A DNA stretch of 64,000 nucleotides from Tagaea sp. (GTDB taxonomy: Bacteria; Pseudomonadota; Alphaproteobacteria; CACIAM-22H2), in NCBI GenBank assembly GCA_965279525.1, contig CBDIIB010000005.1, positions 363,998-427,997 on the forward strand. Direction: 5' to 3'. The position numbers and the translations under genes were made by a program. This document shows positions 1-64,000 of the stretch, one piece after another; position 1 is the first letter of the stretch, and the number at the start of each line of letters is the position of its first letter. A model generated the notes under the pieces. The model made no database searches, was not told where the DNA came from, and saw only the letters and a list, made by a program, of their open reading frames with translations.

Positions 1-431
1 CGCATCGGGAAGATCGTCTGGATGGCGGCGGTCGCCATGGCACCCAGCGCCAGTTCGACCAGGTGCGTGCAGCCCTGCACGCCGCCGAGCTTCTCCTTGA
101 CCTGGCCGTACCAGCCCTTGCCGATGCGCATGCCGACCAGCTTGCGGAATTCCGGCACGATCGCCGGACAGATCTCGAACGGGCTGTTGTCGGTCGCGGC
201 CGCGACGTCGTGGACGAGAAGATCGTCGTCGAGCGTCAGGCGCAGCCACATCTCGTGGATGGGAACGCCGGGATGCACGGTCCCGCGCCACGCGTTCTCG
301 AACGGATAGGCCTTCGTGTCGACGAGATAGCCTTCGATGTCCCACAGCCCGTCGTCGCGCCGGAAGCCGTTGCACTCGATGCGTCTGGTATGGATCGGCT
401 TGCGCGGGGCGGCGGGCGGGGGCAGCGGCAT
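1..431 (-). CDS. Conserved hypothetical protein (DUF2889-like). The 5' part lies in the window and the C-terminus runs past the window start.
   Basis: Manual reverse-complement translation from ATG at 431: MPLPPPAAPRKPIHTRRIECNGFRRDDGLWDIEGYLVDTKAY...GCTHLVELALGAMATAAIQ is coherent. The plus-strand ORFs 22-467 are antisense artefacts. Confidence 0.5.
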   Translation of the reverse strand, partial: MPLPPPAAPRKPIHTRRIECNGFRRDDGLWDIEGYLVDTKAYPFENAWRGTVHPGVPIHEMWLRLTLDDDLLVHDVAAATDNSPFEICPAIVPEFRKLVGMRIGKGWYGQVKEKLGGVQGCTHLVELALGAMATAAIQTIFPM

Positions 432-498
432 GGGAAGCGGTCTCCGGGCGGGGTTGCCGCCCGATGATCGCGCGTCCGCGGACCGAACGCAAAAGCCT

Positions 499-1014
499 TC
501 AGGTCAGCCCGTAGCCGGCCGAACCCGAAATGAACGCGTCGCGTTCCTTGAGCCCTTCCTCGAGCTCGCCAAGGGCGGTCGAGTAGAGATCGCGCACCGA
601 AACCATGCCGATCAGCCGGCCCGCGTCCATCACCGGCAGGTGGCGGTAGCCGCGCTTGCGCATCATGTCGAGTGCGGCGAACGCCGTCTCGTCCGGGCCG
701 ATCGTGTCGGGATCGCGCGTCATCACTTCGGCAAGGCGGAGCGTGTCGGGGTCGCGCTTCATGGCGACGACCTTCGAGAGCAGGTCGCGCTCGGTGAAGA
801 TCCCGACCAGCCGCGCCCCGTCGATCACCATCACGGCGCCGATGCGCCGCTGGGCCATCGCCAGGGCTGCTTCGCGGACGGTCATGTTTGCACTGGCCGT
901 GGCCAGGTTCTGGGTCCCGGAAATTACGTCGGGCACGATCTTGCGGATCATCTGTTTCTCCCTTCGTCGGACTGTCGCCACGTCGAGGGACGGTCTTGCG
1001 CCGCCTTTGGACAT
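499..1014 (-). CDS. CBS domain-containing protein
   Basis: Tandem CBS-like motifs (RIGAVMVIDGARLVGIFTERDLL / HLPVMDAGRLIGMVSVRDL). Start set at internal Met (MSKGG) rather than the Arg-rich ORF extension. Confidence 0.7.
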   Translation of the reverse strand: MSKGGARPSLDVATVRRREKQMIRKIVPDVISGTQNLATASANMTVREAALAMAQRRIGAVMVIDGARLVGIFTERDLLSKVVAMKRDPDTLRLAEVMTRDPDTIGPDETAFAALDMMRKRGYRHLPVMDAGRLIGMVSVRDLYSTALGELEEGLKERDAFISGSAGYGLT

Positions 1015-1072
1015 GATGATAGCGCCCGGAAGGGCGGCATTGGCAAGTCCAGAGTCAGGGGCAAGCCCCGAG

Positions 1073-2443
1073 TCAGGCGACCGATTCGGGTGCCGATTCA
1101 GCGGCCTTGGCTGCAGACGGCACCTTTTGCGTCGCCGCATCCGCGATGACGCTGATGCGCAGCGTCGCGACCTGATTTCTCTTGCGGCGCAATATCTCGA
1201 AGCGCAGCCCGTGGAACAGGAAAACCTGGCCCACCTCGGGGATCCGGCGCGACTCGTAGAGGACCAGTCCCGCGATCGTCGCGGCGTCGGCGTCGGGCAG
1301 GCGCCAGTCGAACTGGCGGTTGATGTCGCGGATCGTCACGCTGCCGTCCACGACGAAGCTGCCGTCGGTCTGCGGGCGCACGCCGGGCACGCGGAACTCG
1401 TGCTTCTCGTCGATGTCCCCGACGATCTCCTCGAGGATGTCCTCCAGCGTCACGACGCCCATCAGCCCGCCATACTCGTCCACGACAAGCGCGAAATGCT
1501 CGCGCCGGCGGCGGAACGCCTCGAGCTGGTCGAGCAGGCTGGTCGAGTCCGGGATGAACCAGGGTCGCGTGGCGATCTGGGTGATGTCGATCGTGGACGG
1601 ATCGCCGCCGTTGGCACGAAGCGCGGAAAGCAGCGCCTTGGCATGCAGCACGCCCACCACGTTGTCCGGCGTTCCGCGCCAGAGCGGGATGCGCGTATGC
1701 GGGCTCGACAACGCCTGCTCGAGGATCGCTTCGGGCTTCTGGTCGGCGTCGATCGCCACGACGAGCCGGCGATGGACCATGATGTCCGACACGCTGACGT
1801 CGGCAAGGTCCAGCACCGAGCGCAGCATCTGGCGCTCCTTGCGCACCGTGGCGTCGCGGTGGGCGGCCCCGTGCAGTTCGATGGCGCCGCGAAGCTCCTC
1901 GGCGGCCGCTTCGGCTTCCTCGTCGGCTTCCCGCACGCGCACGCCCAGCAGCCAAAGCATGCCGCGGGCGGCGCCGCCGGTCGCATTGGCAAGCGGCGAC
2001 AGGACGGCGACCATGCCGCGCGCGAAGGGGGCAAGGATCAGCGCCACGCGGTCGGCATGCGCGAAGGCCCAGAGCTTGGGCATCACCTCGCCGAAGACGA
2101 CGACCAGAACGGTCATGATGACGGTCGCGTAGAGCACGCCGGCGTCGCCGAAGAGCGCGATGAGGGCGCTCGTCGTCAGGGCCGATCCCAGGATGTTGAC
2201 GAGGTTGTTGCCGAGCAGCACGGCGCTGATGAACTTGTCGCGCTGGACGCGCAGGCGGTTGACGAGGCCGGCCCGCTTCGACCCGCGGCGCTCCATCTCG
2301 GCCAGCCGCGGACGCGAAGCCGACGTGATCGACGTCTCGACGGCCGAAAGCAGGGCCGCGATCACAAGCAGCGTCAGAACGGCCGCGATCGTGAACCAGC
2401 CGGGAAGATCGGGAAACTCGAAGCTCATGCCGTCCATGCTCAT
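1073..2443 (-). CDS. HlyC/CorC (CNNM) family transporter: DUF21 membrane domain, CBS pair and CorC_HlyC C-terminal domain
   Basis: N-terminal TM segments from [27 protein letters not shown], a CBS pair and a transporter-associated C-terminus. Start at 2443 overlaps the aroB stop (ATGA). Confidence 0.8.
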   Translation of the reverse strand: MSMDGMSFEFPDLPGWFTIAAVLTLLVIAALLSAVETSITSASRPRLAEMERRGSKRAGLVNRLRVQRDKFISAVLLGNNLVNILGSALTTSALIALFGDAGVLYATVIMTVLVVVFGEVMPKLWAFAHADRVALILAPFARGMVAVLSPLANATGGAARGMLWLLGVRVREADEEAEAAAEELRGAIELHGAAHRDATVRKERQMLRSVLDLADVSVSDIMVHRRLVVAIDADQKPEAILEQALSSPHTRIPLWRGTPDNVVGVLHAKALLSALRANGGDPSTIDITQIATRPWFIPDSTSLLDQLEAFRRRREHFALVVDEYGGLMGVVTLEDILEEIVGDIDEKHEFRVPGVRPQTDGSFVVDGSVTIRDINRQFDWRLPDADAATIAGLVLYESRRIPEVGQVFLFHGLRFEILRRKRNQVATLRISVIADAATQKVPSAAKAAESAPESVA

Positions 2444-3552
2444 GCCGCGGCCTCTTCGGCCAACATATCGCGCACGCGCGCGATGTCGACGCCGGTCGCG
2501 ACGAACGACCTGCCGATGCCGCGCGCGAGGATGAACGTGACCTTGCCGTCGCGCACCTTCTTGTCGTGTCCCATATGGACGACGAGATCGTCGGCGCGCC
2601 AGGCGCGCTGTCGGGCGAGGCCGACCGGCAGGCCGGTCGCGTCCAGATGCCGGCGCACGCGCACCGCATCGTCCGACGGGCAGAAGCCGAGGCGGACGGA
2701 CAGGTCGAAGGCCATGCGCATGCCGATCGCCACGGCCTCGCCGTGCAGCAGTTCGGCACCAAAGCCGGTCTCGGCTTCGAGCGCGTGACCGAACGTGTGG
2801 CCCAGATTGAGGAGGGCGCGCACGCCGTTCTCGCGCTCGTCGGCGGCGACGATGCGCGCCTTGGCGCGGCACGACACGGCCACCGCATGCGCGCGAAGCG
2901 CCACGTCGCCCGCAAGCATCTCAGCCGAATTTTTCTCGCACCAGTCGAAGAAACCCGGCTCGTCGATCAGGCCGTACTTCACCACTTCGGCGTAGCCGGC
3001 GAGGAGTTCGCGCTGGGGCAGCGTGTCGAGCGTACCAAGGTCGCACAGCACGAGGCGTGGCTGGTGGAAGGCGCCGATCAGGTTCTTGCCATGGCGCGTG
3101 TTGACGCCGGTCTTGCCGCCGACCGAACTGTCGACCTGGGAGAGCAGCGTCGTCGGGCACTGGACGAAATCCACGCCGCGCAGGAGCAGCGAGGCGGCGA
3201 CACCCGTCATGTCGCCGACCACGCCGCCGCCAAGGGCCAGCAGCAGGTCGCCGCGCTCGGGCCGGCGTTCGAGGATGCGGTCGAGCAGCACGCCCAGATG
3301 CGCGAAATCCTTCGACGTCTCGCCGGGGGCCTGGAGGAACGTCTCGCTCGCGATCCCCGCCTTGGCGAGGCCCGCTTCGAGGCGCGGCAGGTGGGCCGCC
3401 GCCACACGCGTGTCGCTGACGACGAAGACGCGCCGGACGGCGCGTACCGCACGGATCGACTCGCCCGCGGTCTCGAGCAGGCCGTTGCCGATCAGGATGT
3501 CGTAGCCGCGCTCGCCAAGTTCGACGCGCACGCGTTCGGTCGAACCGCTCAT
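2440..3552 (-). CDS. aroB: 3-dehydroquinate synthase
   Basis: [22 protein letters not shown]... with [14 protein letters not shown] nucleotide-binding and HTFGHALE metal motifs. Same 581-aa ORF as aroK but in a different frame. Confidence 0.85.
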
Positions 3553-4142
3553 GTCCGGTCCGCCGTTTCGAAATGCCGGGTCAGTGCATCGACGACGCGC
3601 GACGTCGTCTCGTCGGGCGGCGATTCGAGCGACTGCACGTGGATGTCGGCTTGCGCATAGACCGGATAGCGCGTCTCCATCAGGCCCGCGAGGATCTCGC
3701 GCGGGTCGCCGCTGTGCAGCAGCGGCCGGTTCGTGCGCCGCGCGGTCCGCCGGACCAGCGTGTCGAGATCGGCCCGGAGCCAAATCGAAAGGCCGGCCGC
3801 CTTGACCGCCGCACGCGTGTCCGCGTCCATGAAGGCGCCGCCGCCCGTCGCCAGCACGCAGCGTGGGCCCGCGAGCAGGCGCGCGATCACGCGCCGTTCG
3901 CCGTCGCGGAAGGCCGGTTCGCCGAAGCGCGCGAAGATTTCCGGGATGGTGCAGCCGGCAGCCTGTTCGATTTCCTTGTCTGTGTCGACGAAGGGCAGAT
4001 CCAGGCGTGCGGCCAGTCGCTTGCCGATCGCGGTCTTGCCTGCCCCCATCAGCCCGACCATGACGATCGAGCGGTCGACCGGCGGCAGTCCGGAGCGCAC
4101 CGCCGGGGAAGCCGGCAGTTCGTTTTGGGTCGCATCGATCAT
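3549..4142 (-). CDS. aroK: Shikimate kinase
   Basis: Walker [16 protein letters not shown], 197 aa, stop overlaps the aroB start. Confidence 0.85.
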
Positions 4143-4269
4143 GGCGGCTAGACCGGGGACGCGAATCGCCGTTCCGGTGTTTCAAACCGGGTCTGGGCTT
4201 CGCCTTTCCTCTTGCACGGGCGCGTCATAAACCGGAGTGTAGCAAAGCACGGCCCGACTCGCACGGCTC

Positions 4270-4317
4270 GCCGTTCGAATCCCGTGTTATGATTTTAAAA
4301 CAAGGACTTGTACGGAT
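4270..4317. promoter_or_regulatory. AT-rich spacer (ttatgattttaaaacaaggacttgtacggat) between divergent aroK and downstream plus-strand genes. Likely promoter region.
   Basis: Local AT-rich patch in an otherwise ~68% GC context, immediately upstream of an ATG at 4318. Confidence 0.3.
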
Positions 4318-4458
4318 ATGCGTCGCCCGCTTGCGCTGGCTCTGATCGGCCTTCTGGTCATTCTCGCCGGCTTCGTGGCCTTCCTCGCCACCTGGGAAAT
4401 CCCCGCGCCGACCGCGCGCATCGAAAAGACCATCCCCAATGACCGCCTTCCCCGCTAG
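4318..4458 (+). CDS. Small (46 aa) single-TM membrane protein, hypothetical
   Basis: ATG at 4318 after the AT-rich spacer: MRRPLALALIGLLVILAGFVAFLATWEIPAPTARIEKTIPNDRLPR. Below ORF-track size cutoff. Overlaps the next gene start by 20 nt. Confidence 0.35.
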   Translation: MRRPLALALIGLLVILAGFVAFLATWEIPAPTARIEKTIPNDRLPR

Positions 4459-6217
4459 GCCCCGCCCCCTCGTGCTTGCCCTGCTGGCCGGCCTCGCCGC
4501 CGGCCCGGCCTTCGGCCAGGGCACGCCGATGCCCCTGCTGGTGCCGCCGGGCCGCGAAGCGCCGCGACCGGCCGCTCCGCCGGAGCCGGCCGCAGGCCCG
4601 GCCCTGCGCGGTCCCGCCGGCATCGAGATCGAGAACGCGCGGCCGATGGACACCGAAGGCGTGGGCCTCATCGATGCGGCCAATGGCGGTCTTGCCGCCG
4701 AAGCCTGGGCGACCAGCAACCGCGCCCTGGCCGAGCGGCTGGTCCGCGACCTGCCGGCCCCCATCGCCTCGACGCCGGCGCGGGCACTCGCGACGCGCGC
4801 CCTCGTCTCGGCAAGCGGTGCGCCGGCCGGCGACAGCAAGACGAATTTCGCCGCCCTTCGCGCCCTCAAGCTGCGCCAGATCGGCGACATCGCTGCGGCG
4901 GCGGATCTCGCCGGGCGCATCCCGCAGCGCACCGGCGACGAGAACCTGCTGCGCATCCTGATCGACGAAGCCTGGCTTGCCGGGGCCGACGAGCGCGCCT
5001 GCGGCCATGTGCGCGAAGCGCTCGCCGTCTCGCGCCACGCGGATTTCCAGAAGGCGCTGATGTTCTGCCAGGCGCTTGCCGGCGATTCCAACCGCGCCCA
5101 GCTCGGCCTTGCCATGCTGCGCGACCAGGGCGTGCCGGAAGACGCCGCCTTCGTCACGCTGCTGCTTGCCGCCGGCGGCGACGGCAAGGGCATCAAGGTC
5201 GATACCTTGCGCAACGCAAGCCCGCTGTCGCTGGCGATGCTGCGTTCGGCGAAGGTCGCGCCGCCGGCCGATACGGCCCAGTCGGCCGATCCTGCGGTGC
5301 TCGCGAGCCTTGCCAAAGGCAGCCTCGGCACGCCGGAGTTCCGCCTTGCGGCCGGCGAGCGCGCCGAAGCCTTCGGCGTGCTTGCCGCCGAGGCACTGGG
5401 CGAACTCTACGCGGCCATCGAACTCACGCCGGCCCAGATGAACGATGCCGCCGCCTTCGCGCGCCAGGACGGCGGGCCGAAGGGGCGGGCCGCCCTCTAT
5501 AAGGCCGCGAAGGCGGCGACGGATCCGGCCCAGCGCCTGGCCGCCCTCCAGCGCCTGTGGCGTCATGGCCGCGAACGCGGCGGCTATGCCACGCTCGCGC
5601 GCGTCAGCCTTGGCCTGCTCGCCGATGTCCCGGCATCGCCCGAGCATGCGGCCGCCGCCGGCGACGTCGCGCGTGCCCTGCTGATGGCGGGGCGCGAGGA
5701 CGACGCACTTGGCTGGATGCGCTTCGCGCGCGCCGCCCAGATCGGCGGCAACGCCGATGCCGAGACGCAGGTCGCCGGCTTCTGGCTGCTGGCCACGCTG
5801 GGCGGATTGCAGTGGGACGGCCCGCGCGATCCCGCCCGCCTCGACGCGTGGCGCCAGGCACAGGAACGCATCGACGCGCGCGCGGCACCCGCACGCGCCG
5901 CACTCGGCATCACGCTGCTGAGCGGCCTTGGCCACCTGCCGCCGGGTGGTGCCGTGATCGCGCTTGTGCAAGGCCCGTTCGAACGGCTGAGCGTGCCGAT
6001 GCCAAGCCCCGTGCTGTGGACCGGCCTGCACGAAGCCGCGATCGGCGGGCGCACCGCCGAGACCGCGTTGCTGGCGGTCCATCTGCTGGGGGCCGAAGGT
6101 GCCGCAGGCGCCAGTCCCTATGCGCTGCTCGCCGTCCTCGACGGGCTGCGCGCCGTCGGCTTCGAGGAGACCGCACGCCGGCTCGCCCTCGAAGCGGCGA
6201 TCGCGTCGGGGCTCTAG
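4439..6217 (+). CDS. Secreted Ala-rich hypothetical protein (592 aa) with N-terminal signal peptide
   Basis: Signal peptide MTAFPARPRPLVLALLAGLAAGPAFGQG. Long coherent ORF. Antisense ORFs 4225-6319 judged artefacts. Confidence 0.6.
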   Translation: MTAFPARPRPLVLALLAGLAAGPAFGQGTPMPLLVPPGREAPRPAAPPEPAAGPALRGPAGIEIENARPMDTEGVGLIDAANGGLAAEAWATSNRALAERLVRDLPAPIASTPARALATRALVSASGAPAGDSKTNFAALRALKLRQIGDIAAAADLAGRIPQRTGDENLLRILIDEAWLAGADERACGHVREALAVSRHADFQKALMFCQALAGDSNRAQLGLAMLRDQGVPEDAAFVTLLLAAGGDGKGIKVDTLRNASPLSLAMLRSAKVAPPADTAQSADPAVLASLAKGSLGTPEFRLAAGERAEAFGVLAAEALGELYAAIELTPAQMNDAAAFARQDGGPKGRAALYKAAKAATDPAQRLAALQRLWRHGRERGGYATLARVSLGLLADVPASPEHAAAAGDVARALLMAGREDDALGWMRFARAAQIGGNADAETQVAGFWLLATLGGLQWDGPRDPARLDAWRQAQERIDARAAPARAALGITLLSGLGHLPPGGAVIALVQGPFERLSVPMPSPVLWTGLHEAAIGGRTAETALLAVHLLGAEGAAGASPYALLAVLDGLRAVGFEETARRLALEAAIASGL

Positions 6218-6221
6218 GCGC

Positions 6222-7163
6222 ATGGCGCGCGGCCGGCCGGCAGGTGCGAAAGCCGGCCTGTCGGCGCCCGCGGAAAACTTCATCGAGATGCTGCGCGCGA
6301 CACGCAACGCATCGGCCAATACCGAGCGCGCCTATCGCGGCGACATCGCGGATTACGAAAGCTTCCTCGGGAAACGCGGGGCAAGCGCGCTCGACGTCGA
6401 TGCCGCTGCGGCGCGTGCCTACCTGAAGCAGATCGCACAGGCGGGACTTGCGCCGCGCAGTGCGGCCCGCCGGCTTTCGGCCTTGCGCCAGATGCACCGC
6501 TTCCTCGTCTCCGAAGGGCTGCGCGCCGACGATCCGCTCGCCACGCTGGACGCACCGCGCGTGGGCCGGGCGCTCCCGAAGATCCTGTCGGAGGACGAGG
6601 TGCGCGCCCTCCTCGATGCCGCGAAGGCGCTTGACGGGATCGACGGCACGCGCCTCGTGTGCATCCTCGAGATCCTCTATTCGAGCGGGCTGCGCGTCTC
6701 CGAACTCGCGGGGCTGAAGCTTGCTTCGCTGTCGCGCGACGGGCGCTTCCTGATCGTGCGCGGCAAGGGCGACAAGGAACGCCTGATCCCGCTCGCTGCC
6801 CCGGCCCTTGCCGCCCTCGAAGCGTGGCGGGCCGCCCGCACGCGCGAGTTCCCGCTCGCCGCCAAGTCACGCTTCCTGTTCCCCACGCGCGCCGTCTCCG
6901 GCCACCTGACGCCGGCGCGCATCGCGCAGCTGCTGAAGGCGCTGGCCCCGAAGGCCGGGATCGATCCGCGCCGGCTGTCGCCCCACGTGCTGCGCCATGC
7001 CTTCGCGAGCCATCTCGTCGACCGCGGGGCGGACCTGCGCGCCGTCCAGCAGATGCTGGGCCACGCCGACATCGCGACCACGCAGATCTACACGCATGTC
7101 GGCGGCGAGCGCCTGAAACGCCTTGTCGCCACGCACCATCCGCTTGCCCGTCGGCGCCACTAG
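6222..7163 (+). CDS. xerD: Site-specific tyrosine recombinase XerD
   Basis: Phage-integrase catalytic motifs (RHAFASHL...LGHADIATTQIYTHV), ~313 aa. Start moved to MARGRP at 6222 just after the upstream stop. Confidence 0.75.
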   Translation: MARGRPAGAKAGLSAPAENFIEMLRATRNASANTERAYRGDIADYESFLGKRGASALDVDAAAARAYLKQIAQAGLAPRSAARRLSALRQMHRFLVSEGLRADDPLATLDAPRVGRALPKILSEDEVRALLDAAKALDGIDGTRLVCILEILYSSGLRVSELAGLKLASLSRDGRFLIVRGKGDKERLIPLAAPALAALEAWRAARTREFPLAAKSRFLFPTRAVSGHLTPARIAQLLKALAPKAGIDPRRLSPHVLRHAFASHLVDRGADLRAVQQMLGHADIATTQIYTHVGGERLKRLVATHHPLARRRH

Positions 7164-7204
7164 AGGCTACGTTCCAGACCTGCTCTTTTTGAGGAAATCC
7201 GCTC

Positions 7205-9223
7205 ATGGCCGCGAAGAAGAAGCCCGTCAAGAAAGCCCCCGCCAAGAAGGCCGTCAAGAAGCCTGACCCCAAGAAAGCAGCGGCCAAGAAGCCGGTCGCC
7301 AAGAAGGTGCTGCCCAAAAAGGTCGTCGCCAAAAAGCCGGCGCCCAAGCCGGTCGCGAAGAAGGTCGCCGCCAAGCCGGCCCCCAAGCTGGCGGCCAAGA
7401 AGCCCGCCCCCAAGATCGTCGCGAAGCCGGCGGCAAAGCCGGTCGCCAAAACCGTCGCCGCGAAGCCGATGCCTGTCGCCAAGCCCGTCGCCAAGCCGGT
7501 CGTGGCCGCCAAGCCCGTGCCGGTGGCAAAGCCGGTCGTGGCCAAGCCGGTGGCCCCGCCGCCGCCGCCCAAGCCCGTCGTCAAGCCGCCCGTGAAGGGG
7601 CCCGGCGGCACGGTGCTGCCCGACGACGGCGTCAAGCTCGACGCGAAGATCACGCCCGACCAGCTGACGATCCTCACGCCCGAAGCGCTCGCCTTCGTCG
7701 TCGAGCTCGAGCGCAAGTTCGGTGCCCGCCGCCATGAACTGCTCGCCGCGCGCGTCGAGCGCCAGAAGCGCCTCGATGCCGGCGAGCGGCCCGACTTCCT
7801 GCCGCAGACGCGCTCGGTGCGCGAGGCGGAATGGACCGTGGCCCCGCTGCCCAAGGACATCCTCGACCGCCGCGTCGAGATCACCGGGCCCGTCGACCGC
7901 AAGATGGTCATCAACGCGCTCAACTCCGGCGCCAACGTGTTCATGGCCGATTTCGAGGATGCCTCGACGCCGACCTGGGCCAACCTGATCGAGGGCCACG
8001 TCAACCTGCGCGACGCCAACGCCGGCACGATCGCGTTCACCGATCCCAAGACCGCCAAGGCCTACAAGCTCAACCCCAAGCATGCCGTGCTGTTCGTGCG
8101 CCCGCGCGGCTGGGCGCTGCCCGAGAAGCACCTCACCGTCGACGGCAAGCCGATGTCGGGTTCGCTGTTCGATTTCGGCATGTACTTCTTCCATAACGCC
8201 AAGCAGCTGCTGAAGAAGGGCTCGGGCCCGTATTTCTACCTGCCGAAGATGGAAAGCCATCTCGAAGCGCGCCTGTGGAACGACGTGTTCGTCCACGCGC
8301 AGGAGAAGCTCGGCGTCAAGCGCGGCTCGATCAAGGCAACAGTGTTGATCGAGACGATCCTCGCCGCGTTCGAGATGGACGAGATCCTCAACGAGCTGCG
8401 CGAGCACTCGGCCGGCCTCAATTGCGGGCGCTGGGACTACATCTTCAGTTTCATCAAGAAGTTCGCCGAGCAGCCCAACTACCTGATGCCCGACCGCGGC
8501 CAGGTGACGATGACCTCGCACTTCATGCGCTCGTACAGCCAGCTGCTGATCAAGACGTGCCACCGGCGCAACGTGCACGCGATGGGCGGCATGGCCGCCC
8601 AGATCCCGATCAAGGACGATCCGGCCGCCAACGAGGCCGCGATGGCCAAGGTGCGCGCCGACAAGGACCGCGAGGCGACCGACGGCCACGACGGCACGTG
8701 GGTGGCGCATCCGGGTCTCGTTCCCATCGCCAAGGCGGTGTTCGACGAGAAGATGAAGGACGCCAACCAGATCGCGCGCAAGCGCCAGGACGTGCATGTC
8801 GTGGCGGCCGACCTCATCCAGGTGCCGGCCGGCACGATGACGGAAGCGGGCCTGCGGCAGAACTGCGCGGTGGGCATCGGCTATCTGGAAGCGTGGCTGC
8901 GCGGCCTTGGCTGCGTGCCGCTCTACAACCTGATGGAAGACGCCGCGACCGCCGAGATCAGCCGCGCGCAGGTCTGGCAGCAGCTGCGCCACTCGGCCAC
9001 GCTCGAGGACGGGCGCGCGGTCGACAAGGCGATGATGCGCAAGATCGTCGAGGAGGAACTCGACAAGATCCGCAAGTCGGTCGGCGCCGAACGCTACGGC
9101 AAAGGGCGCTTCAAGGAAGCGGCGAAGATGTTCATCGAGCTGTGCGAGGCCGACCGCTTCCCCGACTTCCTGACGATCCCGGCCTATGACTGGATCATCG
9201 CGAACGAGTCGAAGATCGGGTGA
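7205..9223 (+). CDS. aceB: Malate synthase A with ~130-aa N-terminal Lys/Ala/Pro-rich (histone H1/AlgP-like) repeat extension
   Basis: Residues ~135-672 align to malate synthase A ([63 protein letters not shown]). Residues 1-130 are AKKP/KPVA repeats with no internal Met. Confidence 0.85.
7211..7600 (+). repeat. In-frame tandem degenerate repeats (gccaagaagccg / aagccggtcgcc units) encoding (A/V)KKP and KPVA repeats
   Basis: Visible nucleotide- and protein-level periodicity at the 5' end of aceB. Confidence 0.7.
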
Positions 9224-9232
9224 GGTCCCGGG

Positions 9233-9265
9233 AAACAGGTTACCACCGGTTACGGTAACCTGTTT
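9233..9265. terminator. Perfect 12-bp inverted repeat AAACAGGTTACC-N9-GGTAACCTGTTT 10 nt after the aceB stop. Terminator-like hairpin with no U-tract, or protein-binding palindrome.
   Basis: Read directly: aaacaggttaccaccggttacggtaacctgttt. Confidence 0.45.
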
Positions 9266-9360
9266 ATCCCGCTGGAATCGCTTGCAGGTAACTTCCGTGC
9301 GCGCGGCAACGTATGACTCCGACGTTCAGCATCGCGTGTGCATGCCATTAATTTCGCGGA

Positions 9361-9395
9361 CGGATCGATGCGACACGCGACGTCGCATCGATCCG
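9361..9395. promoter_or_regulatory. 14-bp perfect inverted repeat CGGATCGATGCGAC-N7-GTCGCATCGATCCG
   Basis: Read directly in the low-GC intergenic islet. Could be an operator or strong hairpin. Confidence 0.5.
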
Positions 9396-9442
9396 TCACG
9401 CAAATCTTGCAGTCATATTCGATTGTCAAAGAGCACGTCCCG

Positions 9443-9468
9443 AGGGTGTGAATATATTTACACACCCT
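9443..9468. promoter_or_regulatory. Inverted repeat AGGGTGTG-aatatattta-CACACCCT with AT-rich centre
   Basis: Read directly. 8-bp arms with a 10-nt AT loop, 200 nt upstream of the 9662 gene. Confidence 0.4.
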
Positions 9469-9470
9469 GC

Positions 9471-9500
9471 AATTGTCAAGATAAATAGCCTATAATATTT
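9471..9500 (+). promoter_or_regulatory. Putative sigma70-like promoter (ttgtca ... TATAAT at 9491-9496) for the 9662 gene
   Basis: Consensus -10 hexamer TATAAT. Upstream TTGTCA has suboptimal 12-nt spacing, so the -35 assignment is uncertain. Confidence 0.3.
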
Positions 9501-9503
9501 CCG

Positions 9504-9518
9504 CCGGGACAAGCCCGG
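9504..9518. repeat. Hairpin CCGGG-acaag-CCCGG, copy 1 of a 15-bp motif repeated at 10526-10540
   Basis: Identical 15-mer ccgggacaagcccgg occurs on both sides of the 9662-10450 gene. Confidence 0.5.
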
Positions 9519-9661
9519 TAAAAGTCCAGCCGGGCAATGCCCAATGCCGCGACTTCCGGAACCATCCCTATGGAAGGATGCCGGATACGGCACGCGCGGA
9601 ATTCGACTTGAATTATCCTTAGAGTGTATATAATTCAGCCGGGTAATCTGAGGTGTGTTAA

Positions 9662-10450
9662 ATGCTGAAGACTGTTTGCGTCATCGGTTCGATGCTGATT
9701 TCCGTGCTGGTACCGCAGTGCCTGGCACAGTCGATCCACGAGCAACCAAATGGCACCCGGATCCTCGGAAGCTTCCAACTCGGCTCGGTAACGGTTCCCC
9801 TGCCGCCGGGAGAGTGGGTCCTGAACGGGCGAGGCGTATTCACTGTGAACGCGTCGACCGGTCCTCTTAAGGTCGGCGAAGCCTATCTGTCCGAGTCGAA
9901 AGACGGCAAGGTGACCCGCATCATCTACGCGCGCGCGAATCTGGGCGGGGAATCGACCGGAGGCGGATGGACTCGCGACAGGAACGTCTGCGACCGGGTC
10001 AACGTGATCCACGCCGAGTTCGACCGGCACTTCAATCCCAAGGAAGCCAAGTGCTGGATGGTGACCCATTTCTTCGATGGAACGCCGAACAATCCGTCCG
10101 ACGCCTTCAGGGAATTCTACGCGTCACTCGCACAAAGCAAGCTCGATACGCCGAAGCTGCGCCTCAGTGCGGTCTATTTCCTGACGGACGCGACGAACTT
10201 CGTCTACGTGAACTACGCGTTCAATCCAGAGATCGTCGGCGTTCCGCTGGGAAGTCTCGAGCGCTGGGATTCGAGCGAATGGAATATCTTGCGAATCAAC
10301 CTGTTCCCCGACCGCGTGAAATTCGCCGGAACGATCAAGTCGTTCGGTGAAGCGATGCTTCCCTTCGTCGAAAAAGGCCTGCAAGGCCGCATCAAGGCCG
10401 GCGAGTACGTTCCCGTCACGATCGAAGGCTGGCCGACCGGCGCGCAGTGA
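9662..10450 (+). CDS. Secreted hypothetical protein (262 aa) of unknown function, with signal peptide and atypical lower GC
   Basis: MLKTVCVIGSMLISVLVPQCLAQS signal, SD-like GAGG upstream. Codon usage is A/T-richer than neighbours. No family recognised. Confidence 0.65.
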   Translation: MLKTVCVIGSMLISVLVPQCLAQSIHEQPNGTRILGSFQLGSVTVPLPPGEWVLNGRGVFTVNASTGPLKVGEAYLSESKDGKVTRIIYARANLGGESTGGGWTRDRNVCDRVNVIHAEFDRHFNPKEAKCWMVTHFFDGTPNNPSDAFREFYASLAQSKLDTPKLRLSAVYFLTDATNFVYVNYAFNPEIVGVPLGSLERWDSSEWNILRINLFPDRVKFAGTIKSFGEAMLPFVEKGLQGRIKAGEYVPVTIEGWPTGAQ

Positions 10451-10519
10451 CCGAGGCAGCCTGCCGCCGGCGGCAGACCAATTCCCGTGATCGGCAGGGT
10501 ACTTCATGCAACCGAACTC

Positions 10520-10558
10520 GTGGATGCCCGGGACAAGCCCGGGCATCCACGGCTTTTG
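10520..10558 (+). terminator. Rho-independent terminator: 13-bp stem GTGGATGCCCGGG-acaag-CCCGGGCATCCAC followed by GGCTTTTGTGATTT
   Basis: Perfect stem-loop plus T-rich tail 70 nt after the stop of the 9662 gene. Contains copy 2 of the ccgggacaagcccgg motif. Confidence 0.7.
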
Positions 10559-10564
10559 TGATTT

Positions 10565-11266
10565 CTACCCGCCCGGCTTCAGCGCCGCCGCCCCCATCAC
10601 GCGGCCATCCGCGCCCTGCACGAGCACGGCGAAGCCGGGGCCGGTTTCGGCCGGCACACGCCATTCGCCGGCGACCGTGCCGGCGACGCCCAGCGTTTCG
10701 ACCGAGCGCACGATGTTGGTGTTGGCAAGTGCCCGCCCGCCATTCTCGCCGGTGGTCACGCGCGTGACGTGGGCGGGCACGAACGAAACGAGCTGCACGC
10801 TGGTGCGTCCCATCCCTTCGACCGGCCCGACCTGCACGACGAGCTCGCCCGCCTCGCGCACGAGCTTCACGTCGACGGTCTGGCGGGCGCGCGCCGCCGC
10901 GATCGCGCGCGCGACGGCCCGGCGGTCGGAGCCGACCATCTCGGCCGTGCCGTCCACGACGGCCTGTGGCGTATAGACGGTGCGCAGGCCCAGCCTGTGC
11001 GCGTAGGCACGCTGGCGGGCCGTGGCCATCGGCGAGGAGAACGGGTCCTTCCAGCCGAGCCGGTCCCAGTAATCGACATGGAACGACAGCGCCAGCACGT
11101 CGTCGCGCCGGGCAAGCTCGCCCAGCAGCAGGTCGGCCGGCGGGCAGGACGAACAGCCCTGCGAGGTGAAAAGCTCGACCACGACCGGCCGGTCGGCCGC
11201 CGAAGCCGCAGGGATGGCGCCCAGGGCCGCAAAGCCTGCGAATGCCGCGAGGATATAGCTGTTCAT
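10565..11266 (-). CDS. DUF1223 domain-containing secreted protein
   Basis: MNSYILAAFAGFAALGAIPAASA signal then ELFTSQGCSSCPPAD motif typical of DUF1223. Start set at internal Met (11266). Confidence 0.7.
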   Translation of the reverse strand: MNSYILAAFAGFAALGAIPAASAADRPVVVELFTSQGCSSCPPADLLLGELARRDDVLALSFHVDYWDRLGWKDPFSSPMATARQRAYAHRLGLRTVYTPQAVVDGTAEMVGSDRRAVARAIAAARARQTVDVKLVREAGELVVQVGPVEGMGRTSVQLVSFVPAHVTRVTTGENGGRALANTNIVRSVETLGVAGTVAGEWRVPAETGPGFAVLVQGADGRVMGAAALKPGG

Positions 11267-11351
11267 GCCTTCCGGTTCGCGCGTCCGGCCCCCGGAGTTA
11301 CGGGCGATTCCCTTTGAATCTCCCCGGAAAATGCGGTGAATATCGGCCGGC

Positions 11352-12296
11352 ATGACCGACCCCATCCCCAGCCGCCTCAACCGCACCGAACTGGCCGTTC
11401 CGGCCAGCCGGCCCGAGCTGTTCGCCAAGGCGGCCCGCTCGGCCGCCGACGTCGTGTTCCTCGATCTCGAGGACGCGGTCGCCCCGGGCGACAAGGCCAA
11501 GGCGCGCAAGAACGCGGTCGAGGGGCTCAACGACATCGACTGGGAGGCGGTCGGCAAGACCGTTTCCGTGCGCGTCAACGGCTTCGACAGCGAATGGCTC
11601 TACCGCGATCTCGTCGATCTGGTGGAGAAGGCCGGCGACCGTCTGCACATGATCATGCTGCCCAAGGTCACGCGGCCCGAGGAGGTCATCGCGGTCGATC
11701 TGTGGATCTCGCAGATCGAGCGCGCGAAGAAACTCACGCGGCGCATCGGGCTCGAACTGCTGGTCGAGTCCGCGCAGGGCATCGCCAATGCCGAGGCGAT
11801 CGCTTCGGCAAGCAGCCGGACCGAATCGCTCGTGTTCGGCGTGGGCGATTTCGCCGCATCCACCGGCATGCGCACGACCAATATCGGCGGCCTGTCGCGC
11901 CAGTACATGGTCGAGGGGCGCATGGCCGACATCTGGCACTACGCGCTCGCCCGCCTTGTCGTGGCCGCGCGTGCCGCCGGCAAGCGGCCGATCGACGGAC
12001 CTTATGCCGATTTCAACGATTCGATCGGCATGAAGGAATCGGCCCTGCGTGCGGCGGCCCTGGGCTGCGAGGGCAAGATGGTGATCCACCCCTCGCAGAT
12101 CGACGAAGTCAACGAGGTCTTCACGCCCGACCCGATGGAGATCGAGCGCGCGCGCGCGATTCTGCTGGCCATGGAAGAGGCCGCCGCGAAGGGCCAGGGT
12201 GCGGCCGCCTTCGAGGGCCGGCTCATCGACATCGCCTCGATCCGCCAGGCCGAGGCGCTGGTCGCCAAGGCGGCCCGGATCCGCTCGGGCATGTAG
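11352..12296 (+). CDS. HpcH/HpaI-CitE family CoA-ester lyase (citrate lyase beta / malyl-CoA lyase-thioesterase-like)
   Basis: 314 aa, ELAVPASRPELFAKAARSAADVVFLDLEDAV and EGKMVIHPSQI motifs of CitE-like lyases. Confidence 0.75.
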   Translation: MTDPIPSRLNRTELAVPASRPELFAKAARSAADVVFLDLEDAVAPGDKAKARKNAVEGLNDIDWEAVGKTVSVRVNGFDSEWLYRDLVDLVEKAGDRLHMIMLPKVTRPEEVIAVDLWISQIERAKKLTRRIGLELLVESAQGIANAEAIASASSRTESLVFGVGDFAASTGMRTTNIGGLSRQYMVEGRMADIWHYALARLVVAARAAGKRPIDGPYADFNDSIGMKESALRAAALGCEGKMVIHPSQIDEVNEVFTPDPMEIERARAILLAMEEAAAKGQGAAAFEGRLIDIASIRQAEALVAKAARIRSGM

Positions 12297-12345
12297 CGGG
12301 CGAATGCTCGTGACCCCCCCTTCCCTTGTGCTATAGACCCCCGCC

Positions 12346-13299
12346 ATGGCGCACTATCTGGAATTCGAAAAGCCGATCGCCGAACTCGAAGGCAAGATCG
12401 AGGAGCTGAAACGCCTCACCGGCGACGGCACCCTCAACATCGCCGACGAGGTCGCGAAGCTTCAGGGCAAGGTCGACCGGCAGATCCGCGCGGTCTACGG
12501 CAAGCTGACCGCATGGCAGAAGGTGCAGGTCGCCCGCCATCCCGAGCGGCCGCACTGCTCGGATTACATCGCCGGACTGATCGAGGAATTCACGCCGCTC
12601 GCCGGCGACCGGCTGTTCGCCGACGACAAGGCGATCATCGGCGGCATCGGCCGCCTGCAGGGCCGCTCGGTCGTCGTGTTGGGCCACGAGAAGGGCTCGG
12701 ACACCGAATCGCGCATCAAGCACAATTTCGGCATGGCGCGGCCCGAGGGCTACCGCAAGGCCCAGCGCCTGTTCGAGCTTGCCGACCGCTTCAAGCTGCC
12801 GGTCGTCGCCCTCGTCGACACCGCCGGCGCCTATCCCGGCATCGACGCCGAGGCGCGCGGCCAGGCCGAGGCCATCGCCAAGACGATCGAGGTTTCCTTG
12901 CGCGTGCGCGTGCCCTTCGTGGCGGCCATCGTGGGCGAAGGCGGCTCGGGCGGCGCCATCGCCATCGCGTCGGCCAACAAGGTGCTGATGCTCGAGCATT
13001 CGATCTATTCGGTCATCTCGCCGGAAGGCTGCGCCTCGATCCTGTGGCGTGCGGGCGACCAGGCGCAGACGGCGGCCGAAGCGCTGAAGCTGACGGCCCA
13101 GGATCTCTACAAGCTCGGCATCATCGACGGAATCGTGTCCGAGCCGCTCGGCGGCGGGCATCGCGGCAAGGCCGAGACGATCGCGGCCCTCGGCGAAGCG
13201 ATCGGCCGGGCGCTTGGCGAGATGAAGGGTGTCGACGGCGGCGTGCTGCGCGCGCGCCGGCGCGAGAAGTTCCTCGACATGGGCCGCAAGGGCCTGTGA
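12346..13299 (+). CDS. accA: Acetyl-CoA carboxylase carboxyltransferase subunit alpha
   Basis: [22 protein letters not shown]...[11 protein letters not shown]...[13 protein letters not shown], 317 aa. Confidence 0.9.
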
Positions 13300-14285
13300 G
13301 CGGGCCGGGCGCCCTCTCGGCGCTTGCGGCTTCGATCCGCGCCGGCGACCGGCGCGCACTCGCCCGCGCGATCACGACGGTCGAGTCCACGCTGCCCGAG
13401 CATCGCGTGCAGGCCGATGCCCTGCTGTCCGAGCTGCGGCCCCATTCGGGCCATGCGGTGCGCGTGGGCATTTCCGGCCCGCCGGGTGCCGGCAAATCCA
13501 CCTTCATCGAGGCGTTCGGCCTGCATCTGCTGTCCCTGGGCCGGAAGCCCGCCGTGCTGGCGGTCGATCCGTCCTCGCCGGTTTCGGGCGGCTCGATCCT
13601 GGGCGACAAGACGCGCATGGAACTGCTGGCGCGCGATGAACGCGCGTTCATCCGCCCGTCGCCGTCAGGCGGCACGCTTGGCGGCGTGGCCCGGCGCACG
13701 CGCGAAGCCTCGTTCGTGTGCGAGGCGGCCGGCTTCGACACGGTGCTGATCGAGACGGTCGGCGTGGGCCAGTCGGAAACCGCCGTCGCCGAGATGGTCG
13801 ATCTCTTCATGCTGCTGCTGCCGCCGGCGGGCGGCGACGAGCTGCAGGGGATCAAGAAGGGCATCGTGGAGCTGGCCGACCTCGTGGTCATCAACAAGGC
13901 CGACGGGGACCTGTTGGCCGCCGCCGGGCGCACCGCGTCGGACTACACGGCCGCCCTCCACATGCTGCGCCCGGCCAACGCCGCCTGGCACCCCCCGGTC
14001 CTGAAGATTTCCGCCCTGGAACGGCGCGGGATCGACGGGGTCTGGACGGCCATCGAGGCGCACGGCAAGGCGCTGGGACCGGCCGGGATCGCGGCAAGGC
14101 GGGCCGCCCAGGCCAAGGCGACCCTGTGGCGGGAAATCGGCGATCTGGTGCGCGAAACCCTGACCGGGGAGCCGGCCCTCGCGGCCTTGGTAAAATCCCT
14201 GGAAACCAAGGTTTCCCAAGGGCTTGAAAGCCCCTACGGGGCCGCCGGGCGGGTCGTGGCGGCCCTGCGCGAAGGCGGCGGTTGA
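13296..14285 (+). CDS. meaB: Methylmalonyl-CoA mutase-associated GTPase MeaB/ArgK. Probable GTG start overlapping the accA stop.
   Basis: [18 protein letters not shown] Walker A, VINKADG G4 motif, ~329 aa from GTG at 13296. The longer 12513-14285 ORF is a 5' artefact overlapping accA in another frame. Confidence 0.75.
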
Positions 14286-14365
14286 CGGCGCCCCCCGAAG
14301 CCCGTAAAACCGCGCCTCTTCGCTTTCGCCCCCCAAAGGGGGCCATTTCCACGGGGATTCGTAAC

Positions 14366-14659
14366 ATGGCGCGCCGCTGCATGGTTACCGGCAAGGGTCC
14401 GATGGTCGGGAACAACGTCTCGCACGCGAACAACAAGACGAAGCGCCGCTTCCTGCCCAACCTGCAGGACGCCACGCTGCTGTCCGACGTGCTGGGCCGC
14501 TCGGTGCGCGTGCGCATCTCCACCAACGGTCTCAAGACCGTCGAACATGCCGGCGGCCTCGACGCGTGGCTGTCCAAGACTCCGGGCGCAAAGCTCGACA
14601 AGGAAATGCGCCGTCTCAAGGTTCAGGTCGAGACGGCCCTCGAGAAGCGCGCTGCCTGA
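14366..14659 (+). CDS. rpmB: 50S ribosomal protein L28
   Basis: [34 protein letters not shown], 97 aa. Confidence 0.9.
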
Positions 14660-14720
14660 GCGGGCGGCGCGTGACGGTATAAGCAGAAAACGTCACTCCT
14701 TGTTTCCGATACAAGAACTT

Positions 14721-14758
14721 CGGGCCCGCCGGCGACGGCGGGCCCGCTTCATTTGAGC
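14721..14758. terminator. Bidirectional rho-independent terminator between convergent rpmB and the chemoreceptor gene
   Basis: CGGGCCCGCC-ggcgac-GGCGGGCCCG hairpin followed by CTTCATTT on plus. T-rich on the minus strand too. Confidence 0.6.
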
Positions 14759-14782
14759 TTCTGCATACGATCGTAAGTCGAC

Positions 14783-16957
14783 CTAGCCCTGGCGCACGGA
14801 TGCCAGGAACCGGTCGGCCTCGCTGCGCAGGTTCTCGCCAAGGCGCGCGAACTGGGCCGCCACACCCGACACGTTCGCCGCCGCGTCGCCCGTGCGCCCG
14901 GCCGCGTCGTTGACCCCGCCGATCATCGTCGAGACGCGCGCCGTCCCGTCGGCCGCGACCTCCAGATCGCGCCCGATCCCGCGCGTGGCGGCCGTCTGCT
15001 CCTCCACCGCCGCCGAAACCGCCGCCGCGATCTCGCGCATCTGGCGGATCGTGCGCGCGATGGTGCCGATGGCGCTCGCCGTGTCGCCCGTCGCCACGCG
15101 GATGCTGTCGATCTGCTGGGCGATCTCGCCGGTCGCACTCGCGGTCTGGGTCGCCAGCGTCTTCACCTCGTTCGCCACGACCGCGAAGCCCTTGCCCGCA
15201 TCGCCCGCGCGCGCCGCCTCGATGGTGGCGTTGAGGGCGAGCAGGTTCGTCTGCCCGGCGATCGCGTTGATGAGCTTGACCACGTCGCCCACCTTCTGTG
15301 CGGCTTCCTCCAGCGCCTTCACGCAGGCATCCGTGCGCTCGGCCTGCACGCCGGCCTCGTCGGCGATGCGCGCACTCTCGCCCACGCGCCGCGCGATCTC
15401 GTCGGTCGAGCCGGCAAGCTGCGTGGTCGCCGTGGCGACCGACTGCACGCTGGCCGCCGCCTGCCCGACCGCACCGGCGGCCGACGCGGTCTGGGCGCGG
15501 GTGTCCTCGGCCGTATGCGTCATCGATCCGGCGGCCTGCTCGAGTTCGGCCGACGAAGTTCCGATATCGCGCACGACGGCCCCGATGCTCGCCTCGAAGG
15601 CACCGGCGAGCCGCTCAAGCGCTTCGCGTTTCTCGGCGTCGGCCGCTTGCTTGGCGGCCGCCTCGCGCCGGGCCGCGTCGCGCGCCAGAAGTGCGGCCGC
15701 GCGGAACGATTCCAGCGCCGCCGTCAGCGTGCCGATCTCGTCCGGCCGGGCGGGCGGAATCGCGGCGGCAAGATCGCCGCCGGCGATGGCGCGCATGCCG
15801 GCGGCAAAGGAGTCGAGGCGGGAAAGCACGCGCCGCCCGACATAGAACCACGCGATCCCGACCGCCAGCAGCAGGCTTGCGGCCGCGATCGCCGCGACAA
15901 GCCGGATGCCGTCGTCGATGGCACGCCCGGCATCCGCTGCCGCCGAACGGCCGGCGGCCTGTGCTTCGGCCGCGAGGGCATCCACCCGGACGACGAGTTC
16001 GGCCGATATGGCACGGCCCTGCTCGAGGGCGGCACGCGCCTGGCGGTCCATGTCGATTTCCTGCTCGCGCAATTCGAACAGGTTGCGGTAACCGTCGCCG
16101 AAATCGGCGACGGTGAGCGCGGCATCCTTGAGCTCGGTCCCGTCGAGGCCTTCGACCTTCAGCCCCGCGAACACGGCATCGATCGCCGCAAGGAAGCGTT
16201 CGCGCACCGCTTCGAGTGCCGCAGGCGTATCGGCCGCGGTCGCCTCGTTGAGGATGGCGACCGACTGGTTGATGCCCGCCAGCGCCTTCATCGCGTTGTC
16301 GTAGACCACGAGATCGGTGTCCGCGAGGGCTGCGGCGCGCGCGGCAAGCTCGGCCGGACCGGCCTTCGCGAGACCGCCGATGCCGGACTTCAACGCCGCG
16401 GCGCGCGTCGCGACGAACGGGACGGCGAGTTCGACGAACCTGTCTTTCGCGGCGGCAAGCTGGGCTTCGAGCGTCACGCGCTCCGTCTGGCTGGCCACGC
16501 GCCGCTCGGCCGTCTTGTCGATCGCGGCGATCCGCTCGGCGACGGCGCCGGCAAGCTCGCGCAACGCCTGCACGTCCGTCTCGGCACCGCCCTGCCCGAT
16601 CTCGACGAACAGTTCCGCGAGCCGCTCCTGGCTGCCGGCAAGCTTCGAGAGGATCTCGCTGCGGGCCTGTTCTTCGACGACGGACGCGAGAACCGGCGCG
16701 AACGCCGAGATCTCCGCCGCGACCTGCGCCATGCGAAGCGACGCGGCGACGACGGGCATGCGCCGTTCGGTCATCGTCCCGATCGTGCCGCCCACGCCGG
16801 AAAGCAGCAGCGCCGCGACGAGTGCTGCGACGCCGGAGCCGGCGGCGATGGCGCCCATCGCGAGGAAGATCTTGAGGCGGATGCTCGAACGCAGCGGAAC
16901 GCGGACTTCGTGCAAAGGGGCGGCAGGGCCTGACGGCGGCTCGGTCTGATCTGTCAT
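14783..16957 (-). CDS. Methyl-accepting chemotaxis protein
   Basis: 724 aa with N-terminal TM/sensor region and HAMP, and the highly conserved MCP signalling domain ([32 protein letters not shown]). Confidence 0.9.
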
Positions 16958-17017
16958 GACGCGCGAAGTCTAGGCGCGTCGGGTAAACAATCTGTTATCT
17001 TAAATTGTAGTACGTCG

Positions 17018-18017
17018 TCATGGCGCAACGCGGATCGTAAAGACCGCAAGTAGCGTCCGCTGGAGCAGGCTGTAGTTATCGTCGGACACGAGCCACAACA
17101 GATCGGATCCGTCGGATGCGCGCGTCGTCGCAATACCTTCGTAGTTGTCGACGGCCAAAGGCGGGCGCAGGCGGGCCAGTTCAGCACCCTCCGTCACTGC
17201 ACCTTCGCCCCAGGCGCCGGCGGCCACCCGCACGATGCGCGTGCCGAACCCGCCGAAGAACGAGAACGACCGCTCGAGTACGGCCGTGTCGCCGCCGGCA
17301 AGCGTGCATGCACCGACCGGCACGAAGCCCGGGGCCGCGCGATAGCCGATCTTCGTCCAGCCGCCGTTTGCACCGACGAAGCCGACATGCACGCCGTCCT
17401 CGACGAGATCCTCGATGAGGAACAAGAAGCGCCCGTCGGCAAGCCGTGTGAGCGTCTCGATCCCGCCATTGCGCGGGGCGGCAGCGAGCGCCGGCGGCAG
17501 CGCCATCGCGCGCGGCCGCCGCGCGAACGGCGGCTCGGACGGCGGATAGACGAGGATGCGGTGCTGGCGCTCGAAGCTGACGGCAAAGCCGCCATCCGCC
17601 AGGCGGATCAGCCCTTCGGCGTCGGCGGCCGGCCCTTCCAGCACCTTGCCGTCCGGTCCGATCAGCCGGCCGAGCTTCGCGTGCGACAGGCCGCGCAGGG
17701 TTCCGTCGAACGCGATGCGCGCATCGAGCGTCCAGCCATTGTCGGAAATCGCGACCAGCCGCGAGGCATCGGACGAGACCCACAGGTCCGACCAGCCGCC
17801 GAAGCGCCGGTCGGAGGAGCCCAGCAGCAGGCCGCCGCGCCATTCGAGCGCACCGGCGGTCGTGCGGTCGGCGGTCGTCTCGTCGAAGGGGATGGGGGCC
17901 GCGTAGAGGGGGAATTCCTCGACGCCCGCGGCACGGGCGGCGGGAGCGAAGGTCCACGCGGCAAGCGCACCGCCCGCAAGGGCAAGTGCGCCGCGCCGCG
18001 TGGACGCGACTTCGATC
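17018..18017 (-). CDS. Phytase-like / esterase-like-activity-of-phytase family secreted protein. Tat signal, probable TTG start.
   Basis: Coherent reading from (L/M)IEVASTRRGALALAGGALAAWTFAPAARA (twin-Arg signal) onward. Upstream part of the 527-aa ORF is Arg-rich artefact overlapping the DLH gene. Start codon uncertain. Confidence 0.55.
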
Positions 18018-18921
18018 AAGCGATGTTGCGCGAGAACCAGACTTCCAGGCGCTTCCAGCCGTCCTTGGCGGGACCGTCGCGATAGGTCGGGCGGTAGTCG
18101 GCGTGGAAGGCGTGCGGCGTGTCGGGATAGAGCACGATTTCGGAGTTCTTGCCGGCCGCACGCAGGGCGTCGCGCATGCGCTCCACGCCATCGTTCGGGA
18201 TGCCGGCATCGGCACCGCCGTAGAGGCCGAGAACCGGCGCGTTGATGCGAGCGACGAGCTGGATCGGATGCTGCGGACGCATCGCGTTGTTCTCGCCGAC
18301 GAGCGGCCCGTACCACGCCACCCCGGCCTTCACGCCCGGATTGTGCGCCGCATAGAGCCATGTCACGCGGCCGCCGAAGCAGAAGCCCGTGATGCCGAGC
18401 TTGCGGGTGTCGCCCTGGGCAACCCTGCCGCCGGCCCATTTCACCGTCGAATCGATGTCGGACATGATCTGCGCGTCCGACACCTTCGAGATGACCTCGC
18501 GGATGATCGTCGCGTTGTCCGGCAGCTTCGACGGATCGCCCTGGCGGAAATAATAGCCGGGCGCGATGGCGAGGTAGCCGATCTTCGCGAGGCGGCGGCA
18601 CACGTCCTTGATGTGCTCGTGCACGCCGAAGATTTCCTGCGCCACGATGACGGTCGCGAAATTCTTTCCGTCCCTCGGGCGCGCGTAATAGACCTCCATG
18701 CGCTTGCCGTCGGCGGTCGGGATCATGGCTGTCCCGGCGGTGAGGCCGTTGGTGTCGGTCGTGATGATCGTCTGGGCGGTCACCGGGTGGGCTGCAAGCG
18801 CGAAGCCCGTGGCGATGCCGGCTCCGGCGAGGAAACCGCGACGGCCGACCGGAAGGGCGGCCGGTTCGAGCGACGTCTTCTGGGAATCGAGCAGATCGGG
18901 TGTCCGGATATCGTCGGGCAT
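18016..18921 (-). CDS. Dienelactone hydrolase family protein (Tat-secreted)
   Basis: RRGFLAGAGIATGFALAAHPVTA Tat signal and the DLH alpha/beta hydrolase core (GFCFGG nucleophile elbow), 301 aa. Confidence 0.8.
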   Translation of the reverse strand: MPDDIRTPDLLDSQKTSLEPAALPVGRRGFLAGAGIATGFALAAHPVTAQTIITTDTNGLTAGTAMIPTADGKRMEVYYARPRDGKNFATVIVAQEIFGVHEHIKDVCRRLAKIGYLAIAPGYYFRQGDPSKLPDNATIIREVISKVSDAQIMSDIDSTVKWAGGRVAQGDTRKLGITGFCFGGRVTWLYAAHNPGVKAGVAWYGPLVGENNAMRPQHPIQLVARINAPVLGLYGGADAGIPNDGVERMRDALRAAGKNSEIVLYPDTPHAFHADYRPTYRDGPAKDGWKRLEVWFSRNIA

Positions 18922-18946
18922 GGGCGCTCCTCGGAAGCTTCTGGGG

Positions 18947-20563
18947 TTATCGGTTCACTATACGGCCGTCGGTGGCGATGCGCACCGGGCTGTTGGCGCG
19001 GATGTAGCTGGCGAGCGCGTCGTCGAGACCCGGACCGAAATCGTAGGGATCGACCGCACGGTCGCGGAACACCACATAGCCGTCGCCGCCCTTGCGCATG
19101 AAGTCGTTCGTCGCGACCGTATATAGGGCGTCCGGATCGACGGGCAAGAAGCTGCCGTCGGGGCGGCGCACTTCGAGCGAGATCACGCGGCTGCCGACCG
19201 GGCGCGACAGCGCCCACGTCAGGCGCGCACCGGCGAGCTGCGGGAAGCGCCCGCCATTCTCGGCGACCTGCGACAGGCCGTTCTCCAGTGCGGCAACCAG
19301 ATCGCGGCCGCGCAGCTTCAGCGTGGCGATGTTGTTCTGGAAAGGCAGCGTCGTCAGCACGTTACCCAGCGTGATCGGACCTTCCGCGATGCCGGCGCGC
19401 AGGCCGCCGCCGTTCTGCACGGCGATGGTGGTGCCGGCCGCGCGCGTGGCGACGAGCATCGCCTCGGCGACGAGATTGCCCAGCGCGCACTCGCGCGCCC
19501 GGCAACCATCCAGCGAATAGGTTACGGCACCCGACCCGACCGGCTGGTTGCGGACCTGGATCAGCGGCGCGTCGAGCCGGTCGACCGCCGCCTGGATGAC
19601 GGCGTTGGGCACGATCGACTGGACGACCGGGATCGTGTTGCCGGCGGCCGAAACCACATTGCCGGCCGCGTCGAAATCGACGTCGATGCGCCCGATGTGG
19701 CGCGAGAACGAGCCCGCCTGCACGATCGGCACGTCGCGCCCCGTGGGCCCCTTGACGACGACCGGATACGGCGCCTCGGCACCCTGGATGCCGTTGCCCA
19801 GCAGCGTGTGCGAATGACCGCCGACGATCACGTCGATGCCGTCGATCTTCTCGGCAAGCTGGCGGTCGCGCGACAGGCCCATGTGCCCGACGACGACGAC
19901 GTGGCTGACGCCCTGCGAACGCAGCTTCGCGATCAGGGCCGGCAGCACCGTCTCGGCCAGCACGAACTTCAGGCGCGAGCCGGGCGACGAGATCTCGGGC
20001 GTGTCTTCGGTCGTGGCGCCGATGATGCCGATCTTCACGCCCGCACGCTCGACGACGATGTGGTCGCGGAACATGCCGCGGATCGTCGGCTCGTCCGACG
20101 CGTCGACATTGGCCGACAGGACCGGGAATTTCGCACCCGACAGATAGCGCGCGAGGTTTGCCGGGCCGTCGTCGAACTCGTGGTTGCCGATCGCCATCGC
20201 GTCGTAGCCGATCAGGTTGGCCATCTCGAGTTCGGCCATTCCCTTGTAGTGGGAATAGAACAGCGAGCCCTGGAACTCGTCGCCGGCGTTGAGCACCAGC
20301 ACCTGCCGGCCGGCGGCGAGCGCTTCGCGCTTCTGCGCCTCGAACAGGGATGCGATGCGTGCCACGCCGCCGAAGCAGCGGTTCTGCGTCGCTTCCTGCG
20401 CCGAGCAGTTCGAGCCCTGCGCGTTGACCATCTGCAGGCGCGAATGCACGTCGTTGGAGTGCAGGATCGTCAGCTTCAGCGGTGCGGGGGGTGTCGTCGT
20501 GCAGGCGGCGAGCAGCGCCAGGGAAGCGGCGGCGAACAGGCGGAGGGGGCGGAAACTCTTCAT
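18947..20563 (-). CDS. Bifunctional metallophosphatase / 5'-nucleotidase (UshA-like) lipoprotein
   Basis: Lipobox LALLAAC. Calcineurin-like motifs NDVHSRL, GDEFQG, GNHEFD. C-terminal 5'-nucleotidase domain. 538 aa. Confidence 0.85.
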   Translation of the reverse strand: MKSFRPLRLFAAASLALLAACTTTPPAPLKLTILHSNDVHSRLQMVNAQGSNCSAQEATQNRCFGGVARIASLFEAQKREALAAGRQVLVLNAGDEFQGSLFYSHYKGMAELEMANLIGYDAMAIGNHEFDDGPANLARYLSGAKFPVLSANVDASDEPTIRGMFRDHIVVERAGVKIGIIGATTEDTPEISSPGSRLKFVLAETVLPALIAKLRSQGVSHVVVVGHMGLSRDRQLAEKIDGIDVIVGGHSHTLLGNGIQGAEAPYPVVVKGPTGRDVPIVQAGSFSRHIGRIDVDFDAAGNVVSAAGNTIPVVQSIVPNAVIQAAVDRLDAPLIQVRNQPVGSGAVTYSLDGCRARECALGNLVAEAMLVATRAAGTTIAVQNGGGLRAGIAEGPITLGNVLTTLPFQNNIATLKLRGRDLVAALENGLSQVAENGGRFPQLAGARLTWALSRPVGSRVISLEVRRPDGSFLPVDPDALYTVATNDFMRKGGDGYVVFRDRAVDPYDFGPGLDDALASYIRANSPVRIATDGRIVNR

Positions 20564-20594
20564 CGCGGGACTCCGTTATGTGAAACCGTTCAGA

Positions 20595-22457
20595 TCAGGC
20601 GCGCCGGCGGGCACCCTTGGGCGCAGTGTCTTCCTCGAAGAGTTCGGCAAGCTTCTCCATCACCGTGCCGCCGAGCTGCTCGGCATCGACGATGGTGACG
20701 GCGCGCCGGTAATAGCGCGTCACGTCGTGGCCGATGCCGATGGCCAGCAGCTCGACCGGCGAGCGCGTCTCGATGTACTCGATCGACTCGCGCAAGTGGC
20801 GCTCCAGATAGTTGCCGGGATTGACCGACAGCGTCGAATCGTCGACGGGTGCCCCGTCGGAGATGACCATCAGGATCTTGCGCTGCTCGGTGCGCGCGAT
20901 CAGGCGCGAATGCGCCCACATCAAGGCCTCGCCGTCGATGTTCTCTTTCAGCAGGCCCTCGCGCAGCATCAGGCCCAGCGACTTGCGCGCCCGGCGCCAG
21001 GGCGCATCGGCACCCTTGTAGACGATGTGGCGCAGGTCGTTGAGACGGCCGGGGTTGGCGGGCTTGCCGGCGGCAAGCCAGCGCTCGCGGCTCTGCCCGC
21101 CCTTCCAGGCGCGCGTCGTGAAACCGAGGATCTCGACCTTGACCGCGCAGCGCTCGAGCGTGCGCGCGAGGATGTCGGCCGACATCGCGGCGACCGTGAT
21201 CGGCCGGCCGCGCATCGAGCCCGAATTGTCGATCAGCAGCGAAACGACCGTATCGCGGAACTTGGTGTCGAGCTCGCGCTTGTAGGAAAGCGGGAAGGCC
21301 GGGTTGGCGACGACACGCGCGAGGCGCGCGGCATCGAGGGTGCCTTCTTCGAGATCGAACTCCCACGCGCGGTTCTGGCGCGCCAGCAGGCGGCGCTGCA
21401 GCCGGTTGGCAAGGCGCGCGATGACGCCCGTGAGATGGCTGAGCTGCTGGTCGAGATGGGCGCGCAGGCGCGTGAGCTCGTCGGCATCGCAAAGCGCGTC
21501 GGCATCGACGGTCTCGTCGAATTCGGACGTGTAGGCGCGGTACATCGGCGCGTCGGCCGAGTTGCGCATGTCGTTTGGCGGGCGCCAGCGCTTGCCCGGA
21601 CGTTCCGGGCCGTCCTCGCCCATGCCGTCGGAATCCTCGCCCTCGCGTTCCTCGCCCTCGCCTTCGCCGCCGTCTTCACCGGCGGCGTCGCGCGTCTCGG
21701 AACCCATCATCGCTTCGGAGTCCGACTGGTCGCCCGAATCCTCGGCCTCGCCCGACTTCTGGCCTTCCTCGTCGTTCTCGCCGTCGCTGTCCTGGTCCTC
21801 GGACTCGGTGGCCTGGCCTTCTTCCTCGCCAAGCTCCAGATCCGCGATCAGCTTGCGCGCGACTTCGGCGAAGGCGGCCTGGTCGTCGAGCGAACGGGAA
21901 AGCTGCGTCAAATCCTGGCCCGCCTTGCCCTCGATCCACGGGCGCCACAGATCGACCATGCGGCGGGCCGATTCCGGCGGCATCTGGCCGGTGAAGGTCT
22001 CGCGCGCGAGCAGCGCCACCGCCTCGACGATGGGGGCCGCCTCGCGGTCGGCGATGCGCGAATAGCCCGCCTGCCGGCAGCGTTCTTCGAGGGCGGCGGA
22101 AAGATTGCCCGCCACGCCCGACATCAGGTTGGAGCCGAGCGCTTCGCAGCGCGCCTGCTCGACCGCGTCGTAGATCGCCCGGCCCATCGTGCCGGTGGGT
22201 GAGCGCTTCGCGTGCACGCCCGCGTCGTGGTGCCGGATCTTGAGCGCGATCGAATCCGCCTCGCCGCGCACGATGGCCACTTCGCCCGCCGGCAGGTCGC
22301 GCGAAGGCACGGGCAGGCGCGCCTCGTTGCCGCGCAGGCCGGGTTGTTCGGGCACGAAGGCGACCGAAAGCTCGACCTCGCGCGCGACCGCGCGCATCGC
22401 CGCGGCCGTGACCTGGCGGAACTGCTCGACCGGACCGTCGTTGTTGCGCGGCGGCAT
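20595..22457 (-). CDS. cobT: Aerobic cobaltochelatase subunit CobT
   Basis: 620 aa with central poly-acidic region ([21 protein letters not shown]...) and C-terminal vWA domain (LIDNSGSM), typical CobT. Confidence 0.85.
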
Positions 22458-22464
22458 GGGCCGG

Positions 22465-23469
22465 TCAGCCCGCCTTGCGCACGCTCAGGTTGGCACCGCC
22501 CTGCAACTCGGTGCCGAAGCAGCGCTGGTAGTATTCGGCGACCGTCGTGCGCTCGACCTCGTCGCACTTGTTGAGGAATGTGAGGCGGAACGCGAAGCCG
22601 ACATCGCCGAATATCTTGGCGTTCTCGGCCCAGGTCAGCACGGTGCGCGGGCTCATCACCGTCGAGATGTCGCCCGCCATGAAGCCGGCGCGCGTGAGAT
22701 CGGCCAACGCGACCATCGCCGAGACGATCTCGCGCCCTTCCTTGGTGTCGTAGCCCGACGCCTTGGCCAGCACGATCTTCGTCTCCTGCTCGTGCGGCAG
22801 GTAGTTGAGCGTCGTGACGACGTTCCAGCGGTCCATCTGGCCCTGGTTGATCTGCTGCGTGCCGTGATAGAGGCCCGTCGTGTCGCCGAGGCCGACCGTA
22901 TTGGCTGTCGCAAAGAGCCGGAAAGCCGGGTGCGGATGCAGCACGCGGTTCTGGTCGAGCAGCGTGAGCTTGCCGTCGACTTCCAGCACGCGCTGGATGA
23001 CGAACATCACGTCGGCGCGGCCGGCGTCGTATTCGTCGAACACGAGCGCGCAGGGATGCTGGAGCGCCCAGGGCAGCAGCCCCTCGCGGAACTCGGTCAC
23101 CTGCTTGCCGTCGCGCACGACGATGGCGTCGCGCCCGACGAGGTCGATGCGGCTGATGTGGCTGTCGAGATTGATGCGGATGCACGGCCAGTTGAGGCGG
23201 GCGGCGACCTGCTCGATATGCGTCGACTTGCCCGTGCCGTGGTAACCCTGGACCATCACGCGCCGGTTGAAGGCGAAGCCTGCGATGATGGCGAGCGTCG
23301 TCTCCTTGTCGAAGCGGTAATTCTCGTCGACGTTGGGGACGTGCTCGGTCGGGGCGACCGAGAAGGCGGGAACCTCGAGATCGGAATCGATGCCGAAGGT
23401 CTGGCGGACCTTCACCTTGATGTCGGGAACGCGCGCGTAATCGGCGGACGCAGTCGTCACTGTGGCCAT
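22465..23469 (-). CDS. cobS: Aerobic cobaltochelatase subunit CobS (AAA+ ATPase)
   Basis: [31 protein letters not shown] Walker A region, 334 aa, directly upstream of cobT. Confidence 0.85.
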
Positions 23470-23533
23470 GGTCTGGGAAACTCCGCGATCGGAACGTCGA
23501 AAGGACCGGCGCAGAAACCCGCCGGTCGGGACC

Positions 23534-24157
23534 CTAGGGTCCGGCCGTCGGCTTGGCTTGCTGCGCCTTCAGGAACGTATAAGCCTGATTGATGGATTTT
23601 AGACGTTCTTCCGCCGCCTTGTCGCCCCCGTTCGCGTCCGGATGATGGCGTTTGACGAGGGACTTGTATCGAGACTTTATCTCGTCGGGACTGGCGGTCC
23701 AGTCGAGCTCCAGCACGGCAAGTGCTTCTTCGACCTGCGTTGCCGGGCGGCGGCGGGGTGGCGGGGCTTCCGTTTTGGCGGACGCGTCGAACCCCGGGAT
23801 GTCGGATTGCGCAAACCAGCGGCGCATTGCCTCTTCGATGGCCTCGGCCCCGCCCCGGTTGCGGCCGCGCCTTCCCACGCCCATCGGCCAGGTCGGGCGC
23901 CGTCCGATCACGTCGGCGCGCTTTTCCTGCTCGAGCGCGTCGGCGCCCATGCCCTTGTAGAAATCCCACGACGCGTTGTAGGCGCGCACGTGCGGCAGGC
24001 AGAACCAATAGAAATCGTTGAGCTTTTTCCGATCGCGCGGAGCGCGGAACTCGCCTGTCGCGGCACAGCCGGGATGGTCGCACCGCTTGGGAGCGGCATG
24101 GGGGTCGACCTGGGGGCGGTCATAGGGACGGGCGCGGACGCGAGCCATGGCATCCAA
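23534..24157 (-). CDS. J-domain-containing protein (DnaJ-like), conserved partner of cobS-cobT in alphaproteobacteria
   Basis: C-terminal J domain ([34 protein letters not shown] with HPD motif). Confidence 0.75.
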
Positions 24158-24357
24158 GTATGGGCGAGGTTCGGGCCCGCGACAACATCCGGCACCGATT
24201 CTGGCAGCCTTTTGAGCCGTCTATCTGTTTACAGAAGTTTTCTAAAATTGTAGATTTATTGTGGACAAGTCGTGCAGTGGCGGGAATCCGTGCAAACCAT
24301 TAGGATTGTGGCCCAATCGCGGCAATGGCCGCCTTGCGGGGTTCAGAGGAAGAGGCG

Positions 24358-24744
24358 ATGGCGAGCGAGTACCGTCTGATCTTCTTCGACCAGAACGAGC
24401 TGTGCCGCGCGCTGATCGAATATAACCGCCAGCGCCGCACACCGTTCCCGCCGGGCAATCTCAAGAAGGTCGTCATCGACCGCGACCGGCTCAACGTGAC
24501 GATCCAGATCGACAAGGATTCGGGCGATCTCGACAAGGTGACGTTCGACGCCGCGTCGGTCGCCGCCGCCCTGATCGTCTATTGCCGCGACCGCAAGATC
24601 CCGCTGCCGGCGAAGTCGGCAAAGGAAATGCGCCTCGTCGCCGACCGCCTGTGCTTCCTGATCCGCATCAAGGGCACGCCCGCCGAAGCGTCGATCGCCG
24701 TCGAATACACCGGCAAGATGGTCGCGACGGAAGCAGCGGATTAG
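24358..24744 (+). CDS. Hypothetical cytoplasmic protein (128 aa)
   Basis: MASEYRLIFFDQNELCRALIEY... preceded by GAGGAAGAGG SD. No family recognised. Confidence 0.55.
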   Translation: MASEYRLIFFDQNELCRALIEYNRQRRTPFPPGNLKKVVIDRDRLNVTIQIDKDSGDLDKVTFDAASVAAALIVYCRDRKIPLPAKSAKEMRLVADRLCFLIRIKGTPAEASIAVEYTGKMVATEAAD

Positions 24745-24746
24745 TT

Positions 24747-25613
24747 CTACTGGAAGACGGCTTCCGCCGTCATCGCCTGCGCGCCGTCGGCGCGGCGGAC
24801 CCACAGCACGGCACCCGCGCGCGTCCAGACTTCCGTCGCGTCGCGCACCCACAGCGTCGCCGGATTTTCCGCAGGCTTGCCGCACAGCACGAAGGGTGCG
24901 GTGTCGACGACCGGCGCCTGAGCGCGGAAGGCGAAACGCTTCAAAGGCCGACCGGCCCGCTCGACGGCAAGATCCATCAGCATCGTCGCGAGCATCGGCC
25001 CGTGCACGACGAGGCCTTCGTAGCCTTCGACGTCGCGCGCGTAGGTGCGGTCGTAGTGGATGCGGTGGCCGTTGAACGTCAGCGCCGAATAGCGGAACAG
25101 CAGCGTGGGATCCGGCGTCACGTGGCGCGACCAGTCTTCTCCACCCGGCGCCTGCGGCGGCTTCGGAGCCGGGTGCGACGGATCAGGGTCGGCGCGATAG
25201 ACGATGTCGTGCTCTTCTTCGAGCCGCAGCGCGCCGTCGGCCGAGATCGCGTGGTGCACCGTGACGAACACGAGGGCGCCGGTCTTGCCGTGCTTCTCCT
25301 CGACCTTCGCGATGCGTGAGGCGCGCGTGGCGATGGCACCCACTGGCAGCGGCGAATGGTAGACGAGCCGCCCGCCCGCCCACATGCGGCGCGGCAGCGC
25401 CACCGGCGGCAGGAAGCCGCCGCGCTTCGGGTGCCCGTCGCGCCCCAGATCGCGCGCCTTGGCGACCGCGTTGAAAAACGCCCAGTGCCAGCCGGGCGGA
25501 ACGTGATCGCCCGGCGGATCGCGGTCGAACGTCGCGGCAAGGGCCGCGATACGTCCCGGCTCGATCGTCTCGCTCGCCGTCTCGGTGCGCCCGATCCAGT
25601 CGGCGAGGTTCAT
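24747..25613 (-). CDS. MaoC-family double-hotdog (R)-specific enoyl-CoA hydratase/dehydratase (mesaconyl/itaconyl-CoA hydratase-like)
   Basis: 288 aa, N-terminal MNLADWIGRTE start with ATGA overlap of the CoA-transferase stop. Hotdog-fold signature in C-half. Confidence 0.65.
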   Translation of the reverse strand: MNLADWIGRTETASETIEPGRIAALAATFDRDPPGDHVPPGWHWAFFNAVAKARDLGRDGHPKRGGFLPPVALPRRMWAGGRLVYHSPLPVGAIATRASRIAKVEEKHGKTGALVFVTVHHAISADGALRLEEEHDIVYRADPDPSHPAPKPPQAPGGEDWSRHVTPDPTLLFRYSALTFNGHRIHYDRTYARDVEGYEGLVVHGPMLATMLMDLAVERAGRPLKRFAFRAQAPVVDTAPFVLCGKPAENPATLWVRDATEVWTRAGAVLWVRRADGAQAMTAEAVFQ

Positions 25614-26725
25614 GCGAATTCCTTGCGGATCGCGGCCGAATGCTGGCCGACCGTCGGCACGGGTCCGAGCGAGGGTGCGCGTTCGCCATCGATGACCGGC
25701 GGGGGTGCGGGAATCGCGACCTTGCCGCCCGGTGTGTCGATCTCGACGCGACGCAGCTGCGGATGCCTGGAAAAGCGCGCAACGTCGTTGAGCTCGCCGA
25801 ACGCGATGTTGCCCTTCTTGAGTCGGGCCACCAGTTCCGCGCGCGGGTGCTTGCCGAAGAACGCGGCGATATAGGCGTCGAGAGCGGCGCGGTTCTTCAC
25901 GCGCAGGACGTTGGTGGCGAACTCGGGCTTGCCCGGTTCGCCCAGCACATGCGTGCAGAAGCCCGCCCATTCGCGGTCGTTCTGCACCGAGATGACGATC
26001 GGGATGCCGTCGGCACTGGCGAACGCGCTGTAGGGGGCGACCGACGGATGGGCGAGGCCCACGCGCGCCGGCGCCTTGCCGGCATAGTCGAAATGCAGCA
26101 GCGGGACGGCCATCCAATCGGCCATGCCGTCGAACAGCGAGACCTTGATCGAACGGCCCTCACCGGTGCGTCCGCGCGCGATCAGCGCTTCGAGGATCGC
26201 CTGGTGCGCGTACATGCCCGCCGCGATGTCGCACACCGACACGCCCACGCGCCCCGGCGCATCCGGCCCGCCGGTGATCGAGGCGAGGCCCGTCTCGGCC
26301 TGCACCAGCATGTCGTAACTCTTCATCGCCGCGTAGGGACCTTCGTCGCCATAGCCCGAGATGTCGACGACGATGAGGCGCGGATATTTCGCGCGCAGAT
26401 CTTCTGTGCCGAAGCCCGCACGCGCGGCCGCCCCCGGCATCAGGTTCTGCACGAACACGTCGGCCTTCGCGAGGATACGGTGCATCAGGGTCGCGTCCGC
26501 CGGCTCCTTGATGTCGGCGACGAGCGACTGCTTGCCGCGGTTGAGCCAGACGAAATAGCTCGCCTGCCCCTTGGCCACATCGTCGTAGCCGCGCGCGAAA
26601 TCGCCCTCGGGCCGCTCGATCTTGACGACGCGCGCACCGGCATCGGCCAGCCGCGACGTGCAATAGGGGGCCGCGACCGCCTGTTCGAGGGAGAGGACGA
26701 GGATGCCGTCGAGTGCGCCCGTCAT
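25610..26725 (-). CDS. Family III CoA-transferase (CaiB/BaiF/Frc family)
   Basis: MTGALDGILVLSLEQAVAAPYCTSRLADAGARVVKIERPEGD N-terminus typical of the family. The ORF-track start is an upstream TTG. Confidence 0.8.
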   Translation of the reverse strand: MTGALDGILVLSLEQAVAAPYCTSRLADAGARVVKIERPEGDFARGYDDVAKGQASYFVWLNRGKQSLVADIKEPADATLMHRILAKADVFVQNLMPGAAARAGFGTEDLRAKYPRLIVVDISGYGDEGPYAAMKSYDMLVQAETGLASITGGPDAPGRVGVSVCDIAAGMYAHQAILEALIARGRTGEGRSIKVSLFDGMADWMAVPLLHFDYAGKAPARVGLAHPSVAPYSAFASADGIPIVISVQNDREWAGFCTHVLGEPGKPEFATNVLRVKNRAALDAYIAAFFGKHPRAELVARLKKGNIAFGELNDVARFSRHPQLRRVEIDTPGGKVAIPAPPPVIDGERAPSLGPVPTVGQHSAAIRKEFA

Positions 26726-26726
26726 G

Positions 26727-27869
26727 TCAGTACGACCTCGGAAGATCCAGAACGTGCTCGGCAAGATAGGCGAGGATCAGGTTCGTCGAGATCGGGGCGA
26801 CCTGATAGAGCCTGGTCTCGCGGAACTTGCGCTCGACGTCGTATTCCTCGGCGAAGCCGAAGCCGCCATGCGTCTGCAGGCACGCCTCGGCGGCCTTCCA
26901 CGACGCGTCGGCCGCCAGCATCTTGGCCATGTTGGCCTGCGGCCCGCACGCCTCGCCCGCCTCGTAGAGATCGAGCGCTTCGCGCACCATCAAGGCTGCC
27001 GCCTGCCCTTCGGCATAGGCGCGCGCGATCGGGAACTGGATGCCCTGGTTCTGGCCGATGGGCCGGCCGAACACGACGCGCTCGCGCGCGTAGTTGCTGG
27101 CCTTCTCGACGAACCAGTTGAGGTCGCCCACGCATTCGGCCGCGATCAGGATGCGCTCGGCATTCATGCCGTCGAGGATGTAGCGGAAGCCCCGCCCCTC
27201 CTCGCCGATGCGGTTTTCCGCCGGCACTTCCAGATCGTCGAAGAACACTTCGGTCGTCGCGTGGTTCATCATCGCGCGCAGCGGCTTGATCGTCAGGCCC
27301 TTGGCCTCGCGCATGTCGACGACGAACACCGAGAGGCCGTCGGTCTTCTTCGCGGTCTTGTCCTTGGGCGTCGTGCGCGCGAGCAGCAGCATCAGGTCGG
27401 AATGTTCGGCGCGGCTCGTCCACACCTTCTGGCCGTTGATCACATATTTGTCGCCGCGACGTTCGGCGGTCGTGCGGATCGCGGTCGTGTCGGTACCGGC
27501 ACTTGGCTCGGTCACGCCGAAGGCCTGCAGGCGCAGATCGCCCGCCGCGATGCCGGGCAGGAAACGCTGTTTCTGTTCGGGGCTGCCGTGGCGCAGGATC
27601 GTGCCCATCGTGTACATCTGCGCGTGGCACGCCCCGCCATTGCAGCCCGACGCGTGGATCTCCTCGAGGATCGCGGCGGCCGCCGAAAGCCCCAGCCCCG
27701 ACCCGCCATATTCCTCGGGGATCAGCACGGCAAGCATGCCCGCCTTCGTCAGTTCGTCGACGAACGCCTTGGGATAGGCGCGTTCGCGGTCCAGTGCGCG
27801 CCAGTATTCGCCCGGATATTTCGCGCAGAGCGCCTTGACCGATTCGCGGATCTCCGGGTGGCTCGCCAT
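26727..27869 (-). CDS. Acyl-CoA dehydrogenase family protein
   Basis: 380 aa from MASHPEIRESV with GVTEPSAGTD and C-terminal ACAD signature. Upstream ORF start is an alternative-codon extension. Confidence 0.8.
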   Translation of the reverse strand: MASHPEIRESVKALCAKYPGEYWRALDRERAYPKAFVDELTKAGMLAVLIPEEYGGSGLGLSAAAAILEEIHASGCNGGACHAQMYTMGTILRHGSPEQKQRFLPGIAAGDLRLQAFGVTEPSAGTDTTAIRTTAERRGDKYVINGQKVWTSRAEHSDLMLLLARTTPKDKTAKKTDGLSVFVVDMREAKGLTIKPLRAMMNHATTEVFFDDLEVPAENRIGEEGRGFRYILDGMNAERILIAAECVGDLNWFVEKASNYARERVVFGRPIGQNQGIQFPIARAYAEGQAAALMVREALDLYEAGEACGPQANMAKMLAADASWKAAEACLQTHGGFGFAEEYDVERKFRETRLYQVAPISTNLILAYLAEHVLDLPRSY

Positions 27870-27873
27870 GGCG

Positions 27874-28875
27874 CTAGCCCGCCCGTTTGCGCAGGTCGGC
27901 AAGCAGGTCGGCCGGCACCTTGATGCCGCCGGCGGCGGACGCGGCCCGCAGCTTCAGCCGCCGCTCGCCGGGCAGGCGCGTGCCGGATTGCGCGAGGATG
28001 GCGCCCAGCAGCACCTCCAGCCGCGTGGCGAACGCAGGGCCGGCGAAACGCTGGGGATCGATCAGCAGGAAGAACTGGCCCACGCGCGGCGGCCCGCCCT
28101 TGGCGTCGAAGAACGAGCTGGCTTCGTAGCCGAAATTCGATGCGGTGAGTGCGGCCGCGAGGATCTCGACCATCAGCACCAGCGCCGCCCCCTTGGCGTC
28201 GCCCAGCGGGAGCATCGTGCCGGCCATCGCCTTCTTGGGATCGGTCGTCGGATTGCCGTCGGGATCGAGCGCCCAGCCTTCGGGGATCGTCTCGCCTTTC
28301 TGGGCGGCCACCATGATCTTGCCGCGCGCGACCTTCGACAGCGACAGGTCGACGACGAGTGGCGCCTTGCCCGCGCGCGGAGCCGCGAACGCGATGGGGT
28401 TGGTGCCGAACAGTGCCTTCGACCCGCCCCACGGGGCGATGGCCGACGGCGAGTTGCCGAACAGGAGGGCGACCAGCCCTGCCTTCGCCGCCGCCTCGAC
28501 GTGATAGCCGGCCGCCCCGAAATGATGCGAGTTGCCGATCCCGACGCCCACGACACCGGCCGTCTTCGCCATGTCGATGCCCTTCGCGATGCCGGCGGCG
28601 ATGGCCGGATAGGCGAACCCGTCCTTCGCGTCGACGAACAGCGCGCCGGGCGCGTTGACGCGCAGCTCGGGCACGGCCGTACCCGCGACCTTGCCGGCCT
28701 TGGCCTGGTCGGCATAGGCGGCGACACGGCTCAGACCGTGGCTGGCGAGCCCGTCGGCTTCCGCCGCGACGAGCGCGTCGGCGACGGCGCCCGCGTTGGC
28801 GGGTACCGTACCGGCGGCGACAAGTGCCTTCAGCACCAGCGCATGCGCGTCGGCCAGCGAAATGGTCTCGCTCAT
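27874..28875 (-). CDS. Ldh2-family oxidoreductase (malate/L-lactate/sulfolactate dehydrogenase family, ComC-like)
   Basis: 333 aa from MSETISLADAHALVLKAL. Ldh_2 core (GNSHHFGAAGYH). ATGA overlap with the upstream 2-HADH stop. Confidence 0.75.
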   Translation of the reverse strand: MSETISLADAHALVLKALVAAGTVPANAGAVADALVAAEADGLASHGLSRVAAYADQAKAGKVAGTAVPELRVNAPGALFVDAKDGFAYPAIAAGIAKGIDMAKTAGVVGVGIGNSHHFGAAGYHVEAAAKAGLVALLFGNSPSAIAPWGGSKALFGTNPIAFAAPRAGKAPLVVDLSLSKVARGKIMVAAQKGETIPEGWALDPDGNPTTDPKKAMAGTMLPLGDAKGAALVLMVEILAAALTASNFGYEASSFFDAKGGPPRVGQFFLLIDPQRFAGPAFATRLEVLLGAILAQSGTRLPGERRLKLRAASAAGGIKVPADLLADLRKRAG

Positions 28876-29822
28876 TTCGACCCCTTGATGCCGAGATTCG
28901 CCAACGCACTGCGCACGTTGGCGACCGTCACGCTGGAAACGCGCACGTTGCCCTCGGCGGTCACGCCGGCGATGTGCGGCGTCAGCCACAGGCGCGGAGC
29001 ACCTTCGAGCACCGAGCCCGCCTTCAGCGGCTCCTTGTCGAAGACGTCGATCGCGGCGCCGCCGAGCGTGCCGGCCTTCAGGGCGGCGGCCAGAGCGGCC
29101 TCGTCGATGATGCCGCCGCGCGACGTGTTGATCAGGATGGCGGACTTCTTCATCTTCGCGAGGCGCGCCGCGTCGATCAGGTTGCGCGTCTGCGGCGTCA
29201 AGGGCACATGCAGCGAGATCACGTCGGACGTGGCGCAAAGCTCCTCGACCGTGGCGATGCGTGTCACGCCGTACTGCTTCCACGCCGGATCGTCCGGCTT
29301 CAGCATCGGGTCGTAGGCCGCAAGATCCATTTCCAGCGCCTTCGCGCGCGTCGCGACCGCGCGCGCGATCCCGCCGAAGCCCACGAAGCCGAGGCGCTTG
29401 CCCATCGCCTCGCCCAGCATCAGGTCGTTGCGCGGCCACTTGCCGGCGAGCACGTCGGCATTGGCCTTCCAAACGTCGCGAAGGCACACGAGCGTTGCCG
29501 CGATCACGTATTCGGCGACCGAAACGGTGTTGGCCCCCGTCGCCGGGAAGACCTGGATGCCGCGCTTCGCGCATTCGTCCATGTCGATATTGTCGAGCCC
29601 GACGCCCAGCCGGCCGATCACCTTCAGGTTCTTCATCGCGGCAAGCACGGGGCCGCGGACCTGCGTGAGGTTGCGCACGATGATCGCCGGGCTTTCCGCG
29701 GCAAGCTTCGCGAGTTCCTCGGGCTTCGACACGAGGGTGCGGTCGTAATGGACCTTGTAATCCTTCGCCAGATCGTCGACCGCCCACTGGTCGACGAATT
29801 CGCTCACGACGATGTCGTACAT
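28872..29822 (-). CDS. D-isomer-specific 2-hydroxyacid dehydrogenase (NAD-binding)
   Basis: 316 aa from MYDIVVSEF. Rossmann GFVGFGGIARAV. Catalytic RGGIIDE and PH motif. Confidence 0.8.
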   Translation of the reverse strand: MYDIVVSEFVDQWAVDDLAKDYKVHYDRTLVSKPEELAKLAAESPAIIVRNLTQVRGPVLAAMKNLKVIGRLGVGLDNIDMDECAKRGIQVFPATGANTVSVAEYVIAATLVCLRDVWKANADVLAGKWPRNDLMLGEAMGKRLGFVGFGGIARAVATRAKALEMDLAAYDPMLKPDDPAWKQYGVTRIATVEELCATSDVISLHVPLTPQTRNLIDAARLAKMKKSAILINTSRGGIIDEAALAAALKAGTLGGAAIDVFDKEPLKAGSVLEGAPRLWLTPHIAGVTAEGNVRVSSVTVANVRSALANLGIKGSK

Positions 29823-29823
29823 T

Positions 29824-31437
29824 CTACATCTGCTCCATGTATTCGGCCGGATCGACGATTGCGTCGATGACCGTGAATTTGCGCGACGAAACGGCCGCCG
29901 CAAAGGCTTTTTCGAAGTCGGCCAGCGTTTCGACGCGCACGCCGACGGCCCCGCACGCCTGCCCGATCTGGTCGAAGCGCGGTCCCTTGAAGTCGACGGC
30001 ACGCGGTGCCATCTGCATCTTGGCTTGCTTGAGCTTGATCAGCGACAGCGCCCCGTCATTGAGCACGACGACGACGATCGGCAGGCCCAGTTCGGCCGCC
30101 AGCGGCAGCTCGCCCGCCGTCATCAGCATGCAGCCGTCGCCGACCAGCGCCACGACGGGCGCATCCGGACAGGCAAGCTGCGCGCCGATGGCCGCCGGCA
30201 CCGCATAGCCCATGCAGCACAGGCCGTTGGATTGCAGCAGCTGGCCGGACGACCGGCACTTGACCGAATGGTTGGCAAGGATGCGATGCGCGCCGACATC
30301 GACCGTCAGTTTCCAGTCGGGTGCCACGCGGTCCGACACGGCCTTGAACAGGCCGGCGGGCGAAATGCCCTTGGCCGGAGCGCGCGGCCGCACGATGTGC
30401 GCGACCGCATCGCGGCAGGCCTTGAGTGTCGCCGCGGGCCATGCACCCGCCCCTGGCTCGCCCGACGACGAAAGCTGGCCGAGCATCGCCGGCAGGTCGC
30501 CGTAGCATTCGGTGCCCAGCGGGAAAATGCGGTGGTTGAGCGGCCCCCAGTCGAGCGTGAGCACCGCGCGATCCTGCGGCCACGCATCAAGCCACGCATC
30601 GCGCAGCTCGATCGGATCGAAGCCGACGCACACGATCCGGTCCGCTTCGCGCACGATCTTCATGTTTTCGCCGTCCACGACCGGCGACAGGCCGACCGCG
30701 CCCAGGCACAGCGGATGGGCTTCGTCGATCACGCCCTTGGCCTTGTAGGTGGCGAAGAACGGCAGGCGCCAGGATTCGGCGAAACGGCGCAGCATGTCGG
30801 GCACGCCTTCATGCACCGCCCCGCGCCCGACCAGCAGCAGCGGGCGCTTGGCGCGCGCGATCGCGAGGCGAGCCGCAACCGCCGCATCGCCGGCAAGTGC
30901 GGTGCGCGCGACCGCGACCGGGCGGGCATCGAAATTCTCGGTCGATTCCGCACGGCCCAGATCGGCCGGGATATTCAGCATCACCGGGCCGGCCGGATAG
31001 GCCATCGCGATGTCGAGCGCGCGCGCCATCTGCTGGGCGGGGCGTGCCGCGTTGAGCGTGGCGGCATATTTGGTGACGGGTGTGGCCAGCGCCACATGGT
31101 CGAAGACCTGGTGGTTGTAGATCTGCGCGTTGGATGTGGCCATCTCGCCGGTCAGCACCGCAAGCGGCGAGCGCTCCATCAGTGCACCCGCGATGCCCGC
31201 CGTCGCGTTGGCGATGCCGGGGCCGAGTGCGGGGATCAGCACCTGCGGCCTGCCGGTGATCTGGCAAACCGCATCGGCCATGAACGCGGCAGCGGGTTCG
31301 GATTTCGCCAGCACGAAGCGGATGCCGGCTTCCTCGCACGCGCGCACGGTTTCCAGCACGTCGTTGCCGGGGATGCCGAACGCGAACGTGGCCCCCCAGT
31401 TGCGCAAGGTGGCGGCAAGCTTGTCGGCGACTTTCAA
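29824..31437 (-). CDS. Thiamine-diphosphate-dependent enzyme (acetolactate synthase large subunit / 2-ketoacid decarboxylase-lyase-like)
   Basis: 537 aa. TTG start with AGGAG SD gives MKVADKLAATLRNWGATFAFGIPG. C-terminal TPP-binding GDGCMLM...LNDGALS motif. Confidence 0.75.
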   Translation of the reverse strand: MKVADKLAATLRNWGATFAFGIPGNDVLETVRACEEAGIRFVLAKSEPAAAFMADAVCQITGRPQVLIPALGPGIANATAGIAGALMERSPLAVLTGEMATSNAQIYNHQVFDHVALATPVTKYAATLNAARPAQQMARALDIAMAYPAGPVMLNIPADLGRAESTENFDARPVAVARTALAGDAAVAARLAIARAKRPLLLVGRGAVHEGVPDMLRRFAESWRLPFFATYKAKGVIDEAHPLCLGAVGLSPVVDGENMKIVREADRIVCVGFDPIELRDAWLDAWPQDRAVLTLDWGPLNHRIFPLGTECYGDLPAMLGQLSSSGEPGAGAWPAATLKACRDAVAHIVRPRAPAKGISPAGLFKAVSDRVAPDWKLTVDVGAHRILANHSVKCRSSGQLLQSNGLCCMGYAVPAAIGAQLACPDAPVVALVGDGCMLMTAGELPLAAELGLPIVVVVLNDGALSLIKLKQAKMQMAPRAVDFKGPRFDQIGQACGAVGVRVETLADFEKAFAAAVSSRKFTVIDAIVDPAEYMEQM

Positions 31438-31447
31438 GGCAAGGCTC

Positions 31448-33172
31448 CTATTCGGCGGCCCGGTCGAGAAGGCTCTCGCCCGGCCGCACGCGGGTGAAGG
31501 CGACGGGTTCCATCGCCACGTCGAGCGTGTCGGCGCGTGTCCGCACCAGCGTATAGCGCGACGTCGGCAGGTCACCGGCTTCCGGGTGGTCGGCGCGGAA
31601 ATGGGCGCCGCGGCTGTCGGTGCGCGCGACGGCCGCCGCCCGGATCGATTTCGACACGGCGACGAGGTTCTTGAGGTTCAGCCAGTCATGCCAGGTGAGA
31701 TTGAAGGCGCGCGTCGTCTCGGCCACGCCGGCCTCGTCGAGAGCGGCATCGAGATCGTCGAGCACGCCGCCGGCACGCGCGAGGCTGGCTGCATCGCGCA
31801 CGATGCCGACATCTTCCCACATCGTGTCGGCAAGCTTCTCGCGGATCGGCTCGAGGTCGCGCGGCTTGCGCGCGAACGGGGCAAGTGCGCGCGCGGTCGC
31901 GGCCGCGATGGCCGTTTCGTCGGGTGCACGCAGTTCGCCGCGCGCGGCCACCCAGCGCGCCATGCTGTCGCCGGCCAGCCCGCCGAACACGGTCGAGTTC
32001 GCCACGCCGTTGCCGCCCAGCCGGTTGGCGCCATGCACGCCGCCGGTATCCTCGCCGGCCGCGAACAACCCGGTAAGATCCGTCGTGCAGTCGCCGCGGA
32101 ACGGCACGCCGCCCATCATGTAGTGGGCCGTCGGCACCACTTCGACGCGCCCGCCGGCAAGATCGAAGCCGCAATCGGCGCAGCGTTCGACCATGCCTTT
32201 GAAGCTCTTGCGCACCATGTCAGGTCCCAGATGGTGCATCTGCAGATAGACGCCGCCAAGTGCGGTGCCGCGGCCCTTGCGCACGATGTCGAACACCGCG
32301 CGGCTGACGACGTCGCGCGTCGCGCGTTCGCCCTGCGCGTCGTACTCCGCCATGAAACGCGTGCCGTCCTTGTCGAGCAGCCAGCCGCCCGCCCCGCGCA
32401 GGCCCTCTTCCAGCACCGTGCCGGTCATGCGCGTGTCAGGTCCGGCGAGCAGGCCGGTGGGGTGGAACTGAACCATCTCCATGTCGCGCAAGGGCAGGCC
32501 GGCGCGCAGCGCCATCGCCATGCCGTCGCACGCCTTGTCGCCCGACGGCGTGTGGTAGCGGTACATGGTCGGTCCGCCGCCGGTTGCCAGCAAGACGGCC
32601 TTGGCGCGCACGAACACGAATTCGCCGTCGCGCATGTCGATCATCAGCACGCCGGCGAGCGCCGAGCCGTCGGCCGTGCGCACGAGCTCGATCGCGCGAT
32701 GCTCTTCCAGCCGGTCGATGCCGCGCGCCCAGACCTGCTCGGCAAGGCGGTTGACGATCTCGATGCCGGTGAGGTCGCCCTTGTGGACGGTGCGGTCGAA
32801 GGTCTGCCCGGCGAACGCCTTCTGGTGGACCGTGCCGTCCGGGTTGCGGTCGAAGAAGCAGCCCAGCTCGTTCTCCAGCTCGCGGATGCGCACCTGCGCG
32901 ACCGTGACGAGCGTCCAGGCGAGATCCTGGTCGTTGAGCCACTTGCCGCCCTCGATCGTGTCCATGAAATGGCGTTCGGCGCTGTCGCCTTGGGCGAGCG
33001 CCACGTTGTAGCCGCCCTGCACCATGCGCGTGCAGCCGCACTTGCCGAGCAGGCCCTTGACCGCGATGGTGATCTTGAGCGCCGGGTCCGCCTTGTGCGC
33101 ATGCAGCGCCGCGAACAGGCCCGCCCCGCCTGCACCCAATATCAGAATGTCGGTATCGACCCGCCTCATGCC
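31448..33172 (-). CDS. FAD-dependent fumarate reductase / succinate dehydrogenase-flavoprotein family protein (FrdA/SdhA/NadB-like)
   Basis: 574 aa from MRRVDTDILILGAGGAGL. HPTG and HYMMGG motifs and C-terminal RGAHFRADHPE. Confidence 0.8.
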   Translation of the reverse strand, partial: GMRRVDTDILILGAGGAGLFAALHAHKADPALKITIAVKGLLGKCGCTRMVQGGYNVALAQGDSAERHFMDTIEGGKWLNDQDLAWTLVTVAQVRIRELENELGCFFDRNPDGTVHQKAFAGQTFDRTVHKGDLTGIEIVNRLAEQVWARGIDRLEEHRAIELVRTADGSALAGVLMIDMRDGEFVFVRAKAVLLATGGGPTMYRYHTPSGDKACDGMAMALRAGLPLRDMEMVQFHPTGLLAGPDTRMTGTVLEEGLRGAGGWLLDKDGTRFMAEYDAQGERATRDVVSRAVFDIVRKGRGTALGGVYLQMHHLGPDMVRKSFKGMVERCADCGFDLAGGRVEVVPTAHYMMGGVPFRGDCTTDLTGLFAAGEDTGGVHGANRLGGNGVANSTVFGGLAGDSMARWVAARGELRAPDETAIAAATARALAPFARKPRDLEPIREKLADTMWEDVGIVRDAASLARAGGVLDDLDAALDEAGVAETTRAFNLTWHDWLNLKNLVAVSKSIRAAAVARTDSRGAHFRADHPEAGDLPTSRYTLVRTRADTLDVAMEPVAFTRVRPGESLLDRAAE

Positions 33173-33777
33173 TTCACGCCGACGGCGGCGAGGGCTGCCG
33201 CACGCCGGTCCTGCGCCGTGGCGCGGACCTTGTCGTAGATCGAGCCGCCATGGCTGTCCATCGCCACCAGCAGAGGCCCGAAGCCCTTCACCTGGAAATG
33301 CCACAGGCTTTCGGGATTGAGATCGTCGAGATCGACGTCGACGATGCGCTCGATCCATGTCGTCTCGAGGGCTGCCGTGCCGCCGATGATCGCCAGATAC
33401 GCCCCGCCCAGCTCCGTGAACGCCGCTTGCGAGGCCTCGCGCAGGCCGCCCTTGCCGATAATCAGGCGCACGCCGTACTGCGCCATCAGCGGCTTCGAGA
33501 AGCGCTCCATGCGGTCGGACGTCGTCGTGCCCACGCAGACCGGCTGGTAGCCGACCGGGCACTCGTTCGACAGCGGCACCTTGCGCACGTTGGGGGCCGT
33601 GTGGATCACGGCATGGCCCTTCATGTCGAAGCGCGTCGTGCGGCCGCGGTCGAACATGTGGATCTGGGTGGCGTCGCGGATGCCGAACAGCGAGCCGGTC
33701 AGCGTGACGGTATCGCCGGTCCGCAGGCTTCGCACCTGCGCCTCGTCCACCGGCATGCGGAATTCGTGGTGGGCCAT
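33166..33777 (-). CDS. Fe-S hydro-lyase beta subunit (class I fumarase C-terminal / L(+)-tartrate dehydratase TtdB-like)
   Basis: 203 aa. Aligns to the FumA/TtdB C-terminal domain (GSLFGIRDATQIHMF...). Confidence 0.75.
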   Translation of the reverse strand: MAHHEFRMPVDEAQVRSLRTGDTVTLTGSLFGIRDATQIHMFDRGRTTRFDMKGHAVIHTAPNVRKVPLSNECPVGYQPVCVGTTTSDRMERFSKPLMAQYGVRLIIGKGGLREASQAAFTELGGAYLAIIGGTAALETTWIERIVDVDLDDLNPESLWHFQVKGFGPLLVAMDSHGGSIYDKVRATAQDRRAAALAAVGVKA

Positions 33778-33781
33778 GGCG

Positions 33782-34669
33782 TCAGAACCCGATCTCGACG
33801 CCGGTCGGCGTGAAGGTGGCGCTCGCGCGCCTTGCCGAGTGGCACTGGATGTTGACGGCCACCGGATTCATCGTGATGTGCGTGGCCGCCGTCTCGACAT
33901 GCACCGCGAAGGCCGTGCCATCGCCACCAAGCCCCTGCGGGCCGATACCCAGCGAGTTGACCGCCCCCGACAGCAGCCTTTCGAGCTTGGCACCTTCTTC
34001 ATCGTCGCACACGCTGCCGAGTGCGCGCGTCGCCGCGACCTTGGCGAGATGCATGCACAGGTCGGAGGTGCCACCGATCCCCACGCCCACGATGGTCGGC
34101 GGGCAGACCTTGCCGCCGGCTTCCATCACGCGATCGATGACGAAGGTCTTGATGCCGTCGATCCCGTCGGCCGGGATCAGCATCTTCAGGAACGAGCCGT
34201 TCTCCGACCCCGATCCCTTCGGGATCATCTCGATGCGCAAGGTGCGCGGGGCGTCGATGAAATCGATGTTGATGACCGGCACGCGGATGCCCGATGAGGT
34301 GTGCTCGTTCTTGCGCGTGATCGGATGCACGACCGACGAGCGCAGCGGGTATTCCTTCGTCGCGCGCGCCGTGCCGCGCCGGATCGCTTCCTTCAGCGCG
34401 ATGCCGTCCACGTCCACGTCGCGGCCGATCTCGATGTTGAAGATCGGGATGCCGGTGTCCTGGCACAAGAGGTTGTCGGTCTTTTCGGCCACCGCGATGT
34501 TCTCGATCATCGTGGCGAGGATCGTGCGGGCCGTGCCGTCGGTCTCGGCGGCGTCCAGCCGCGTGAAGCCGCGCTTGATGTCGTCGGGCAGCAGCTTCAG
34601 CGCACGTATATAGAGGAGCTTCGCCGCCTCCTCGACCGCCGCGATGTCGATATGGAGCTTTGCGCTCAC
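33782..34669 (-). CDS. Fe-S hydro-lyase alpha subunit (class I fumarase N-terminal / TtdA-like). GTG start.
   Basis: 295 aa from (V→M)SAKLHIDIAAVEE with GGAGG SD. Cys ligands in CQDTG and GIGG. GTGA overlap with the enolase-superfamily stop. Confidence 0.75.
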   Translation of the reverse strand: MSAKLHIDIAAVEEAAKLLYIRALKLLPDDIKRGFTRLDAAETDGTARTILATMIENIAVAEKTDNLLCQDTGIPIFNIEIGRDVDVDGIALKEAIRRGTARATKEYPLRSSVVHPITRKNEHTSSGIRVPVINIDFIDAPRTLRIEMIPKGSGSENGSFLKMLIPADGIDGIKTFVIDRVMEAGGKVCPPTIVGVGIGGTSDLCMHLAKVAATRALGSVCDDEEGAKLERLLSGAVNSLGIGPQGLGGDGTAFAVHVETAATHITMNPVAVNIQCHSARRASATFTPTGVEIGF

Positions 34670-35784
34670 GACGCCTCCGCGTATCGCTTCAGGAGATCGG
34701 GGTCGGGATCGTAGCCGAGGCCGGGCCGGTCGGGCAGGTGCAGGCGCCCGGCGCGGATGTGCGGGAAATCGTCGAACACCGAATCGCGCAGCGGATTGTC
34801 CTGTGCGTCGACCTCCAGCCGCCCGTCGCCGCCGACTGCCGCCAGCAGGTGCGCGCTTGCCAGCAGGCCCACACCGCCGCCCAGATAATGCGGGCAGAAC
34901 ATGAAGCCGGCCTCGCGCACGGCACGCCCCAGCGGCACGCAAGCCGAGAAGCCGCCCCACTTGGCGATGTCGGGCTGCAACACGCCGAACGCGTTGGACG
35001 CGATGGCTTCGCGGAACTGCGCGGCCCCACGCATGTTCTCGCCGCCCGCGATGGGAGCGGCACTGAGGCCCGCGACAAGCTGCCATTCGCCTTCGGGGGC
35101 ATCGACCGCCAGCGGCTCCTCGATCCAGCCGAGATTGAAGGGTGCGAACTCGCGCACGCGGCGTGCGGCGGTCTCGGCGTCCCACGCCTGGTTGGCGTCG
35201 ACCACGATGAACGCCTTGGGCCCGAGGGCGGCACGAAGGCCCGCGATGTTCTTCAAGTCCGCCTCGGGTGCGAAGCCGACCTTGAGCTTGAAGCCGTCGT
35301 AGCTCTGCGCGAGGCGCACCAGCGCCTGCTCGACCGCACCGTCCGGACCGAGGCCGGAGGCATAGACCGCGACGTCGCTGCGCGCCCCGCCCAGATGCTT
35401 CCACAGCGGCAGGCCGGCGCGGCGCGCGCTCAGGTCCCACAGCGCCTGGTCGATGCCGGCCAGCACCTGCGCGAAGGTGCCGGGCTCGCCGCACTGGAGC
35501 GACAGGATGCGCGTCTTGCCTTCGAGGATATCGAAGGCCGCGCGCGGGTCCTCGAACGTCGCACCTTTGAGCAGCGGCGCGAAGATATCGTCGAACAGCC
35601 GGCGGCGGGCGGCACCGGCCCCGGGCGGGAAGTTGCACCAGATCTCGCCCCAACCGACGGCGCCGTCGGAATCCTCTAGACGAACGAGCAGCATCGTGCG
35701 CGCGCGCATGGCGCCGAACGCGGTGCGGATCGGCGTTGCGAGCGGATAGAGATGTAGCAGTGCCTGTGCGCGCGCGATTTTCAT
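34666..35784 (-). CDS. Enolase-superfamily (mandelate racemase / muconate lactonizing enzyme family) dehydratase/racemase
   Basis: 372 aa from MKIARAQALLHLYPLATPIRTAFG. KVG...DANQAW...EEP metal-ligand pattern. Confidence 0.75.
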   Translation of the reverse strand: MKIARAQALLHLYPLATPIRTAFGAMRARTMLLVRLEDSDGAVGWGEIWCNFPPGAGAARRRLFDDIFAPLLKGATFEDPRAAFDILEGKTRILSLQCGEPGTFAQVLAGIDQALWDLSARRAGLPLWKHLGGARSDVAVYASGLGPDGAVEQALVRLAQSYDGFKLKVGFAPEADLKNIAGLRAALGPKAFIVVDANQAWDAETAARRVREFAPFNLGWIEEPLAVDAPEGEWQLVAGLSAAPIAGGENMRGAAQFREAIASNAFGVLQPDIAKWGGFSACVPLGRAVREAGFMFCPHYLGGGVGLLASAHLLAAVGGDGRLEVDAQDNPLRDSVFDDFPHIRAGRLHLPDRPGLGYDPDPDLLKRYAEAS

Positions 35785-35786
35785 GG

Positions 35787-36671
35787 CTAGCGCTGCATGC
35801 CCCAGCGGCGGACCGTGCGCGCCTCGACGGCGCGGAAGATCACGCCCTCGACGAACAGGCCGATGACGATGACGGTCAGCAATCCGGCAAACACGTTTGC
35901 GGTCTCCAGCAGGTTGCGGTTCTCGAAGATGTACCAGCCCAGCCCGCCCGAACGTGCCGAGACGCCGAACACCAGCTCGGCCGCGATCAGCGTTCGCCAG
36001 GCGAACGCCCAGCCGATCTTGAGGCCGGCCAGGATCGACGGGAACGCCGCCGGGATCAGGATCTTCATCACGAAGCGCACGCCGCGCAGCCCGTAGTTGG
36101 TGCCCGCCATGCGCAGCGTCTCGGAGACCGACTTGAAACCGGTATGCGTGTTGAGCGCCACCGCCCACAGGACCGAATGCACGATGACGAACACCAGCGA
36201 CGGGATGCCGAGGCCGAACCACAGCAGGGCGAGCGGCAGCAACGCGATCGCCGGCAGCGGATTGAACATCGCGGTCAGCGTGGAAAGCAGGTCGTTGCCG
36301 AAGCGCGTGGAAACGGCAAGCGTCGTGAACACGGCCGCCAGTGCGAGCCCCGAGCCGTAGCCCACGAACAGCACCTGCAGTGTCGTGGCCATGCGCCCGA
36401 GCAGCGGGCCGGTTACGAACGCGTCGTAGAAGGCCTGCGCCACCTCGTGGAAGGGCGGGAACATCAGCGGATTGCCGAGCCAGCGCCCGTAGAGCTCCCA
36501 GGCACCCGCCAGCGCCAGGACGATGACGAGACGCCGGATCCAGGTCTGGTTCCAGATGCGCTCGAAGGCGGAAAGCGGCCGCTCGACCTCGCCGAACTGG
36601 GCAGCCCCCACTTCGCGGACCTCGAATTCGGCGCGGACCGGCGGCGTGATGCGTGCGGCGGCGTCAACCAT
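35787..36671 (-). CDS. ABC transporter permease (NitT/TauT family)
   Basis: 294 aa, multi-TM, EAA-like loop. Adjacent to a matching ATPase and substrate-binding protein. Confidence 0.8.
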   Translation of the reverse strand: MVDAAARITPPVRAEFEVREVGAAQFGEVERPLSAFERIWNQTWIRRLVIVLALAGAWELYGRWLGNPLMFPPFHEVAQAFYDAFVTGPLLGRMATTLQVLFVGYGSGLALAAVFTTLAVSTRFGNDLLSTLTAMFNPLPAIALLPLALLWFGLGIPSLVFVIVHSVLWAVALNTHTGFKSVSETLRMAGTNYGLRGVRFVMKILIPAAFPSILAGLKIGWAFAWRTLIAAELVFGVSARSGGLGWYIFENRNLLETANVFAGLLTVIVIGLFVEGVIFRAVEARTVRRWGMQR

Positions 36672-37479
36672 GGGCGTCCGCCTTCTCCTGCTCGATGCGT
36701 TCGGCGAACAGCATGTCGTGGATGCGCCGCTGCAGGGCCTGGAACTCGACCCCGCCCTGTGCCGTGTGGTCGAACTGGTGGCAGTTGAGCTCGGCCTTCA
36801 CGCGGCCGGGATGCGGCGACAGCACGAGGATGCGGCTGCCCACAACGATGGCTTCCTCGATCGAGTGCGTGACGAACAGCACGGTGAAGCGCACGTCGTC
36901 CCACAGCTCGAGGAGTTCTTCCTGCATCTTGCGCCGCGTCAGCGCATCGAGGGCCGCGTAGGGTTCGTCCATCAGCAGGATGTCGGGTTCCATCGCCATC
37001 GCGCGCGCGATGGCCACGCGCTGCTTCATGCCGCCCGACAGCATGTGCGGGTAGACGTCGATGAACTTGGTCAGGTTCACCTTCTCGATGAAGTGGCGCG
37101 CACGCGCCGCCGCCTCGGTCTTGTTCCACTTGCCCGCGCACAGCATCGGGAACATGACGTTCTCGAGCACGGTCTTCCACGGCAGCAGCTGGTCGAATTC
37201 CTGGAAGACCATCATGCGGTCAGGACCCGGCCGGTCGATCGTGCGCCCGTTGAGCGCCATGGTGCCTTCGACCGGCGTCATGAAGCCGGCCACGCCCTTC
37301 AGCAGCGTCGACTTCCCGCAGCCCGATGGCCCCAGCAGCACGAACCGGTCGCCGCGCTGCACCTCGAAACTGACGCGGTACGTCGCGGTGACCAGATGTT
37401 CGGCCGTCTTGTACTGGAGCGTCACCCCGTCGACCTTCAGGATCGGCGGGGTGACGCCGGAGGCGTCTGCCATCGTCAA
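36664..37479 (-). CDS. ABC transporter ATP-binding protein (NitT/TauT family)
   Basis: Walker A GPSGCGKST, signature LSGGMKQRVAIARA, Walker B ILLMDEP. 271 aa. Confidence 0.85.
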   Translation of the reverse strand: MTMADASGVTPPILKVDGVTLQYKTAEHLVTATYRVSFEVQRGDRFVLLGPSGCGKSTLLKGVAGFMTPVEGTMALNGRTIDRPGPDRMMVFQEFDQLLPWKTVLENVMFPMLCAGKWNKTEAAARARHFIEKVNLTKFIDVYPHMLSGGMKQRVAIARAMAMEPDILLMDEPYAALDALTRRKMQEELLELWDDVRFTVLFVTHSIEEAIVVGSRILVLSPHPGRVKAELNCHQFDHTAQGGVEFQALQRRIHDMLFAERIEQEKADAHG

Positions 37480-37489
37480 GCCGCTCCGC

Positions 37490-38509
37490 CTAGGATCCCT
37501 GCACGCCGTGCAGGCCGGGGAAGAACATCTCCTTCCAGTCGGCCGGCTTTTCCTTGACCGTGCCGGTGCGCTGCATGAACTCGGCGTACTTCATCGTGTT
37601 CTTCGGCACGACGGTGAACTCGTGCTGCGGATCGTTGAGGAGCGACATCACGAATTCCTTCGGCGGCGCTCCCTTCTCGACGCGCATGTAGATGTCGGCC
37701 GCGCGGTTCTTGTCGTTCGTGATGATGGCCTGCGCCTCGACGAGCGCATCCTGGAACGCCTTGTAGACGCGCGGGTTCTGCGTGCGGACCTTGTCGGTCG
37801 TCCAGACGAAGTTGAACGAGCACGGGCCGCCCAGCACCTCGTAGTTCGACAGCACGCGCTTCACCTTGGCGTCCTGGAGCTGCAGGTTCTGGAAGGGCGG
37901 CGAGCCGAAATGCGCCGTGATCTCGCTCTTGCCCGACATCATCGCGTTCATCGCGTCGGGGTGCGACATCGAGACGGTGATGTTGTCGAGCCTGTCGTGC
38001 TTGCCGGCACCGAAGGCCTTCTCGCAGGCCATCTGGAGCGTGATGGCCTGGATGGAGACGCGCACGGCCGGCAGGCCGATGCGGTCCTTGTCGGTGAAGT
38101 CGGCGATGGTCTTGACGGCGGGATTGACGGTGTTGAGGTAGAGCGGAAGCGAATTGAGCGAGGCCACGCCCTTGACGTTGAGCGAGCCCTTGGTGCGCGC
38201 CCACAGCACGATCATCGGCCCCACGCCGCCACCGGCGAATTCGAGATTGCCCGAGATCAGCGCGTCGTTGATGGGGGCACCGCCCGCGAACTGGAGCCAG
38301 TTCGTCTTGACGTTGGGAAGGCCCGCGGCAGCCGCGTGCTTCTCGATCAGCTTCAGGTCTTCCATGATCATCAGCGGCAGGTAGGAGATGCCGAACTGCT
38401 TGGCGATGCGCACTTCGCCGATCTCCTGCGCGTGCGCGATCCCGGGGGCGGCGAGCACGGCGGCGGCGCCGGCGACGAAGGCGCGGCGGGTCGGACGGAT
38501 ATCGGACAT
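37490..38509 (-). CDS. ABC transporter substrate-binding protein, NitT/TauT (SsuA/TauA-like aliphatic sulfonate/nitrate) family, Tat signal
   Basis: 339 aa from MSDIRPTRRAFVAGAAAVLAAPGIAHAQ. Periplasmic SsuA/TauA-like fold. Confidence 0.75.
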   Translation of the reverse strand: MSDIRPTRRAFVAGAAAVLAAPGIAHAQEIGEVRIAKQFGISYLPLMIMEDLKLIEKHAAAAGLPNVKTNWLQFAGGAPINDALISGNLEFAGGGVGPMIVLWARTKGSLNVKGVASLNSLPLYLNTVNPAVKTIADFTDKDRIGLPAVRVSIQAITLQMACEKAFGAGKHDRLDNITVSMSHPDAMNAMMSGKSEITAHFGSPPFQNLQLQDAKVKRVLSNYEVLGGPCSFNFVWTTDKVRTQNPRVYKAFQDALVEAQAIITNDKNRAADIYMRVEKGAPPKEFVMSLLNDPQHEFTVVPKNTMKYAEFMQRTGTVKEKPADWKEMFFPGLHGVQGS

Positions 38510-38588
38510 TCGGGTTTCCTCCCATTCTGTTGCGGCGGCGAAGTTCGCGGACGGTTCTGCCCTTGTCGAACAAGATTTTCTAACACGG

Positions 38589-39317
38589 TCAGGCAACGAG
38601 AACGACTCCCGAAGCCAGCAGCAATCCCAAGACGATACGCCGGAACGTCGCGTCGTCGACGCGCGCATAGAGCCGGAGGCCGATCCACACGCCCAGCGCC
38701 ACGGCCGGCAGGCACCACAGGAAATCCGAAACCGCCTGCGGGCCGATCCCGCCGTCGAAATAAAGATAGACGAGCGCCACGGCCTGCATGACGAAGATGT
38801 AAGGCTGGTAGACGCCGCGCTGCTCGTTTTTCGACCAGCCGCGCAGGCCGGTCCACGGCGTGGGGATCGCCCCCGACAGGCCGCCGAGCCCGCCCAGCAC
38901 CCCGCCGACGAAGCCGACCGCCCCGTCGAGCGGTGCCCCGCCGAAACGGATCGGCCGCGGCACCCCGCGCGCCAGCATGTAGATGGCATAGACGACGAGG
39001 AAGACGCCGATCGCGCGCTTCAGCGGCTCGGGCGACACGCTCTGCAGCAGCAGCACGCCGAGCGGGATGCCGATCACGCCACCGATCAGGAACGGGGCGA
39101 GCCGACGCCAGTCGATCGCGTCGCGCACGCCGAGAATCGAGAAGGTCTGCGCCAGCAGGCTCGCCGCCAGCACCAGGGGGGTGGCATCAACCGGCAGGCG
39201 CAGATGCAGATAGACCGCCGACGCGATCAGCGCGAAGGCGAACCCCGCCAGCCCCGACGCGATGGCCGCCACGAAAGACGCGAGCATCAGCCAGACTTCG
39301 CTCGGCACTTCGTTCAT
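38589..39317 (-). CDS. TauE/SafE family sulfite exporter (DUF81)
   Basis: 242 aa, 7-8 TM segments with Gly-rich repeats (GGVIGIPLGVLLL / GGVLGGLGGLSGAIP). Start overlaps the SdhC-like stop. Confidence 0.75.
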   Translation of the reverse strand: MNEVPSEVWLMLASFVAAIASGLAGFAFALIASAVYLHLRLPVDATPLVLAASLLAQTFSILGVRDAIDWRRLAPFLIGGVIGIPLGVLLLQSVSPEPLKRAIGVFLVVYAIYMLARGVPRPIRFGGAPLDGAVGFVGGVLGGLGGLSGAIPTPWTGLRGWSKNEQRGVYQPYIFVMQAVALVYLYFDGGIGPQAVSDFLWCLPAVALGVWIGLRLYARVDDATFRRIVLGLLLASGVVLVA

Positions 39318-39676
39318 GCCGCCATCACGTTGAACGCGAACAGCAACCCCGCCGCGATCGCGAAACCGGCACTGGCGGCGACGGCCGTCTTCTGCCGGTC
39401 GCTCCACGGCAGGAACTCGACCGCCAGCAGACGCACGCCGCCGGCCATGTGCGCGGCGAGCAGCACGACGAGACCGGTCTCGGCGAACTTGACCAATGCG
39501 TTGTCGGTCCAGCGCAGCATGCCGTCCAGTGCGGCCTCGCCGCCGATGGCCGTACCCAGCGCCCAGAAATGCAGCGGCACGAAAAGCGTCAGCGCCAGCC
39601 CGGACAACCGGTGCACGGCAAACGCCCACCACGCGGGGTGCTTGCGGTGCCGAAAAGAGGGGGGCGGCCGGTTCAT
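39314..39676 (-). CDS. Succinate dehydrogenase / fumarate reductase cytochrome b subunit-like membrane anchor (SdhC-like)
   Basis: 120 aa, 3 TM, His-containing HRLSGLAL motif. Confidence 0.6.
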   Translation of the reverse strand: MNRPPPSFRHRKHPAWWAFAVHRLSGLALTLFVPLHFWALGTAIGGEAALDGMLRWTDNALVKFAETGLVVLLAAHMAGGVRLLAVEFLPWSDRQKTAVAASAGFAIAAGLLFAFNVMAA

Positions 39677-40017
39677 GCGAACAGGCCGGCGACCGCGCGC
39701 CAGCCGAACCAGACGAGGAATGCCGCGAACGTGGCGGTCGCCAGATCAAGCGCCGGGCCGCGCCAGCCGAACGTCTCGCGCAGGATGGCGCGCAGGCCGA
39801 CGGGGGCATGGACCGCGACCGCGAGAACGAACAGGCCGTAGAACAACGCCAGGCCGAACGAACCGCGCGTGCGCGACAGGATCTCGGCGGCCGTCAGCCC
39901 GCCGCGCACCGCATAGAGGATCGTGGCCAGATGCACGAGCACGCACACGGCGAGCACGGCGGCACTGGCGCGTTGCGCCCCCCACAGCAGCGTTTCGGCG
40001 CGCGCGCGAAATCTCAT
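39673..40017 (-). CDS. Succinate dehydrogenase hydrophobic membrane anchor-like subunit (SdhD-like)
   Basis: 114 aa from MRFRARAETLLWGAQRASAAVLAVCVLVHL, 3 TM, overlaps neighbours by 4 nt. Confidence 0.55.
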   Translation of the reverse strand: MRFRARAETLLWGAQRASAAVLAVCVLVHLATILYAVRGGLTAAEILSRTRGSFGLALFYGLFVLAVAVHAPVGLRAILRETFGWRGPALDLATATFAAFLVWFGWRAVAGLFA

Positions 40018-40727
40018 GCCCCGCCCTTCCATGCCGCGCGCAGCGTGGCGCGCTTCAGCCCCGCGATCGACGCGGTGGGGTTGAGCGATTTGGGGCAGTG
40101 CTCGCGGCACGACTGGTGCGAATGGCAGGCATGGCAGCCCGCGTCGCCGGCGACCGCGTCGAGACGCTCGGCGTTGCCGGCATCGCGCACGTCGTTGACC
40201 AGCGTCCACGCGCGGTTGAGGGCGGCGGGCCCGAGATACTCGGCGTTCCACGCCACGAGATCGCAGGCCGAATAGCACACCGCACAGCCGATGCACTCGA
40301 TGCCCGCGTCGGCGGCTTTTCGTTCGGCACTTGCCGGCTCGACCACCGCGAAATCCGCACCGGCGTCGGCCGAGGGCACGAACCTTCCGCCGGCCTTCGC
40401 CCATTTGTCGAAGAACGGCGCCATGTCGGCGGCGAGATCCTTGATGCGCGGCAGGTTGCGCAGCGGCTCGACCGTCAGCGGGCCGCCTTCCAGACGCGAC
40501 ACGTGCGTGCGGCAGGTCCAGCGAGGCTTGCCGTTTACCGTCATCGCGCACGAGCCGCACATGCCCACGCGGCACGCGAATCGGTACGAGAGCGTCGGGT
40601 CGAGCTTGCGCTGGATATATGTGACCACGTCGAGCACGGTCTGGCTCGCGCGGCGCGGAACGGAAAAGGTCTCGAACCTTCCGTCCGCGCCGCCGCGCCA
40701 GATCCGCGCGTCGATCGTGTCGGCCAC
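40014..40727 (-). CDS. Succinate dehydrogenase / fumarate reductase iron-sulfur subunit-like (SdhB/FrdB-like)
   Basis: 237 aa. 2Fe-2S CRVGMCGSCAM. 4Fe-4S CIGCAVCYSAC and CHACHSHQSCREHCP. Confidence 0.8.
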   Translation of the reverse strand: MADTIDARIWRGGADGRFETFSVPRRASQTVLDVVTYIQRKLDPTLSYRFACRVGMCGSCAMTVNGKPRWTCRTHVSRLEGGPLTVEPLRNLPRIKDLAADMAPFFDKWAKAGGRFVPSADAGADFAVVEPASAERKAADAGIECIGCAVCYSACDLVAWNAEYLGPAALNRAWTLVNDVRDAGNAERLDAVAGDAGCHACHSHQSCREHCPKSLNPTASIAGLKRATLRAAWKGGA

Positions 40728-40734
40728 GAAGGGC

Positions 40735-41943
40735 CTAGGCGCTCTGGTAGAGCTTCGTCATCACGAATTCGCGATGCCCGAGGGCCTCGGCGCAGGTGTA
40801 GCGGCCGTTGCACACGCGGATCATCACGTCGATCAGACGGTCGCCCGCCTCATCGAGATCCATCTCGCGGCGCAGGATGCCGGAGACGTCGAGATCGATA
40901 TGCTCGGGCATCTCGCGCGCGGTCTTCGGGTTCGCCGTGAGCTTGATGACCGGCTCGATCGGGTTGCCGATGACGTTGCCCTGCCCCGTCGGGAACAGGT
41001 GCACGACGAAACCGGCGGCCGCCTGCAGGGTCACGCATTCGGCCGCGGCCGACGACGTGTCCATGAAGTAGAGACCTGCCCCCTTCTTGGGCATCTCGGC
41101 GGGGGCGAGCACGTCCACGTACTTCGTCTTGTGGCCGATCTTCTGGAAATTGCCGAAGGCCTTTTCCTCGATCGTCGTCAGGCCGCCCGCGATGTTGCCC
41201 TTGGTCGGCTGGGATTCCGACAGGTCGCTCGTCTTGAAGCGGTTGATCATGTCCTGGTAGGCGTTGAAGATCGTCATGAACTTGTCGGCGGTCTTCTTGT
41301 CGACCGCGCGCTTGACCATCTCCTTCTCGGCCCCGGTCAGCTCCGAGGTCTCGCCAAAGCACGTGGTGGCACCCAGCGGATCGACCTTGTCGATGAGGTT
41401 GCCGACCGTCGGGCACGAGGCGAGGCCCGACGTGGTGTCGGACTCGCCGCACTTGGTCGAGACCCACAGCTCCTCGATCGTGCACTGCTCGCGCTGCTTC
41501 TCGGTCGCCCACATGACGAACTGCTGCGCCACGCGGCTGGCGGCCTCGATCGTGCGCAGGTCGCCGTTGCCTTCGATGGCGAAGCCCTGCACGGGCTTGC
41601 CGGTCTTGGCGATGCCTTCGACCACGCGGCCCGTCCAGCCCGGCTCGATGCCGATGACGACGACGGCCGCGACGTTGGCGTTGCAGCCGGTGCCGATCAG
41701 CGTGCGGAAGTGGAGTGCGAGATCCTCGCCGAACTGCAGGCGCCCGTAGGCGTGCGGCAGCGCCATCGTGCCCTTGATGTTGTTGGCGACGGCTTCGGCC
41801 GCCGCGTTCGACAGGTCGTCGAGCGGCAGGATGATGACGTGGTTGCGGATGCCGACACGCCCGTTTTCGCGGCGATAGCCCATGAAGGGCAGCTTGCCGG
41901 TGTTCTTCGAGCGCTTCTTGATGATCGCGGGGGCCTTGGCCAT
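40735..41943 (-). CDS. UxaA-family dehydratase large subunit (altronate hydrolase C-terminal domain. SuyB-like (2R)-sulfolactate sulfo-lyase beta).
   Basis: 402 aa, UxaA C-terminal catalytic domain only. Paired with a separate SAF-domain small subunit upstream, as in SuyAB. Confidence 0.65.
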
Positions 41944-41956
41944 GTCGATCTCTCCC

Positions 41957-42241
41957 TTACCAGCGCTTGGTTTTCATGTTGTGGATATGGACGTGGTCGC
42001 CCTTCTTGGTATCCGCGACGACCTTGCCGATGTCGTGCCCGTACTTGATCACGGTGTCGCCCTTCTTGAGGTCGACCATCGCGATCTTGTGGCCGAGCGG
42101 AATGGCCTTGAGCGCCTTCACGCGCACGGTCCCGTCGCCTTCCATGAGCCAGCCTTCGAGGGCGGCACCCGGCTTGACGGTTTCGACGACGATGACACCG
42201 ACGGTGTCCTTCTTGTCGTGGACGATGAATTGGGTCGCCAT
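41957..42241 (-). CDS. SAF-domain small subunit (UxaA N-terminal domain. SuyA-like sulfo-lyase alpha).
   Basis: 94 aa [30 protein letters not shown]... SAF/flagellar-FlgA-like fold immediately upstream of the UxaA large subunit. Confidence 0.65.
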
Positions 42242-42315
42242 TTCCCCCTCGCGGTTTTTATGGGTTGTCGGATGGTCGCGAACGCTACGCCCGGCTTGCG
42301 CGACCCGTCAACCGG

Positions 42316-42329
42316 GTCTTATATAAGAC
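42316..42329. promoter_or_regulatory. Perfect 14-bp palindrome GTCTTATATAAGAC (GntR-type operator consensus GT-N10-AC) 9 nt upstream of the gntR ATG
   Basis: Read directly. Lies in the 96-nt divergent intergenic region between the SuyA-like gene and the gntR gene. Confidence 0.7.
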
Positions 42330-42337
42330 TCGAGATC

Positions 42338-43051
42338 ATGGAAACGCGCCCGCTCTACCGCCAGATCAAGGAAGCGCTGATGCGCCGTCTCGTCGACGGG
42401 CGCTGGCGTGCGGGCGAGCTGATCCCGTCCGAGCATGCGCTCGCATCCGAGCTTGGCGTGAGCCAGGGCACGGTGCGCCGGTCGCTCGACGAGCTGGCCC
42501 GCGCCAACCTCGTCGTGCGCCGGCAGGGCAAGGGCACGTTCGTGGCCGAGCACACGCGCGAGCGCGCCCTGTTCCACTTCTTCCATCTGGTCGGCGACGA
42601 CGGCAAGCGGGCTTTGCCCGGCAGCCGCGTGCTGGCCGTCAAGGCGGGGCCGGCCTCGCGCGAGGAAGCGCGCCGGCTCGAACTTGCCGCCGGCGCGAAA
42701 GTGGTGCGGCTCCATCGCCTGCGCATGCTCGACGGGCGTGCCGCGATCGTCGAGCGCATCGTGCTGCCGGCCACCCTTTATGACGGGATCGAACGGCTCG
42801 ACCGCGCGGGCCTGCCCAACGAGCTCTACAAGCTCTACCAGGACCGCTACGGCGTGTCGGTCGCGCGCGCGGCCGAAAAACTGAAGGCCGCCCCGGCGGG
42901 GCCGGAAGATGCCGCACATCTGGGCCTGCGCAGCGGGGCGGCCGTGCTGGAGATCGACCGGATCGCCTACGCGCTCGACGGCAGGCCCTGCGAATGGCGG
43001 GTATCCCGCTGCGATACGGCCGCCCACCACTACGTTTCCGAAGTGGTCTAG
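42338..43051 (+). CDS. GntR-family transcriptional regulator (HutC/UTRA subfamily)
   Basis: 237 aa. Winged HTH (LIPSEHALASELGVSQGTVRRSLDELA) and UTRA effector domain. Transcribed divergently from the 19-gene operon. Confidence 0.85.
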   Translation: METRPLYRQIKEALMRRLVDGRWRAGELIPSEHALASELGVSQGTVRRSLDELARANLVVRRQGKGTFVAEHTRERALFHFFHLVGDDGKRALPGSRVLAVKAGPASREEARRLELAAGAKVVRLHRLRMLDGRAAIVERIVLPATLYDGIERLDRAGLPNELYKLYQDRYGVSVARAAEKLKAAPAGPEDAAHLGLRSGAAVLEIDRIAYALDGRPCEWRVSRCDTAAHHYVSEVV

Positions 43052-43061
43052 AATCCCGGCC

Positions 43062-44195
43062 ATGGCGAGTCCCGAGGAAATCCGCAACGGCCTGCGCGAA
43101 CTGGATTTCGCGCTCCACGCCGCGTGGAAGCTCGGCCAGCACATGGTCGCGGGCTGGATGCACGAGGCCAACGTGGTGGCGATCTGCGCCGCCCCGGTGT
43201 GGCGCGTGCTGGCCGAAGCGCCCAACGTGCCGCGCATCCTGTCGGGCGGCCGGCACATGGGGGCATCGACCTTCGGAGAGGTGTGCAAGGCGCTGCAGGC
43301 GCGGCCCATCCGCGTCGACCTGCCCTTCACGGTGGGCGAGAACAAGGGCGAGATCGACCCGCAGGTGATCGACCAGGTCGTGCGCCGCTACGGCGTGTCG
43401 CGCTCGGAACACCGCGCCGTCATGCTGTTCGACATCGTCGGTTTCTCGAAGGTCGATCCGCTGGCGCAGATGGCCCAACTTGCCTCGCTCGAATTCTCGA
43501 TCAACAACGCGGCCAAGAAGCTTTCGGAAGCCGGGCTCGACGTGGAACTGGCGCGCTCGACGGTCGGCGACGGGTTCTATGTGTGGAACCGCGCGCGCGG
43601 CTTCGAGGCGGACCTTCGCACCTATGCCGCGATGGTGCTGATCCTGGCCGACAACGCGGTCGCGCGCACGCGCGGCGAGGCGCGCTTCGTGCCGGTGATG
43701 CGCACGTGCTTCTCGATCGGCAGCCACTACGCCTACCACCAGATCGAAGGCACGCGGCCACGCGGCTTCGAATATCTCGTGGGCGAGGTGACGATCCAGC
43801 TCGCGCGCCTGATCGGCAAGGCCCTCGCCAACCAGGTCTGCATCGGCAGCTTCGTGCGGCCGACCGAGCCGCCGGTCGTGCGCAACCTCGACACGATCCT
43901 GTTCCTGGCGCGCGCCGAAAAGCTGCTCGAGAAGCTGCAGGGCCTGTCGATCGGCGGCTACGCGATTTCCCGCGTGCGCAGCCAGGTCACCGGCGGCAAA
44001 GTCGGCGAGGCGACGCTGCCGGTGGTCATGCACCGCATCGTCGACAAGCACGGCTACAACCACGACCTGTTCAACGCGCGCGTGCTGGTCCAGCGCGACG
44101 AGACCGACCCGATCGTCGTGGGATTGAAGCCCGAGGATCTGGGCGAGTTCGAGGCGGCGGCATTGCCTTACAGGCTGCCCGATCCGGCGGCCTGA
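43062..44195 (+). CDS. Hypothetical protein with divergent class-III nucleotidyl-cyclase homology (CHD)-like core
   Basis: 377 aa. RAVMLFDIVGFSKV and TVGDGFYVWN resemble CHD beta1 (FxDIxGFT) and the metal/transition-state GDGxxAxF motifs. No other domain recognised. Confidence 0.45.
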   Translation: MASPEEIRNGLRELDFALHAAWKLGQHMVAGWMHEANVVAICAAPVWRVLAEAPNVPRILSGGRHMGASTFGEVCKALQARPIRVDLPFTVGENKGEIDPQVIDQVVRRYGVSRSEHRAVMLFDIVGFSKVDPLAQMAQLASLEFSINNAAKKLSEAGLDVELARSTVGDGFYVWNRARGFEADLRTYAAMVLILADNAVARTRGEARFVPVMRTCFSIGSHYAYHQIEGTRPRGFEYLVGEVTIQLARLIGKALANQVCIGSFVRPTEPPVVRNLDTILFLARAEKLLEKLQGLSIGGYAISRVRSQVTGGKVGEATLPVVMHRIVDKHGYNHDLFNARVLVQRDETDPIVVGLKPEDLGEFEAAALPYRLPDPAA

Positions 44196-45637
44196 CCGGG
44201 GGGTGCTTGCGAGTCGGCGAAGGCGATGCGGACTTTCAGGCCGCACCCCGAATCGCCGTCGGAAAGCGTCAATGTCGCGCCGTGCGACCGGCAAATGTCC
44301 GCGACGATCGCCAGTCCCAGTCCCGAGCCGTGGCGGTCACCCTCACCGCGCGTGGGTATCCGGTAAAATGGTTCGAGGACCCGCTCGCGTTCGGCTGGCG
44401 GAATTCCCGATCCGCTGTCCACGATCTCGATCGCGGCAGCCGGATCATGCAGGATCCGCACGACGACGGACCCGCCCGCCGGCGTGTACCGGATCGCGTT
44501 GTCGACCAGATTGACGATGGCCTCGTGCACGAGGACGGCATTGCCCTGCACGCTCCGCTCGCGGGCCGCCTGGACGTCGAGGGTCATCGCAATCCGCTTC
44601 TTCACGGCGGCCGGCGCGAGTTCGAGGCAGACCTGCCGCGCGATGTCCTCGAGCCGGATCGCGGAAAGCTCGCCGATCGCGCCGACCTGTTCGACACGGG
44701 CCAGGCTGAGAAGCTGGTTGGACAGCCGGACCGCCTGGTCGGTCGTGGCGCCCAGGGCGCGCAGGATGTCCCGCACCGATGCCGGGTCGTCGGCGCGCAG
44801 TGCCAGCTCCGAATTGGTCTTCAGCAGCGTCAGTGGCGTGCGCAGCTGATGCGACGCATCGGCGATGAATCGCCGCTGCCGGTCGATCAGCCGCCGCGAG
44901 ACGGCCATATAGTGGTTGATCGCGTCGATGAGCGGACGCACCTCCTTGTGGACGATGTTCGGATCGATCTGCGCCAGCTCCGTCGGCTCCCTGCGTTCGA
45001 CCTCTTGGCGCAGCCGGACCAGCGGACCGAGTGCAAGCCGCAAGGCGAACAGCGCGAGCAGCGCCTGGACGACGACGAGGAGCGTCAAGCGCCAGAGCGA
45101 GTCCGTCAGGATGTCGCGCGTCAGCAGATTGCGGGCGTCGAGTGTCTCGCCGACCTGGATGAGCGCCATGCCGCGCACGGTGCCGTCATAGATCGGCTGA
45201 TGGAGTGCCGCGACCCGCAGCGCGTGCCCGTCGTAGGTCTCGTCGTAGAAATGCACGAGTGCGGGATACGCGTCCGATCTCGGCGTTCCGGCCGGCACCG
45301 GCGGCAGGTCGCCGTAACCGGAAATGAACTCGCCCGCGATCCCCGTGATCTTGTAGTAGAGGCGCCCCGGCGAATCGGACTCGAATATGTCGAGCGCCAC
45401 GTACGGCACGTCGACGACGACGCGCCCGTCGAGCATCTGGACCCGTTCGGAGATCGCCCGAGCCGTCGCAAGCAGCGTCCTGTCGTAGGCGAAGTTGACC
45501 GCGGCGTGGACGTTTCCGTAGATCACGATCGAATTCACGACGATCAGTCCGGCCAGCGGCACAAGCAGCCATCGCATCAGCTGTCCGCGCAGGCTGCCGA
45601 GCGGACGGCGTGGCCCCGTCGCCTTGACGTCAGGCAT
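44168..45637 (-). CDS. Sensor histidine kinase (TctE/QseC-like)
   Basis: 489 aa. N-terminal SLRGQLMRWLLVPL pattern, 2 TM, HAMP. H-box FIADASHQLRTPL. G-boxes DSGSGIP / GSGLGLAIV. Confidence 0.85.
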   Translation of the reverse strand: MPDVKATGPRRPLGSLRGQLMRWLLVPLAGLIVVNSIVIYGNVHAAVNFAYDRTLLATARAISERVQMLDGRVVVDVPYVALDIFESDSPGRLYYKITGIAGEFISGYGDLPPVPAGTPRSDAYPALVHFYDETYDGHALRVAALHQPIYDGTVRGMALIQVGETLDARNLLTRDILTDSLWRLTLLVVVQALLALFALRLALGPLVRLRQEVERREPTELAQIDPNIVHKEVRPLIDAINHYMAVSRRLIDRQRRFIADASHQLRTPLTLLKTNSELALRADDPASVRDILRALGATTDQAVRLSNQLLSLARVEQVGAIGELSAIRLEDIARQVCLELAPAAVKKRIAMTLDVQAARERSVQGNAVLVHEAIVNLVDNAIRYTPAGGSVVVRILHDPAAAIEIVDSGSGIPPAERERVLEPFYRIPTRGEGDRHGSGLGLAIVADICRSHGATLTLSDGDSGCGLKVRIAFADSQAPPGQAAGSGSL

Positions 45638-46301
45638 CCGCGATCTCCAGCAGGTAGCCGATGCCCCGCAGGGTGACGATCTTGACGCCGCTGCCTTCAA
45701 GCTTCCGGCGGATGCGGTGGACATAGATCTCGATCGCATCCGGACTGGCGTCCGCATCCGATACGAAAATGCTTTCGAACAGGCGGTCCTTGCTGACCGC
45801 CTTGCCGGGGCGCGCGATCAGGAGCTCGAGCACCGCGCGTTCGCGCGGTGTAAAGACGAGCGGAACGCCCGCGCACGAGAAGGTGCGCTCGACGCTGTCG
45901 AAGACCAGGTTTCCGCACGCGATCAGGGCGGTGCCGTGGCCGTGGCTGCGCCTCAGAAGGGCCTTGGCCCGGGCTTCAAGCTCGGTGAGTTCGAAGGGCT
46001 TGGCGAGATAGTCGTCGGCGCCGAGATTCAGCCCCTGCACCCGGTCCGTGACCGACCCCCGCGCCGTAAGCACGAGGACGGGCGTGTCGCCGCCACGCGC
46101 GCGCAGCCGCTTCAGCACTTCCAGCCCGTCGAGGTCCGGCAGGGTCAGATCGAGTATCGCGAGCGCGTAGCTCTGGTCCCGGAGAAGCGCGTCGGCGTCG
46201 AGGCCATTGTCGGCGCACTCCACGGTAAAGCCGGCGTCGCGAAGCGCTCTCGCGAGCGAACGGGCCAGATCGCCATGGTCTTCCACGAGCAGAATTCGCA
46301 T
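45630..46301 (-). CDS. OmpR-family response regulator (TctD-like)
   Basis: 223 aa, receiver (MRILLVEDHGDLA...LDLTLPDLDG) plus winged-helix output. Confidence 0.85.
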   Translation of the reverse strand: MRILLVEDHGDLARSLARALRDAGFTVECADNGLDADALLRDQSYALAILDLTLPDLDGLEVLKRLRARGGDTPVLVLTARGSVTDRVQGLNLGADDYLAKPFELTELEARAKALLRRSHGHGTALIACGNLVFDSVERTFSCAGVPLVFTPRERAVLELLIARPGKAVSKDRLFESIFVSDADASPDAIEIYVHRIRRKLEGSGVKIVTLRGIGYLLEIADA

Positions 46302-46393
46302 CGATCTTACCCGCGCGCCAGGACGGACACGGTGATAGAGTTATCGCGGCGCCGACCAAGCCTCAAGATTCGTTTCAAAAATGGAGCATCCGG

Positions 46394-47356
46394 GTGGTTA
46401 GCCGACTGATCTGGGCCTTCGTTTGTGCCGTCGTGGCGGCGATCGCCCTTCCGGCGATCGCCCGCGCGGCGGGGCCCGAATGCATAGCGCCTGCCCGGCA
46501 GGGTGGCGGATTCGACCTGACCTGCCGGCTTGCGCAAGCGGGACTTGGCGAAGACGTCGGCTTGCGCGTCACCTACATGCCCGGCGGCGTAGGTGCTGTC
46601 GCGTACAACATGGTCGTCGCGCAGCGAACCGCCGAGCGCGACACGATCGTCGCATTTTCCGGCGGCTCTCTCCTCAATCTCGCCCAAGGCAAGTTCGGCA
46701 AGTTCTCCGGCCGCGAAGTCAGATGGATAGCGGCGATCGGTGCCGACTACGGGATGGTCGCGGTCCGCGCCGACGCGCCCTACCGGAGCCTTCAGGACCT
46801 GATCGGTGCCGTCAAGAAGTCGCCGAGGAAACGCGTGTTCGGCGGCGGCGGCACAGTCGGCAGCCAGGACTGGATGAAGGCGGCCGCACTCCTGCGCATG
46901 GCGAATGTCGACCACAGGGCGTTTCCCTACGTCTCGTTCGAAGGCGGCGGCGAGGCATCGACGGCACTGCTGAGCGGACACGTGCAGGTATACACAGGCG
47001 ACGTCTCGGAAGTCGGCCAGCTCTGGCGCGAGGGCCGGATCCGCATCCTCGCGGTCCTTTCCGACACGCGTCTTGCCGGCGAAATGGCGTCGATACCGAC
47101 GGCCCGTGAGCAGGGCTATCCGCTTGCGTGGCCGACCGTGCGGGGGTTCTACATGGGGCCCAATGTCGATCCGGGGGACTACGAGCGTTGGGTCGGACGG
47201 TTCAGGGAAATGCTCGCAAGCGAGAAATTCCGCGACGCCCGGCTTGCCAGCGCTCTCCTCCCGTTCGACAGGACCAGCGACGATCTTGCTCAGTATGTCG
47301 AACGCTCGATCGCCGAGTACCGCGAGCTCGCGCGGACATTCGGACTGGCTAACTGA
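46394..47356 (+). CDS. tctC: Tripartite tricarboxylate transporter substrate-binding protein (TctC/Bug family)
   Basis: 320 aa with signal peptide. Bug-family core (GGGFDLTCRL...GGGGTVGSQDW). Confidence 0.8.
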   Translation: MVSRLIWAFVCAVVAAIALPAIARAAGPECIAPARQGGGFDLTCRLAQAGLGEDVGLRVTYMPGGVGAVAYNMVVAQRTAERDTIVAFSGGSLLNLAQGKFGKFSGREVRWIAAIGADYGMVAVRADAPYRSLQDLIGAVKKSPRKRVFGGGGTVGSQDWMKAAALLRMANVDHRAFPYVSFEGGGEASTALLSGHVQVYTGDVSEVGQLWREGRIRILAVLSDTRLAGEMASIPTAREQGYPLAWPTVRGFYMGPNVDPGDYERWVGRFREMLASEKFRDARLASALLPFDRTSDDLAQYVERSIAEYRELARTFGLAN

Positions 47357-47384
47357 CCGGCGCACGAAGGGGCCAACGACGTCC

Positions 47385-48890
47385 CTAACCCACGCGATCG
47401 CGTCGCTCGCTGCGCGCACGCCACCGGTTCACTAGCGCCGGTGCGAACACGATCACCACCGCGCAGCACCAGAGGACCTGGGAAATGCTGCTCTCGACGA
47501 GGATCGAAAGTTCGCCGCCGCTGATCGCCAGCGCGTTGCGCAGGTTCTTCTCCGCGACGTCGCCGAGAACGAAGCCGAGGACGATGGGAGCCAGGTCGAA
47601 CTCCAGCTTCCGGGCGAGATACCCGAACACGCCGACCCCGAGCATCAGGACGATCGAGAATACGCTCGAATAGGCGCTGTAGACGCCGAGGAACGACAGC
47701 ACGAGGATGCCCGGCAGCAGGACCCAGTTGGGGACGGTCAGCATGCGCACGAACAGGCCGATCATCGGCAGGTTCATCAGCAGCAGGATCACGTTGCCGA
47801 TATACATCGACGCGATGAGTCCGCCCGCCAGTTCGGGTCTGTCGGTGAAGAGCTGCGGCCCGGGCATGATGTTATAGAGCATCAGGGCGCCCAGCATCAC
47901 CGCGGTGGTCCCGCTGCCGGGTACGCCCAGCGTGAGCATCGGGACGAACGCGCCGCCGGCGGCCGCGTTGTTCGCGGCCTCGGGGGCGGCAAGCCCGCGT
48001 ACGTCGCCCTTGCCGAACGTGCCACGGTCGAGCAGCCGCTTTTCGGTCGTGTAGGAGATCGCGCTGGCGACCGACGCGCCGGTCCCGGGCAACACGCCGA
48101 CGACGAAGCCGATCCCGGTCGAGCGCAGGGTCGGCCAGATGCAGGCGCGCAGGTCTGCCCAGCTTGGAAAGCCCTTCCCGACCTTGACCGGCTTCAGGCG
48201 GCCGTGGAATTCCTTCTCGAGCATCAGCAGGACCTCGCTGATCGAGAACAGGCCGATCACCAGGATGATGAACTCGATCCCGTCGTAGAGTTCCGGCTCG
48301 TCGAACGTGAAGCGGTAGGCACCGGAGGTCGGATCGAGCCCGATCGTGGCGAGCATGAGGCCGATCGTGCAGCCGATCATCGTCTTGACCGGCTCGGCAC
48401 CGACCATCGAGCTCAACGTCGCGAACGCGAACACCATCAGCACGAAGTACTCGGCCGGTCCGAAGCCGATCGCGAGTTTTCCGAGCAGCGGCGCGAAGAG
48501 CGTCAACCCGACGACCGCGAGCATTCCGCCGACGAACGAACTGATGGCGCTTATCGCCAGCGCCTCCGCGGCACGCCCCTGCCGCGCCATCGGATAGCCG
48601 TCGAGTGCCGTCATCACGGCACCGGCATCGCCGGGTACGTTCAGCAGGATCGATGATATCCGACCGCCGTATTCGGCGCCGTAATAGATGCCGGCGAGAA
48701 GAATCATCGTGCTCTCGGCCGGCACGCCGAGGGTGTAGAGAAGCGGCAGCAGCAGCGCGATTCCGTTGATCGGCCCGATCGCGGGCAGAGCGCCGACGAT
48801 CGTGCCGAGGAAGCAGCCGGCAAGCCCGTAGAGCAGATTCTGCCACTGGAGGGCGACGCCGAATCCGGTCCAGAGATAGTCGAGCGACAT
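47385..48890 (-). CDS. tctA: Tripartite tricarboxylate transporter permease TctA
   Basis: 501 aa polytopic membrane protein with TctA family sequence ([10 protein letters not shown]...[15 protein letters not shown]). Confidence 0.85.
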
Positions 48891-48893
48891 CGT

Positions 48894-49364
48894 TCAGCTC
48901 CCGAATCCGAATCCGAGCGGCAGCGGAACGCCGAACACGCCGGTGAAAAGGCCATACCAGATCGCCGCATTCGCGACGCCGACGGCAATGGCCTGCCGAT
49001 AGGTCGCGCGAAAGAGCAGCGCCACGCCGCCGCACAGAAGGAATGTGGCGACCGGAAAGCCCGCGATCGTGTAGAGGGCCGCCGTCCCGAAGCTCAAGCC
49101 CAGCAGCACCCCGAGCTTCCCCGCAAGGGCGCCCTTCGGCCATGGCTCGGCAAGGCCCGGCCGATACGCGTACCAGATCGACAGGGCCGCCAGCACGAAA
49201 CCCAGAAAGAGCGGGAAGGCGCGCGGCCCCCAGGGATCGGACGAGAAGCCGTATTCGATGTTGGCGGCGAAAAGGCAATAGACGAGCGCGAAAGCCAGCA
49301 GCGCAAGTCCGGGAATCCGCCGCGCGCCACCGACCGGGCCGGTCTGGCCGTGATTGTTTTCCAA
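48894..49364 (-). CDS. tctB: Tripartite tricarboxylate transporter small membrane subunit TctB
   Basis: 156 aa, 4 TM, located between tctA and tctC. Confidence 0.7.
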   Translation of the reverse strand: MENNHGQTGPVGGARRIPGLALLAFALVYCLFAANIEYGFSSDPWGPRAFPLFLGFVLAALSIWYAYRPGLAEPWPKGALAGKLGVLLGLSFGTAALYTIAGFPVATFLLCGGVALLFRATYRQAIAVGVANAAIWYGLFTGVFGVPLPLGFGFGS

Positions 49365-49442
49365 GGCAGTCTTCCTTCCCGCTGCGCCGTCGCCGGCCGG
49401 GGCCCCGTTCGCGGGCCCGGCCGGCCGGTCCGCACAGGCCCG

Positions 49443-50408
49443 TTAGAGCCCGGCTTCCTTTGCCAGAAGCTTGAAGCGCGCGACTTCCTCCTTGACGCGG
49501 GCATCGAACGCCGGACCGATCACGGTGTAGGGGAAGAGCCCGCGTGCGGCACGCTCGCGTTCGAACTCGGGAGTCGCGCTCAGCTTCGTCAGCAACTCGG
49601 TCCACCACCGGTAATCCGCGTCGCTGACCTTGGGCCCGACATAATAGCCGCGCCACACGGTCCAGATCGCGTCGTAGCCCTGCTCGCGCGCTGTCGGAAC
49701 AGCCGCAAGATCGCCGGGCAGACGCTGTTCGGACATCACGGCAAGAATCCGCACCTTGCCGGCCTTGTGGTGCTGGCCCATCTCGCCCGCGTCGCCCGAC
49801 GCGATCTTGATGTGACCGCCCTGCAGCGCCGTCATGACGGCACCGCCGCCTTCGAGCGCCGCATATCGCATCGTGCGGGGTGCCACGCCGACGGCTCTCG
49901 CGAGAACAGCCGCCTTCATCCAGTCCTGGCTGCCGACGGCACCGCCGCCGCCGACCGGCAGGCTGCCCGGATTCTGCTTGAAGGCCTGCATGAGTTCGCC
50001 GAGCGACTTGTAGGGGCTGTCGGCTGCGACCGCGATCACGCCGAAATCCGCGCCGAGGCCGGCGACCCAGCGCACGGCGTTCTCGTCGTGGCGTCCGAAC
50101 TTGCCCTGCGCGAGCAGCAGCGCCGAACCGGTCGACGCGGCGATGACAAGGCCCGGATCGCCCGGGCGCGTGCCGATGACGTGGTTGTACGCGACCGCCC
50201 CGACGCCGCCTTCCATGAAGGTGACGGCCATCGGCTTGTCGATCAGCTTGGCGGCAAGCAGCGAGTTTCCGACGAGCCGGCAGGTGAGGTCGAAGCCCCC
50301 GCCCGGCTGCGCGCCGGCGAGGCATTCGGTCTTGTCGGGTGCGGCTGCGACCGGCAGCGGACCCGCGAACATCAGAATGGCGGCGGCAGCGGCGTATATG
50401 GAACGCAT
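49443..50408 (-). CDS. tctC: Tripartite tricarboxylate transporter substrate-binding protein (second TctC paralog)
   Basis: 321 aa. Clearly a paralog of the 46394 protein (ECLAGAQPGGGFDLTCRL... vs ECIAPARQGGGFDLTCRL...). Confidence 0.8.
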   Translation of the reverse strand: MRSIYAAAAAILMFAGPLPVAAAPDKTECLAGAQPGGGFDLTCRLVGNSLLAAKLIDKPMAVTFMEGGVGAVAYNHVIGTRPGDPGLVIAASTGSALLLAQGKFGRHDENAVRWVAGLGADFGVIAVAADSPYKSLGELMQAFKQNPGSLPVGGGGAVGSQDWMKAAVLARAVGVAPRTMRYAALEGGGAVMTALQGGHIKIASGDAGEMGQHHKAGKVRILAVMSEQRLPGDLAAVPTAREQGYDAIWTVWRGYYVGPKVSDADYRWWTELLTKLSATPEFERERAARGLFPYTVIGPAFDARVKEEVARFKLLAKEAGL

Positions 50409-50508
50409 GGCGTCATCCCCTCAAAATCGTTTCCGGCAGATTTTTATCTGCCCGGGGGACAAGCTACCGGAGTCGCCTTTCAACCAGCTTTCAGCCGCAT
50501 GGCCGTGT

Positions 50509-51801
50509 CTACTTGATCCCTAGGCGCACCTTCAGGCGCGGATCGACGACGGCATCGGCAAGGTCGATTCCGGCGAACTGTTCCTCGTCGACCGTCACGT
50601 CGCGGATGTCGATGCCCGATACGCCCGCACCTGCGAACTTGGCACCACGCAGGTCGGCCGCGCGCAGCACCGCCTTGTCGAGCTTGGCCGCGAACGACCG
50701 GCCGGCGGCGAGCGGCAGCGGCGAGAAGTCGCAGTCGCGCAGGTCGGCGCGCGTGAGCTTGGCACCCGCGAGACTGACGCCGCGCATGTCGGAACCGGCC
50801 AGCTTGCAGTCGCGCAGGTCGGCCCCGGCAAGACGTGCACCCTGGAGCTGGCAGCCGCGCATGTCGAGGCCGACGAAGATCGCGCCCTCCGCGCGCAGGC
50901 CCACCAGAAGCTGGCCGCTGAGCTTGGGCAGCTTGCGGCAGTCGTAGCCGGAAAGATCGGCGACCTTGCCTTCGGCCCCGCCGGTCTGCGCCCACGCGGC
51001 ATGCAGGCGCAGCAGTTCCTCAGGCGCCACACCCTGTTCGGACAGCGCCTTGCCGGCGAGCTTGTCGTCGACGACATCGACCAGCGTGGCGCCGTCGAGC
51101 ACGGCGTTGGAAAGCTTGGTGCCGGTCATCACGGCGCCGTCGAGCGAAGCGCCCGTGCAGTTGGCGCCGGTGAGATCCGCACCCGCGAGATTGGCGCCGA
51201 CGAGCTGGGCCTTCTGCAGGTTGGCGCGCGCGAGCTTGCAGTCGCGCATGATCGCGTCGGTGAAATCGGCTTGCCCCGCGAGCATGCCGTCCATCGCGGC
51301 TTCGGAAAGGTTCGCCGCCGCCAGCTTGGCGCCCTGCAGCTCGGTTGCCCCCACCTCGCCCAGCTTCAGCGCATGCAGGTTGCCGGCCCTGTCCTTCTGC
51401 GTGATCGAGCCTTCGCGAAGATCAGCCTGGATGAGGTTGGCGCGCGTCAGGTTCGCCCCGCGCAGGCACGCCCCGCGCAGGTCCGCGCGCATCAGGCTTG
51501 CCCCTTCGAGATCGGCCTCGCGGAAATCGCAGGCGAAGAGCGTGGCGCGGTCGAGCACGCAGTCCGACATCATCGCGCCGCGGAACGAGGCCCCGGTGCA
51601 GTCGGCCTCGGTCAAGTTGGCGCCGGCCATCGCCATGCCGCCGAGATCGGCGAAAGCCAGCATCGCGCGCACGCCGCCGGGCTTGCCCGTGCGGAAGCGC
51701 TCGTGAAGCGCGATCACGTTGGCAAGTTCGGAATGCGACAGCTTCTTGCGCTGGACTTTGGCACTATGGGCCGACAGCATTGCGCCCCCGTTCGCGACCA
51801 C
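50509..51801 (-). CDS. Pentapeptide-repeat protein
   Basis: ~430 aa of A(D/N)LxG-type pentapeptide repeats (ANLTEADCTGASFRGA..., LAGADLTGANCTGASL...). Confidence 0.8.
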   Translation of the reverse strand: MVANGGAMLSAHSAKVQRKKLSHSELANVIALHERFRTGKPGGVRAMLAFADLGGMAMAGANLTEADCTGASFRGAMMSDCVLDRATLFACDFREADLEGASLMRADLRGACLRGANLTRANLIQADLREGSITQKDRAGNLHALKLGEVGATELQGAKLAAANLSEAAMDGMLAGQADFTDAIMRDCKLARANLQKAQLVGANLAGADLTGANCTGASLDGAVMTGTKLSNAVLDGATLVDVVDDKLAGKALSEQGVAPEELLRLHAAWAQTGGAEGKVADLSGYDCRKLPKLSGQLLVGLRAEGAIFVGLDMRGCQLQGARLAGADLRDCKLAGSDMRGVSLAGAKLTRADLRDCDFSPLPLAAGRSFAAKLDKAVLRAADLRGAKFAGAGVSGIDIRDVTVDEEQFAGIDLADAVVDPRLKVRLGIK

Positions 51802-51904
51802 CTCGTACGATTGCCTCAGTCCGGCATCGAAATCAAGGTGTTAGAGATGTCAGGGCCATGGCACGACGCTGTCCGAGGCCATATTTCATGCACCCGGAGA
51901 CCCC

Positions 51905-52660
51905 ATGAACACCCGTCGCGACCTGCTGCTGGCCGGCATCGGCCTCATCGTCCTCCCCGGCCCTGTCGCGGCACAGGGCCTGCTCGACCAGGGGCGCAAC
52001 CTGCTCAACCAGGGCGGCGTTTCGATCCCCGGTGCCGGCGGCGGCACCAAGGGTGCGGGCCTGTCGGTTTCCCAGATCGTGCAGGGCCTGAAGGACGCGC
52101 TCGTCAAGGGCAGCGAGGCGACCGTTGCGCGCCTGGGCAAGGCCAACGGCTTCCTCGGCGATCCCGCCGTGCGCATCCCTCTGCCCGACACGCTGCGCCA
52201 GGTGCAGTCGGCCCTGCGCACCATCGGCGCTTCCGGCATGGCCGACGATCTGGAGACGCGCATGAACCGCGCGGCCGAACAGGCGGCACCGAAAGCCAAG
52301 GACCTGTTCTTGTCCGCGATCCGCGGCATGAGCGTCTCGGATGCCCAAGGCATCCTCAACGGGCCGGCCGATGCCGCCACGCAGTATCTTCGCCGCACGA
52401 CCGGCGGCCAGCTCGGCACGCAGATCCGCCCGCTGATCGAGACGGCCCTGCAGCAGGCGGGTGCCGCGAAGGCGTACGATTCGATGCTCGGCCGCTACGC
52501 GCAGATCCCCGGCATGCCCGACGCCAAGGCGAACATCACCGACTGGACGCGCGACAAGGGCCTCGACGGCATTTTCCATTACATCGCCAAGGAAGAGGCC
52601 GATATCCGGGCAAACCCGGCCGCGCGCACGACCGAGCTGCTGAAAAAAGTGTTCGGCTGA
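51905..52660 (+). CDS. DUF4197 domain-containing protein (Tat-secreted)
   Basis: 251 aa, MNTRRDLLLAGIGLIVLPGPVAA twin-Arg signal. Composition and length typical of DUF4197. Confidence 0.6.
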   Translation: MNTRRDLLLAGIGLIVLPGPVAAQGLLDQGRNLLNQGGVSIPGAGGGTKGAGLSVSQIVQGLKDALVKGSEATVARLGKANGFLGDPAVRIPLPDTLRQVQSALRTIGASGMADDLETRMNRAAEQAAPKAKDLFLSAIRGMSVSDAQGILNGPADAATQYLRRTTGGQLGTQIRPLIETALQQAGAAKAYDSMLGRYAQIPGMPDAKANITDWTRDKGLDGIFHYIAKEEADIRANPAARTTELLKKVFG

Positions 52661-52720
52661 CGCCGGCCGCCTATATTCTCTCCATCCTCCCCTTCCCGCC
52701 CGAACAAGGTTGATCCGCCC

Positions 52721-54589
52721 ATGGCCGCGCCCTCCACCTTCACGACCCGCCCCGAAATCGCCGGCACGTTCGGCGTGGTCTCCTCCACGCACTGGATCGC
52801 CAGCCAGGTCGGCATGGGCGTGCTCGAAAAGGGCGGCAACGCGTTCGACGCGGCCGTCGCGGCCGGCTTCACGCTGCAGGTCGTCGAACCGCACATGAAC
52901 GGGCTGGGCGGCGACGCGGTCATCATCGCGTGCACCGCCGACGGCAAGCCCAAGGTGATCTGCGGCCAGGGCGTGGCGCCGGCAAAGGCGACCATCGCGC
53001 ATTACAAGGCGCAGGGCATCGAGACGATCCCCGGCACGGGCCTGCTCGCGGCCGTCGTCCCGGGTGCCTTCGACGCGTGGCTGACGATGCTGCGCGACTA
53101 CGGCACGACGACGCTCGCCGAAGTGATGGCGCCGGCCATCGGCTACGCCAAGGACGGGTTCCCGCTGCTGCCCGGCGTCGCCGGTGCGGTGCAGTCGGTT
53201 TCCGAGATCTTCAAGACCGAGTGGAAGAGCTCGGCCGCCACGTGGATGCCGGGCGGCAACGTGCCGGCCGCCGGCTCGCTGTTCACCAACCCCAAGCTCG
53301 CCGACACGCTCCAGCGCCTGCTGGCCGAGGGCGCTTCGGCCGGCCCCGACCGCGAGGCGCAGATCGAGAAGGCGCGCAACGCCTACTACAAGGGCTTCGT
53401 CGCCGAGGCGATCGACAAGTTCTGCCGCGAGAACGAGATCATGGACGTGTCGGGCAAGCGCCACAAAGGCGTGCTGTCGGCCGACGACATGGCCGCGTGG
53501 CGCGCACCCGTCGAAGATCCCACGACGTTCGACTATCGCGGCATCACCGTGTGCAAGGCCGGCCCATGGAGCCAGGGGCCGGTGTTCCTGCAGGTGCTCG
53601 CACTCCTGCAGGGCTACGACATCGCGTCGATGGACACGACGGGCCCCGAGTTCATCCATCTGCTGATCGAGGCGACCAAGATCGCCTATGCCGACCGCGA
53701 GGCGTGGTACGCCGACCCCGACTTCAACGACGTGCCGATGAAGACGATGCTGTCGGCCAAGTACAACGACGCGCGCCGCAAGCTGATCGGTGACAGCGCC
53801 AGTTTCGACCTGCGCCCCGGCTCGCCCGACGGGCGCAATCCGTCGCTGCCGAAATTCAACGTCGTCGGCACCAAGAAGATGATCCCGGGCATGGGCGGCT
53901 TCGGCGAGCCCGCGCGCGTGGAGAGCGACGCGCTGGCGACCGAGCGCTACCGCGACGGCGGCGCCTCCGCGATGGCGCGCGGCGGGCGCGCGGCGCAAGG
54001 GCCCGCCGAAGGCGACACCTGCCATCTCGACGTGATCGACCGCTGGGGCAACACGGTGGCGTGCACACCGTCGGGCGGCTGGCTGCAGAGCTCGCCGACG
54101 ATCCCCGATCTCGGCTTCTGCCTCGGGACACGCGGCCAGATGTTCTGGCTGCAGGAAGGCCTGCCGTCGAGCCTCACCCCGAAGATGCGCCCGCGCACGA
54201 CGCTGACGCCGTCGATGGCGATGAAGGACGGCAAGCCGTGGATGGCCTTCGGCTCGCCCGGCGGCGACAACCAGGACCAATGGATCGCGCAGTTCTTCCT
54301 GCGCCATGTCGACCACAAGCTCAACATGCAGGCCGCGATGGACGCGCCCATGCTGCAGACCGACCACTGGCCCAATTCGTTCTTCCCGCGCGAAGCACGC
54401 CCCGGCAAGGTGCAGGTCGAATCGCGCTTCCCGAAGGAAACGATCGAAGCGCTGAAGGCCAAGGGCCACGACATCGAGGTCGGCGGCGAATGGTCGCTGG
54501 GCCGCAACGCGGCCACCAAGCGCGAAGGCAAGGTGCTGAAGGCGGCCGCCACGCCGCGCCTCCAGCAGGCCTACGCGGTCGGGCGTTAG
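52721..54589 (+). CDS. Gamma-glutamyltransferase family protein
   Basis: 622 aa. GGT family with autoprocessing-site Thr context (GDTCHLDVIDRWGN) and MNGLGGDAV. Confidence 0.85.
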   Translation: MAAPSTFTTRPEIAGTFGVVSSTHWIASQVGMGVLEKGGNAFDAAVAAGFTLQVVEPHMNGLGGDAVIIACTADGKPKVICGQGVAPAKATIAHYKAQGIETIPGTGLLAAVVPGAFDAWLTMLRDYGTTTLAEVMAPAIGYAKDGFPLLPGVAGAVQSVSEIFKTEWKSSAATWMPGGNVPAAGSLFTNPKLADTLQRLLAEGASAGPDREAQIEKARNAYYKGFVAEAIDKFCRENEIMDVSGKRHKGVLSADDMAAWRAPVEDPTTFDYRGITVCKAGPWSQGPVFLQVLALLQGYDIASMDTTGPEFIHLLIEATKIAYADREAWYADPDFNDVPMKTMLSAKYNDARRKLIGDSASFDLRPGSPDGRNPSLPKFNVVGTKKMIPGMGGFGEPARVESDALATERYRDGGASAMARGGRAAQGPAEGDTCHLDVIDRWGNTVACTPSGGWLQSSPTIPDLGFCLGTRGQMFWLQEGLPSSLTPKMRPRTTLTPSMAMKDGKPWMAFGSPGGDNQDQWIAQFFLRHVDHKLNMQAAMDAPMLQTDHWPNSFFPREARPGKVQVESRFPKETIEALKAKGHDIEVGGEWSLGRNAATKREGKVLKAAATPRLQQAYAVGR

Positions 54590-54604
54590 TTGGGCGGGCG
54601 CTAG

Positions 54605-55213
54605 TTGCCGGACGGCACCTCCGAGATCCTCGCCCTCGCCTCGGCGGTCGCCTGGGCGAGCGGGATCAATCTCTATGCCGCCGTGCTGGCACTCGGCGCC
54701 ATGCACCATCTGGGCATCGTCACGCTGCCCGAGCACATGCAGCTCGTCGCATCGTTCCCGGTGATGGCAGCGGCGGGCGGGATGTATCTGGCCCAGTTCG
54801 TCGCCGACAAGATCCCGGGCGTGGATCTCGGCTGGGACGCGATCCATACCTTCATCCGGATTCCGGCGGGTGCTTTCCTTGCGGCCGCCGCCGTGGGCGA
54901 CGCGGACACCGGCCTCAAGCTTGCCGCCGCCCTTGCCGGCGGGGCACTTTCGCTGGGCACGCATGCGACGAAGGCGAGCGGCCGGCTCTTCGTCAATTCG
55001 CACCTGCCGTTCGTGGGCACGGCCGCCGCGTCAGTCGCCGAGGATATCGCGGTGGTCGGCGGGCTCTACGCCGCGGTCACGAATCCGGTCTGGTTCCTTG
55101 GCGCCATTGCGGTGCTGATCGTCGTCATGGGGCTGACGCTGTGGCTGCTGGCGAAATTCCTGCGCTTCGCCGCAGCGAAGATCGGCAGCCTGTTCCGCGG
55201 CACGCCGGCCTGA
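54605..55213 (+). CDS. DUF4126 family membrane protein
   Basis: 202 aa, 4-5 TM, Ala-rich. Confidence 0.55.
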   Translation: MPDGTSEILALASAVAWASGINLYAAVLALGAMHHLGIVTLPEHMQLVASFPVMAAAGGMYLAQFVADKIPGVDLGWDAIHTFIRIPAGAFLAAAAVGDADTGLKLAAALAGGALSLGTHATKASGRLFVNSHLPFVGTAAASVAEDIAVVGGLYAAVTNPVWFLGAIAVLIVVMGLTLWLLAKFLRFAAAKIGSLFRGTPA

Positions 55214-55217
55214 CGGC

Positions 55218-56189
55218 CTAGTTCGTCTGCGGCTCGATATCGTCGAACAGCAGGCCGGCCTGCAGCACGTCTTCCAGACCGAAGTTCCGCCATAGCTCGC
55301 CTGCGCGCAGGTGCCGGCGGAAATCGTCCCAGAACGCGGCCTTGCCGGGCAGACCATCAGGCCACGCACGCATGAACAGGTCGCGCGCGGTCGCCGCTTC
55401 GCCCGAATAGATCAGCATCAGCAGCGAGCGCCACGCCTGCACGGGCGGGATCGCGTGCACGTCGTCGGGCGTGCGCAGGCCAAGCGGCACATAGGCCCCG
55501 CCCGACGCGCGCCAGTTTTCCAGGGCCGTGCGCATCTCGGTCTCGAAACGCTGCAGGCGACGCGGCGATGTGGGCGCGCGCCCGACGGCATTCGCGTCGA
55601 CGACGAAGCGCCGCCCTTCCCACACGAGATTGAGGGCCGGCGTCGGGCCGTTGGACAGCGGCGCGTTCCAGCCCGCGAAGGCGCGGTCGGAGAAGACGAG
55701 GCGCTCGACCGCGCGCTCGTCGCCGTCTTCCACGCCGGCGAAGATGTCGCCGCGCCCGATCGTCTGCACCGAAAAGCCGTCGCGAAGCGCGAACGCATGC
55801 AGCGTGTCGCCGCCGGACCCGCCGCCCGGGCTTGCATCCACCAGCAGGTCGGGGCCGTCGGCGCTGCCCTCGTGGAACGCGACGACCTTGAAGATGCCCG
55901 CCGACGTCAGATGCACGATGCGCCCGCGCCGCTCGACCAGCATCAAGGCGGGATGTTCCCGGTTGGCGGGATAGAGCGAAAAGACATGGCCGCGCAGCGT
56001 GAAGCGCTGCGGGACCGGATCCTGCGCGCGCCGTTCGGTCAGTCGTTCGAAGAGCAGCCAGTCGAAGGTCGTGTCGGCGCGCGCGGTGCGCACCCAGCCG
56101 GTCAGGGCGGCGAGCAGCACGGCCGCCGCCAGACACGCGGCAAGGAAGCCGCGGGGATCGATCGCTGGGGGCCGGCGTCGATTGCGCAT
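55218..56189 (-). CDS. Hypothetical exported/membrane-anchored protein
   Basis: Start at MRNRRRPPAIDPRGFLAACLAAAVLLAAL (signal-anchor). No family recognised. Confidence 0.5.
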   Translation of the reverse strand: MRNRRRPPAIDPRGFLAACLAAAVLLAALTGWVRTARADTTFDWLLFERLTERRAQDPVPQRFTLRGHVFSLYPANREHPALMLVERRGRIVHLTSAGIFKVVAFHEGSADGPDLLVDASPGGGSGGDTLHAFALRDGFSVQTIGRGDIFAGVEDGDERAVERLVFSDRAFAGWNAPLSNGPTPALNLVWEGRRFVVDANAVGRAPTSPRRLQRFETEMRTALENWRASGGAYVPLGLRTPDDVHAIPPVQAWRSLLMLIYSGEAATARDLFMRAWPDGLPGKAAFWDDFRRHLRAGELWRNFGLEDVLQAGLLFDDIEPQTN

Positions 56190-56276
56190 CGCGCACACTG
56201 CCTTCCGTCCGGAACAACCAAGGGTCAAATCAAAGCATATTCCGTGCCGGACGGCGAGTCGGGGATGCGGGAGGGG

Positions 56277-56645
56277 TCAGGCGTCGCCCGCCAACCGCCG
56301 TCCGAACTTTCGTACACACGCCTTGAAACAGCCGACCGGATCGCAGTCGGCATGTTCGACCTGCCCGGCGGCGGGTGCAGGCGGCTGCGCTTCTGCCACC
56401 TGGCTCCCGTTGACAATCCGGACCAGGAGAAAAAGCGCGCCTCCCACCGAGCCGAATATCACCAGTCGCGCGGAGTTCTCGGCCGGAAACAGCTCGAACC
56501 ATGCGCCGATCGCCATGACGATCGCCGCAAATGCGAAAGCGCCAAGCAGCCCTTCCGTCAGAAATTCCAGAAACATCAGCAAGAGCGCCAAAACAACCCA
56601 TGCGCCGATCGGATACTCGTGCAGGTAGGCAATATAACTTTCCAT
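56277..56645 (-). CDS. NfeD-like membrane protein (OB-fold C-terminus)
   Basis: Start at MESYIAYLHEYPIGAWVVLALLLMFLEFL. 2 TM plus soluble C-terminal domain. Lies downstream of the stomatin gene. Confidence 0.5.
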   Translation of the reverse strand: MESYIAYLHEYPIGAWVVLALLLMFLEFLTEGLLGAFAFAAIVMAIGAWFELFPAENSARLVIFGSVGGALFLLVRIVNGSQVAEAQPPAPAAGQVEHADCDPVGCFKACVRKFGRRLAGDA

Positions 56646-56826
56646 TGAATGTCCACCGCAGGTTGGGATGCGAATAGTCGAAAAGGATGCTACCGGAAAT
56701 GGCTTCGACCTGTCCAACAGCTGCGCGCGACGATAGCTGGCAATACCGGGCTACCTCCAAACGACTTGGCCGGCCATGACCGAACCGAAGGAAGCCGCCG
56801 TCGGATGTCGGACTCTTGCGACCCGA

Positions 56827-57036
56827 TCAGGGTGGCGGGTTCCGGCGGACGTATCGCGCGACCGTCGCGTACATGCCGAGGCAAAGCGCCAGGAACACCG
56901 CCACCCTTGCCGCGTGGGATTCAGGGTTGAGTTCGAGCGCTTCGCCGGTCGCGAACAGGAGCAATGCCAGCAGAACGGAAAGTCCGATACGCGTCGACAG
57001 CGGCGAGAACAGCAGCTCGACGATCGGCCAGATCAT
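56827..57036 (-). CDS. Small (69 aa) two-TM membrane protein, hypothetical
   Basis: MIWPIVELLFSPLSTRIGLSVLLALLLFATGEALE... inside the stomatin/NfeD operon. Confidence 0.4.
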   Translation of the reverse strand: MIWPIVELLFSPLSTRIGLSVLLALLLFATGEALELNPESHAARVAVFLALCLGMYATVARYVRRNPPP

Positions 57037-57067
57037 TGCGCCTCGCTCGACCGGACGGGCCGGGAAC

Positions 57068-57349
57068 TCAATAGCGGTTGATGTCCGGCGTCCGGTCCGA
57101 GAACCGGCGCAGCAGCGTGCGCAGCGGCACGATCAGCGCCACACCGATCGCGGCGAAGATGACCAGCTTCAGGAGCAGCGGCTCCGGCAACATGCCGGTC
57201 CACGCACCTGCCGCCATCAGGAAGCCCGCCGTCGCGAACGGCAGGAAGAATCCGATCGTCAGCAGGATCTCGACGACGAGGAACACGACCCCGATCGCCG
57301 CCCACACGACGACCGGATAGTCCGTGAAAACCGCCTCGATGAAGTTCAT
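57068..57349 (-). CDS. NfeD-family short membrane protein
   Basis: 93 aa, 2-3 TM. Start/stop overlap (ATGA) with the stomatin gene, the classic SPFH-NfeD pair. Confidence 0.6.
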   Translation of the reverse strand: MNFIEAVFTDYPVVVWAAIGVVFLVVEILLTIGFFLPFATAGFLMAAGAWTGMLPEPLLLKLVIFAAIGVALIVPLRTLLRRFSDRTPDINRY

Positions 57350-58230
57350 TTCGACCTCAGCGCTTCGAGCACGGTGGCAAGGCTGCCCAGCGACTTCGTG
57401 ATATCGGTCGGGATGACGATGAGCTTGGAGTTTCCGGAGCGCGCGATCTCGGCGATGCTGTGGATCTGCTGCTTCATGATCTCGAAATCGACGGCGGCCT
57501 GTCCGTTCGCCTCGATCGCCTTGCCGACGGATGTCGTCGCGTAGGCTTCGGCGTCGGCAAGCACGCGCCGCGCCTCGGCCTGTTTCTGCGCGGTATAGAA
57601 CTCGCCGTCAGCCTTGTGCTGCTGCGCCTGCCGGTCGCCTTCCGCCTTGGTGACGGCGGCCCGGCGCTCGCGCTCGGCATTGAGCTGCTGCTGCATGGCC
57701 GTGCGCGTCGCGGCGTCGACCGACACGTCGAGCACTTCGGTGCGTGTGATCTCGATGCCCCAAACGGTGCAGGCTTCCGACAGCGAATCCTTGATCTTCT
57801 CGTTGATGAAGTCGCGCTTGGCCTGCACCTCGTCGAACTCCATGTGGCCGCCGGTCGCGCGCACGATGCTCGTCACCGTCGTCTTGACCGCCTGGTCGAC
57901 ATCGGTGATCCGGTAGACCGACTTCGCCGCATCGACGACGCGGAAAAACACCGCCGTCGTCAGGTGGATCTCGACGTTGTCCTTGGTGATGACGCTGATC
58001 TGCTGCGGCTCGAGCTGGCGCTCCAGGATGCTGACCTTCGCCGCGACCCGGTTGAGGATCGGCACGATGAAATTGAGACCGGGCCTCAGCGTGACCGTGT
58101 ACTTGCCGAACTGCTCGACGATGTATTCCTGCGACTGCGGGACGATCTTGATCCCGCTGATCGCGATCAGGACGAAGAGGACAAGAAGGATCAGGAAGAA
58201 GAATTCGGTCGTCAGGGAAACGGCGGACAT
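57346..58230 (-). CDS. SPFH/Band-7 (stomatin-like) protein
   Basis: 294 aa. N-terminal TM. SPFH domain (IVPQSQEYIVEQFGKY...). Coiled-coil C-terminus. Confidence 0.85.
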   Translation of the reverse strand: MSAVSLTTEFFFLILLVLFVLIAISGIKIVPQSQEYIVEQFGKYTVTLRPGLNFIVPILNRVAAKVSILERQLEPQQISVITKDNVEIHLTTAVFFRVVDAAKSVYRITDVDQAVKTTVTSIVRATGGHMEFDEVQAKRDFINEKIKDSLSEACTVWGIEITRTEVLDVSVDAATRTAMQQQLNAERERRAAVTKAEGDRQAQQHKADGEFYTAQKQAEARRVLADAEAYATTSVGKAIEANGQAAVDFEIMKQQIHSIAEIARSGNSKLIVIPTDITKSLGSLATVLEALRSK

Positions 58231-58312
58231 CGTGCGACACCTTCAAGTTGAGCCCAGCTGCACGCGACGATAGCAAGCACCCGGCCGGGACGCCACCTGA
58301 ATGCAAGGCCGC

Positions 58313-58927
58313 TCAGCTTCCCTTCGTCTTGTAGAGCGGCTCGGAAATGCCCTTGAGCGACAGCCGCTTGCGGTCGGGCTCCGGGGCCGCCAGCGCTTCG
58401 CATTCGACCAGCGTGGCGAGGCTGCGCTTGGTCAGGTTCTGGTAGTCGCGTGTACCCCCGCGCTTCCACTCGATCTCCTTGTCGGTCACCTCGCGCAGGA
58501 TCTTGGCCGGGATGCCGGCGACCAGCGTGCGCGGCGGGACGACGAAGCCCGCCTTGACGAACGCCATCGCCGCGACGATGGCGCATTCGCCGACGATTGC
58601 CCCGTCCATCACCACTGCGTTCATGCCGATCAGCGCATCGCGCTTGATGATGCAGCCATGCAGGATGGCGCCGTGGCCGATATGCGCGTCCACCTCCAGC
58701 ACCGTGTCGGTATCGGGAAAGCCGTGAACGACGCAGTTGTCCTGCAGGTTCGAGCCGTCCTGCATCACCAGCCGGCCGAAATCGCCGCGCATCGCGGCAC
58801 CGGGGCCGACATAGCAGTTCGCACCGATGATCACGTCGCCGATGAGTACGGCCGTGGGATGCACGAAGCTCGACGGATCGACCACCGGTACCATGCCGTC
58901 GATGGCGTAGACGCGCGGGCGGCTCAT
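58313..58927 (-). CDS. paaY: Hexapeptide-repeat gamma-carbonic-anhydrase-family protein. PaaY-like, adjacent to paaN.
   Basis: 204 aa left-handed beta-helix hexapeptide repeats ([25 protein letters not shown]). Context: phenylacetate cluster. Confidence 0.6.
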
Positions 58928-60597
58928 GCCGGCACCGTCGCGGCGGCCGTGCGGCGCACCTGTGCCACATGGAAGCGCGGCGTGACGAAACCTGCGTCGG
59001 TCAGCGAGGCGTTGGCCGCCGGGTTGCAGCCCGTCGCGTGATAGTCGCTGAACGCGGCCGACTGGTTGACGAACACGCCGCCGGTCAGGTTCTCCGACAG
59101 CGCCACGCCGGCATCGGCCGCGCGCTCCTCGGCCGCGGCGAGGAACGCCGCGTCGGTCGAATAGACGGCGGCCGTGATGGCCCCCTTCTTCGCGATGCTG
59201 CCGAACGCGGCGTCGAGGGCGCGCATCGGATCGGCCGACGTGACGAGATAGGCGACCGGCCCGAACATCTCCTGCCCGTAGATCGCGCTCTGGCTTTCGT
59301 CGAGAGCGACGACCAGCGGCGTGCGCACGGTGGCGTCCGCGAAATTGGGATGCGCCATCGCGGCACTGGCGCGCACGACCTTGCCCTGGCGGGCCGCCAT
59401 CTCGATGCGCCCGAGCGTCGCCTGGTTCTGGATGGCGCCCAGCACTTCGGCCGCACGTGCGGGATCGCCGAGAAGCTTGTCGATGGCGAGGCCAAGCTGC
59501 GCGCCGAAATCGGCGGACGACATAACGTGCCGTCGGGCGTCTTCACGCCGGTGGCCGGCACGAAGATGTTCTGAGGCGTGGTGCACATCTGGCCCGAATA
59601 GAGGCTGAGCGAGAAGGCGAGGTTCTGGAACATGCCCTTCGCGTTGTCGGTACTTTCCACGATCGACGGCGTTGGTCCCCGCCTTCTCGGCGAAGATCGT
59701 CGCGTGGCCCGCGTTCTTCGACAGCCAGTCGCCGAAATCCGACCCGCCGGTATAGTCGATGATCGCGAGCTCCGGGCGCTTCGCCAGCGTCTGGGCCAGC
59801 GGCGCATATATGCCGTCGGCCATCAGCTGCACGGCATCGGGATCGAGGCCGGCTTCGGTAAGCACCGTGCGCGCGACACGCACGGTCATCGCGAGCGGCA
59901 GCGTGGCGGCCGGGTGCGGCTTCACCAGCGTGGGATTGCCGGTGGCGAGGTTGGCGAAGATCGCGGGATACGTGTTCCAGGTCGGGAACGTGGCGCAGCC
60001 GATGGCAAGGGCGATGCCCTTGGGCACGATGCGGTAGTCCTTGTCGAGGACGAGCGGCGGGTTCTTGCCCTGCGGCTTTTCCCAGCGCGCGTGCGCGGGG
60101 ACGCGCGACATTTCGCGCCACGCGGTCGCGACGGCTTCAAGCCCGCGGTCCTGCGCATGCGGGCCGCCGGCCTGGAAGGCCATCACGAAGCCCTGCCCGG
60201 TCGTGTGCATGACTGCGTAGGCGATCTCGAACGACATCCTGTTGAGGCGCGCGAGGATCTCGAGGCACACGCCGACTCGCGTCTCGGTGCCCGCCTTGCG
60301 CAGGCTCGTGCGCGCATGCGCGGCGTTGCGGAATGCCGTTTCGATGTCGAGGCGCGGATAGGCGATCTTGAGGTCGAAGCCGTAGGGCGAGCGTTCGCCG
60401 CCGACCGTGCCGCTGGCGACCTGGTCAAGCGCGAAGGGCTGGCCGAGCTGGGCTTCGAACGCCTTCTTCGCGTCGTCGTTGGCGGTCTCGCCATAGATCT
60501 TGCCCGACGGCGCTTCCGGATAGGCCGACCAGTAGCCGCGCGCGTCGATGGCGGCGACGGCGGCATCGAGCGTGGCGCGATGGCGTTCGAAAAACAT
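58924..60597 (-). CDS. paaN: Phenylacetic acid degradation ring-opening aldehyde dehydrogenase PaaN. ORF open, but a ~139-nt internal segment including the catalytic Cys motif is read out of frame.
   Basis: N- and C-terminal thirds match PaaN/BoxD-type ALDH. The conserved [36 protein letters not shown] appears only in the -1 frame (ORF 59085-59807) between ~59525 and ~59663. Confidence 0.7.
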
Positions 60598-60673
60598 GCG
60601 CGTGGGTCCTTCAGGCTGGCCGTTCCGGCCGTCAGACTTAGCGCGAAATCAAGGGCTCCGGAAACCCCATTCG

Positions 60674-60689
60674 CTGACCGCCCGGTCAG
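60674..60689. promoter_or_regulatory. 16-bp palindrome CTGACCGCCCGGTCAG in the divergent paaN / paaG intergenic region. Candidate paa repressor operator.
   Basis: Read directly, centred ~75 nt upstream of the paaG ATG. Confidence 0.4.
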
Positions 60690-60754
60690 AGAACGGGGTT
60701 GCGGCATGCGCGGCGTCTTGGCATGGTCGAAGGCCACGGGGGAAACCGATCACG

Positions 60755-61534
60755 ATGGCCACCACGACGATCCGCACGGCGCTCGAGGACGGGGTCGCGA
60801 CCATAGCACTCGACCGTCCCGACAAGCTCAACGCCTTCGTGCCCGAGATGCACGCCGAACTGCGCGCGGCCCTCGAAGCCGCACCCGCATCAGGGGCGCG
60901 CGCGGTGTTCCTGACCGGCGAGGGGCGCGGCTTCTGCGCCGGCCAGGATCTGGGCCAGCGCAAGGCCGGCGACACGCCCGACCTGTCGGAGACGCTCGAG
61001 CGGCTCTACAACCCGCTGATCCGCACGATCCGCGACCTGCCGCTGCCTGTCGTGTGCGCGGTCAACGGTGTCGCCGCCGGAGCGGGCATGTCGCTCGCAC
61101 TTGCCTGCGACATCGTCTTTGCCGCGCGCTCGGCCAGCTTCATCCAGGCTTTCGTCAAGATCGGCCTTGCGCCCGACAGCGGCTCGACCTGGTTTTTGCC
61201 GCGCCTTGCCGGCAACGCGCGCGCCAAGGGGCTCGCACTGCTGGGCGAGAAGATCACGGCCCAGCAGGCGTACGACTGGGGCCTGATCTGGAAGGTCTGC
61301 GACGACGAGCGCGTCAAGGACGAAGCCCTCGGGCTTGCCCGCCATCTCGCCACGCAGCCGACCAAGGCGCTCGCGGCGATCAAGCGCGCGATCGACACCG
61401 GCATGGACCGCACGCTCGACGCCCAGCTCGACTACGAGCGCCACATCCAGGGCGAGCTTGGCCGCACGGCGGATTATCGCGAGGGCGTGGCGGCCTTCTT
61501 CGAGAAGCGCAAGCCGCGCTTCGGGGGCAACTGA
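60755..61534 (+). CDS. paaG: 1,2-epoxyphenylacetyl-CoA isomerase (enoyl-CoA hydratase family)
   Basis: 259 aa crotonase fold (FLTGEGRGFCAGQDL...CAVNGVAAGAGMSLALACDI). Start at MATTTIRT. Confidence 0.8.
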   Translation: MATTTIRTALEDGVATIALDRPDKLNAFVPEMHAELRAALEAAPASGARAVFLTGEGRGFCAGQDLGQRKAGDTPDLSETLERLYNPLIRTIRDLPLPVVCAVNGVAAGAGMSLALACDIVFAARSASFIQAFVKIGLAPDSGSTWFLPRLAGNARAKGLALLGEKITAQQAYDWGLIWKVCDDERVKDEALGLARHLATQPTKALAAIKRAIDTGMDRTLDAQLDYERHIQGELGRTADYREGVAAFFEKRKPRFGGN

Positions 61535-61535
61535 G

Positions 61536-63050
61536 ATGGCCGCGATCCAGCCCGACCGCACCGTCGGCATCGTGGGTGCCGGCGCCATGGGCACCGGCAT
61601 CGCGCAGATCGCCGCGAGTGCCGGCCACCGCGTGCGGCTCTACGACATGCGCGAGGGGGCGGTCGATACGGCCATCGCAAACCTGTCGAAGACGCTGGAT
61701 ACGCTCGTCTCCAAGGGCAAGCTTGCCGCCGACAAGGCCGACCTGATCCGCGGGCGGCTGGAGCCGGCCGAATCGCTCGGCGATTTCGACGTCTGCGCGC
61801 TGGTCGTGGAAGCCATCGCCGAGGAAGTCGAGGCCAAGCGCAAGCTCTTCGCCGACCTCGAAGGTGTCGTGGGCGCCGACTGCATCCTTGCGAGCAACAC
61901 CTCGTCGCTGTCGATCTCGGCCATCGCGCGCGGCCTTGCCAGCCCCGAGCGCGTGGCCGGATTCCATTTCTTCAATCCGGCTCCCGTCATGGCGCTGGTC
62001 GAGATCGTGTCGGGCCTTTCGACCTCGCACGACGTGGCGGCCACGCTGTTCGACACCGCGACCGCGTGGGGCAAGTCGCCCGTGCATGCGGCCTCCACGC
62101 CGGGCTTCGTCGTCAACCGCTGTGCGCGCCCGTTCTATGCCGAAGCGCTGCGCCTGCTGACCGAGCGCGCGGCCGATGCCGCCACCATCGATGCGGTGAT
62201 GCGCGATGCCGGCGGCTTCCGCATGGGGCCGTGCGAACTGATGGACCTGATCGGCCACGACGTGAACTTCGCCGTGACCAATTCGGTGTTCGACGCCTAT
62301 TTCAAGGACCCGCGCTATCTGCCCTCGGTCCTGCAGGCCGAGATGGTCGCGGCCGGAAGGCTGGGGCGCAAGAGCGGGCGCGGCTTCTTCGGCTATGGCG
62401 CACAAGCCGACAAGCCCTACCCCTCGACCGAACCGGTGGGCACGCGGCCGGCACAGGTAATCGTCGAGGGCGAACTCGATTTCCTCGAACCGCTGGTCGC
62501 GCGCGCCAAGGACGTGGAACTCGCCGTCCATCGCCGCCCCGCAGGCGCGCGGGGGCCTTCGCTGCTGGTCGACGGCGTGGCGCTGCGCCTGACCGACGGG
62601 CGCACGGCGACGGTGCGCGCCCGGCAGACGGGCGAGCATGCGCTGGTGCTGCATGATCTCGCCCTCGACTACACGGGCTGCACGCGCATCGCGGTTTCGG
62701 TCGCCGACCAGGCGACGGGCCAGGCCGCCGCGGTCGCGACCGGCTTCTTCCAGGCGTGCGGCATCGCGGTGTCGCTGATCGACGATGCGCCCGGCCTCAT
62801 CGTCATGCGCACCTTCGCCATGCTGGTCAACGAGGCGCTCGAGGCCGTGCAGCAGGGCGTGGTCACGGCCGAGGGCGTCGACATCGCGATGACCAAGGGC
62901 GTCAACTATCCCAAGGGGCCGTTCGCGTGGGGCCGCGAGATCGGCCTGCCGACGGTCAAGACCGTGCTCGACAATCTGGCGGCCCACTATGGCGAGGACC
63001 GCTACCGCGCGTCGCCGCGCCTCAACCGGCTGGTCGCGCGGGAACGATGA
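61536..63050 (+). CDS. paaH: 3-hydroxyadipyl-CoA dehydrogenase (long-form 3-hydroxyacyl-CoA dehydrogenase)
   Basis: 504 aa. N-terminal Rossmann GIVGAGAMGTGIAQ. HFFNPAPVM. Extra C-terminal domain. Start at MAAIQPDRT 2 nt after the paaG stop. Confidence 0.8.
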   Translation: MAAIQPDRTVGIVGAGAMGTGIAQIAASAGHRVRLYDMREGAVDTAIANLSKTLDTLVSKGKLAADKADLIRGRLEPAESLGDFDVCALVVEAIAEEVEAKRKLFADLEGVVGADCILASNTSSLSISAIARGLASPERVAGFHFFNPAPVMALVEIVSGLSTSHDVAATLFDTATAWGKSPVHAASTPGFVVNRCARPFYAEALRLLTERAADAATIDAVMRDAGGFRMGPCELMDLIGHDVNFAVTNSVFDAYFKDPRYLPSVLQAEMVAAGRLGRKSGRGFFGYGAQADKPYPSTEPVGTRPAQVIVEGELDFLEPLVARAKDVELAVHRRPAGARGPSLLVDGVALRLTDGRTATVRARQTGEHALVLHDLALDYTGCTRIAVSVADQATGQAAAVATGFFQACGIAVSLIDDAPGLIVMRTFAMLVNEALEAVQQGVVTAEGVDIAMTKGVNYPKGPFAWGREIGLPTVKTVLDNLAAHYGEDRYRASPRLNRLVARER

Positions 63051-63505
63051 GCGCGCGCTCCAAGGACGCGCTCGCCGCGAAGGCCGCCGATGCGATGTGG
63101 GCGCAGGACCGCGCGTCGAAGCATCTCGGCATGGAGCTGGTCTCGGCCACATCGGGCAAGGCCGTCATGCGCATGAAGGTGGTGCCTGAGTTCTGCAACG
63201 GCCACGGCACGTGCCATGGCGGCTTCATCTTCTCGCTGGCGGATTCCACGTTCGCGTTCGCGTGCAACAGCCACAACAAGGTGACGGTCGCCAACAACTG
63301 CGCGATCACGTTCGTGGCACCTGCGTTCGAGGGCGACGTGCTGACCGCAAGTGCGGTCGAGGTGCATCGCGGCGGCCGCTCGGGCGTGACGGAAGTCGAG
63401 GTGCGCGGGCAAGACGGCGGGCTCGTCGCCCTGTTCCGCGGCCATTCGACCCAGATCAAGGGCGAGCTCGTGCCGGGACTGACATCAGAGGAACCGCACA
63501 AATGA
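63047..63505 (+). CDS. paaI: Hydroxyphenylacetyl-CoA thioesterase PaaI (hotdog fold)
   Basis: 152 aa. NGHGTCHGGFIFSLADSTFAFACNS hotdog thioesterase motif. ATGA overlap with the paaH stop. Confidence 0.8.
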   Translation: MSARSKDALAAKAADAMWAQDRASKHLGMELVSATSGKAVMRMKVVPEFCNGHGTCHGGFIFSLADSTFAFACNSHNKVTVANNCAITFVAPAFEGDVLTASAVEVHRGGRSGVTEVEVRGQDGGLVALFRGHSTQIKGELVPGLTSEEPHK

Positions 63506-64000
63506 AAGACGCCTTCATCGTCGACGCGATCCGCACGCCGGTCGGCCGCTATGGCGGCGCGCTTTCGGGCGTGCGCACCGACGATCTCGCCGCCATCCCG
63601 CTCCGCGAACTCGTGAAGCGCAACGCGGGCGTGGATTTCGCCGCCGTGGACGACGTCGTGTTCGGCTGCGCCAACCAGGCGGGCGAGGACAACCGCAACG
63701 TCGCGCGCATGGCGCTGCTGCTGGCGGGGCTTCCCGTGGGCGTGTCGGGCACGACGATCAACCGGCTGTGCGGCTCGGGTCTGGATGCGCTTGCCATGGC
63801 CGCGCGCGCGATCCGCACCGGCGAATGCGACCTGATGATCGCGGGTGGCGTGGAAAGCATGAGCCGCGCGCCCTTCGTGATGGGCAAAGCGGAGACCGCT
63901 TTCAGCCGCGATGCCGCGATCTACGACACGACCATCGGCTGGCGCTTCGTCAATGCGCTGATGAAGCAGATGCACGGCATCGATTCGATGCCCGAGACGG
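63502..64000 (+). CDS. paaJ: 3-oxoadipyl-CoA thiolase PaaJ (N-terminal part. Runs past the window end.)
   Basis: MKDAFIVDAIRTPVGRYGGALS...NRLCGSGLDA thiolase N-terminus with active-site Cys. ATGA overlap with the paaI stop. Confidence 0.8.
   Translation, partial: MKDAFIVDAIRTPVGRYGGALSGVRTDDLAAIPLRELVKRNAGVDFAAVDDVVFGCANQAGEDNRNVARMALLLAGLPVGVSGTTINRLCGSGLDALAMAARAIRTGECDLMIAGGVESMSRAPFVMGKAETAFSRDAAIYDTTIGWRFVNALMKQMHGIDSMPET

Follow-up and report, generated by a model that had tools for sequence, protein, structure and literature searches.

Malate synthase A of the Tagaea sp. whose DNA is analysed here (a stretch of 64,000 nucleotides, hereafter the window) is encoded with a long N-terminal tail that is strongly basic and dominated by lysine, proline, alanine and valine. 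The best explanation of the observations as a whole, and on balance a probable one, is that this tail is translated, inherited and kept by selection, and that it acts as a tether to polyanions. In the open-access literature searched, we came across no account of a malate synthase with a basic tail.

Architecture of the aceB gene

According to the ORF reading of the window, positions 7205-9223 of the forward strand constitute a single unbroken ORF encoding 672 amino acids. An N-terminal K/A/P/V tail of 133-136 residues is joined in it to a complete malate synthase A with no stop codon between the two, as a preliminary description of this DNA had claimed. The xerD-like gene upstream ends at position 7163, leaving a gap of 41 nt, and ATG 7205 is the earliest possible start of aceB because an in-frame TGA shuts the frame just upstream. 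The features of the locus, all on the forward strand, are the following:

7190-7192, forward strand: in-frame TGA, closing the frame upstream of ATG 7205
7191-7195, forward strand: Shine-Dalgarno-like GAGGA preceding the ATG by 9 nt, read from the sequence
7205-7207, forward strand: start codon (ATG) for the long form of malate synthase, 672 aa, conserved in orthologues
7205-7384, forward strand: proximal tail (residues 1-60) with 23 Lys and 12 KK pairs, AKKP/KKPV-type units
7385-7555, forward strand: distal tail (residues 61-117) with single-lysine KPVA/AKPV tetrapeptide-type repeats and more Pro and Val
7556-7570, forward strand: PPPPP run (residues 118-122), kept in close orthologues directly ahead of the junction
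7595-7612, forward strand: KGPGGT junction motif (residues 131-136), conserved as protein with varying synonymous sites, predicted to be ordered
7613-7615, forward strand: in-frame GTG (Val137); initiation here instead would produce a canonical enzyme of 536 aa
7613-9220, forward strand: catalytic body of malate synthase A (MS_N, TIM barrel, MS_C), delimited from Pfam, solved structures and AlphaFold2
9221-9223, forward strand: stop codon, from the ORF reading

Residues 1-136 comprise 39 lysines (29%), 32 prolines (24%), 31 alanines (23%) and 23 valines (17%) together with one acidic residue, and their net charge is +38. The underlying DNA consists of imperfect repeats, whose periods are 12, 15, 27, 39 and 48 nt, and the lysines are most commonly spaced by four residues (18 of 38 intervals). 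A motif count of the tail gives six AKPV, five KPVA, four AAKP, one KPAA and one PAKKA besides the 12 KK doublets, and no S/TPKK motif.

The catalytic part is a genuine malate synthase A. The Pfam domains MS_N, MS_TIM-barrel and MS_C, spanning residues 147-663, score 68.8, 388.1 and 140 bits, all exceeding the respective gathering cut-offs of 23.5, 26.4 and 23.1 bits. The solved structures matched are chains of malate synthase A only, not of isoform G, and the alignments run end to end: residues 9-526 of the Bacillus anthracis enzyme (3CUX) align to residues 145-662 of the query (E=7e-228) and residues 20-529 of E. coli AceB (3CUZ) to residues 153-662 (E=9e-178). The latter match places the canonical N-terminus at about residue 134, in keeping with the earlier statement that the alignment with AceB begins at about residue 135. 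In comparison with canonical representatives (3CUZ, 3CUX and the protein P0073 of Reyranella massiliensis), residues ~137-672 amount to a full-length malate synthase A, 74% identical to the Reyranella enzyme, and the canonical enzymes begin right at the position of the tail junction in the present protein (MTALDLPAGV... in Reyranella). Enzymes without a tail, that of Reyranella for example, evidently work. Synthesis of malate from glyoxylate and acetyl-CoA is the activity to be expected of the Tagaea protein, judging from its 60-96% identity to annotated enzymes and the ~200 invariant columns of our alignment A1.

An AlphaFold2 model built from a 38-sequence alignment (pTM 0.76) gives pLDDT values of 30-39 for residues 1-114, which DSSP assigns to coil with secondary structure absent. 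Confidence is intermediate at residues 121-130 and rises above 90 from residue 131, so that the KGPGGT junction is included in the confident part (94 for residues 131-140); the enzyme itself is modelled well (pLDDT mostly above 80). The tail is thus predicted to be an intrinsically disordered polycationic appendage, with a proline-rich stretch beside the fold.

Comparative evidence for translation of the tail

In DNA with ~70% GC the mere openness of a frame counts for little, and two of the antisense frames across these 408 nt are likewise uninterrupted; the case for translation therefore rests on comparative data. The preliminary description had argued for translation from the lack of any internal start and from the position of the first in-frame Met, said to lie deep inside the enzyme. 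Both premises turned out to be mistaken: a non-conserved ATG at 7469 (Met89) lies in the distal tail, and there are eight in-frame GTGs in the tail region (7307, 7502, 7517, 7523, 7538, 7550, 7592 and 7613). Although that argument falls with the existence of alternative starts, its conclusion is upheld by the comparative evidence, which is strong.

At the DNA level, all eight orthologous loci examined (L001, L003, L019, L020, L021, L022, L032 and L033) have an in-frame tail running from a conserved Shine-Dalgarno element and an MAAKKKP(A/V)KK start. Orthologues with 83-96% identity in the catalytic domain preserve the ATG and the ten initial codons (MAAKKKP[A/V]KK), which vary at synonymous sites, and an AGGA or AAGGA element stands at equal distance from the ATG in L003, L019, L001 and L020. 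GC content at the three codon positions is 0.68, 0.49 and 0.93 in the tail and 0.64, 0.40 and 0.93 in the catalytic part. Between the window and L003, the tail differs at 39 third positions as against 14 and 16 at the other two. Single-base differences at lysine codons in pairwise codon alignments are synonymous in 75 cases and nonsynonymous in five, with no K-to-E change, these counts being indicative rather than formal, as they come from overlapping, non-independent pairs and alignments of repetitive sequence. From the third-position GC content, the conserved start, the in-frame tails and their lengths, the substitutions and the lack of a conserved internal start, we infer that aceB is very likely translated from ATG 7205.

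Distribution and inheritance of the tail

The preliminary description had proposed comparing orthologues for the presence and length of the tail. In such a comparison, 51 of the 116 nearest cluster representatives bearing the anchor motif proved to have a tail, 28-200 aa long and always in frame with the enzyme, with 38 different lengths represented. In a neighbour-joining tree of the catalytic domains, the tails occur in several deep branches, with start types MAAKKK, MAARKK, MAQRKK and MAKSKT; the distant types mix in arginine, and the tails of the window's own clade have almost none. A derived clade of the Reyranella/Enhydrobacter type is uniformly without a tail, and in Reyranella aceB is preceded by a spacer of only 87 nt and lies among other genes. 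The tailed gene lies in the arrangement aroB-aroK / small ORF-590-aa ORF-xerD-aceB-(HpcH-type lyase)-accA-meaB-rpmB. The several deep branches with tails and the conserved synteny indicate that the tail is an old, inherited trait of malate synthases in a broad Rhodospirillales-like group of alphaproteobacteria.

The relatives that carry names are metagenome-assembled genomes (MAGs) assigned to Tagaea, Telmatospirillum and unclassified Rhodospirillales or Alphaproteobacteria; among the matches listed, with at least three close loci, the nearest are two MAGs at 96% identity, one from Tagaea sp. and one from Rhodospirillales. When the best 150 malate synthases were clustered at 50% identity, the only representative with a basic tail was P0149, essentially a single alphaproteobacterial sequence into which representatives at this level merged the whole tailed group; the other N-terminal extensions seen at this level are not basic. 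Basic tails on malate synthases thus appear to be restricted to this alphaproteobacterial group.

A DNA pattern for MAAKKKPAKKAP was found at seven metagenomic loci, six of them aceB and one encoding an unrelated 193-aa protein. We had considered a promiscuous tail module in the neighbourhood and dropped the idea, as no second ORF with a K/A/P tail turned up across the 64 kb of the window and 269 kb from related loci; there is thus no sign, within that DNA, of a targeting system shared by several proteins. A phmmer search with the tail alone against 5.8 billion proteins returned no match, all 8000 candidates being dropped, presumably by the composition correction of HMMER.

Variation and selection

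Across the 51 tails, only nine of 5032 residues are acidic (0.18%), as compared to 13% in the catalytic domains; K+R make up 29% (Lys 24%), alanine 31% and proline 19%, and aromatic residues and cysteine together number three. The change from AAG to GAG is a transition favoured by GC pressure in a GC-rich genome. The near-absence of glutamate combined with the persistence of AAG hence speaks for positive charge being kept by purifying selection and against neutral drift of a low-complexity sequence. We consider that the data argue for selection maintaining the charge and composition of the tail, i.e. many lysines, hardly any Asp or Glu and no aromatics.

The particular sequence and length of the tail, in turn, seem to drift by in-frame slippage of units of four to five residues. 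This is supported by one 90% cluster of near-identical proteins, where four, five and six AAKPV units correspond to 627, 632 and 637 aa, and by the window's own cluster, with proteins of 663, 667 and 672 aa; the length polymorphism by slippage predicted in the preliminary description is thus supported. The tail also evolves much faster than the enzyme: between the window and L003, the closest pair, 21% of its codons differ nonsynonymously, compared to 3.5% in the enzyme.

This fast evolution, together with the range of lengths from 28 to 200 aa and the existence of a clade without a tail, would also fit a tail that is translated but functionally neutral, having arisen by start-codon capture and repeat slippage and being tolerated since the N-terminus of the enzyme is exposed. 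We regard such neutrality as unlikely. Drift at 70% GC should erode AAG lysine codons and bring in Glu and Asp, yet lysine still makes up 24% of the tails and acidic residues only 0.18% even though the catalytic domains have diverged to ~65% identity; moreover, the N-terminal motif is conserved and the tail has been kept in several deep branches.

Alternative starts and artefacts

Another possibility is that the gene yields two isoforms, a long tailed one from ATG 7205 and a short canonical one from an internal start at or near 7613, which would create tethered and free pools of the enzyme. Most close orthologues do have an in-frame GTG or ATG precisely where the canonical enzyme begins; residue 137 is encoded by one of these codons in the window, L003, L019 and L020, and AAGGG lies 12 nt upstream of 7613. 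However, the codon at this position, which is GTG, ATG or ATC among orthologues, reads ATC (Ile) both in L001 and in the P0004/5/6 group, and V/M/I is an ordinary series of hydrophobic substitutions. The spacing of the Shine-Dalgarno-like sequence is long, and the sequence itself follows from conserved K-G codons. A scan for promoters and terminators, a weak test in this setting, found no promoter-like site inside the tail. We regard the existence of two isoforms as improbable.

The KGPGGT junction as an internal ribosome-binding site (AAGGGG) was likewise considered and rejected: the third position of its Gly codon varies (GGG, GGC or GGT among orthologues), and L001 has ATC in place of the putative start. 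L001 also has GTC at the preceding Val, a further point in favour of translation of the tail.

It could further be argued that the repeat region is not translated at all, the enzyme starting at GTG 7613 (536 aa) and the preceding 408 nt being a 5' leader open by chance. This start sits at the canonical N-terminus and is the one adopted in the NCBI orthologue records P0009 and P0021 (both 536 aa) and P0134 (P0020, with 542 aa, starts nearby); in addition, long chance ORFs are frequent in such DNA, and the two antisense frames are open. Against an untranslated leader stand the frame held across 38 tail lengths, the conservation of the upstream ATG, the Shine-Dalgarno element and the first 10 codons, the tail GC3 of 0.93, the 75 synonymous versus five nonsynonymous lysine-codon changes and the almost complete exclusion of acidic residues from the tails. 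The Shine-Dalgarno-like AAGGGG before 7613, as noted, varies at a synonymous position and is followed by ATC in L001, and the gap to xerD is a mere 41 nt. We therefore view the leader explanation as very improbable.

Finally, an assembly or sequencing error, or a lost stop codon, fusing a histone-like gene to aceB in one genome has nothing but the unusual architecture in its favour and is refuted, its probability being practically negligible, by the same architecture in dozens of independent assemblies (JGI, ENA, NCBI, Logan) and by the lack of a stand-alone gene at that position in any locus examined.

Comparison with known polycationic tails

Polycationic tails resembling histone H1 are known in bacteria on nucleoid proteins, on enzymes acting on DNA and on organisers of granules. 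Among the last, the KPAA/KPVA tail of AlgP is required for the spacing of polyphosphate granules, and AlgP peptides bind DNA (PMC9239181), while the KPAA tail of PhaF binds RNA directly (PMC12818456). With these Pseudomonas proteins the aceB tail shares its richness in Lys, Ala and Pro, predicted disorder and a tetrapeptide periodicity (modal Lys spacing of 4). AlgP itself has KPVA variants (PMC9239181), and the aceB tail has five KPVA and one KPAA, interspersed with the 12 KK doublets and numerous units of other kinds. Net charges are comparable in size, +38 in the aceB tail as compared to +55 in AlgP and +35 in PhaF (PMC9239181), and repeat number differs between relatives in tails of the AlgP/PhaF type (PMC12818456) as it does in the aceB tail. 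There are, however, clear differences. The aceB tail is N-terminal and attached to a metabolic enzyme, whereas those of AlgP and PhaF are C-terminal and follow a phasin or helical domain. It is also far more degenerate, with one perfect KPAA as opposed to 22-25 in AlgP/PhaF, and, unlike them, it is rich in KK doublets in its first half and has many valines, sequence homology being undetected by phmmer.

Tails of actinobacteria offer a second comparison. The lysine repeats of Streptomyces TopA stabilise TopA-DNA complexes (PMC5714199), PAKKA repeats modulate DNA binding by mycobacterial Ku (PMC3553676), and those of mycobacterial HBHA act on DNA (PMC10665949). Like the tails of TopA, Ku, HBHA and HupB/MDP1, the aceB tail is a low-complexity polycationic extension of a conserved core in a high-GC lineage, and it shares with the actinobacterial lysine-repeat tails the lineage-specific occurrence and variable length (PMC5714199, PMC3553676, PMC10665949, PMC10810275). 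The repeated PAKKA/AKKA of the actinobacterial proteins is nevertheless absent here (one PAKKA in 136 residues), and the tail belongs to another phylum and to the opposite terminus. The actinobacterial hosts, moreover, act on DNA, which gives a DNA-binding tail an obvious role; malate synthase is not known to have a nucleic-acid substrate.

The third comparison concerns chlamydial Hc2 and the C-terminal domain of histone H1 (PF07382, HC2), to which residues 2-118 show a weak Pfam match (E=1.6e-6 for the tail alone). The score is 23.0 bits with the full protein and 28.8 bits with the tail alone, below the gathering cut-off of 40, and several orthologues bear a precomputed PF07382 label. Unlike H1, the aceB tail has neither S/TPKK motifs nor a globular H1 domain, and the likeness is one of composition. 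The label of histone H1/AlgP-like given in the preliminary description is thus apt for composition and for the four-residue spacing of lysines and goes too far as a family assignment, given 23-29 bits for HC2 against a cut-off of 40. The tail may work in the manner of H1/HC2 or AlgP/PhaF domains but cannot be filed as either, owing to the sub-cut-off Pfam score, the wrong terminus, the degenerate repeats and the undetected homology, nor is it recognisable as belonging to any curated family.

Possible function of the tail

The binding and localisation steps of the mechanism proposed here are ones that we infer by analogy with the tails discussed above. Translation from ATG 7205 would yield malate synthase A with a disordered polycationic N-terminal tail of ~135 aa that leaves the chemistry of the enzyme unchanged. 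The tail would serve as a non-specific electrostatic tether to polyanions, be it nucleoid DNA, RNA and ribosomes, or polyphosphate granules. Binding would fall to its KK-rich N-terminal half, the proline-rich KPVA/PPPPP half would form an extended spacer reaching up to the folded domain, and the enzyme would as a result be localised or concentrated. We give about even odds to such a tethering of malate synthase, be it to nucleic acid or to polyphosphate. Tethering to the nucleoid or to granules and a moonlighting role, both raised in the preliminary description, are plausible in the light of the analogous tails (PMC9239181, PMC12818456, PMC5714199).

A more elaborate version is a charge-switchable tether, in which the ~39 lysines hold the enzyme on the nucleoid, RNA or polyphosphate until acetylation, fed by the pool of the enzyme's own substrate (acetyl-CoA or acetyl-phosphate), neutralises them and releases or relocates it. 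The basis for this reading would be selection for lysine specifically, as suggested by the almost Arg-free tails of the window's clade, although distant lineages mix in Arg; a lysine-rich tail under acetylation control has been described in HupS (PMC11229371). We consider the switch a long shot, on which the data are neutral; if true, it would mean that glyoxylate-shunt capacity is controlled in the way histone tails are. In a related reading of the same standing, the tail would nucleate a condensate that concentrates enzymes of the glyoxylate cycle in starvation, when polyphosphate and PHB are being mobilised. A regulatory role of the tail, for instance through lysine acetylation or control of protein turnover, is another alternative.

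Returning to the simple polyanion tether, its significance would lie in the kind of protein that carries it. The tail sits here on an enzyme of central carbon metabolism, of the glyoxylate cycle, and appears to be under selection across an alphaproteobacterial group, which would mean that the location of a glyoxylate-cycle enzyme, or its association with polyanions, matters to the cell. The sister lineages without a tail are natural controls that make the system testable.

Representation of the tail in databases

The sequences concerned are already present in databases as 'malate synthase', some of them flagged with PF07382, and the feature appears to have gone unremarked and often to have been annotated away. 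In four of the eight loci (L019, L020, L032 and L033), the deposited gene call begins at the canonical N-terminus despite the in-frame tail, and in one of these four a spurious antisense ORF of 169 aa has been called over the tail. With public records starting the gene at the canonical position or calling an antisense ORF, the tail is often cut off and in part hidden from users of protein databases; for the same reason, comparable tails may be under-counted on other enzymes as well.

Public gene calls over the aceB tail

The lysine-, alanine- and proline-rich N-terminal tail of malate synthase A is systematically mis-annotated in public gene calls. At four orthologous loci (L019, L020, L032 and L033), the public records give aceB as a gene of 536–544 amino acids, starting at or near the canonical N-terminus, where the tail joins the catalytic body:
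L019, position 6001
L020, position 6001
L032, position 3001
L033, positions 2454–3001
The 400–590 nt of seemingly ‘intergenic’ DNA upstream of these called starts is in fact the in-frame tail, over which, in L033, an antisense ORF of 169 amino acids has been called.

The opening of the tail also occurs outside aceB, in the sole non-aceB match of the DNA pattern for the tail start:
L025, 919–953, minus strand, MAAKKKPAKKAPSK motif at the start of an unrelated 193-aa protein
This protein opens with MAAKKKPAKKAPSK as tailed aceB does, and lacks the long tail.

Genes flanking aceB

Upstream of the xerD-like gene that precedes aceB lies a conserved protein without an assigned function, for which a Pfam search returned no hit:
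4439–6217, plus strand, 592-aa ORF
L019, L021, L022, L032 and L033 each have at the corresponding place a gene of 572–610 amino acids, likewise without a Pfam match; in the first three of these loci an ORF of 46–49 amino acids precedes it.

Downstream, a lyase gene separates aceB from accA, both here and at orthologous loci:
11352–12296, plus strand, HpcH/HpaI-type C–C bond lyase
Its product has a citrate-lyase-beta or malyl-CoA-lyase-like fold, and its placement may mean that aceB is connected with a route involving malyl-CoA or related to glyoxylate. The interval between aceB and the lyase/accA genes looks like an insertion hot spot with cargo varying among orthologous loci: Mrr and RES-Xre in L021, HigB-HTH in L032, and none in L020 and L033.

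In the window this variable interval holds an ORF without a match in a Pfam search:
9662–10450, plus strand, 262-aa ORF
It falls inside a segment (9224–10560) with a GC content of 0.50–0.60, flanked by DNA of 0.66–0.73, the drop beginning right at the aceB stop codon.

What the first reader, a model, noticed from the sequence alone, without database searches (positions are those of the whole stretch)
9230..10560. 1.3-kb low-GC islet with one secreted orphan protein, bracketed by a repeated CCGGGACAAGCCCGG hairpin and carrying strong palindromes
Between aceB and the DUF1223 gene the GC content and codon usage drop markedly. The 262-aa signal-peptide protein (9662-10450) has A/T-richer third positions than every neighbour and matches no family I recognise. 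The 430-nt leader contains three different palindromes: 12-N9-12 at 9233, a perfect 14-N7-14 at 9361-9395, and 8-N10-8 at 9443. It also has two copies of ATTGTCAA(A/G)A and a TATAAT box. The same 15-mer ccgggacaagcccgg forms a hairpin both upstream (9504-9518) and inside the terminator downstream (10526-10540). This looks like a small horizontally acquired or mobilised cassette whose expression is tightly regulated.
Basis: seen in the sequence. Interest (0 to 1): 0.6.

Follow-up and report, generated by a model that had tools for sequence, protein, structure and literature searches.

The report
Variable gene slot beside orphan BoxA
The low-GC stretch is not one mobile cassette: it is a recombination-prone gap between two core genes that holds an exported protein of an uncharacterised family, next to an older promoter on the opposite strand that carries the anti-termination signal (BoxA) normally found in ribosomal RNA operons.

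Summary
GC falls from about 0.70 to 0.50-0.60. The three longest perfect hairpins of the 64-kb window lie here. The exact 15-mer occurs twice, at 9504-9518 and 10528-10542 (not 10526-10540).

The region is a composite, not one cassette.

(1) The palindromes and both ATTGTCAA boxes belong to an older non-coding module. It is also present in sister genomes that lack the gene, and it reads on the minus strand. One box is the -35 of a TTGACA-17-TATATT promoter. The other is the reverse complement of an rrn-type BoxA (TGCTCTTTGACAA), followed by a 16-bp hairpin.

(2) The 262-aa gene has a candidate promoter and RBS of its own, a signal peptide and a conserved Cys pair. It is under purifying selection (dN/dS about 0.2). 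It matches no Pfam or NCBIfam model, but 443 homologous 50%-identity clusters exist. Its confident model resembles PsbP/Mog1/PknH-sensor folds only weakly.

(3) The aceB-DUF1223 gap varies between relatives. It holds this gene on either side of the module, a higBA-like toxin-antitoxin pair, an ABC transporter, or nothing (15 nt).

(4) The 15-mer is a REP-like hairpin. It is sparse, and I found no mobility gene.

Overall this is an ordinary accessory-gene slot. The orphan BoxA unit is the interesting part.

The parts
7205..9223 (+). aceB (malate synthase), the left core flank. It carries an N-terminal Lys/Ala/Pro-rich extension of about 140 aa.
   Evidence: Pfam MS_N, MS_TIM-barrel and MS_C. 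89-93% aa identity, and the same synteny, in L003-L006.
9233..9265 (.). 12-bp perfect hairpin (AAACAGGTTACC-N9-GGTAACCTGTTT) just after the aceB stop. It is a candidate bidirectional terminator with short T-runs on both strands. It is ancestral, because homologous GGTTACC/GGTAACC hairpins occur in L004 and L083.
   Evidence: hairpin; homologues.
9230..9444 (-). Predicted non-coding transcript of module M (inferred extent). It runs from a start near 9444 towards the aceB 3' end.
   Evidence: Promoter position. Strongly structured, z = -4.9, although the plus strand folds equally well. No conserved ORF (sequence inspection). No Rfam family.
9359..9397 (-). 16-N7-16 perfect hairpin 25 nt downstream of BoxA (minus sense). 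It is conserved in L001 and L002. In L001, two substitutions give C-A mismatches on the plus strand but G-U pairs on the minus strand.
   Evidence: the strand argument comes from the L001 sequence.
It is the centre of the best-conserved non-coding block.
   Evidence: Unique in the window. The same motif lies 30-490 nt upstream of 23S or 16S rRNA genes, in the rRNA sense, in 23 of 110 metagenome matches. In 1.48 Mb of alphaproteobacterial loci it occurs only in the M modules of L003 and L004. Mean pairwise identity is 80%, against 38-45% for adjacent blocks.
9451..9479 (-). The 9443-9468 palindrome is centred on the -10, which makes it a possible lineage-specific operator.
   Evidence: It is the only promoter-like hit in 9100-10700, with 11 of 12 matches. 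The -35 block is conserved in window, L001, L003 and L004. The palindrome is not conserved.
9504..9518 (.). REP-like mini-hairpin (5-bp stem), the upstream copy of the 15-mer. L004 and L001 carry a related CCGG(G)-CCTTCG-CC(C)GG hairpin at the same position after the -35 block.
9608..9655 (+). Candidate promoter of the gene itself (TTGAAT 9608-9613, N15, TATAAT 9629-9634) and its RBS (GAGGTG 9650-9655).
   Evidence: Read from the sequence. The 15-nt spacer lies outside the scan's 16-18 range, so the scan did not call it. Inferred.
9662..10450 (+). Gene O: a 262-aa exported protein of an uncharacterised family. The signal peptide is about residues 1-22 (9662-9727). The mature part has two Cys, C110 and C131, both conserved in at least 90% of the family.
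10519..10551 (.). Full REP-like hairpin (14-bp stem, ACAAG loop) followed by CTTTTGTG. It is terminator-like for gene O and contains the downstream copy of the 15-mer (10528-10542).
   Evidence: Relatives of the hairpin occur in L001, L037, L044, L048 and a Methylosinus plasmid.
10565..11266 (-). DUF1223 gene, the right core flank, convergent with gene O.
   Evidence: Pfam DUF1223. Synteny in L001, L003-L006 and L083.

Best explanation
The 1.3-kb low-GC stretch is the filling of a recombination-prone gap between two convergent core genes, aceB and the DUF1223 gene, in a Tagaea-like Rhodospirillales lineage. It has two independent parts.

Part 1, module M (about 9230-9480). M is ancestral, non-coding and reads on the minus strand. 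It has a sigma-70-type promoter (TTGACA-17-TATATT). An rrn-type BoxA (TGCTCTTTGACAA) follows about 10 nt into the predicted transcript, then a 16-bp hairpin. By analogy with rRNA leaders and with the BoxA elements upstream of CRISPR arrays, I infer the following. NusB/NusE bind the BoxA RNA. The elongation complex then resists Rho, so an untranslated, structured RNA can be made. That RNA runs towards, and possibly antisense into, the 3' end of aceB.

Part 2, gene O (9662-10450). O has a candidate promoter and RBS of its own, and a REP-hairpin terminator. It encodes a Sec-exported protein, probably disulfide-bonded, with an alpha/beta sandwich fold of the PsbP/Mog1/PknH-sensor type. This suggests a binding or sensing protein of the cell envelope rather than an enzyme (inferred, low confidence). 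O is a long-standing accessory resident of the slot. It has been reshuffled or replaced by recombination between lineages. It is not a recently arrived mobile cassette.

The repeated 15-mer is the core of a REP-like hairpin. One copy is a truncated remnant at an ancestral REP position. The other is the terminator. Their identical loops point to local duplication or gene conversion, which may mark the breakpoints of the rearrangement that placed O to the right of M.

Shown: the anatomy, the conservation, the variability of the slot, the identity of the BoxA sequence, purifying selection on O, and the fold model. Inferred: transcription of M, Nus binding and antitermination, export and function of O, and the recombination history.
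For: Variable slot. Synteny xerD-aceB-[gap]-DUF1223-HpcH-accA holds in L001 and L003-L006. The gap is 15 nt in L006, about 1.1 kb in L003 and L004 (a Gp49/HTH_37 toxin-antitoxin pair), and about 3 kb in L005 (an ABC sugar transporter). O lies in the same gap in L001 and L083; the short L002 contig shows only O followed by M.

M is independent of O. M lies upstream of O in the window and in L083. It lies downstream of O in L001 and L002. It is present without O in L003 and L004.

Promoter. The only promoter-like hit in the region is on the minus strand, with 11 of 12 matches.

BoxA. The 13-mer is exact and unique in 64 kb. It matches the E. coli rrn BoxA TGCTCTTTAACAA at 12 of 13 positions (own knowledge) and the published gamma-proteobacterial consensus GYTCTTTAANA at 10 of 11 (PMC5725501). 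The same 21-23-mer lies 30-490 nt upstream of rRNA genes in 23 of 110 metagenome matches, in the rRNA sense in all 23. It is absent from 1.48 Mb of other alphaproteobacterial loci except the M modules. It is the best-conserved intergenic block, at 80% against 38-45%. In L001 the hairpin keeps pairing only as minus-strand RNA, through G-U pairs. BoxA-dependent protection of long untranslated RNAs from Rho is documented (PMC7665894, PMC5725501).

No mobility signature. There is no plasmid or phage relative, and the window has no tRNA or other Rfam hit.
Against: There are no expression data. The promoter is only a consensus match, and its -10 is poorly conserved in L003, L004 and L083.

L001 has T at BoxA position 4 (GCTTTTTGACAG). 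In E. coli suhB, a C4T/T6C double mutation abolished SuhB association with the boxA (PMC5725501).

Both strands fold equally well. The hairpins downstream of BoxA are not homologous across all loci, so no covariation test was possible.

There is no obvious product or target for the M transcript. In L001 and L002 it points at O rather than at aceB.

The O tree is congruent with the flank tree. This fits simple vertical descent with fast evolution as well as it fits recombinational exchange.
Confidence: 0.55

Rival explanations
1. The whole interval 9230-10560 is one small horizontally acquired or mobilised cassette. It is bounded by the repeated 15-mer hairpin, and its palindrome-rich 430-nt leader tightly regulates the secreted protein.
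For: The exact 15-mer copies bracket O and its candidate promoter (a 1009-nt interval) and are non-random. O is compositionally deviant and patchy. In L001 two REP hairpins sit side by side in inverted orientation, exactly where O sits in the window.
Against: The palindromes and boxes lie outside the 15-mer pair. They are conserved in genomes without O, and downstream of O in L001 and L002. They read as a promoter plus BoxA on the other strand. The sequences immediately flanking the two 15-mers differ, so this is not a target-site duplication. No recombinase or transposase lies inside. The nearby xerD is a conserved core gene. O has no relatives on plasmids or phages. Four diverged alleles occupy the same gap.
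Confidence: 0.1
2. O is simply an ancestral, vertically inherited, fast-evolving gene of the clade. It was lost or overwritten in some lineages, and its different position relative to M reflects one local rearrangement. No inter-lineage exchange is involved. The low GC3 reflects weak codon selection or selection for AT-richness.
For: O is present in both sub-branches of the clade, (window, L001) and L083. O distances are congruent and roughly proportional with DUF1223 distances: the dN ratio of window-L083 to window-L001 is about 1.7 for both genes. Composition is the same in all four alleles.
Against: Synonymous divergence of O is 0.9-1.6 (pS 0.52-0.66), against 0.2-0.5 for aceB, HpcH and the DUF1223 tail in the same genome pairs. 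The intergenic module is a mosaic. The window groups with L004 and L083 in the distal part but with L001 and L002 in the hairpin part, which shows recombination in this gap. L083 and L004 are nearest neighbours by flank (93%), yet they carry O and the toxin-antitoxin pair respectively.
Confidence: 0.3
3. The TTGTCAA boxes and palindromes are DNA-level protein-binding sites. They would be operators for a transcription factor, or a recombination site acting on the neighbouring cargo. No RNA element is involved, and the BoxA match is coincidental or a dead fragment of an rrn leader.
For: The two boxes are direct repeats 50 bp apart, about five helical turns. The palindromes are perfect at the DNA level, and both strands fold equally. 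Cargo lies immediately beyond the -35 block in the window, L003, L004 and L083. A plus-strand TATAAT/TATGAT/TATACT follows the second box where cargo is downstream and reads TATCCG in L001, where it is not.
Against: The conserved block extends over the full BoxA and its rrn-typical TGAATA flank, not just TTGTCAA. The BoxA 11-mer is otherwise absent from 1.48 Mb of comparable DNA. The palindromes themselves are not conserved between lineages. G-U compensation in L001 favours minus-strand RNA. Each cargo appears to bring its own promoter. There is no resemblance to dif or attC core sites (by inspection).
Confidence: 0.15

Closest known systems
BoxA / Nus-factor antitermination elements: rrn leader and spacer BoxA, the suhB 5'-UTR BoxA, and the BoxA upstream of CRISPR arrays (PMC5725501, PMC7665894, PMC4807359)
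   Same: The sequence is the same: TGCTCTTTGACAA against E. coli rrn TGCTCTTTAACAA. It is identical, including the TGAATA flank, to BoxAs found upstream of 23S and 16S genes in metagenomes. It is placed shortly downstream of a promoter-like site in an apparently untranslated unit, as with CRISPR leaders.
   Different: It is not in an rRNA operon, since the window has no rRNA. It is not upstream of a Nus-factor gene or a CRISPR array. The unit is convergent with a metabolic gene (aceB) and sits in a variable slot. Function is untested, and one lineage (L001) carries a substitution at a position that is critical in E. coli.
REP / BIME / REPIN extragenic palindromes
   Same: GC-rich imperfect palindromes of about 33 nt lie in intergenic DNA at gene ends and can act as terminators. 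L001 has an inverted doublet like a REPIN. Related hairpins occur in other Alphaproteobacteria.
   Different: Density is very low here: one full and one truncated copy in 64 kb, none in 80 kb from the four closest genomes, and 4 in 1.49 Mb. I did not look for a RAYT transposase. A whole-genome copy number is not available.
Chromosomal accessory-gene hotspots between conserved core genes (small genomic islets)
   Same: The core flanks are the same and the content differs between relatives: O, a toxin-antitoxin pair, a transporter, or nothing. GC is lower, and the intergenic DNA is a mosaic.
   Different: The slot holds a single gene. There is no integrase, tRNA or insertion sequence. The same gene family recurs in four lineages at slightly different insertion points.
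PsbP / Mog1 / PknH-sensor / DcrB / LpqN-type extracytoplasmic alpha-beta sandwich proteins
   Different: There is no detectable sequence relationship. Z stays below 8, and Foldseek finds nothing significant. About half of the protein, including the long C-terminal helix, lies outside the aligned core. The conserved Cys, Arg, His and Trp positions are specific to this family.

Membership tests
rrn-type BoxA (NusB/NusE binding site) | Sequence matches the BoxA consensus | tested here: met
   TGCTCTTTGACAA on the minus strand at 9435-9423. It matches E. coli rrn BoxA at 12 of 13 positions (own knowledge) and GYTCTTTAANA at 10 of 11 (PMC5725501). It is identical to the motifs upstream of rRNA genes.
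rrn-type BoxA (NusB/NusE binding site) | Lies in the transcribed strand downstream of a promoter | tested here: inconclusive
   A TTGACA-17-TATATT site lies 16 nt upstream on the same strand. This is a consensus match only, and the -10 is weak in L003, L004 and L083. There are no transcript data.
rrn-type BoxA (NusB/NusE binding site) | Evolutionary conservation as a discrete element | tested here: met
   80% mean pairwise identity across 5 loci, against 38-45% for flanking intergenic blocks. It is absent elsewhere in 1.48 Mb of related DNA.
rrn-type BoxA (NusB/NusE binding site) | Binds NusB/NusE and confers resistance to Rho | not testable with these tools
   This needs RNA-binding, ChIP, boxA-mutant or bicyclomycin experiments.
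rRNA operon leader or spacer | An rRNA gene lies downstream | tested here: not met
   No Rfam family reaches its gathering score anywhere in the 64-kb window.
REP / REPIN elements | Short GC-rich imperfect palindrome in extragenic DNA | tested here: met
   A 14-bp stem at 10519-10551 and a 5-bp stem at 9504-9518. L001 has an inverted doublet.
REP / REPIN elements | High copy number dispersed through the genome | tested here: inconclusive
   Only these two copies occur in 64 kb. There are 4 strict matches in 1.49 Mb of alphaproteobacterial loci and none in L003-L006. The whole genome was not available.
REP / REPIN elements | Cognate RAYT (Y1) transposase in the genome | not tested
Mobile gene cassette or genomic islet | Deviant composition and patchy distribution | tested here: met
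Mobile gene cassette or genomic islet | Own mobility gene, or adjacency to a tRNA or att site | tested here: not met
   O is the only ORF with coding-like properties in the interval. xerD, 2 kb away, is a conserved core gene. There is no tRNA.
Mobile gene cassette or genomic islet | Flanking direct repeats that behave as a target-site duplication or cassette ends | tested here: not met
   The 15-mer is duplicated, but the adjacent bases differ (TTTCCG|...|TAAAAG against GGATGC|...|GCATCC). The upstream copy sits at an ancestral REP position.
Mobile gene cassette or genomic islet | Relatives carried on plasmids or phages | tested here: not met
   tblastn found no match at E<=1e-3 in 72,556 plasmids or in 50,697 phages.
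Sec-exported protein | N-terminal signal peptide with n, h and c regions | tested here: met
   K3, a hydrophobic core at residues 4-18 (Kyte-Doolittle up to 2.65), and C-L-A followed by QS at 20-24. The conserved mature N-terminus is QSIHEQ. No dedicated predictor was available.
PsbP/Mog1-like fold | Significant structural superposition | tested here: inconclusive

The most novel reading that the evidence does not exclude
Module M is a dedicated transcription unit that uses an rRNA-type BoxA to make a Rho-resistant non-coding RNA. Either this RNA reads antisense into aceB and so controls the glyoxylate-shunt gene by transcriptional interference or RNase III cleavage, or it acts as a Nus-factor decoy. 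The adjacent cargo slot may be kept open because the strongly structured, recombination-prone module provides breakpoints. This would be the first BoxA-dependent antisense or regulatory RNA tied to central carbon metabolism in an alphaproteobacterium.
Probability: 0.2. Interest if true: 0.6.

Novelty: new member of a known kind. Interest (0 to 1): 0.38.

Why it matters
The practical value is corrective. A compositional 'islet' bracketed by a repeat looks like a mobile cassette. Comparison with six related loci shows instead an accessory-gene slot whose most striking sequence features belong to a different, older element on the other strand.

Two leads are worth keeping.

(1) M is a clade-conserved, stand-alone promoter-BoxA-hairpin unit outside any rRNA operon. 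Non-rRNA BoxA targets are documented mainly in gamma-proteobacteria and upstream of CRISPR arrays. A case convergent with aceB would extend Nus-factor regulation to non-coding or antisense RNA in Alphaproteobacteria.

(2) O belongs to an exported protein family with at least 443 clusters at 50% identity. The family has invariant Cys, Arg, His and Trp positions, no curated model and no close structural relative. It is a candidate for a new domain family.

Tried and rejected
Word-indexed homologue search. It gave only 2 relatives of O, and only 5 even with an 84-sequence profile. The exhaustive HMMER scan was needed.

AF2 with 3 sequences. It failed, at pLDDT 42.7. The 84-sequence alignment was used instead.

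AFDB Foldseek. The library was unavailable.

Rfam, both on the region at E<=1 and on the whole window at gathering score. Nothing relevant appeared. The weak gyrA and sX6 hits fall on the REP hairpin and are far below threshold.

Metagenome scan with the core of M. It returned no further aceB, O or DUF1223 loci. It did reveal the BoxA identity.

Small ORF. ATGACTGCAAGATTTGCGTGA (MTARFA*), just after BoxA on the minus strand, is not conserved: there is no ATG in L003 and the frame differs in L004.

Integron attC reading of the GTTGACG/CGTCAAC repeats in L001 and L003. The repeats do not fit GTTRRRY, and there is no intI. By inspection only.

XerCD dif or IMEX site at the 9443-9468 palindrome. 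There is no XerD-arm similarity (by inspection), and xerD is a conserved core gene.

Plus-strand promoter made of TTGTCA and TATAAT (9474-9496). The spacer is only 12 nt.

Target-site duplication model for the 15-mer. The flanks differ.

Toxin-antitoxin or O remnants elsewhere in the window. None were found.

RNA folding to decide the strand. It was uninformative, because both strands give z of about -5.
Full report
OBSERVATION. The window is high-GC alphaproteobacterial DNA (GC 0.68). The layout is xerD 6255-7163(+), aceB 7205-9223(+), a 438-nt intergenic stretch, ORF O 9662-10450(+), a 114-nt gap, DUF1223 10565-11266(-), an HpcH-type lyase gene, and accA. GC in 300-nt windows drops to 0.50-0.62 across 9200-10550, against 0.66-0.74 on both sides. 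O has GC3 0.77, against 0.87-0.93 for its neighbours.

All the listed palindromes are present. The central one is a perfect 16-N7-16 at 9359-9397, not 14-N7-14. Only six perfect hairpins with stems of 10 bp or more exist in the 64 kb, and the three longest are all in this interval.

The 15-mer CCGGGACAAGCCCGG is exact at 9504-9518 and 10528-10542. There is no third copy even when two mismatches are allowed. An exact 15-mer repeat arose in 2 of 5000 shuffles of the region.

THE GENE. O has no Pfam or NCBIfam match. The word-indexed search of 5.8 billion proteins gave only two relatives, at 67-69% identity. An exhaustive HMMER profile scan of 1.84 billion cluster representatives found 443 proteins at E<=1e-3 and 186 at E<=1e-10, mostly 230-310 aa long. 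In an 84-sequence alignment, thirteen positions are at least 90% conserved: L47, P48, G50, W52, L76, C110, R112, C131, H136, P189, G193, W202 and W207. Some relatives carry a C-terminal SHOCT domain, or have a SHOCT protein next door.

Four alleles from the same genomic gap (window, L001, L002, L083) give dN/dS of 0.16-0.29, so O is a real gene under purifying selection. The N-terminus has a Lys, a 15-residue hydrophobic core and a C-L-A|QS site. The mature protein has exactly two Cys, both family-conserved. This fits Sec export and a periplasmic disulfide (inference).

Contexts of distant relatives are heterogeneous. One is directly downstream of a PG_binding_1 + FGE-sulfatase gene in two contigs, and the others show no common partner. 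My best guess is an envelope binding or sensor-like protein, with low confidence.

THE LOCUS IN RELATIVES. A DUF1223-anchored scan of one genome per species returned no copy of the source genome. The closest are Tagaea sp. MAGs at 71-74% aa identity (taxonomy). Four genomes keep the order xerD-aceB-[gap]-DUF1223-HpcH-accA. The gap differs between them:
- L006: 15 nt.
- L003 and L004: about 1.1 kb, holding a Gp49-like toxin plus an HTH_37 antitoxin.
- L005: about 3 kb, holding an ABC sugar transporter.

O occupies the gap in the window, in L001 (an ENA contig) and in L083 (a Logan contig, 50% aa identity). It is also present in the short L002 contig.

By the last 270 nt of aceB, the window pairs with L001 (95%) and L083 pairs with L004 (93%). 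O and the toxin-antitoxin pair are therefore interleaved on the tree. All four O alleles have GC 0.59-0.60 and GC3 0.74-0.77, next to flanks with GC3 of about 0.9. Synonymous divergence of O is 0.9-1.6, against 0.2-0.5 for aceB, HpcH and the DUF1223 tail in the same pairs. However, O distances are congruent and proportional with DUF1223 distances. I therefore cannot separate 'vertical descent but fast evolution' from 'exchanged between lineages'. O has no relatives in the plasmid or phage collections.

THE 'LEADER' IS A SEPARATE, OLDER MODULE. Window 9320-9493 matches L001 1603-1774 at 82% identity and L002 1006-1110 at 81%. In those two loci the segment lies downstream of O, not upstream. The same module follows aceB in L003 and L004, where O is absent, and in L083. 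It therefore belongs to the locus, not to the gene.

The only promoter-like site in 9100-10700 is on the minus strand: TTGACA (9479-9474), a 17-nt spacer, and TATATT (9456-9451), with 11 of 12 matches.

I scanned metagenomes with the most conserved core, TATTCNNNTGTCAAANAGCACNT. There were 110 matches. None was linked to aceB, O or DUF1223, but the free positions were strongly non-random. Rfam placed 11 of 20 sampled loci in rRNA operons. A blastn census found an rRNA gene 30-490 nt downstream in 23 of 110 matches (19 are 23S and 4 are 16S), in the sense of the reverse complement of the motif in all 23.

That reverse complement, (A/G)TGCTCTTTGACAA(N)TGAATA, is the rrn BoxA. The E. coli rrn BoxA is TGCTCTTTAACAA (own knowledge), and the published gamma-proteobacterial consensus is GYTCTTTAANA (PMC5725501). 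In the window the 13-mer TGCTCTTTGACAA lies on the minus strand at 9435-9423 and is unique. Loci L134 and L187 carry the identical TATTCGATTGTCAAAGAGCAC 218 nt upstream of a 23S gene.

In 1.48 Mb of other alphaproteobacterial loci, the BoxA 11-mer occurs only in the M modules of L003 and L004. Across five loci the BoxA block is 80% identical on average, against 38-45% for the adjoining intergenic blocks.

The 16-bp hairpin begins 25 nt after BoxA (minus sense). In L001 two substitutions turn two of its pairs into C-A on the plus strand but G-U on the minus strand. This small piece of evidence favours a minus-strand RNA. Folding energy is equally extreme on both strands and does not discriminate. 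There is no rRNA, tRNA or other Rfam family in the window.

MECHANISM. The following is inferred. RNA polymerase starts near 9444 on the minus strand. BoxA emerges at about +10 and recruits NusB/NusE and the other Nus factors. The resulting complex resists Rho. Rho normally aborts untranslated RNA, and BoxA is known to counteract this for rRNA and for CRISPR arrays (PMC7665894, PMC4807359, PMC5725501). The result would be a structured non-coding RNA that runs through the hairpins towards, and perhaps antisense into, the 3' end of aceB. In L001 and L002 it would run into O.

There are caveats. The -10 is weak in L003, L004 and L083. L001 has a T at BoxA position 4; in E. coli suhB a C4T/T6C double mutation abolished SuhB association (PMC5725501). 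No target is known.

THE 15-MER. The downstream copy is the core of a 33-nt hairpin, CGTGGATGCCCGGG-ACAAG-CCCGGGCATCCACG, followed by CTTTTGTG. This is a terminator-like site for O. Relatives of the hairpin occur in L001, L037, L044, L048 and a Methylosinus plasmid. It is therefore a REP-type element, but a sparse one: one full copy in 64 kb, none in L003-L006, and four in 1.49 Mb.

The upstream copy keeps only the 5-bp inner stem. L004 (CGCCGGGCCTTCGCCCGG) and L001 have a related hairpin at the same place, right after the -35 block. In L001 two REPs lie 11 nt apart in inverted orientation. In the window, O and its candidate promoter (1009 nt) lie between the two.

The identical ACAAG loops suggest local duplication or gene conversion linked to the rearrangement that put O to the right of M. 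The bases flanking the two copies differ, so this is not a target-site duplication. The intergenic module is itself a mosaic: the window resembles L004 and L083 distally, and L001 and L002 proximally. That mosaic is direct evidence of recombination in this gap.

VERDICT. The sequence features are real and statistically unusual, but the single-cassette reading is only partly right. The interval is an accessory-gene slot between core genes. It currently holds an exported protein of an uncharacterised family. Next to it lies an ancestral promoter-BoxA-hairpin unit on the opposite strand. The slot and the REP hairpins are ordinary. The orphan BoxA unit and the uncurated protein family are modestly novel leads that need transcript and binding data.

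Noticed in passing
window 7205-7620 (aceB N-terminus); also L003 11842-13830 and L005 13681-15651: Malate synthase carries an N-terminal Lys/Ala/Pro-rich, histone-H1-like extension of about 140 aa. It gives a weak Pfam HC2 hit (E = 1e-4, below the family cut-off). The extension is conserved in the Tagaea MAG and in the more distant L005. This is unusual for AceB.
   Followed up: partly
L090 2813-2835, and about 30 near-identical soil metagenome contigs (e.g. L094, L101, L110, L115): A BoxA-like motif (ATGTGCTGTTTGACAAGTGAATA) recurs with conserved flanks and no rRNA gene in the 2.8 kb downstream. The next ORF in L090 looked to me like an MFS-type transporter; no family search was run on it. 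This may be another non-rRNA BoxA locus in soil Alphaproteobacteria.
   Followed up: partly
L001 1440-1640; L003 11700-11840 (shown reversed); L002 925-1000: These loci have a different distal segment from the window. It is rich in GTTGACG/CGTCAAC repeats and palindromes (for example CTGTTGACGG-N7-CCGTCAACAG). It also contains a second copy of the post-BoxA unit GCAAGATTTGG-TTGACGG plus a hairpin. Function is unknown.
   Followed up: no
window 10533-10537 against L001 1857-1861: The loop of the REP hairpin next to DUF1223 reads ACAAG in the window and CTTGA in L001. CTTGA differs by one base from CTTGT, the reverse complement of ACAAG. The stems and the 3' flank are the same. This looks like a hairpin-loop inversion.
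   Followed up: no
L001 about 2084-2100 (DUF1223 gene): The DUF1223 orthologue in the ENA contig has an in-frame stop, so it was called as two genes of 64 and 162 aa. It is either a pseudogene or an assembly error.
   Followed up: no
window 56277-56750(-) and 56780-57544(+): Two further ORFs have even lower GC3 (0.67 and 0.75) and no Pfam match. This may be another accessory islet.
   Followed up: partly
window 9527-9538 and 9636-9647: A 12-nt direct repeat, CAGCCGGGCAAT / CAGCCGGGTAAT, brackets the candidate promoter of O with a spacing of 109 nt. I have no explanation for it.
   Followed up: no
L084 229-2449 and L085 2-2042: A distant O-family member (P0007, 37% identity) lies immediately downstream of a PG_binding_1 + FGE-sulfatase gene, with a 1-nt gap, in two independent contigs. 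Other members are fused to a SHOCT domain or adjacent to a SHOCT protein. These are the only contextual hints to function.
   Followed up: partly
L003 11470-11500 and L004 11455-11490 (upstream of higB): The toxin-antitoxin cargo brings its own promoter and operator palindrome (TTGAGC-N17-TATATA, overlapping ATATATGTCAAATTTGATATAT). This shows that cargo in this slot is self-contained.
   Followed up: no

Follow-up and report, generated by a model that had tools for sequence, protein, structure and literature searches.

Which compound is degraded by the products of 19 consecutive minus-strand genes, g1 at 42241 down to g19 at 24747, in the 64,000-nt window (the whole stretch of Tagaea DNA analysed here)? 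The reading preferred here, to which we give an even chance of being right, is that of a catabolic, sulfite-releasing C3-sulfonate system in which 3-sulfopropanoate is converted via sulfoacrylate and (R)-sulfolactate to pyruvate and sulfite.

The operon and its control region

The gene calls were backed by GC3 periodicity (0.84-0.93 in frame) and by family matches. Direct reading of the junctions gave eight start/stop overlaps, seven of 4 nt and one of 8 nt. These were ATGA at 40014-17, 39673-76, 39314-17, 33166-69, 28872-75 and 25610-13, GTGA at 34666-69 (g10/g11) and the 8-nt overlap at 36664-71 (g8/g9). The largest intergenic gap, 79 nt, separates the TauE gene (g6) from the binding-protein gene (g7) and the other gaps are of 1-16 nt. 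A sequence-only reading of this DNA had described a long block of 19 minus-strand genes with gaps of 80 nt or less and at least eight overlaps, and this was borne out, each of the six overlaps that it named being correct. Its family assignments were also all upheld by family searches, with two gene boundaries corrected: the GntR gene, placed at 41882-43051, lies at 42338-43051 and the flavoprotein gene, given as 31448-33172, ends at 33169. No terminator-like sites were found on the minus strand between operon genes, and such sites showed no enrichment (4 observed, 9.8 expected). The gene spacing suggests that g1-g19 are co-transcribed. On the downstream side a small convergent ORF is followed by cobS/cobT, while upstream are the GntR gene and a 377-aa ORF without a family match. 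Two related genomes, in which the flavoprotein is 88-92% identical, have the identical 19-gene order and the same flanks. The 19-gene operon is real.

The divergent regulator (42338-43051, plus strand, 237 aa) is of GntR/HutC type with GntR and UTRA domains, a pair also present in the regulator adjoining suyA in P. wurundjeri (PMC12421959 Table S1). A perfect palindrome, GTCTTATATAAGAC, was read directly at 42316-42329 and is a candidate GntR operator. An identical or near-identical motif lies 5' of suyA in loci L001, L100 and L102, in Stellaceae (L072) and in Paracoccus (L087), and occurs twice upstream of suyA in Methylobacterium (L088). The regulator would control the operon via this conserved palindrome, and its occurrence in both the operon and the Paracoccus suyAB locus was counted in favour of a sulfolactate module. 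Immediately downstream of the candidate operator, direct reading found a promoter-like TTGACG, 18 nt, TAGCGT on the minus strand (42282-42311). L100 and L102 share the two hexamers and the adjacent GCGTAGCGTTCGCG, and the site was not called by a strict consensus promoter scan.

The sulfolactate module

The small SAF subunit g1 (41957-42241, 94 aa) lies 13 nt upstream of g2. It has a weak match to the GarD N-terminus and, like published SuyA, no Pfam match. A tblastn comparison with suyA regions gave identities of 52-54% (Paracoccus and C. pinatubonensis) and 70% (Phreatobacter and Stellaceae). The large subunit g2 (40735-41943, 402 aa; Pfam GD_AH_second and GD_AH_C) shares 68-69% identity with SuyB from both the C. 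pinatubonensis hpsN-hpsO-hpsP-suyAB cluster and the Paracoccus suyAB-suyZ locus, as against 38% or less for the next UxaA-type family and 28-30% for E. coli UxaA/GarD. Three of the four cysteines conserved in UxaA/GarD are lost in g2 and in all members of the SuyB clade, and the loss of conserved cysteines is a SuyAB-specific trait (PMC6336799). Judged by these identities and residues, g1 and g2 are true SuyAB orthologues. The question of whether the pair belongs with SuyAB or with sugar-acid dehydratases is thus answered in favour of the characterised SuyAB. In Burkholderiales clusters of this kind, the identity of SuyB to its C. pinatubonensis counterpart reaches 95%.

Two dehydrogenases accompany this pair. 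The D-2-hydroxyacid dehydrogenase g15 (28872-29822, 316 aa), an SlcC-type (S)-sulfolactate dehydrogenase candidate, contains PF00389 and PF02826, the Pfam families of SlcC (PMC12421959 Table S2), and is 56-57% identical by tblastn to a homologue adjoining the Ldh2 gene in Paracoccus and Methylobacterium. The Ldh_2 dehydrogenase g16 (27874-28875, 333 aa; PF02615, 342.6 bits) is a ComC-type (R)-sulfolactate dehydrogenase candidate whose best NCBIfam match is to sulfolactate dehydrogenase, at 209 bits against a cutoff of 500. These family matches agree with the earlier placing of g15 and g16 in the SlcC and ComC families, and in their Pfam domains g15, g16 and the regulator correspond to SlcC, ComC and the suy regulator, respectively. 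A GntR/UTRA regulator together with SuyAB, SlcC and ComC is a sulfolactate pathway that has already been described. In a side role, g15 and g16 would interconvert (S)- and (R)-sulfolactate via sulfopyruvate, so that external sulfolactate could also enter.

The complex-II-like enzyme and its fumarase-like partner

The SdhB-like iron-sulfur subunit g3 (40014-40727, 237 aa; Fer2_3 and Fer4_17) passes TIGR00384 with 185.8 bits against a cutoff of 88 and has complete Cys motifs for the 2Fe-2S, 4Fe-4S and 3Fe-4S clusters. It overlaps by ATGA the SdhD-like membrane anchor g4 (39673-40017, 114 aa; Pfam Sdh_cyt and a weak TIGR02968 match), which is followed by the SdhC-like cytochrome b subunit g5 (39314-39676, 120 aa; Sdh_cyt, TIGR02970 55.4 bits, cutoff 52.3). 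The FrdA/SdhA-like flavoprotein g13 (31448-33169, 573 aa; FAD_binding_2 and Succ_DH_flav_C), our proposed 3-sulfopropanoate dehydrogenase, belongs to a distinct subfamily and scores under every NCBIfam cutoff. It retains H242, R286, H354 and R399. However, SdhA His45, the site of the covalent FAD link, is replaced by Cys (GKCGCTRMVQGG), and the substrate-binding Thr254 is replaced by Glu beside a six-residue insertion. This signature was found in 80 of 80 orthologues and also in the versions from Paracoccus, Pseudomonas and haloarchaea. The description of the set as a full complex-II-like enzyme must therefore be qualified, as a flavoprotein that is without the FAD-linking His and one substrate-binding residue does not make a strict complex II.

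Classical complex II that loses the FAD-linking His can still reduce fumarate but no longer oxidises succinate. The absence of this residue from g13 thus counts against an oxidative role on 3-sulfopropanoate, though the conserved Cys might itself bind FAD covalently. An anionic sulfonate would also sit oddly beside the Glu that replaces the substrate-binding Thr, a further point against 3-sulfopropanoate.

The hydro-lyase alpha subunit g11 (33782-34669, 295 aa), class-I fumarase/TtdA-like and our proposed sulfoacrylate hydratase, matched Pfam Fumerase with 295 bits and NF004885 with 309.5 bits (cutoff 276), and retains the CQDTG, CPP and IQC cysteines. Its TtdB-like beta subunit g12 (33166-33777, 203 aa; Fumerase_C) falls under every equivalog cutoff and retains the R-D, TTSxR and GKGG motifs. 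Given that g11/g12 keep all the residues that bind the distal carboxylate of fumarate and that g11 clears the NCBI fumarate hydratase cutoff, the sequence alone is compatible with a hydratase acting on fumarate or another dicarboxylate, a possible alternative to sulfoacrylate.

Genomes of at least 598 GTDB species encode a member of the flavoprotein family, and its neighbourhood was counted in 40 full-flank loci from other species. SdhB/C/D lie alongside it in 38-39 of these and a hydratase in 37-39 (g11 in 39), with a g12-type gene adjoining the flavoprotein gene in 35. The flavoprotein's neighbour is almost always a fumarase-type enzyme, and this partner is of three non-orthologous types: the class-I g11/g12 type; a second class-I type, with just 35%/26% identity to g11/g12, in Paracoccus, Sulfitobacter and also a Pseudomonas plasmid; and an ArgH-like lyase of the aspartase/fumarase superfamily, in two haloarchaea. 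One or more of SuyAB, Ldh2, TauE, a sulfite dehydrogenase and sulfate exporters are usually encoded close by. The Ldh2 gene is commoner than SuyB (33/40 and 27/40), yet the simplest route from 3-sulfopropanoate needs no Ldh2, and this was counted against that route. Two loci point to a C3 substrate: in Pseudomonas a CoA-acylating (methyl)malonate-semialdehyde dehydrogenase gene follows the hydratase, and Pseudorhizobium has a succinate-semialdehyde-dehydrogenase homologue with an NAD(P)-binding protein, taken to be a beta-hydroxyacid dehydrogenase.

Transport, accessory genes and the proposed route

The importer comprises a NitT/TauT-type periplasmic binding protein, g7 (37490-38509, 339 aa), an ABC ATPase, g8 (36664-37473, 269 aa; ABC_tran), and a permease, g9 (35787-36671, 294 aa; BPD_transp_1). 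The earlier reading had left g7 to be placed among sulfonate or nitrate/bicarbonate binders; its sole NCBIfam match is to the SsuA sulfonate family (SsuA_fam), weak at 59.7 bits and below cutoff. NMT1_2 was narrowly below cutoff and the only PDB match was 3E4R (E = 0.0016). The top matches of g8 (taurine and nitrate ATPases, NCBIfam) and g9 (SaoP/SsuC/TauC-type) are also below cutoff. The TauE/SafE family anion transporter g6 (38589-39317, 242 aa; Pfam TauE 119.9 bits) would export sulfite or transport a sulfonate. The versions of the locus from Paracoccus, Methylobacterium, Pseudomonas and haloarchaea also have an annotated TauE gene, but only 11 of 40 related loci have a homologue within 10 kb. 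This was counted against the proposed route, as was finding no aminotransferase, sulfopropanal dehydrogenase or sulfite dehydrogenase gene within the window. The sulfite-handling theme recurs in related loci, with SorA sulfite dehydrogenase (685 bits, cutoff 600) and a sulfate exporter in Methylobacterium, a YeiH exporter beside TauE in Paracoccus, and sulfite oxidase with cytochrome c in Pseudomonas.

The enolase-superfamily enzyme g10 (34666-35784, 372 aa; MR_MLE_N and MR_MLE_C), of the mandelate-racemase subgroup, has KxK 166-168, D196, E222, E249, D272 and H299. Its best PDB match, 3DDM, was deposited only as 'putative mandelate racemase/muconate lactonizing enzyme'. A homologue occurs in one of 40 related loci, and on a Sulfitobacter plasmid a 42% homologue adjoins TauE and the hydratase. 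The acetolactate-synthase-type thiamine-diphosphate enzyme g14 (29824-31437, 537 aa; three TPP domains) best matched PRK08322 (325 bits, cutoff 509) and matched Xsc only partially. Its close orthologue is found in Stellaceae only (~64%), and a different, HACL/OXC-like TPP enzyme sits in other loci. Both g10 and g14 are lineage-specific additions and not core; g10 could be a sulfolactate racemase or second lyase and g14 may act on sulfopyruvate.

The acyl-CoA dehydrogenase g17 (26727-27869, 380 aa) and the Ict-like family III CoA-transferase g18 (25610-26725, 371 aa; CoA_transf_3 343.6 bits) are 66-67% and 46-47% identical to the corresponding proteins of Burkholderia and Variovorax Ich-ACAD-CoA-transferase clusters, whose ACAD is a (RS)-methylsuccinyl-C4-CoA dehydrogenase (PMC12290011). 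The double-hotdog hydratase g19 (24747-25613, 288 aa) is 61% identical to Burkholderia Ich and matched itaconyl-CoA hydratase (PDB 8KHG) with 254 bits (E = 1e-74). Relatives of g19 are called at 272-273 aa. No CoA-ester lyase gene was found in the operon. Homologues of g17 and g18 were weak (23-45% identity) and in two of 40 loci, and no Ich gene was found in the 40 full-flank loci. By sequence, g17-g19 are orthologues of the known itaconate/methylsuccinate Ich-ACAD-Ict module, not core, and may be a CoA-level side route. Across the 40 loci, the 19-gene block is thus not a single conserved system.

In the 3-sulfopropanoate route, g7-g9, perhaps with TauE, would import 3-sulfopropanoate, the sulfonate analogue of succinate. 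The membrane-bound complex-II-like enzyme (g13 and g3 with anchors g4/g5) would oxidise it to 3-sulfoacrylate, the fumarate analogue, passing electrons to quinone, and the Fe-S hydro-lyase g11/g12 would hydrate this to (2R)-3-sulfolactate, the steric equivalent of L-malate. SuyAB would then yield pyruvate and sulfite, the sulfite being exported by TauE. C-S cleavage by SuyAB takes place on a 2-hydroxy acid, not on a 2-keto acid as first supposed. Gene structure, SuyAB orthology, family signatures and conserved co-location across genomes are shown here, and from them we infer which substrates and reactions make up the first three steps, which way the electrons flow and what g10, g14 and g17-g19 do.

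The proposed pathway ends in the sulfolactate module already known, and its complex-II-like and class-I fumarase-like front end is new. Of the claim that the gene combination is undescribed, the sulfolactate and Ich-ACAD-Ict parts proved to be known, and no description of the complex-II-like, fumarase-like and SuyAB set, nor published breakdown genes for 3-sulfopropanoate, was found in the literature searchable outside subscription journals. Conversion of 3-sulfopropanoate via sulfoacrylate to sulfolactate is reported solely from a thesis, for R. nubinhibens ISM (PMC11489063). Homotaurine is degraded by P. pantotrophus NKNCYSA, and a 'fumarate and tartrate metabolism' cluster, induced with TauE in P. 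wurundjeri on a sulfolactate-yielding sulfosugar, went unrecognised in its role (PMC12421959). The operon ties known sulfolactate splitting to altered versions of succinate dehydrogenase and fumarase, which most likely convert 3-sulfopropanoate to sulfolactate.

Operon layout and regulator

The G+C content of the window is 68% and long ORFs are consequently found on every strand. Third-position G+C (0.84–0.93) and start-site analysis identified an unbroken run of 19 minus-strand genes (42241 to 24747), here called g1 to g19 in order of transcription. Clear Pfam families were found for 18 of the 19, g1 being the exception. Direct reading of the junctions showed seven 4-nt ATGA/GTGA overlaps and one 8-nt overlap, the remaining intergenic gaps being 1–16 nt except for 79 nt ahead of the binding-protein gene g7. 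Terminator-like sites were rarer in the window than in shuffled sequence and none was found between the operon genes. The downstream boundary of the operon is cobS/cobT. Identical gene order and flanks were found in two related genomes, with flavoproteins 88–92% identical to g13 of the window. The minus-strand operon with start/stop overlaps put forward in the sequence-only reading is thus confirmed by gene calls, junctions and recurrence in two relatives, and we infer that the 19 genes form one transcript.

The nearest named relatives belong to Phreatobacter, Stellaceae and other Alphaproteobacteria MAGs. The close relative in Phreatobacter sp. (MAG GCA_016793595.1) has a variant operon, in which a two-subunit AcnX-type dehydratase follows the Sdh anchors, the hydratase subunit genes are separated by a Lactamase_B_3 gene, and the enolase-type gene is absent. 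A variant of the 19-gene locus on a contig of ERZ25074273 with 3x coverage (L101) contains fused gene calls, probably due to frameshift errors. At its 3' end the ACAD gene is followed by a PAS histidine kinase gene and a eukaryote-type sulfite-oxidase-like gene with cytochrome c, which could be a true variant or an assembly chimera.

Upstream of the operon lies a divergent regulator gene (42338–43051, plus strand). Its product has the GntR and UTRA domain pair, as does the regulator beside suyA in P. wurundjeri. A perfect palindrome, GTCTTATATAAGAC, is located at 42316–42329 upstream of g1. The same motif, exact or with one or two changes, was found upstream of suyA in Stellaceae (L072), in the classical suyAB locus of Paracoccus (L087), in Methylobacterium oryzae (L088), where there are two copies, and in comparison loci L100 and L102. 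This conservation spans distant Alphaproteobacteria. The palindrome looks like a candidate operator of a GntR/HutC-type sulfolactate regulator. After the regulator gene there is a 377-aa ORF (43062–44195, plus strand) with a good coding signal and no Pfam match, which may be co-transcribed with it; a gene of equal length is called at the same position beside the GntR gene in L001, L100 and L102.

The sulfolactate module

The products of g1 (94 aa) and g2 (402 aa), encoded 13 nt apart, are a SAF small subunit and a UxaA-type large subunit, as SuyAB requires. Lacking a Pfam match, g1 was found by tblastn to be 52–70% identical to small-subunit regions adjoining SuyB-type genes elsewhere. The close relatives of g2 number in the thousands and have been automatically named SuyB by JGI. 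On pairwise identities, g2 was placed with a tight group encoded on plasmids and chromids (67–71% identity, all else being at or below 38%). It is 68–69% identical to SuyB of the C. pinatubonensis hps-suy cluster and of the Paracoccus suyAB-suyZ cluster, and only 28–30% identical to E. coli UxaA and GarD. The C. pinatubonensis locus reads hpsN-hpsO-MFS-hpsP-SAF-UxaA, which we take to be the order of the published dihydroxypropanesulfonate cluster. The Paracoccus ferrooxidans locus reads GntR / SAF-UxaA-'sulfate exporter', with a molybdopterin oxidoreductase and cytochrome c, possibly a sulfite dehydrogenase, about 8 kb downstream of suyAB. Its layout is that of suyAB-suyZ in P. pantotrophus, as far as the work of Rein (2005) is cited in PMC12421959.

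Four cysteines are conserved throughout the UxaA/GarD superfamily with the exception of SuyAB (PMC6336799, 2019). In our alignment, g2 and all SuyB-clade sequences had Leu, Arg and a gap in place of UxaA C132, C166 and C199, C264 alone being kept, whereas all four were present in E. coli UxaA, E. coli GarD and a roseobacter altronate dehydratase. The main refutation test set in the sequence-only reading, whether the SAF/UxaA pair belongs with the sugar-acid dehydratases, therefore came out in favour of a sulfonate. A role as sugar-acid dehydratase had been suggested by pairs 83–85% identical in Acidobacteria that lie near genes for GFO/IDH/MocA, creatininase-family, cupin and FAA-hydrolase proteins. 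It was rejected for the window because of the 68–69% identity to SuyB in two suyAB loci of published type and the cysteine pattern. The sulfonate assignment of the operon is sound.

SuyB-type proteins 83–85% identical are spread across Acidobacteria (L003–L005), Chloroflexota, Eremiobacterota and Alphaproteobacteria, an unusually high conservation which exceeds the identity of g2 to the proteobacterial SuyB references. The neighbours of the Acidobacteria pair also include GntR(FCD), 2-hydroxyacid dehydrogenase and sodium:dicarboxylate symporter genes, and TauE is absent from this context.

Co-encoded with suyAB are g15 (PF00389 and PF02826) and g16 (PF02615), which overlap by 4 nt and belong to the Pfam families of SlcC and ComC. 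The best match of g16 was to the sulfolactate dehydrogenase model NF040650, yet at 209.5 bits it fails the cutoff of 500. Its closest PDB entry is piperideine-2-carboxylate reductase (230 bits), compared with 147 bits for ComC of M. jannaschii, an archaeal ComC only. The product of g6 gave a full-length match to PF01925 (119.9 bits vs a cutoff of 32.6, residues 10–239). The known SuyAB/SlcC/ComC clusters of Chromohalobacter salexigens, Paracoccus pantotrophus, Cupriavidus pinatubonensis and P. wurundjeri likewise have a GntR/UTRA gene adjoining suyA, SAF and UxaA-type subunits, adjacent D-2-hydroxyacid and Ldh_2 dehydrogenases and a TauE-type transporter, and are fed by sulfolactate, dihydroxypropanesulfonate, cysteate or sulfosugars. 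As judged from sequence, the desulfonation module of the window is real and already known. What sets the window apart from these clusters, as they have been described, is a complex-II-like dehydrogenase and a fumarase-like hydratase encoded between suyAB and slcC/comC.

The complex-II-like dehydrogenase and its hydratase partner

Flavoprotein g13, Fe-S subunit g3 and the two Sdh_cyt anchors g4 and g5 make up the subunit set of complex II, and the 2Fe-2S, 4Fe-4S and 3Fe-4S Cys motifs are all present in g3. Aligned with E. coli SdhA and FrdA, g13 keeps the catalytic His and Arg residues H242, R286, H354 and R399 of SdhA. However, the His that carries the covalent FAD (E. coli SdhA His45/FrdA His44) is replaced by Cys within GKCGCTRMVQGG, and SdhA Thr254 is replaced by Glu, with a 6-residue insertion containing a conserved basic residue just before it. 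Both changes were found in all of the best 80 of at least 598 orthologues and also in the Paracoccus, Pseudomonas, Pseudorhizobium, Methylobacterium and haloarchaeal flavoproteins. Identity to canonical SdhA/FrdA is about 33–35%, and g13 falls below every curated SdhA/FrdA/NadB cutoff (best TfrA, 495 vs 718, and TIGR01812, 436 vs 567). Its gene lies about 6.8 kb from the genes of the other three subunits, and the genes keep company with sulfonate and sulfite genes, both features unlike complex II. As in complex II and the TCA fumarase, a fumarase-type hydratase gene adjoins, with an Ldh_2 gene nearby, a family which includes malate dehydrogenases. The earlier claim of a full complex-II-like enzyme thus holds for the subunits and the three Fe-S motifs but not for the FAD His, Thr254 or the curated models.

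The hydratase is encoded by g11 and g12. Aligned to chains A and B of 7XKY, g11 keeps the three cluster-binding Cys and g12 the substrate-binding Arg, TTSxR and GKG. The score of g11 is above the cutoff of the fumarate hydratase model NF004885 (309.5 vs 276) and below that of TtdA (181.9 vs 365); g12 is below the cutoffs of its equivalog models (136.9 vs 264 and 124 vs 269). No difference was found between the active site of g12 and that of the fumarase beta subunit, and this comparison therefore cannot separate the candidate substrates. The partner of the flavoprotein is always of fumarase type but has three origins. The first is the g11/g12 type. The second, a class-I enzyme only 35%/26% identical, occurs in Paracoccus and Sulfitobacter and also on a Pseudomonas plasmid, and the third, an ArgH-like member of the aspartase/fumarase superfamily, occurs in two haloarchaea. 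Such repeated non-orthologous replacement within the same reaction class argues for coupled steps, a dehydrogenation followed by addition across the double bond.

The compound 3-sulfopropanoate is succinate with one carboxylate exchanged for a sulfonate. Its oxidation would give sulfoacrylate and fumarase-like hydration of this would give sulfolactate. By the priority rules of established chemistry, (2R)-sulfolactate is the spatial counterpart of L-malate, and it is the substrate of SuyAB and ComC. Judged on gene content and sequence, 3-sulfopropanoate is the most likely substrate of the operon, and we would put its chance at about even. Tentatively, and just short of an even chance, the Cys-for-His branch, previously unrecognised within the complex II family, may be a 3-sulfopropanoate:quinone oxidoreductase paired with a sulfoacrylate hydratase, the two forming a 'sulfo' copy of the TCA steps succinate to fumarate to malate. 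The pair occurs in at least 598 species, ranging from Burkholderiales to haloarchaea, and its hydratase step would have been recruited independently from three enzyme lineages. A weak point is the Glu, which would be unexpected close to an anionic sulfonate group.

Classical complex II without the covalent-FAD His favours reduction over oxidation, and the conserved Cys of g13 may restore the covalent link. The same genes could work in the reverse direction, the hydro-lyase taking sulfolactate to sulfoacrylate and the flavoprotein acting as a quinol:sulfoacrylate reductase, with 3-sulfopropanoate leaving via TauE, a scheme likened to fumarate respiration. The loss of the covalent-FAD His from g13, a feature of fumarate reductase-only enzymes and of mutants, would agree with this, as would the induction of the P. 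wurundjeri cluster in growth yielding sulfolactate. A TauE homologue has moreover been proposed as the 3-sulfopropanoate exporter of E. gilvus (PMC11489063). However, most hosts are aerobes (Burkholderiales, Methylobacterium), the clusters contain sulfite dehydrogenases and sulfate exporters which would be needless without desulfonation, and SuyAB of the same operon would compete for the substrate. Reduction is a very unlikely role.

L-aspartate oxidase belongs to the family of g13 and has non-covalent FAD, which raises the case of a dehydrogenase for cysteate or another amino-sulfonate giving sulfopyruvate, then sulfolactate for SuyAB. The new Glu could bind the amino group. However, as we read the alignment, g13 has Ala where NadB has its amino-binding Glu121. 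Furthermore, g13 scores lower with the NadB model than with the SdhA/FrdA models and the nearly universal fumarase-type partner would be left without a role. The route from cysteate via sulfopyruvate and sulfolactate to SuyAB is known in Paracoccus (PMC11193023), but we give this explanation the least credence of those considered.

A further comparison is with the TcuA/TcuB tricarballylate dehydrogenase. TcuA is a FAD_binding_2 flavoprotein without covalent FAD which passes electrons to a membrane Fe-S partner, and like the reaction proposed for g13 it dehydrogenates a succinate-like CH2-CH unit in an unusual acid. The system differs in that TcuB is another kind of partner, SdhB/C/D and a fumarase-type hydratase are absent, and the substrate is a tricarboxylate.

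Genomic company, accessory genes and substrate

Scanning for g13 in one genome per species gave at least 598 loci. The best 80 of these are 70–76% identical and mostly from Burkholderiales, with Methylobacterium, Chelatococcus, Xanthobacter and Stellaceae. Among cultured strains, the cluster is present in Methylobacterium radiotolerans JCM 2831 (pMRAD01), Paracoccus versutus, Cupriavidus necator N-1, Paraburkholderia diazotrophica and Chelatococcus sambhunathii. Co-occurrence was counted in 40 loci of other species with full 10-kb flanks. SdhB/C/D-like genes were present in 38–39, the hydratase alpha gene in 39 and the beta gene in 37 (adjoining the flavoprotein gene in 35), Ldh2 in 33, SuyB in 27, a 2-hydroxyacid dehydrogenase in 16, any homologue of the g14 TPP enzyme in 16 and TauE in 11. 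Other genes of the operon fared differently: the enolase-type gene was seen once, ACAD and CoA-transferase genes in two loci as weak matches of 23–45% identity, and an Ich-like gene in none. Co-occurrence of the block, which the sequence-only reading had taken as a whole, is therefore upheld for the Sdh-like, hydratase, Ldh2 and SuyB genes and not for the enolase-type, Ich, ACAD and CoA-transferase genes; some 14 of the 19 are part of a theme with wide conservation. That Ldh2 is more constant than SuyB across the loci is another weak point of the 3-sulfopropanoate reading. Inspection by eye showed a sulfatase-family gene near 8 clusters (L022 and 6–7 other Burkholderiales loci) and a TauD/TfdA-family dioxygenase gene near the cluster in 7 Burkholderiales loci.

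Genes for handling sulfite recur beside the cluster. In Methylobacterium oryzae SorA (685 bits vs a cutoff of 600) and a sulfate exporter are encoded beside it, the Paracoccus order is SdhBDC-flavoprotein-hydratase-YeiH sulfate exporter-NIPSNAP, plus TauE, and the Pseudomonas plasmid version has a sulfite oxidase with cytochrome c. A second cluster type (L104 on a plasmid of Pseudomonas sp. MPC6, L094, L095 and L105) has the order SdhBDC-flavoprotein-divergent class-I hydratase-(CoA-acylating malonate/methylmalonate semialdehyde dehydrogenase)-NIPSNAP-YeiH sulfate exporter, the dehydrogenase gene coming directly after the hydratase in the Pseudomonas locus. No SuyB-clade match (60–80% identical) was found on the Pseudomonas, Pseudorhizobium and Sulfitobacter plasmids, and in Paracoccus suyAB is about 21 kb off on the same plasmid. 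Such a layout suggests that the hydration step itself sets sulfite free. The hydratase of the Paracoccus/Pseudomonas type would add water onto the sulfonated carbon to give malonate semialdehyde and sulfite, SuyAB not being needed; from the Pseudomonas layout, sulfite may be released in this way.

The flavoprotein-hydratase cluster on a plasmid of Sulfitobacter sp. THAF37 (L095) has, at a distance of 9 kb, a gene (25490–26662) named 3-sulfinopropanoyl-CoA desulfinase by NCBI, while a PLP aminotransferase and a TPP enzyme are encoded on the opposite side, which hints at a wider C3 organosulfur island. Plasmids of the haloarchaea Haloarcula sp. GH36 (L103) and Natribaculum luteum (L106) encode a flavoprotein of the g13 subfamily (47–49% identity) that shows both the Cys and the Glu change, plus SdhB. 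An 'argininosuccinate lyase' homologue replaces the Fe-S hydratase, and TauE, a TAXI-TRAP binding protein and a split SAF/UxaA about 33% identical to g2 are also encoded, with Ldh2 in Haloarcula. No membrane anchor genes are annotated at these two loci.

The last three genes of the operon, g17 to g19, encode orthologues of an ACAD, a family-III CoA-transferase and Ich. They are 66–67%, 46–47% and 52–61% identical, respectively, to the ACAD, CoA-transferase and Ich of itaconate-type clusters (67%, 46% and 61% for the Burkholderia Ich-ACAD-CoA-transferase-lyase clusters), and g19 matches the itaconyl-CoA hydratase structure 8KHG with 254 bits. The ACAD of such clusters is a (RS)-methylsuccinyl-C4-CoA dehydrogenase (PMC12290011). 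Unlike the itaconate/methylsuccinate clusters of Pseudomonas, Cupriavidus and Burkholderia, the gene order here is different, there is no citramalyl-CoA lyase or MmgE/PrpD isomerase, and the trio is attached to the end of a sulfonate operon. No (S)-citramalyl-CoA lyase gene was found in or adjoining the operon, nor elsewhere in the window beyond one 30% match to the Burkholderia lyase (11379–12251). This match falls in a plus-strand CoA-ester (citramalyl-CoA-type) lyase-like ORF at 11340–12296, 12.5 kb from g19, which could supply the missing lyase. The trio may be an independent itaconate/methylsuccinate unit co-transcribed by chance, or it may process 3-sulfopropanoate at the CoA level, in which case sulfite would be freed spontaneously once sulfoacryloyl-CoA is hydrated at C3. 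A role for g17 as 3-sulfinopropanoyl-CoA desulfinase was rejected (204.8 vs a cutoff of 600), given its 66–67% identity to the itaconate-cluster ACAD.

These genes bear on the possibility that the locus is a mosaic, with SuyAB, SlcC, ComC and TauE serving sulfolactate while the complex-II-like enzyme and hydratase serve an unsulfonated dicarboxylate, for example methylsuccinate to mesaconate to citramalate or a tartrate/malate analogue, co-located by regulation or carbon flow only and with g17–g19 performing the same chemistry at the CoA level. The orthology of g17–g19 to the itaconate/methylsuccinate module and the score of g11 above the fumarate hydratase cutoff would fit, as would the five of 40 loci without a SuyB, Ldh2, 2-hydroxyacid dehydrogenase or TauE homologue within 10 kb. 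Class-I fumarases are also known mesaconases (PMC4682846). However, YeiH, TauE and sulfite oxidase accompany the pair in Paracoccus, Pseudorhizobium and Pseudomonas even when the replicon is without SuyAB, the itaconate-type module is joined to the pair only in the window's own lineage, and the haloarchaeal flavoprotein is again found with TauE, split SAF/UxaA and Ldh2. A mosaic is improbable.

Two other accessory genes remain. All catalytic residues of the mandelate-racemase subgroup are present in the enolase-type protein g10. The structure closest to it, 3DDM, has no firmer label in the PDB than 'putative mandelate racemase/muconate lactonizing enzyme', and a homologue (42%) is encoded on a Sulfitobacter plasmid alongside TauE and the hydratase. 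Sulfolactate racemase or second sulfo-lyase are reasonable guesses for its function. The product of g14 is an acetolactate-synthase-type TPP enzyme; its identification as Xsc was rejected, the Xsc models giving low, partial scores only. Other loci contain a different TPP enzyme of the HACL/oxalyl-CoA-decarboxylase type, encoded in Methylobacterium directly after the flavoprotein gene.

Sulfosuccinate, a C4 compound, remains a coherent alternative substrate, if an unlikely one. The complex-II-like enzyme would give sulfofumarate and the hydratase 3-sulfomalate, which Ldh2 or the 2-hydroxyacid dehydrogenase would oxidise to 3-sulfo-oxaloacetate; loss of CO2 would give sulfopyruvate, to be reduced to (R)-sulfolactate for SuyAB. 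In a variant, water added at the sulfonated carbon would give oxaloacetate and sulfite directly. In favour of this route, g13 retains all four of the dicarboxylate-binding residues of SdhA and g12 the whole distal-carboxylate set of the fumarase beta subunit, both dehydrogenases would be obligatory, fitting the frequency of Ldh2, and a DctA-type C4-dicarboxylate carrier gene adjoins SuyAB in Methylobacterium. Sulfosuccinate is, however, best known as a synthetic surfactant head group, yet the species with the cluster number at least 598 and include haloarchaea, and no genes for its degradation were found in the open-access literature. The (methyl)malonate-semialdehyde dehydrogenase and succinate-semialdehyde-type genes of related loci point instead to C3 chemistry, and the SuyB inside g13-type clusters is up to 95% identical to that of C. 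pinatubonensis, which acts on sulfolactate derived from dihydroxypropanesulfonate.

Returning to 3-sulfopropanoate, the Pseudorhizobium locus contains a TRAP transporter, an NAD(P)-binding protein, taken to be a beta-hydroxyacid dehydrogenase, and a succinate-semialdehyde-dehydrogenase homologue. This set fits the conversion of 3-hydroxypropanesulfonate via 3-sulfopropanal to 3-sulfopropanoate. Degradation of 3-sulfopropanoate is unreported save for one thesis (PMC11489063, 2024), which, as cited there, describes homotaurine degradation in R. nubinhibens ISM via 3-sulfopropanoate, sulfoacrylate and sulfolactate. A January 2026 review considers the 3-sulfopropanoate mechanism in Bilophila still unclear (PMC12890257). 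P. pantotrophus NKNCYSA is reported to degrade homotaurine, and in P. wurundjeri growth on sulfofucose raised the abundance of nine proteins from a single cluster, given as 'fumarate and tartrate metabolism' plus TauE, which the authors connected with the Krebs cycle (PMC12421959). Given this description and the Paracoccus plasmid locus, we think that 'cluster 3' of P. wurundjeri is a g13-type cluster.

The sulfolactate module is thus the known part of the operon. The pair of complex-II-like and fumarase-like enzymes linked to SuyAB is, as far as found, undescribed, no account of it having been found in the open-access literature. Recent work shows that 3-sulfopropanoate is made by anaerobes from sulfoquinovose, a very abundant plant sulfosugar, and it also arises from homotaurine. 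If the proposal is true, the cluster would supply the genes so far lacking for the mineralisation of 3-sulfopropanoate and of its precursors homotaurine and 3-hydroxypropanesulfonate, closing a gap in the organosulfur cycle, and the signature GK[CS]GCTRMVQGG plus LLAG...EEG[LI]RG would find the pathway in genomes and metagenomes. The induced 'fumarate/tartrate' cluster of the published Paracoccus proteomics would be re-interpreted. Respiratory complex II would have been re-tooled for a sulfonate, and the natural replacement of its covalent-FAD His would be relevant to an old question, the need for the covalent link.
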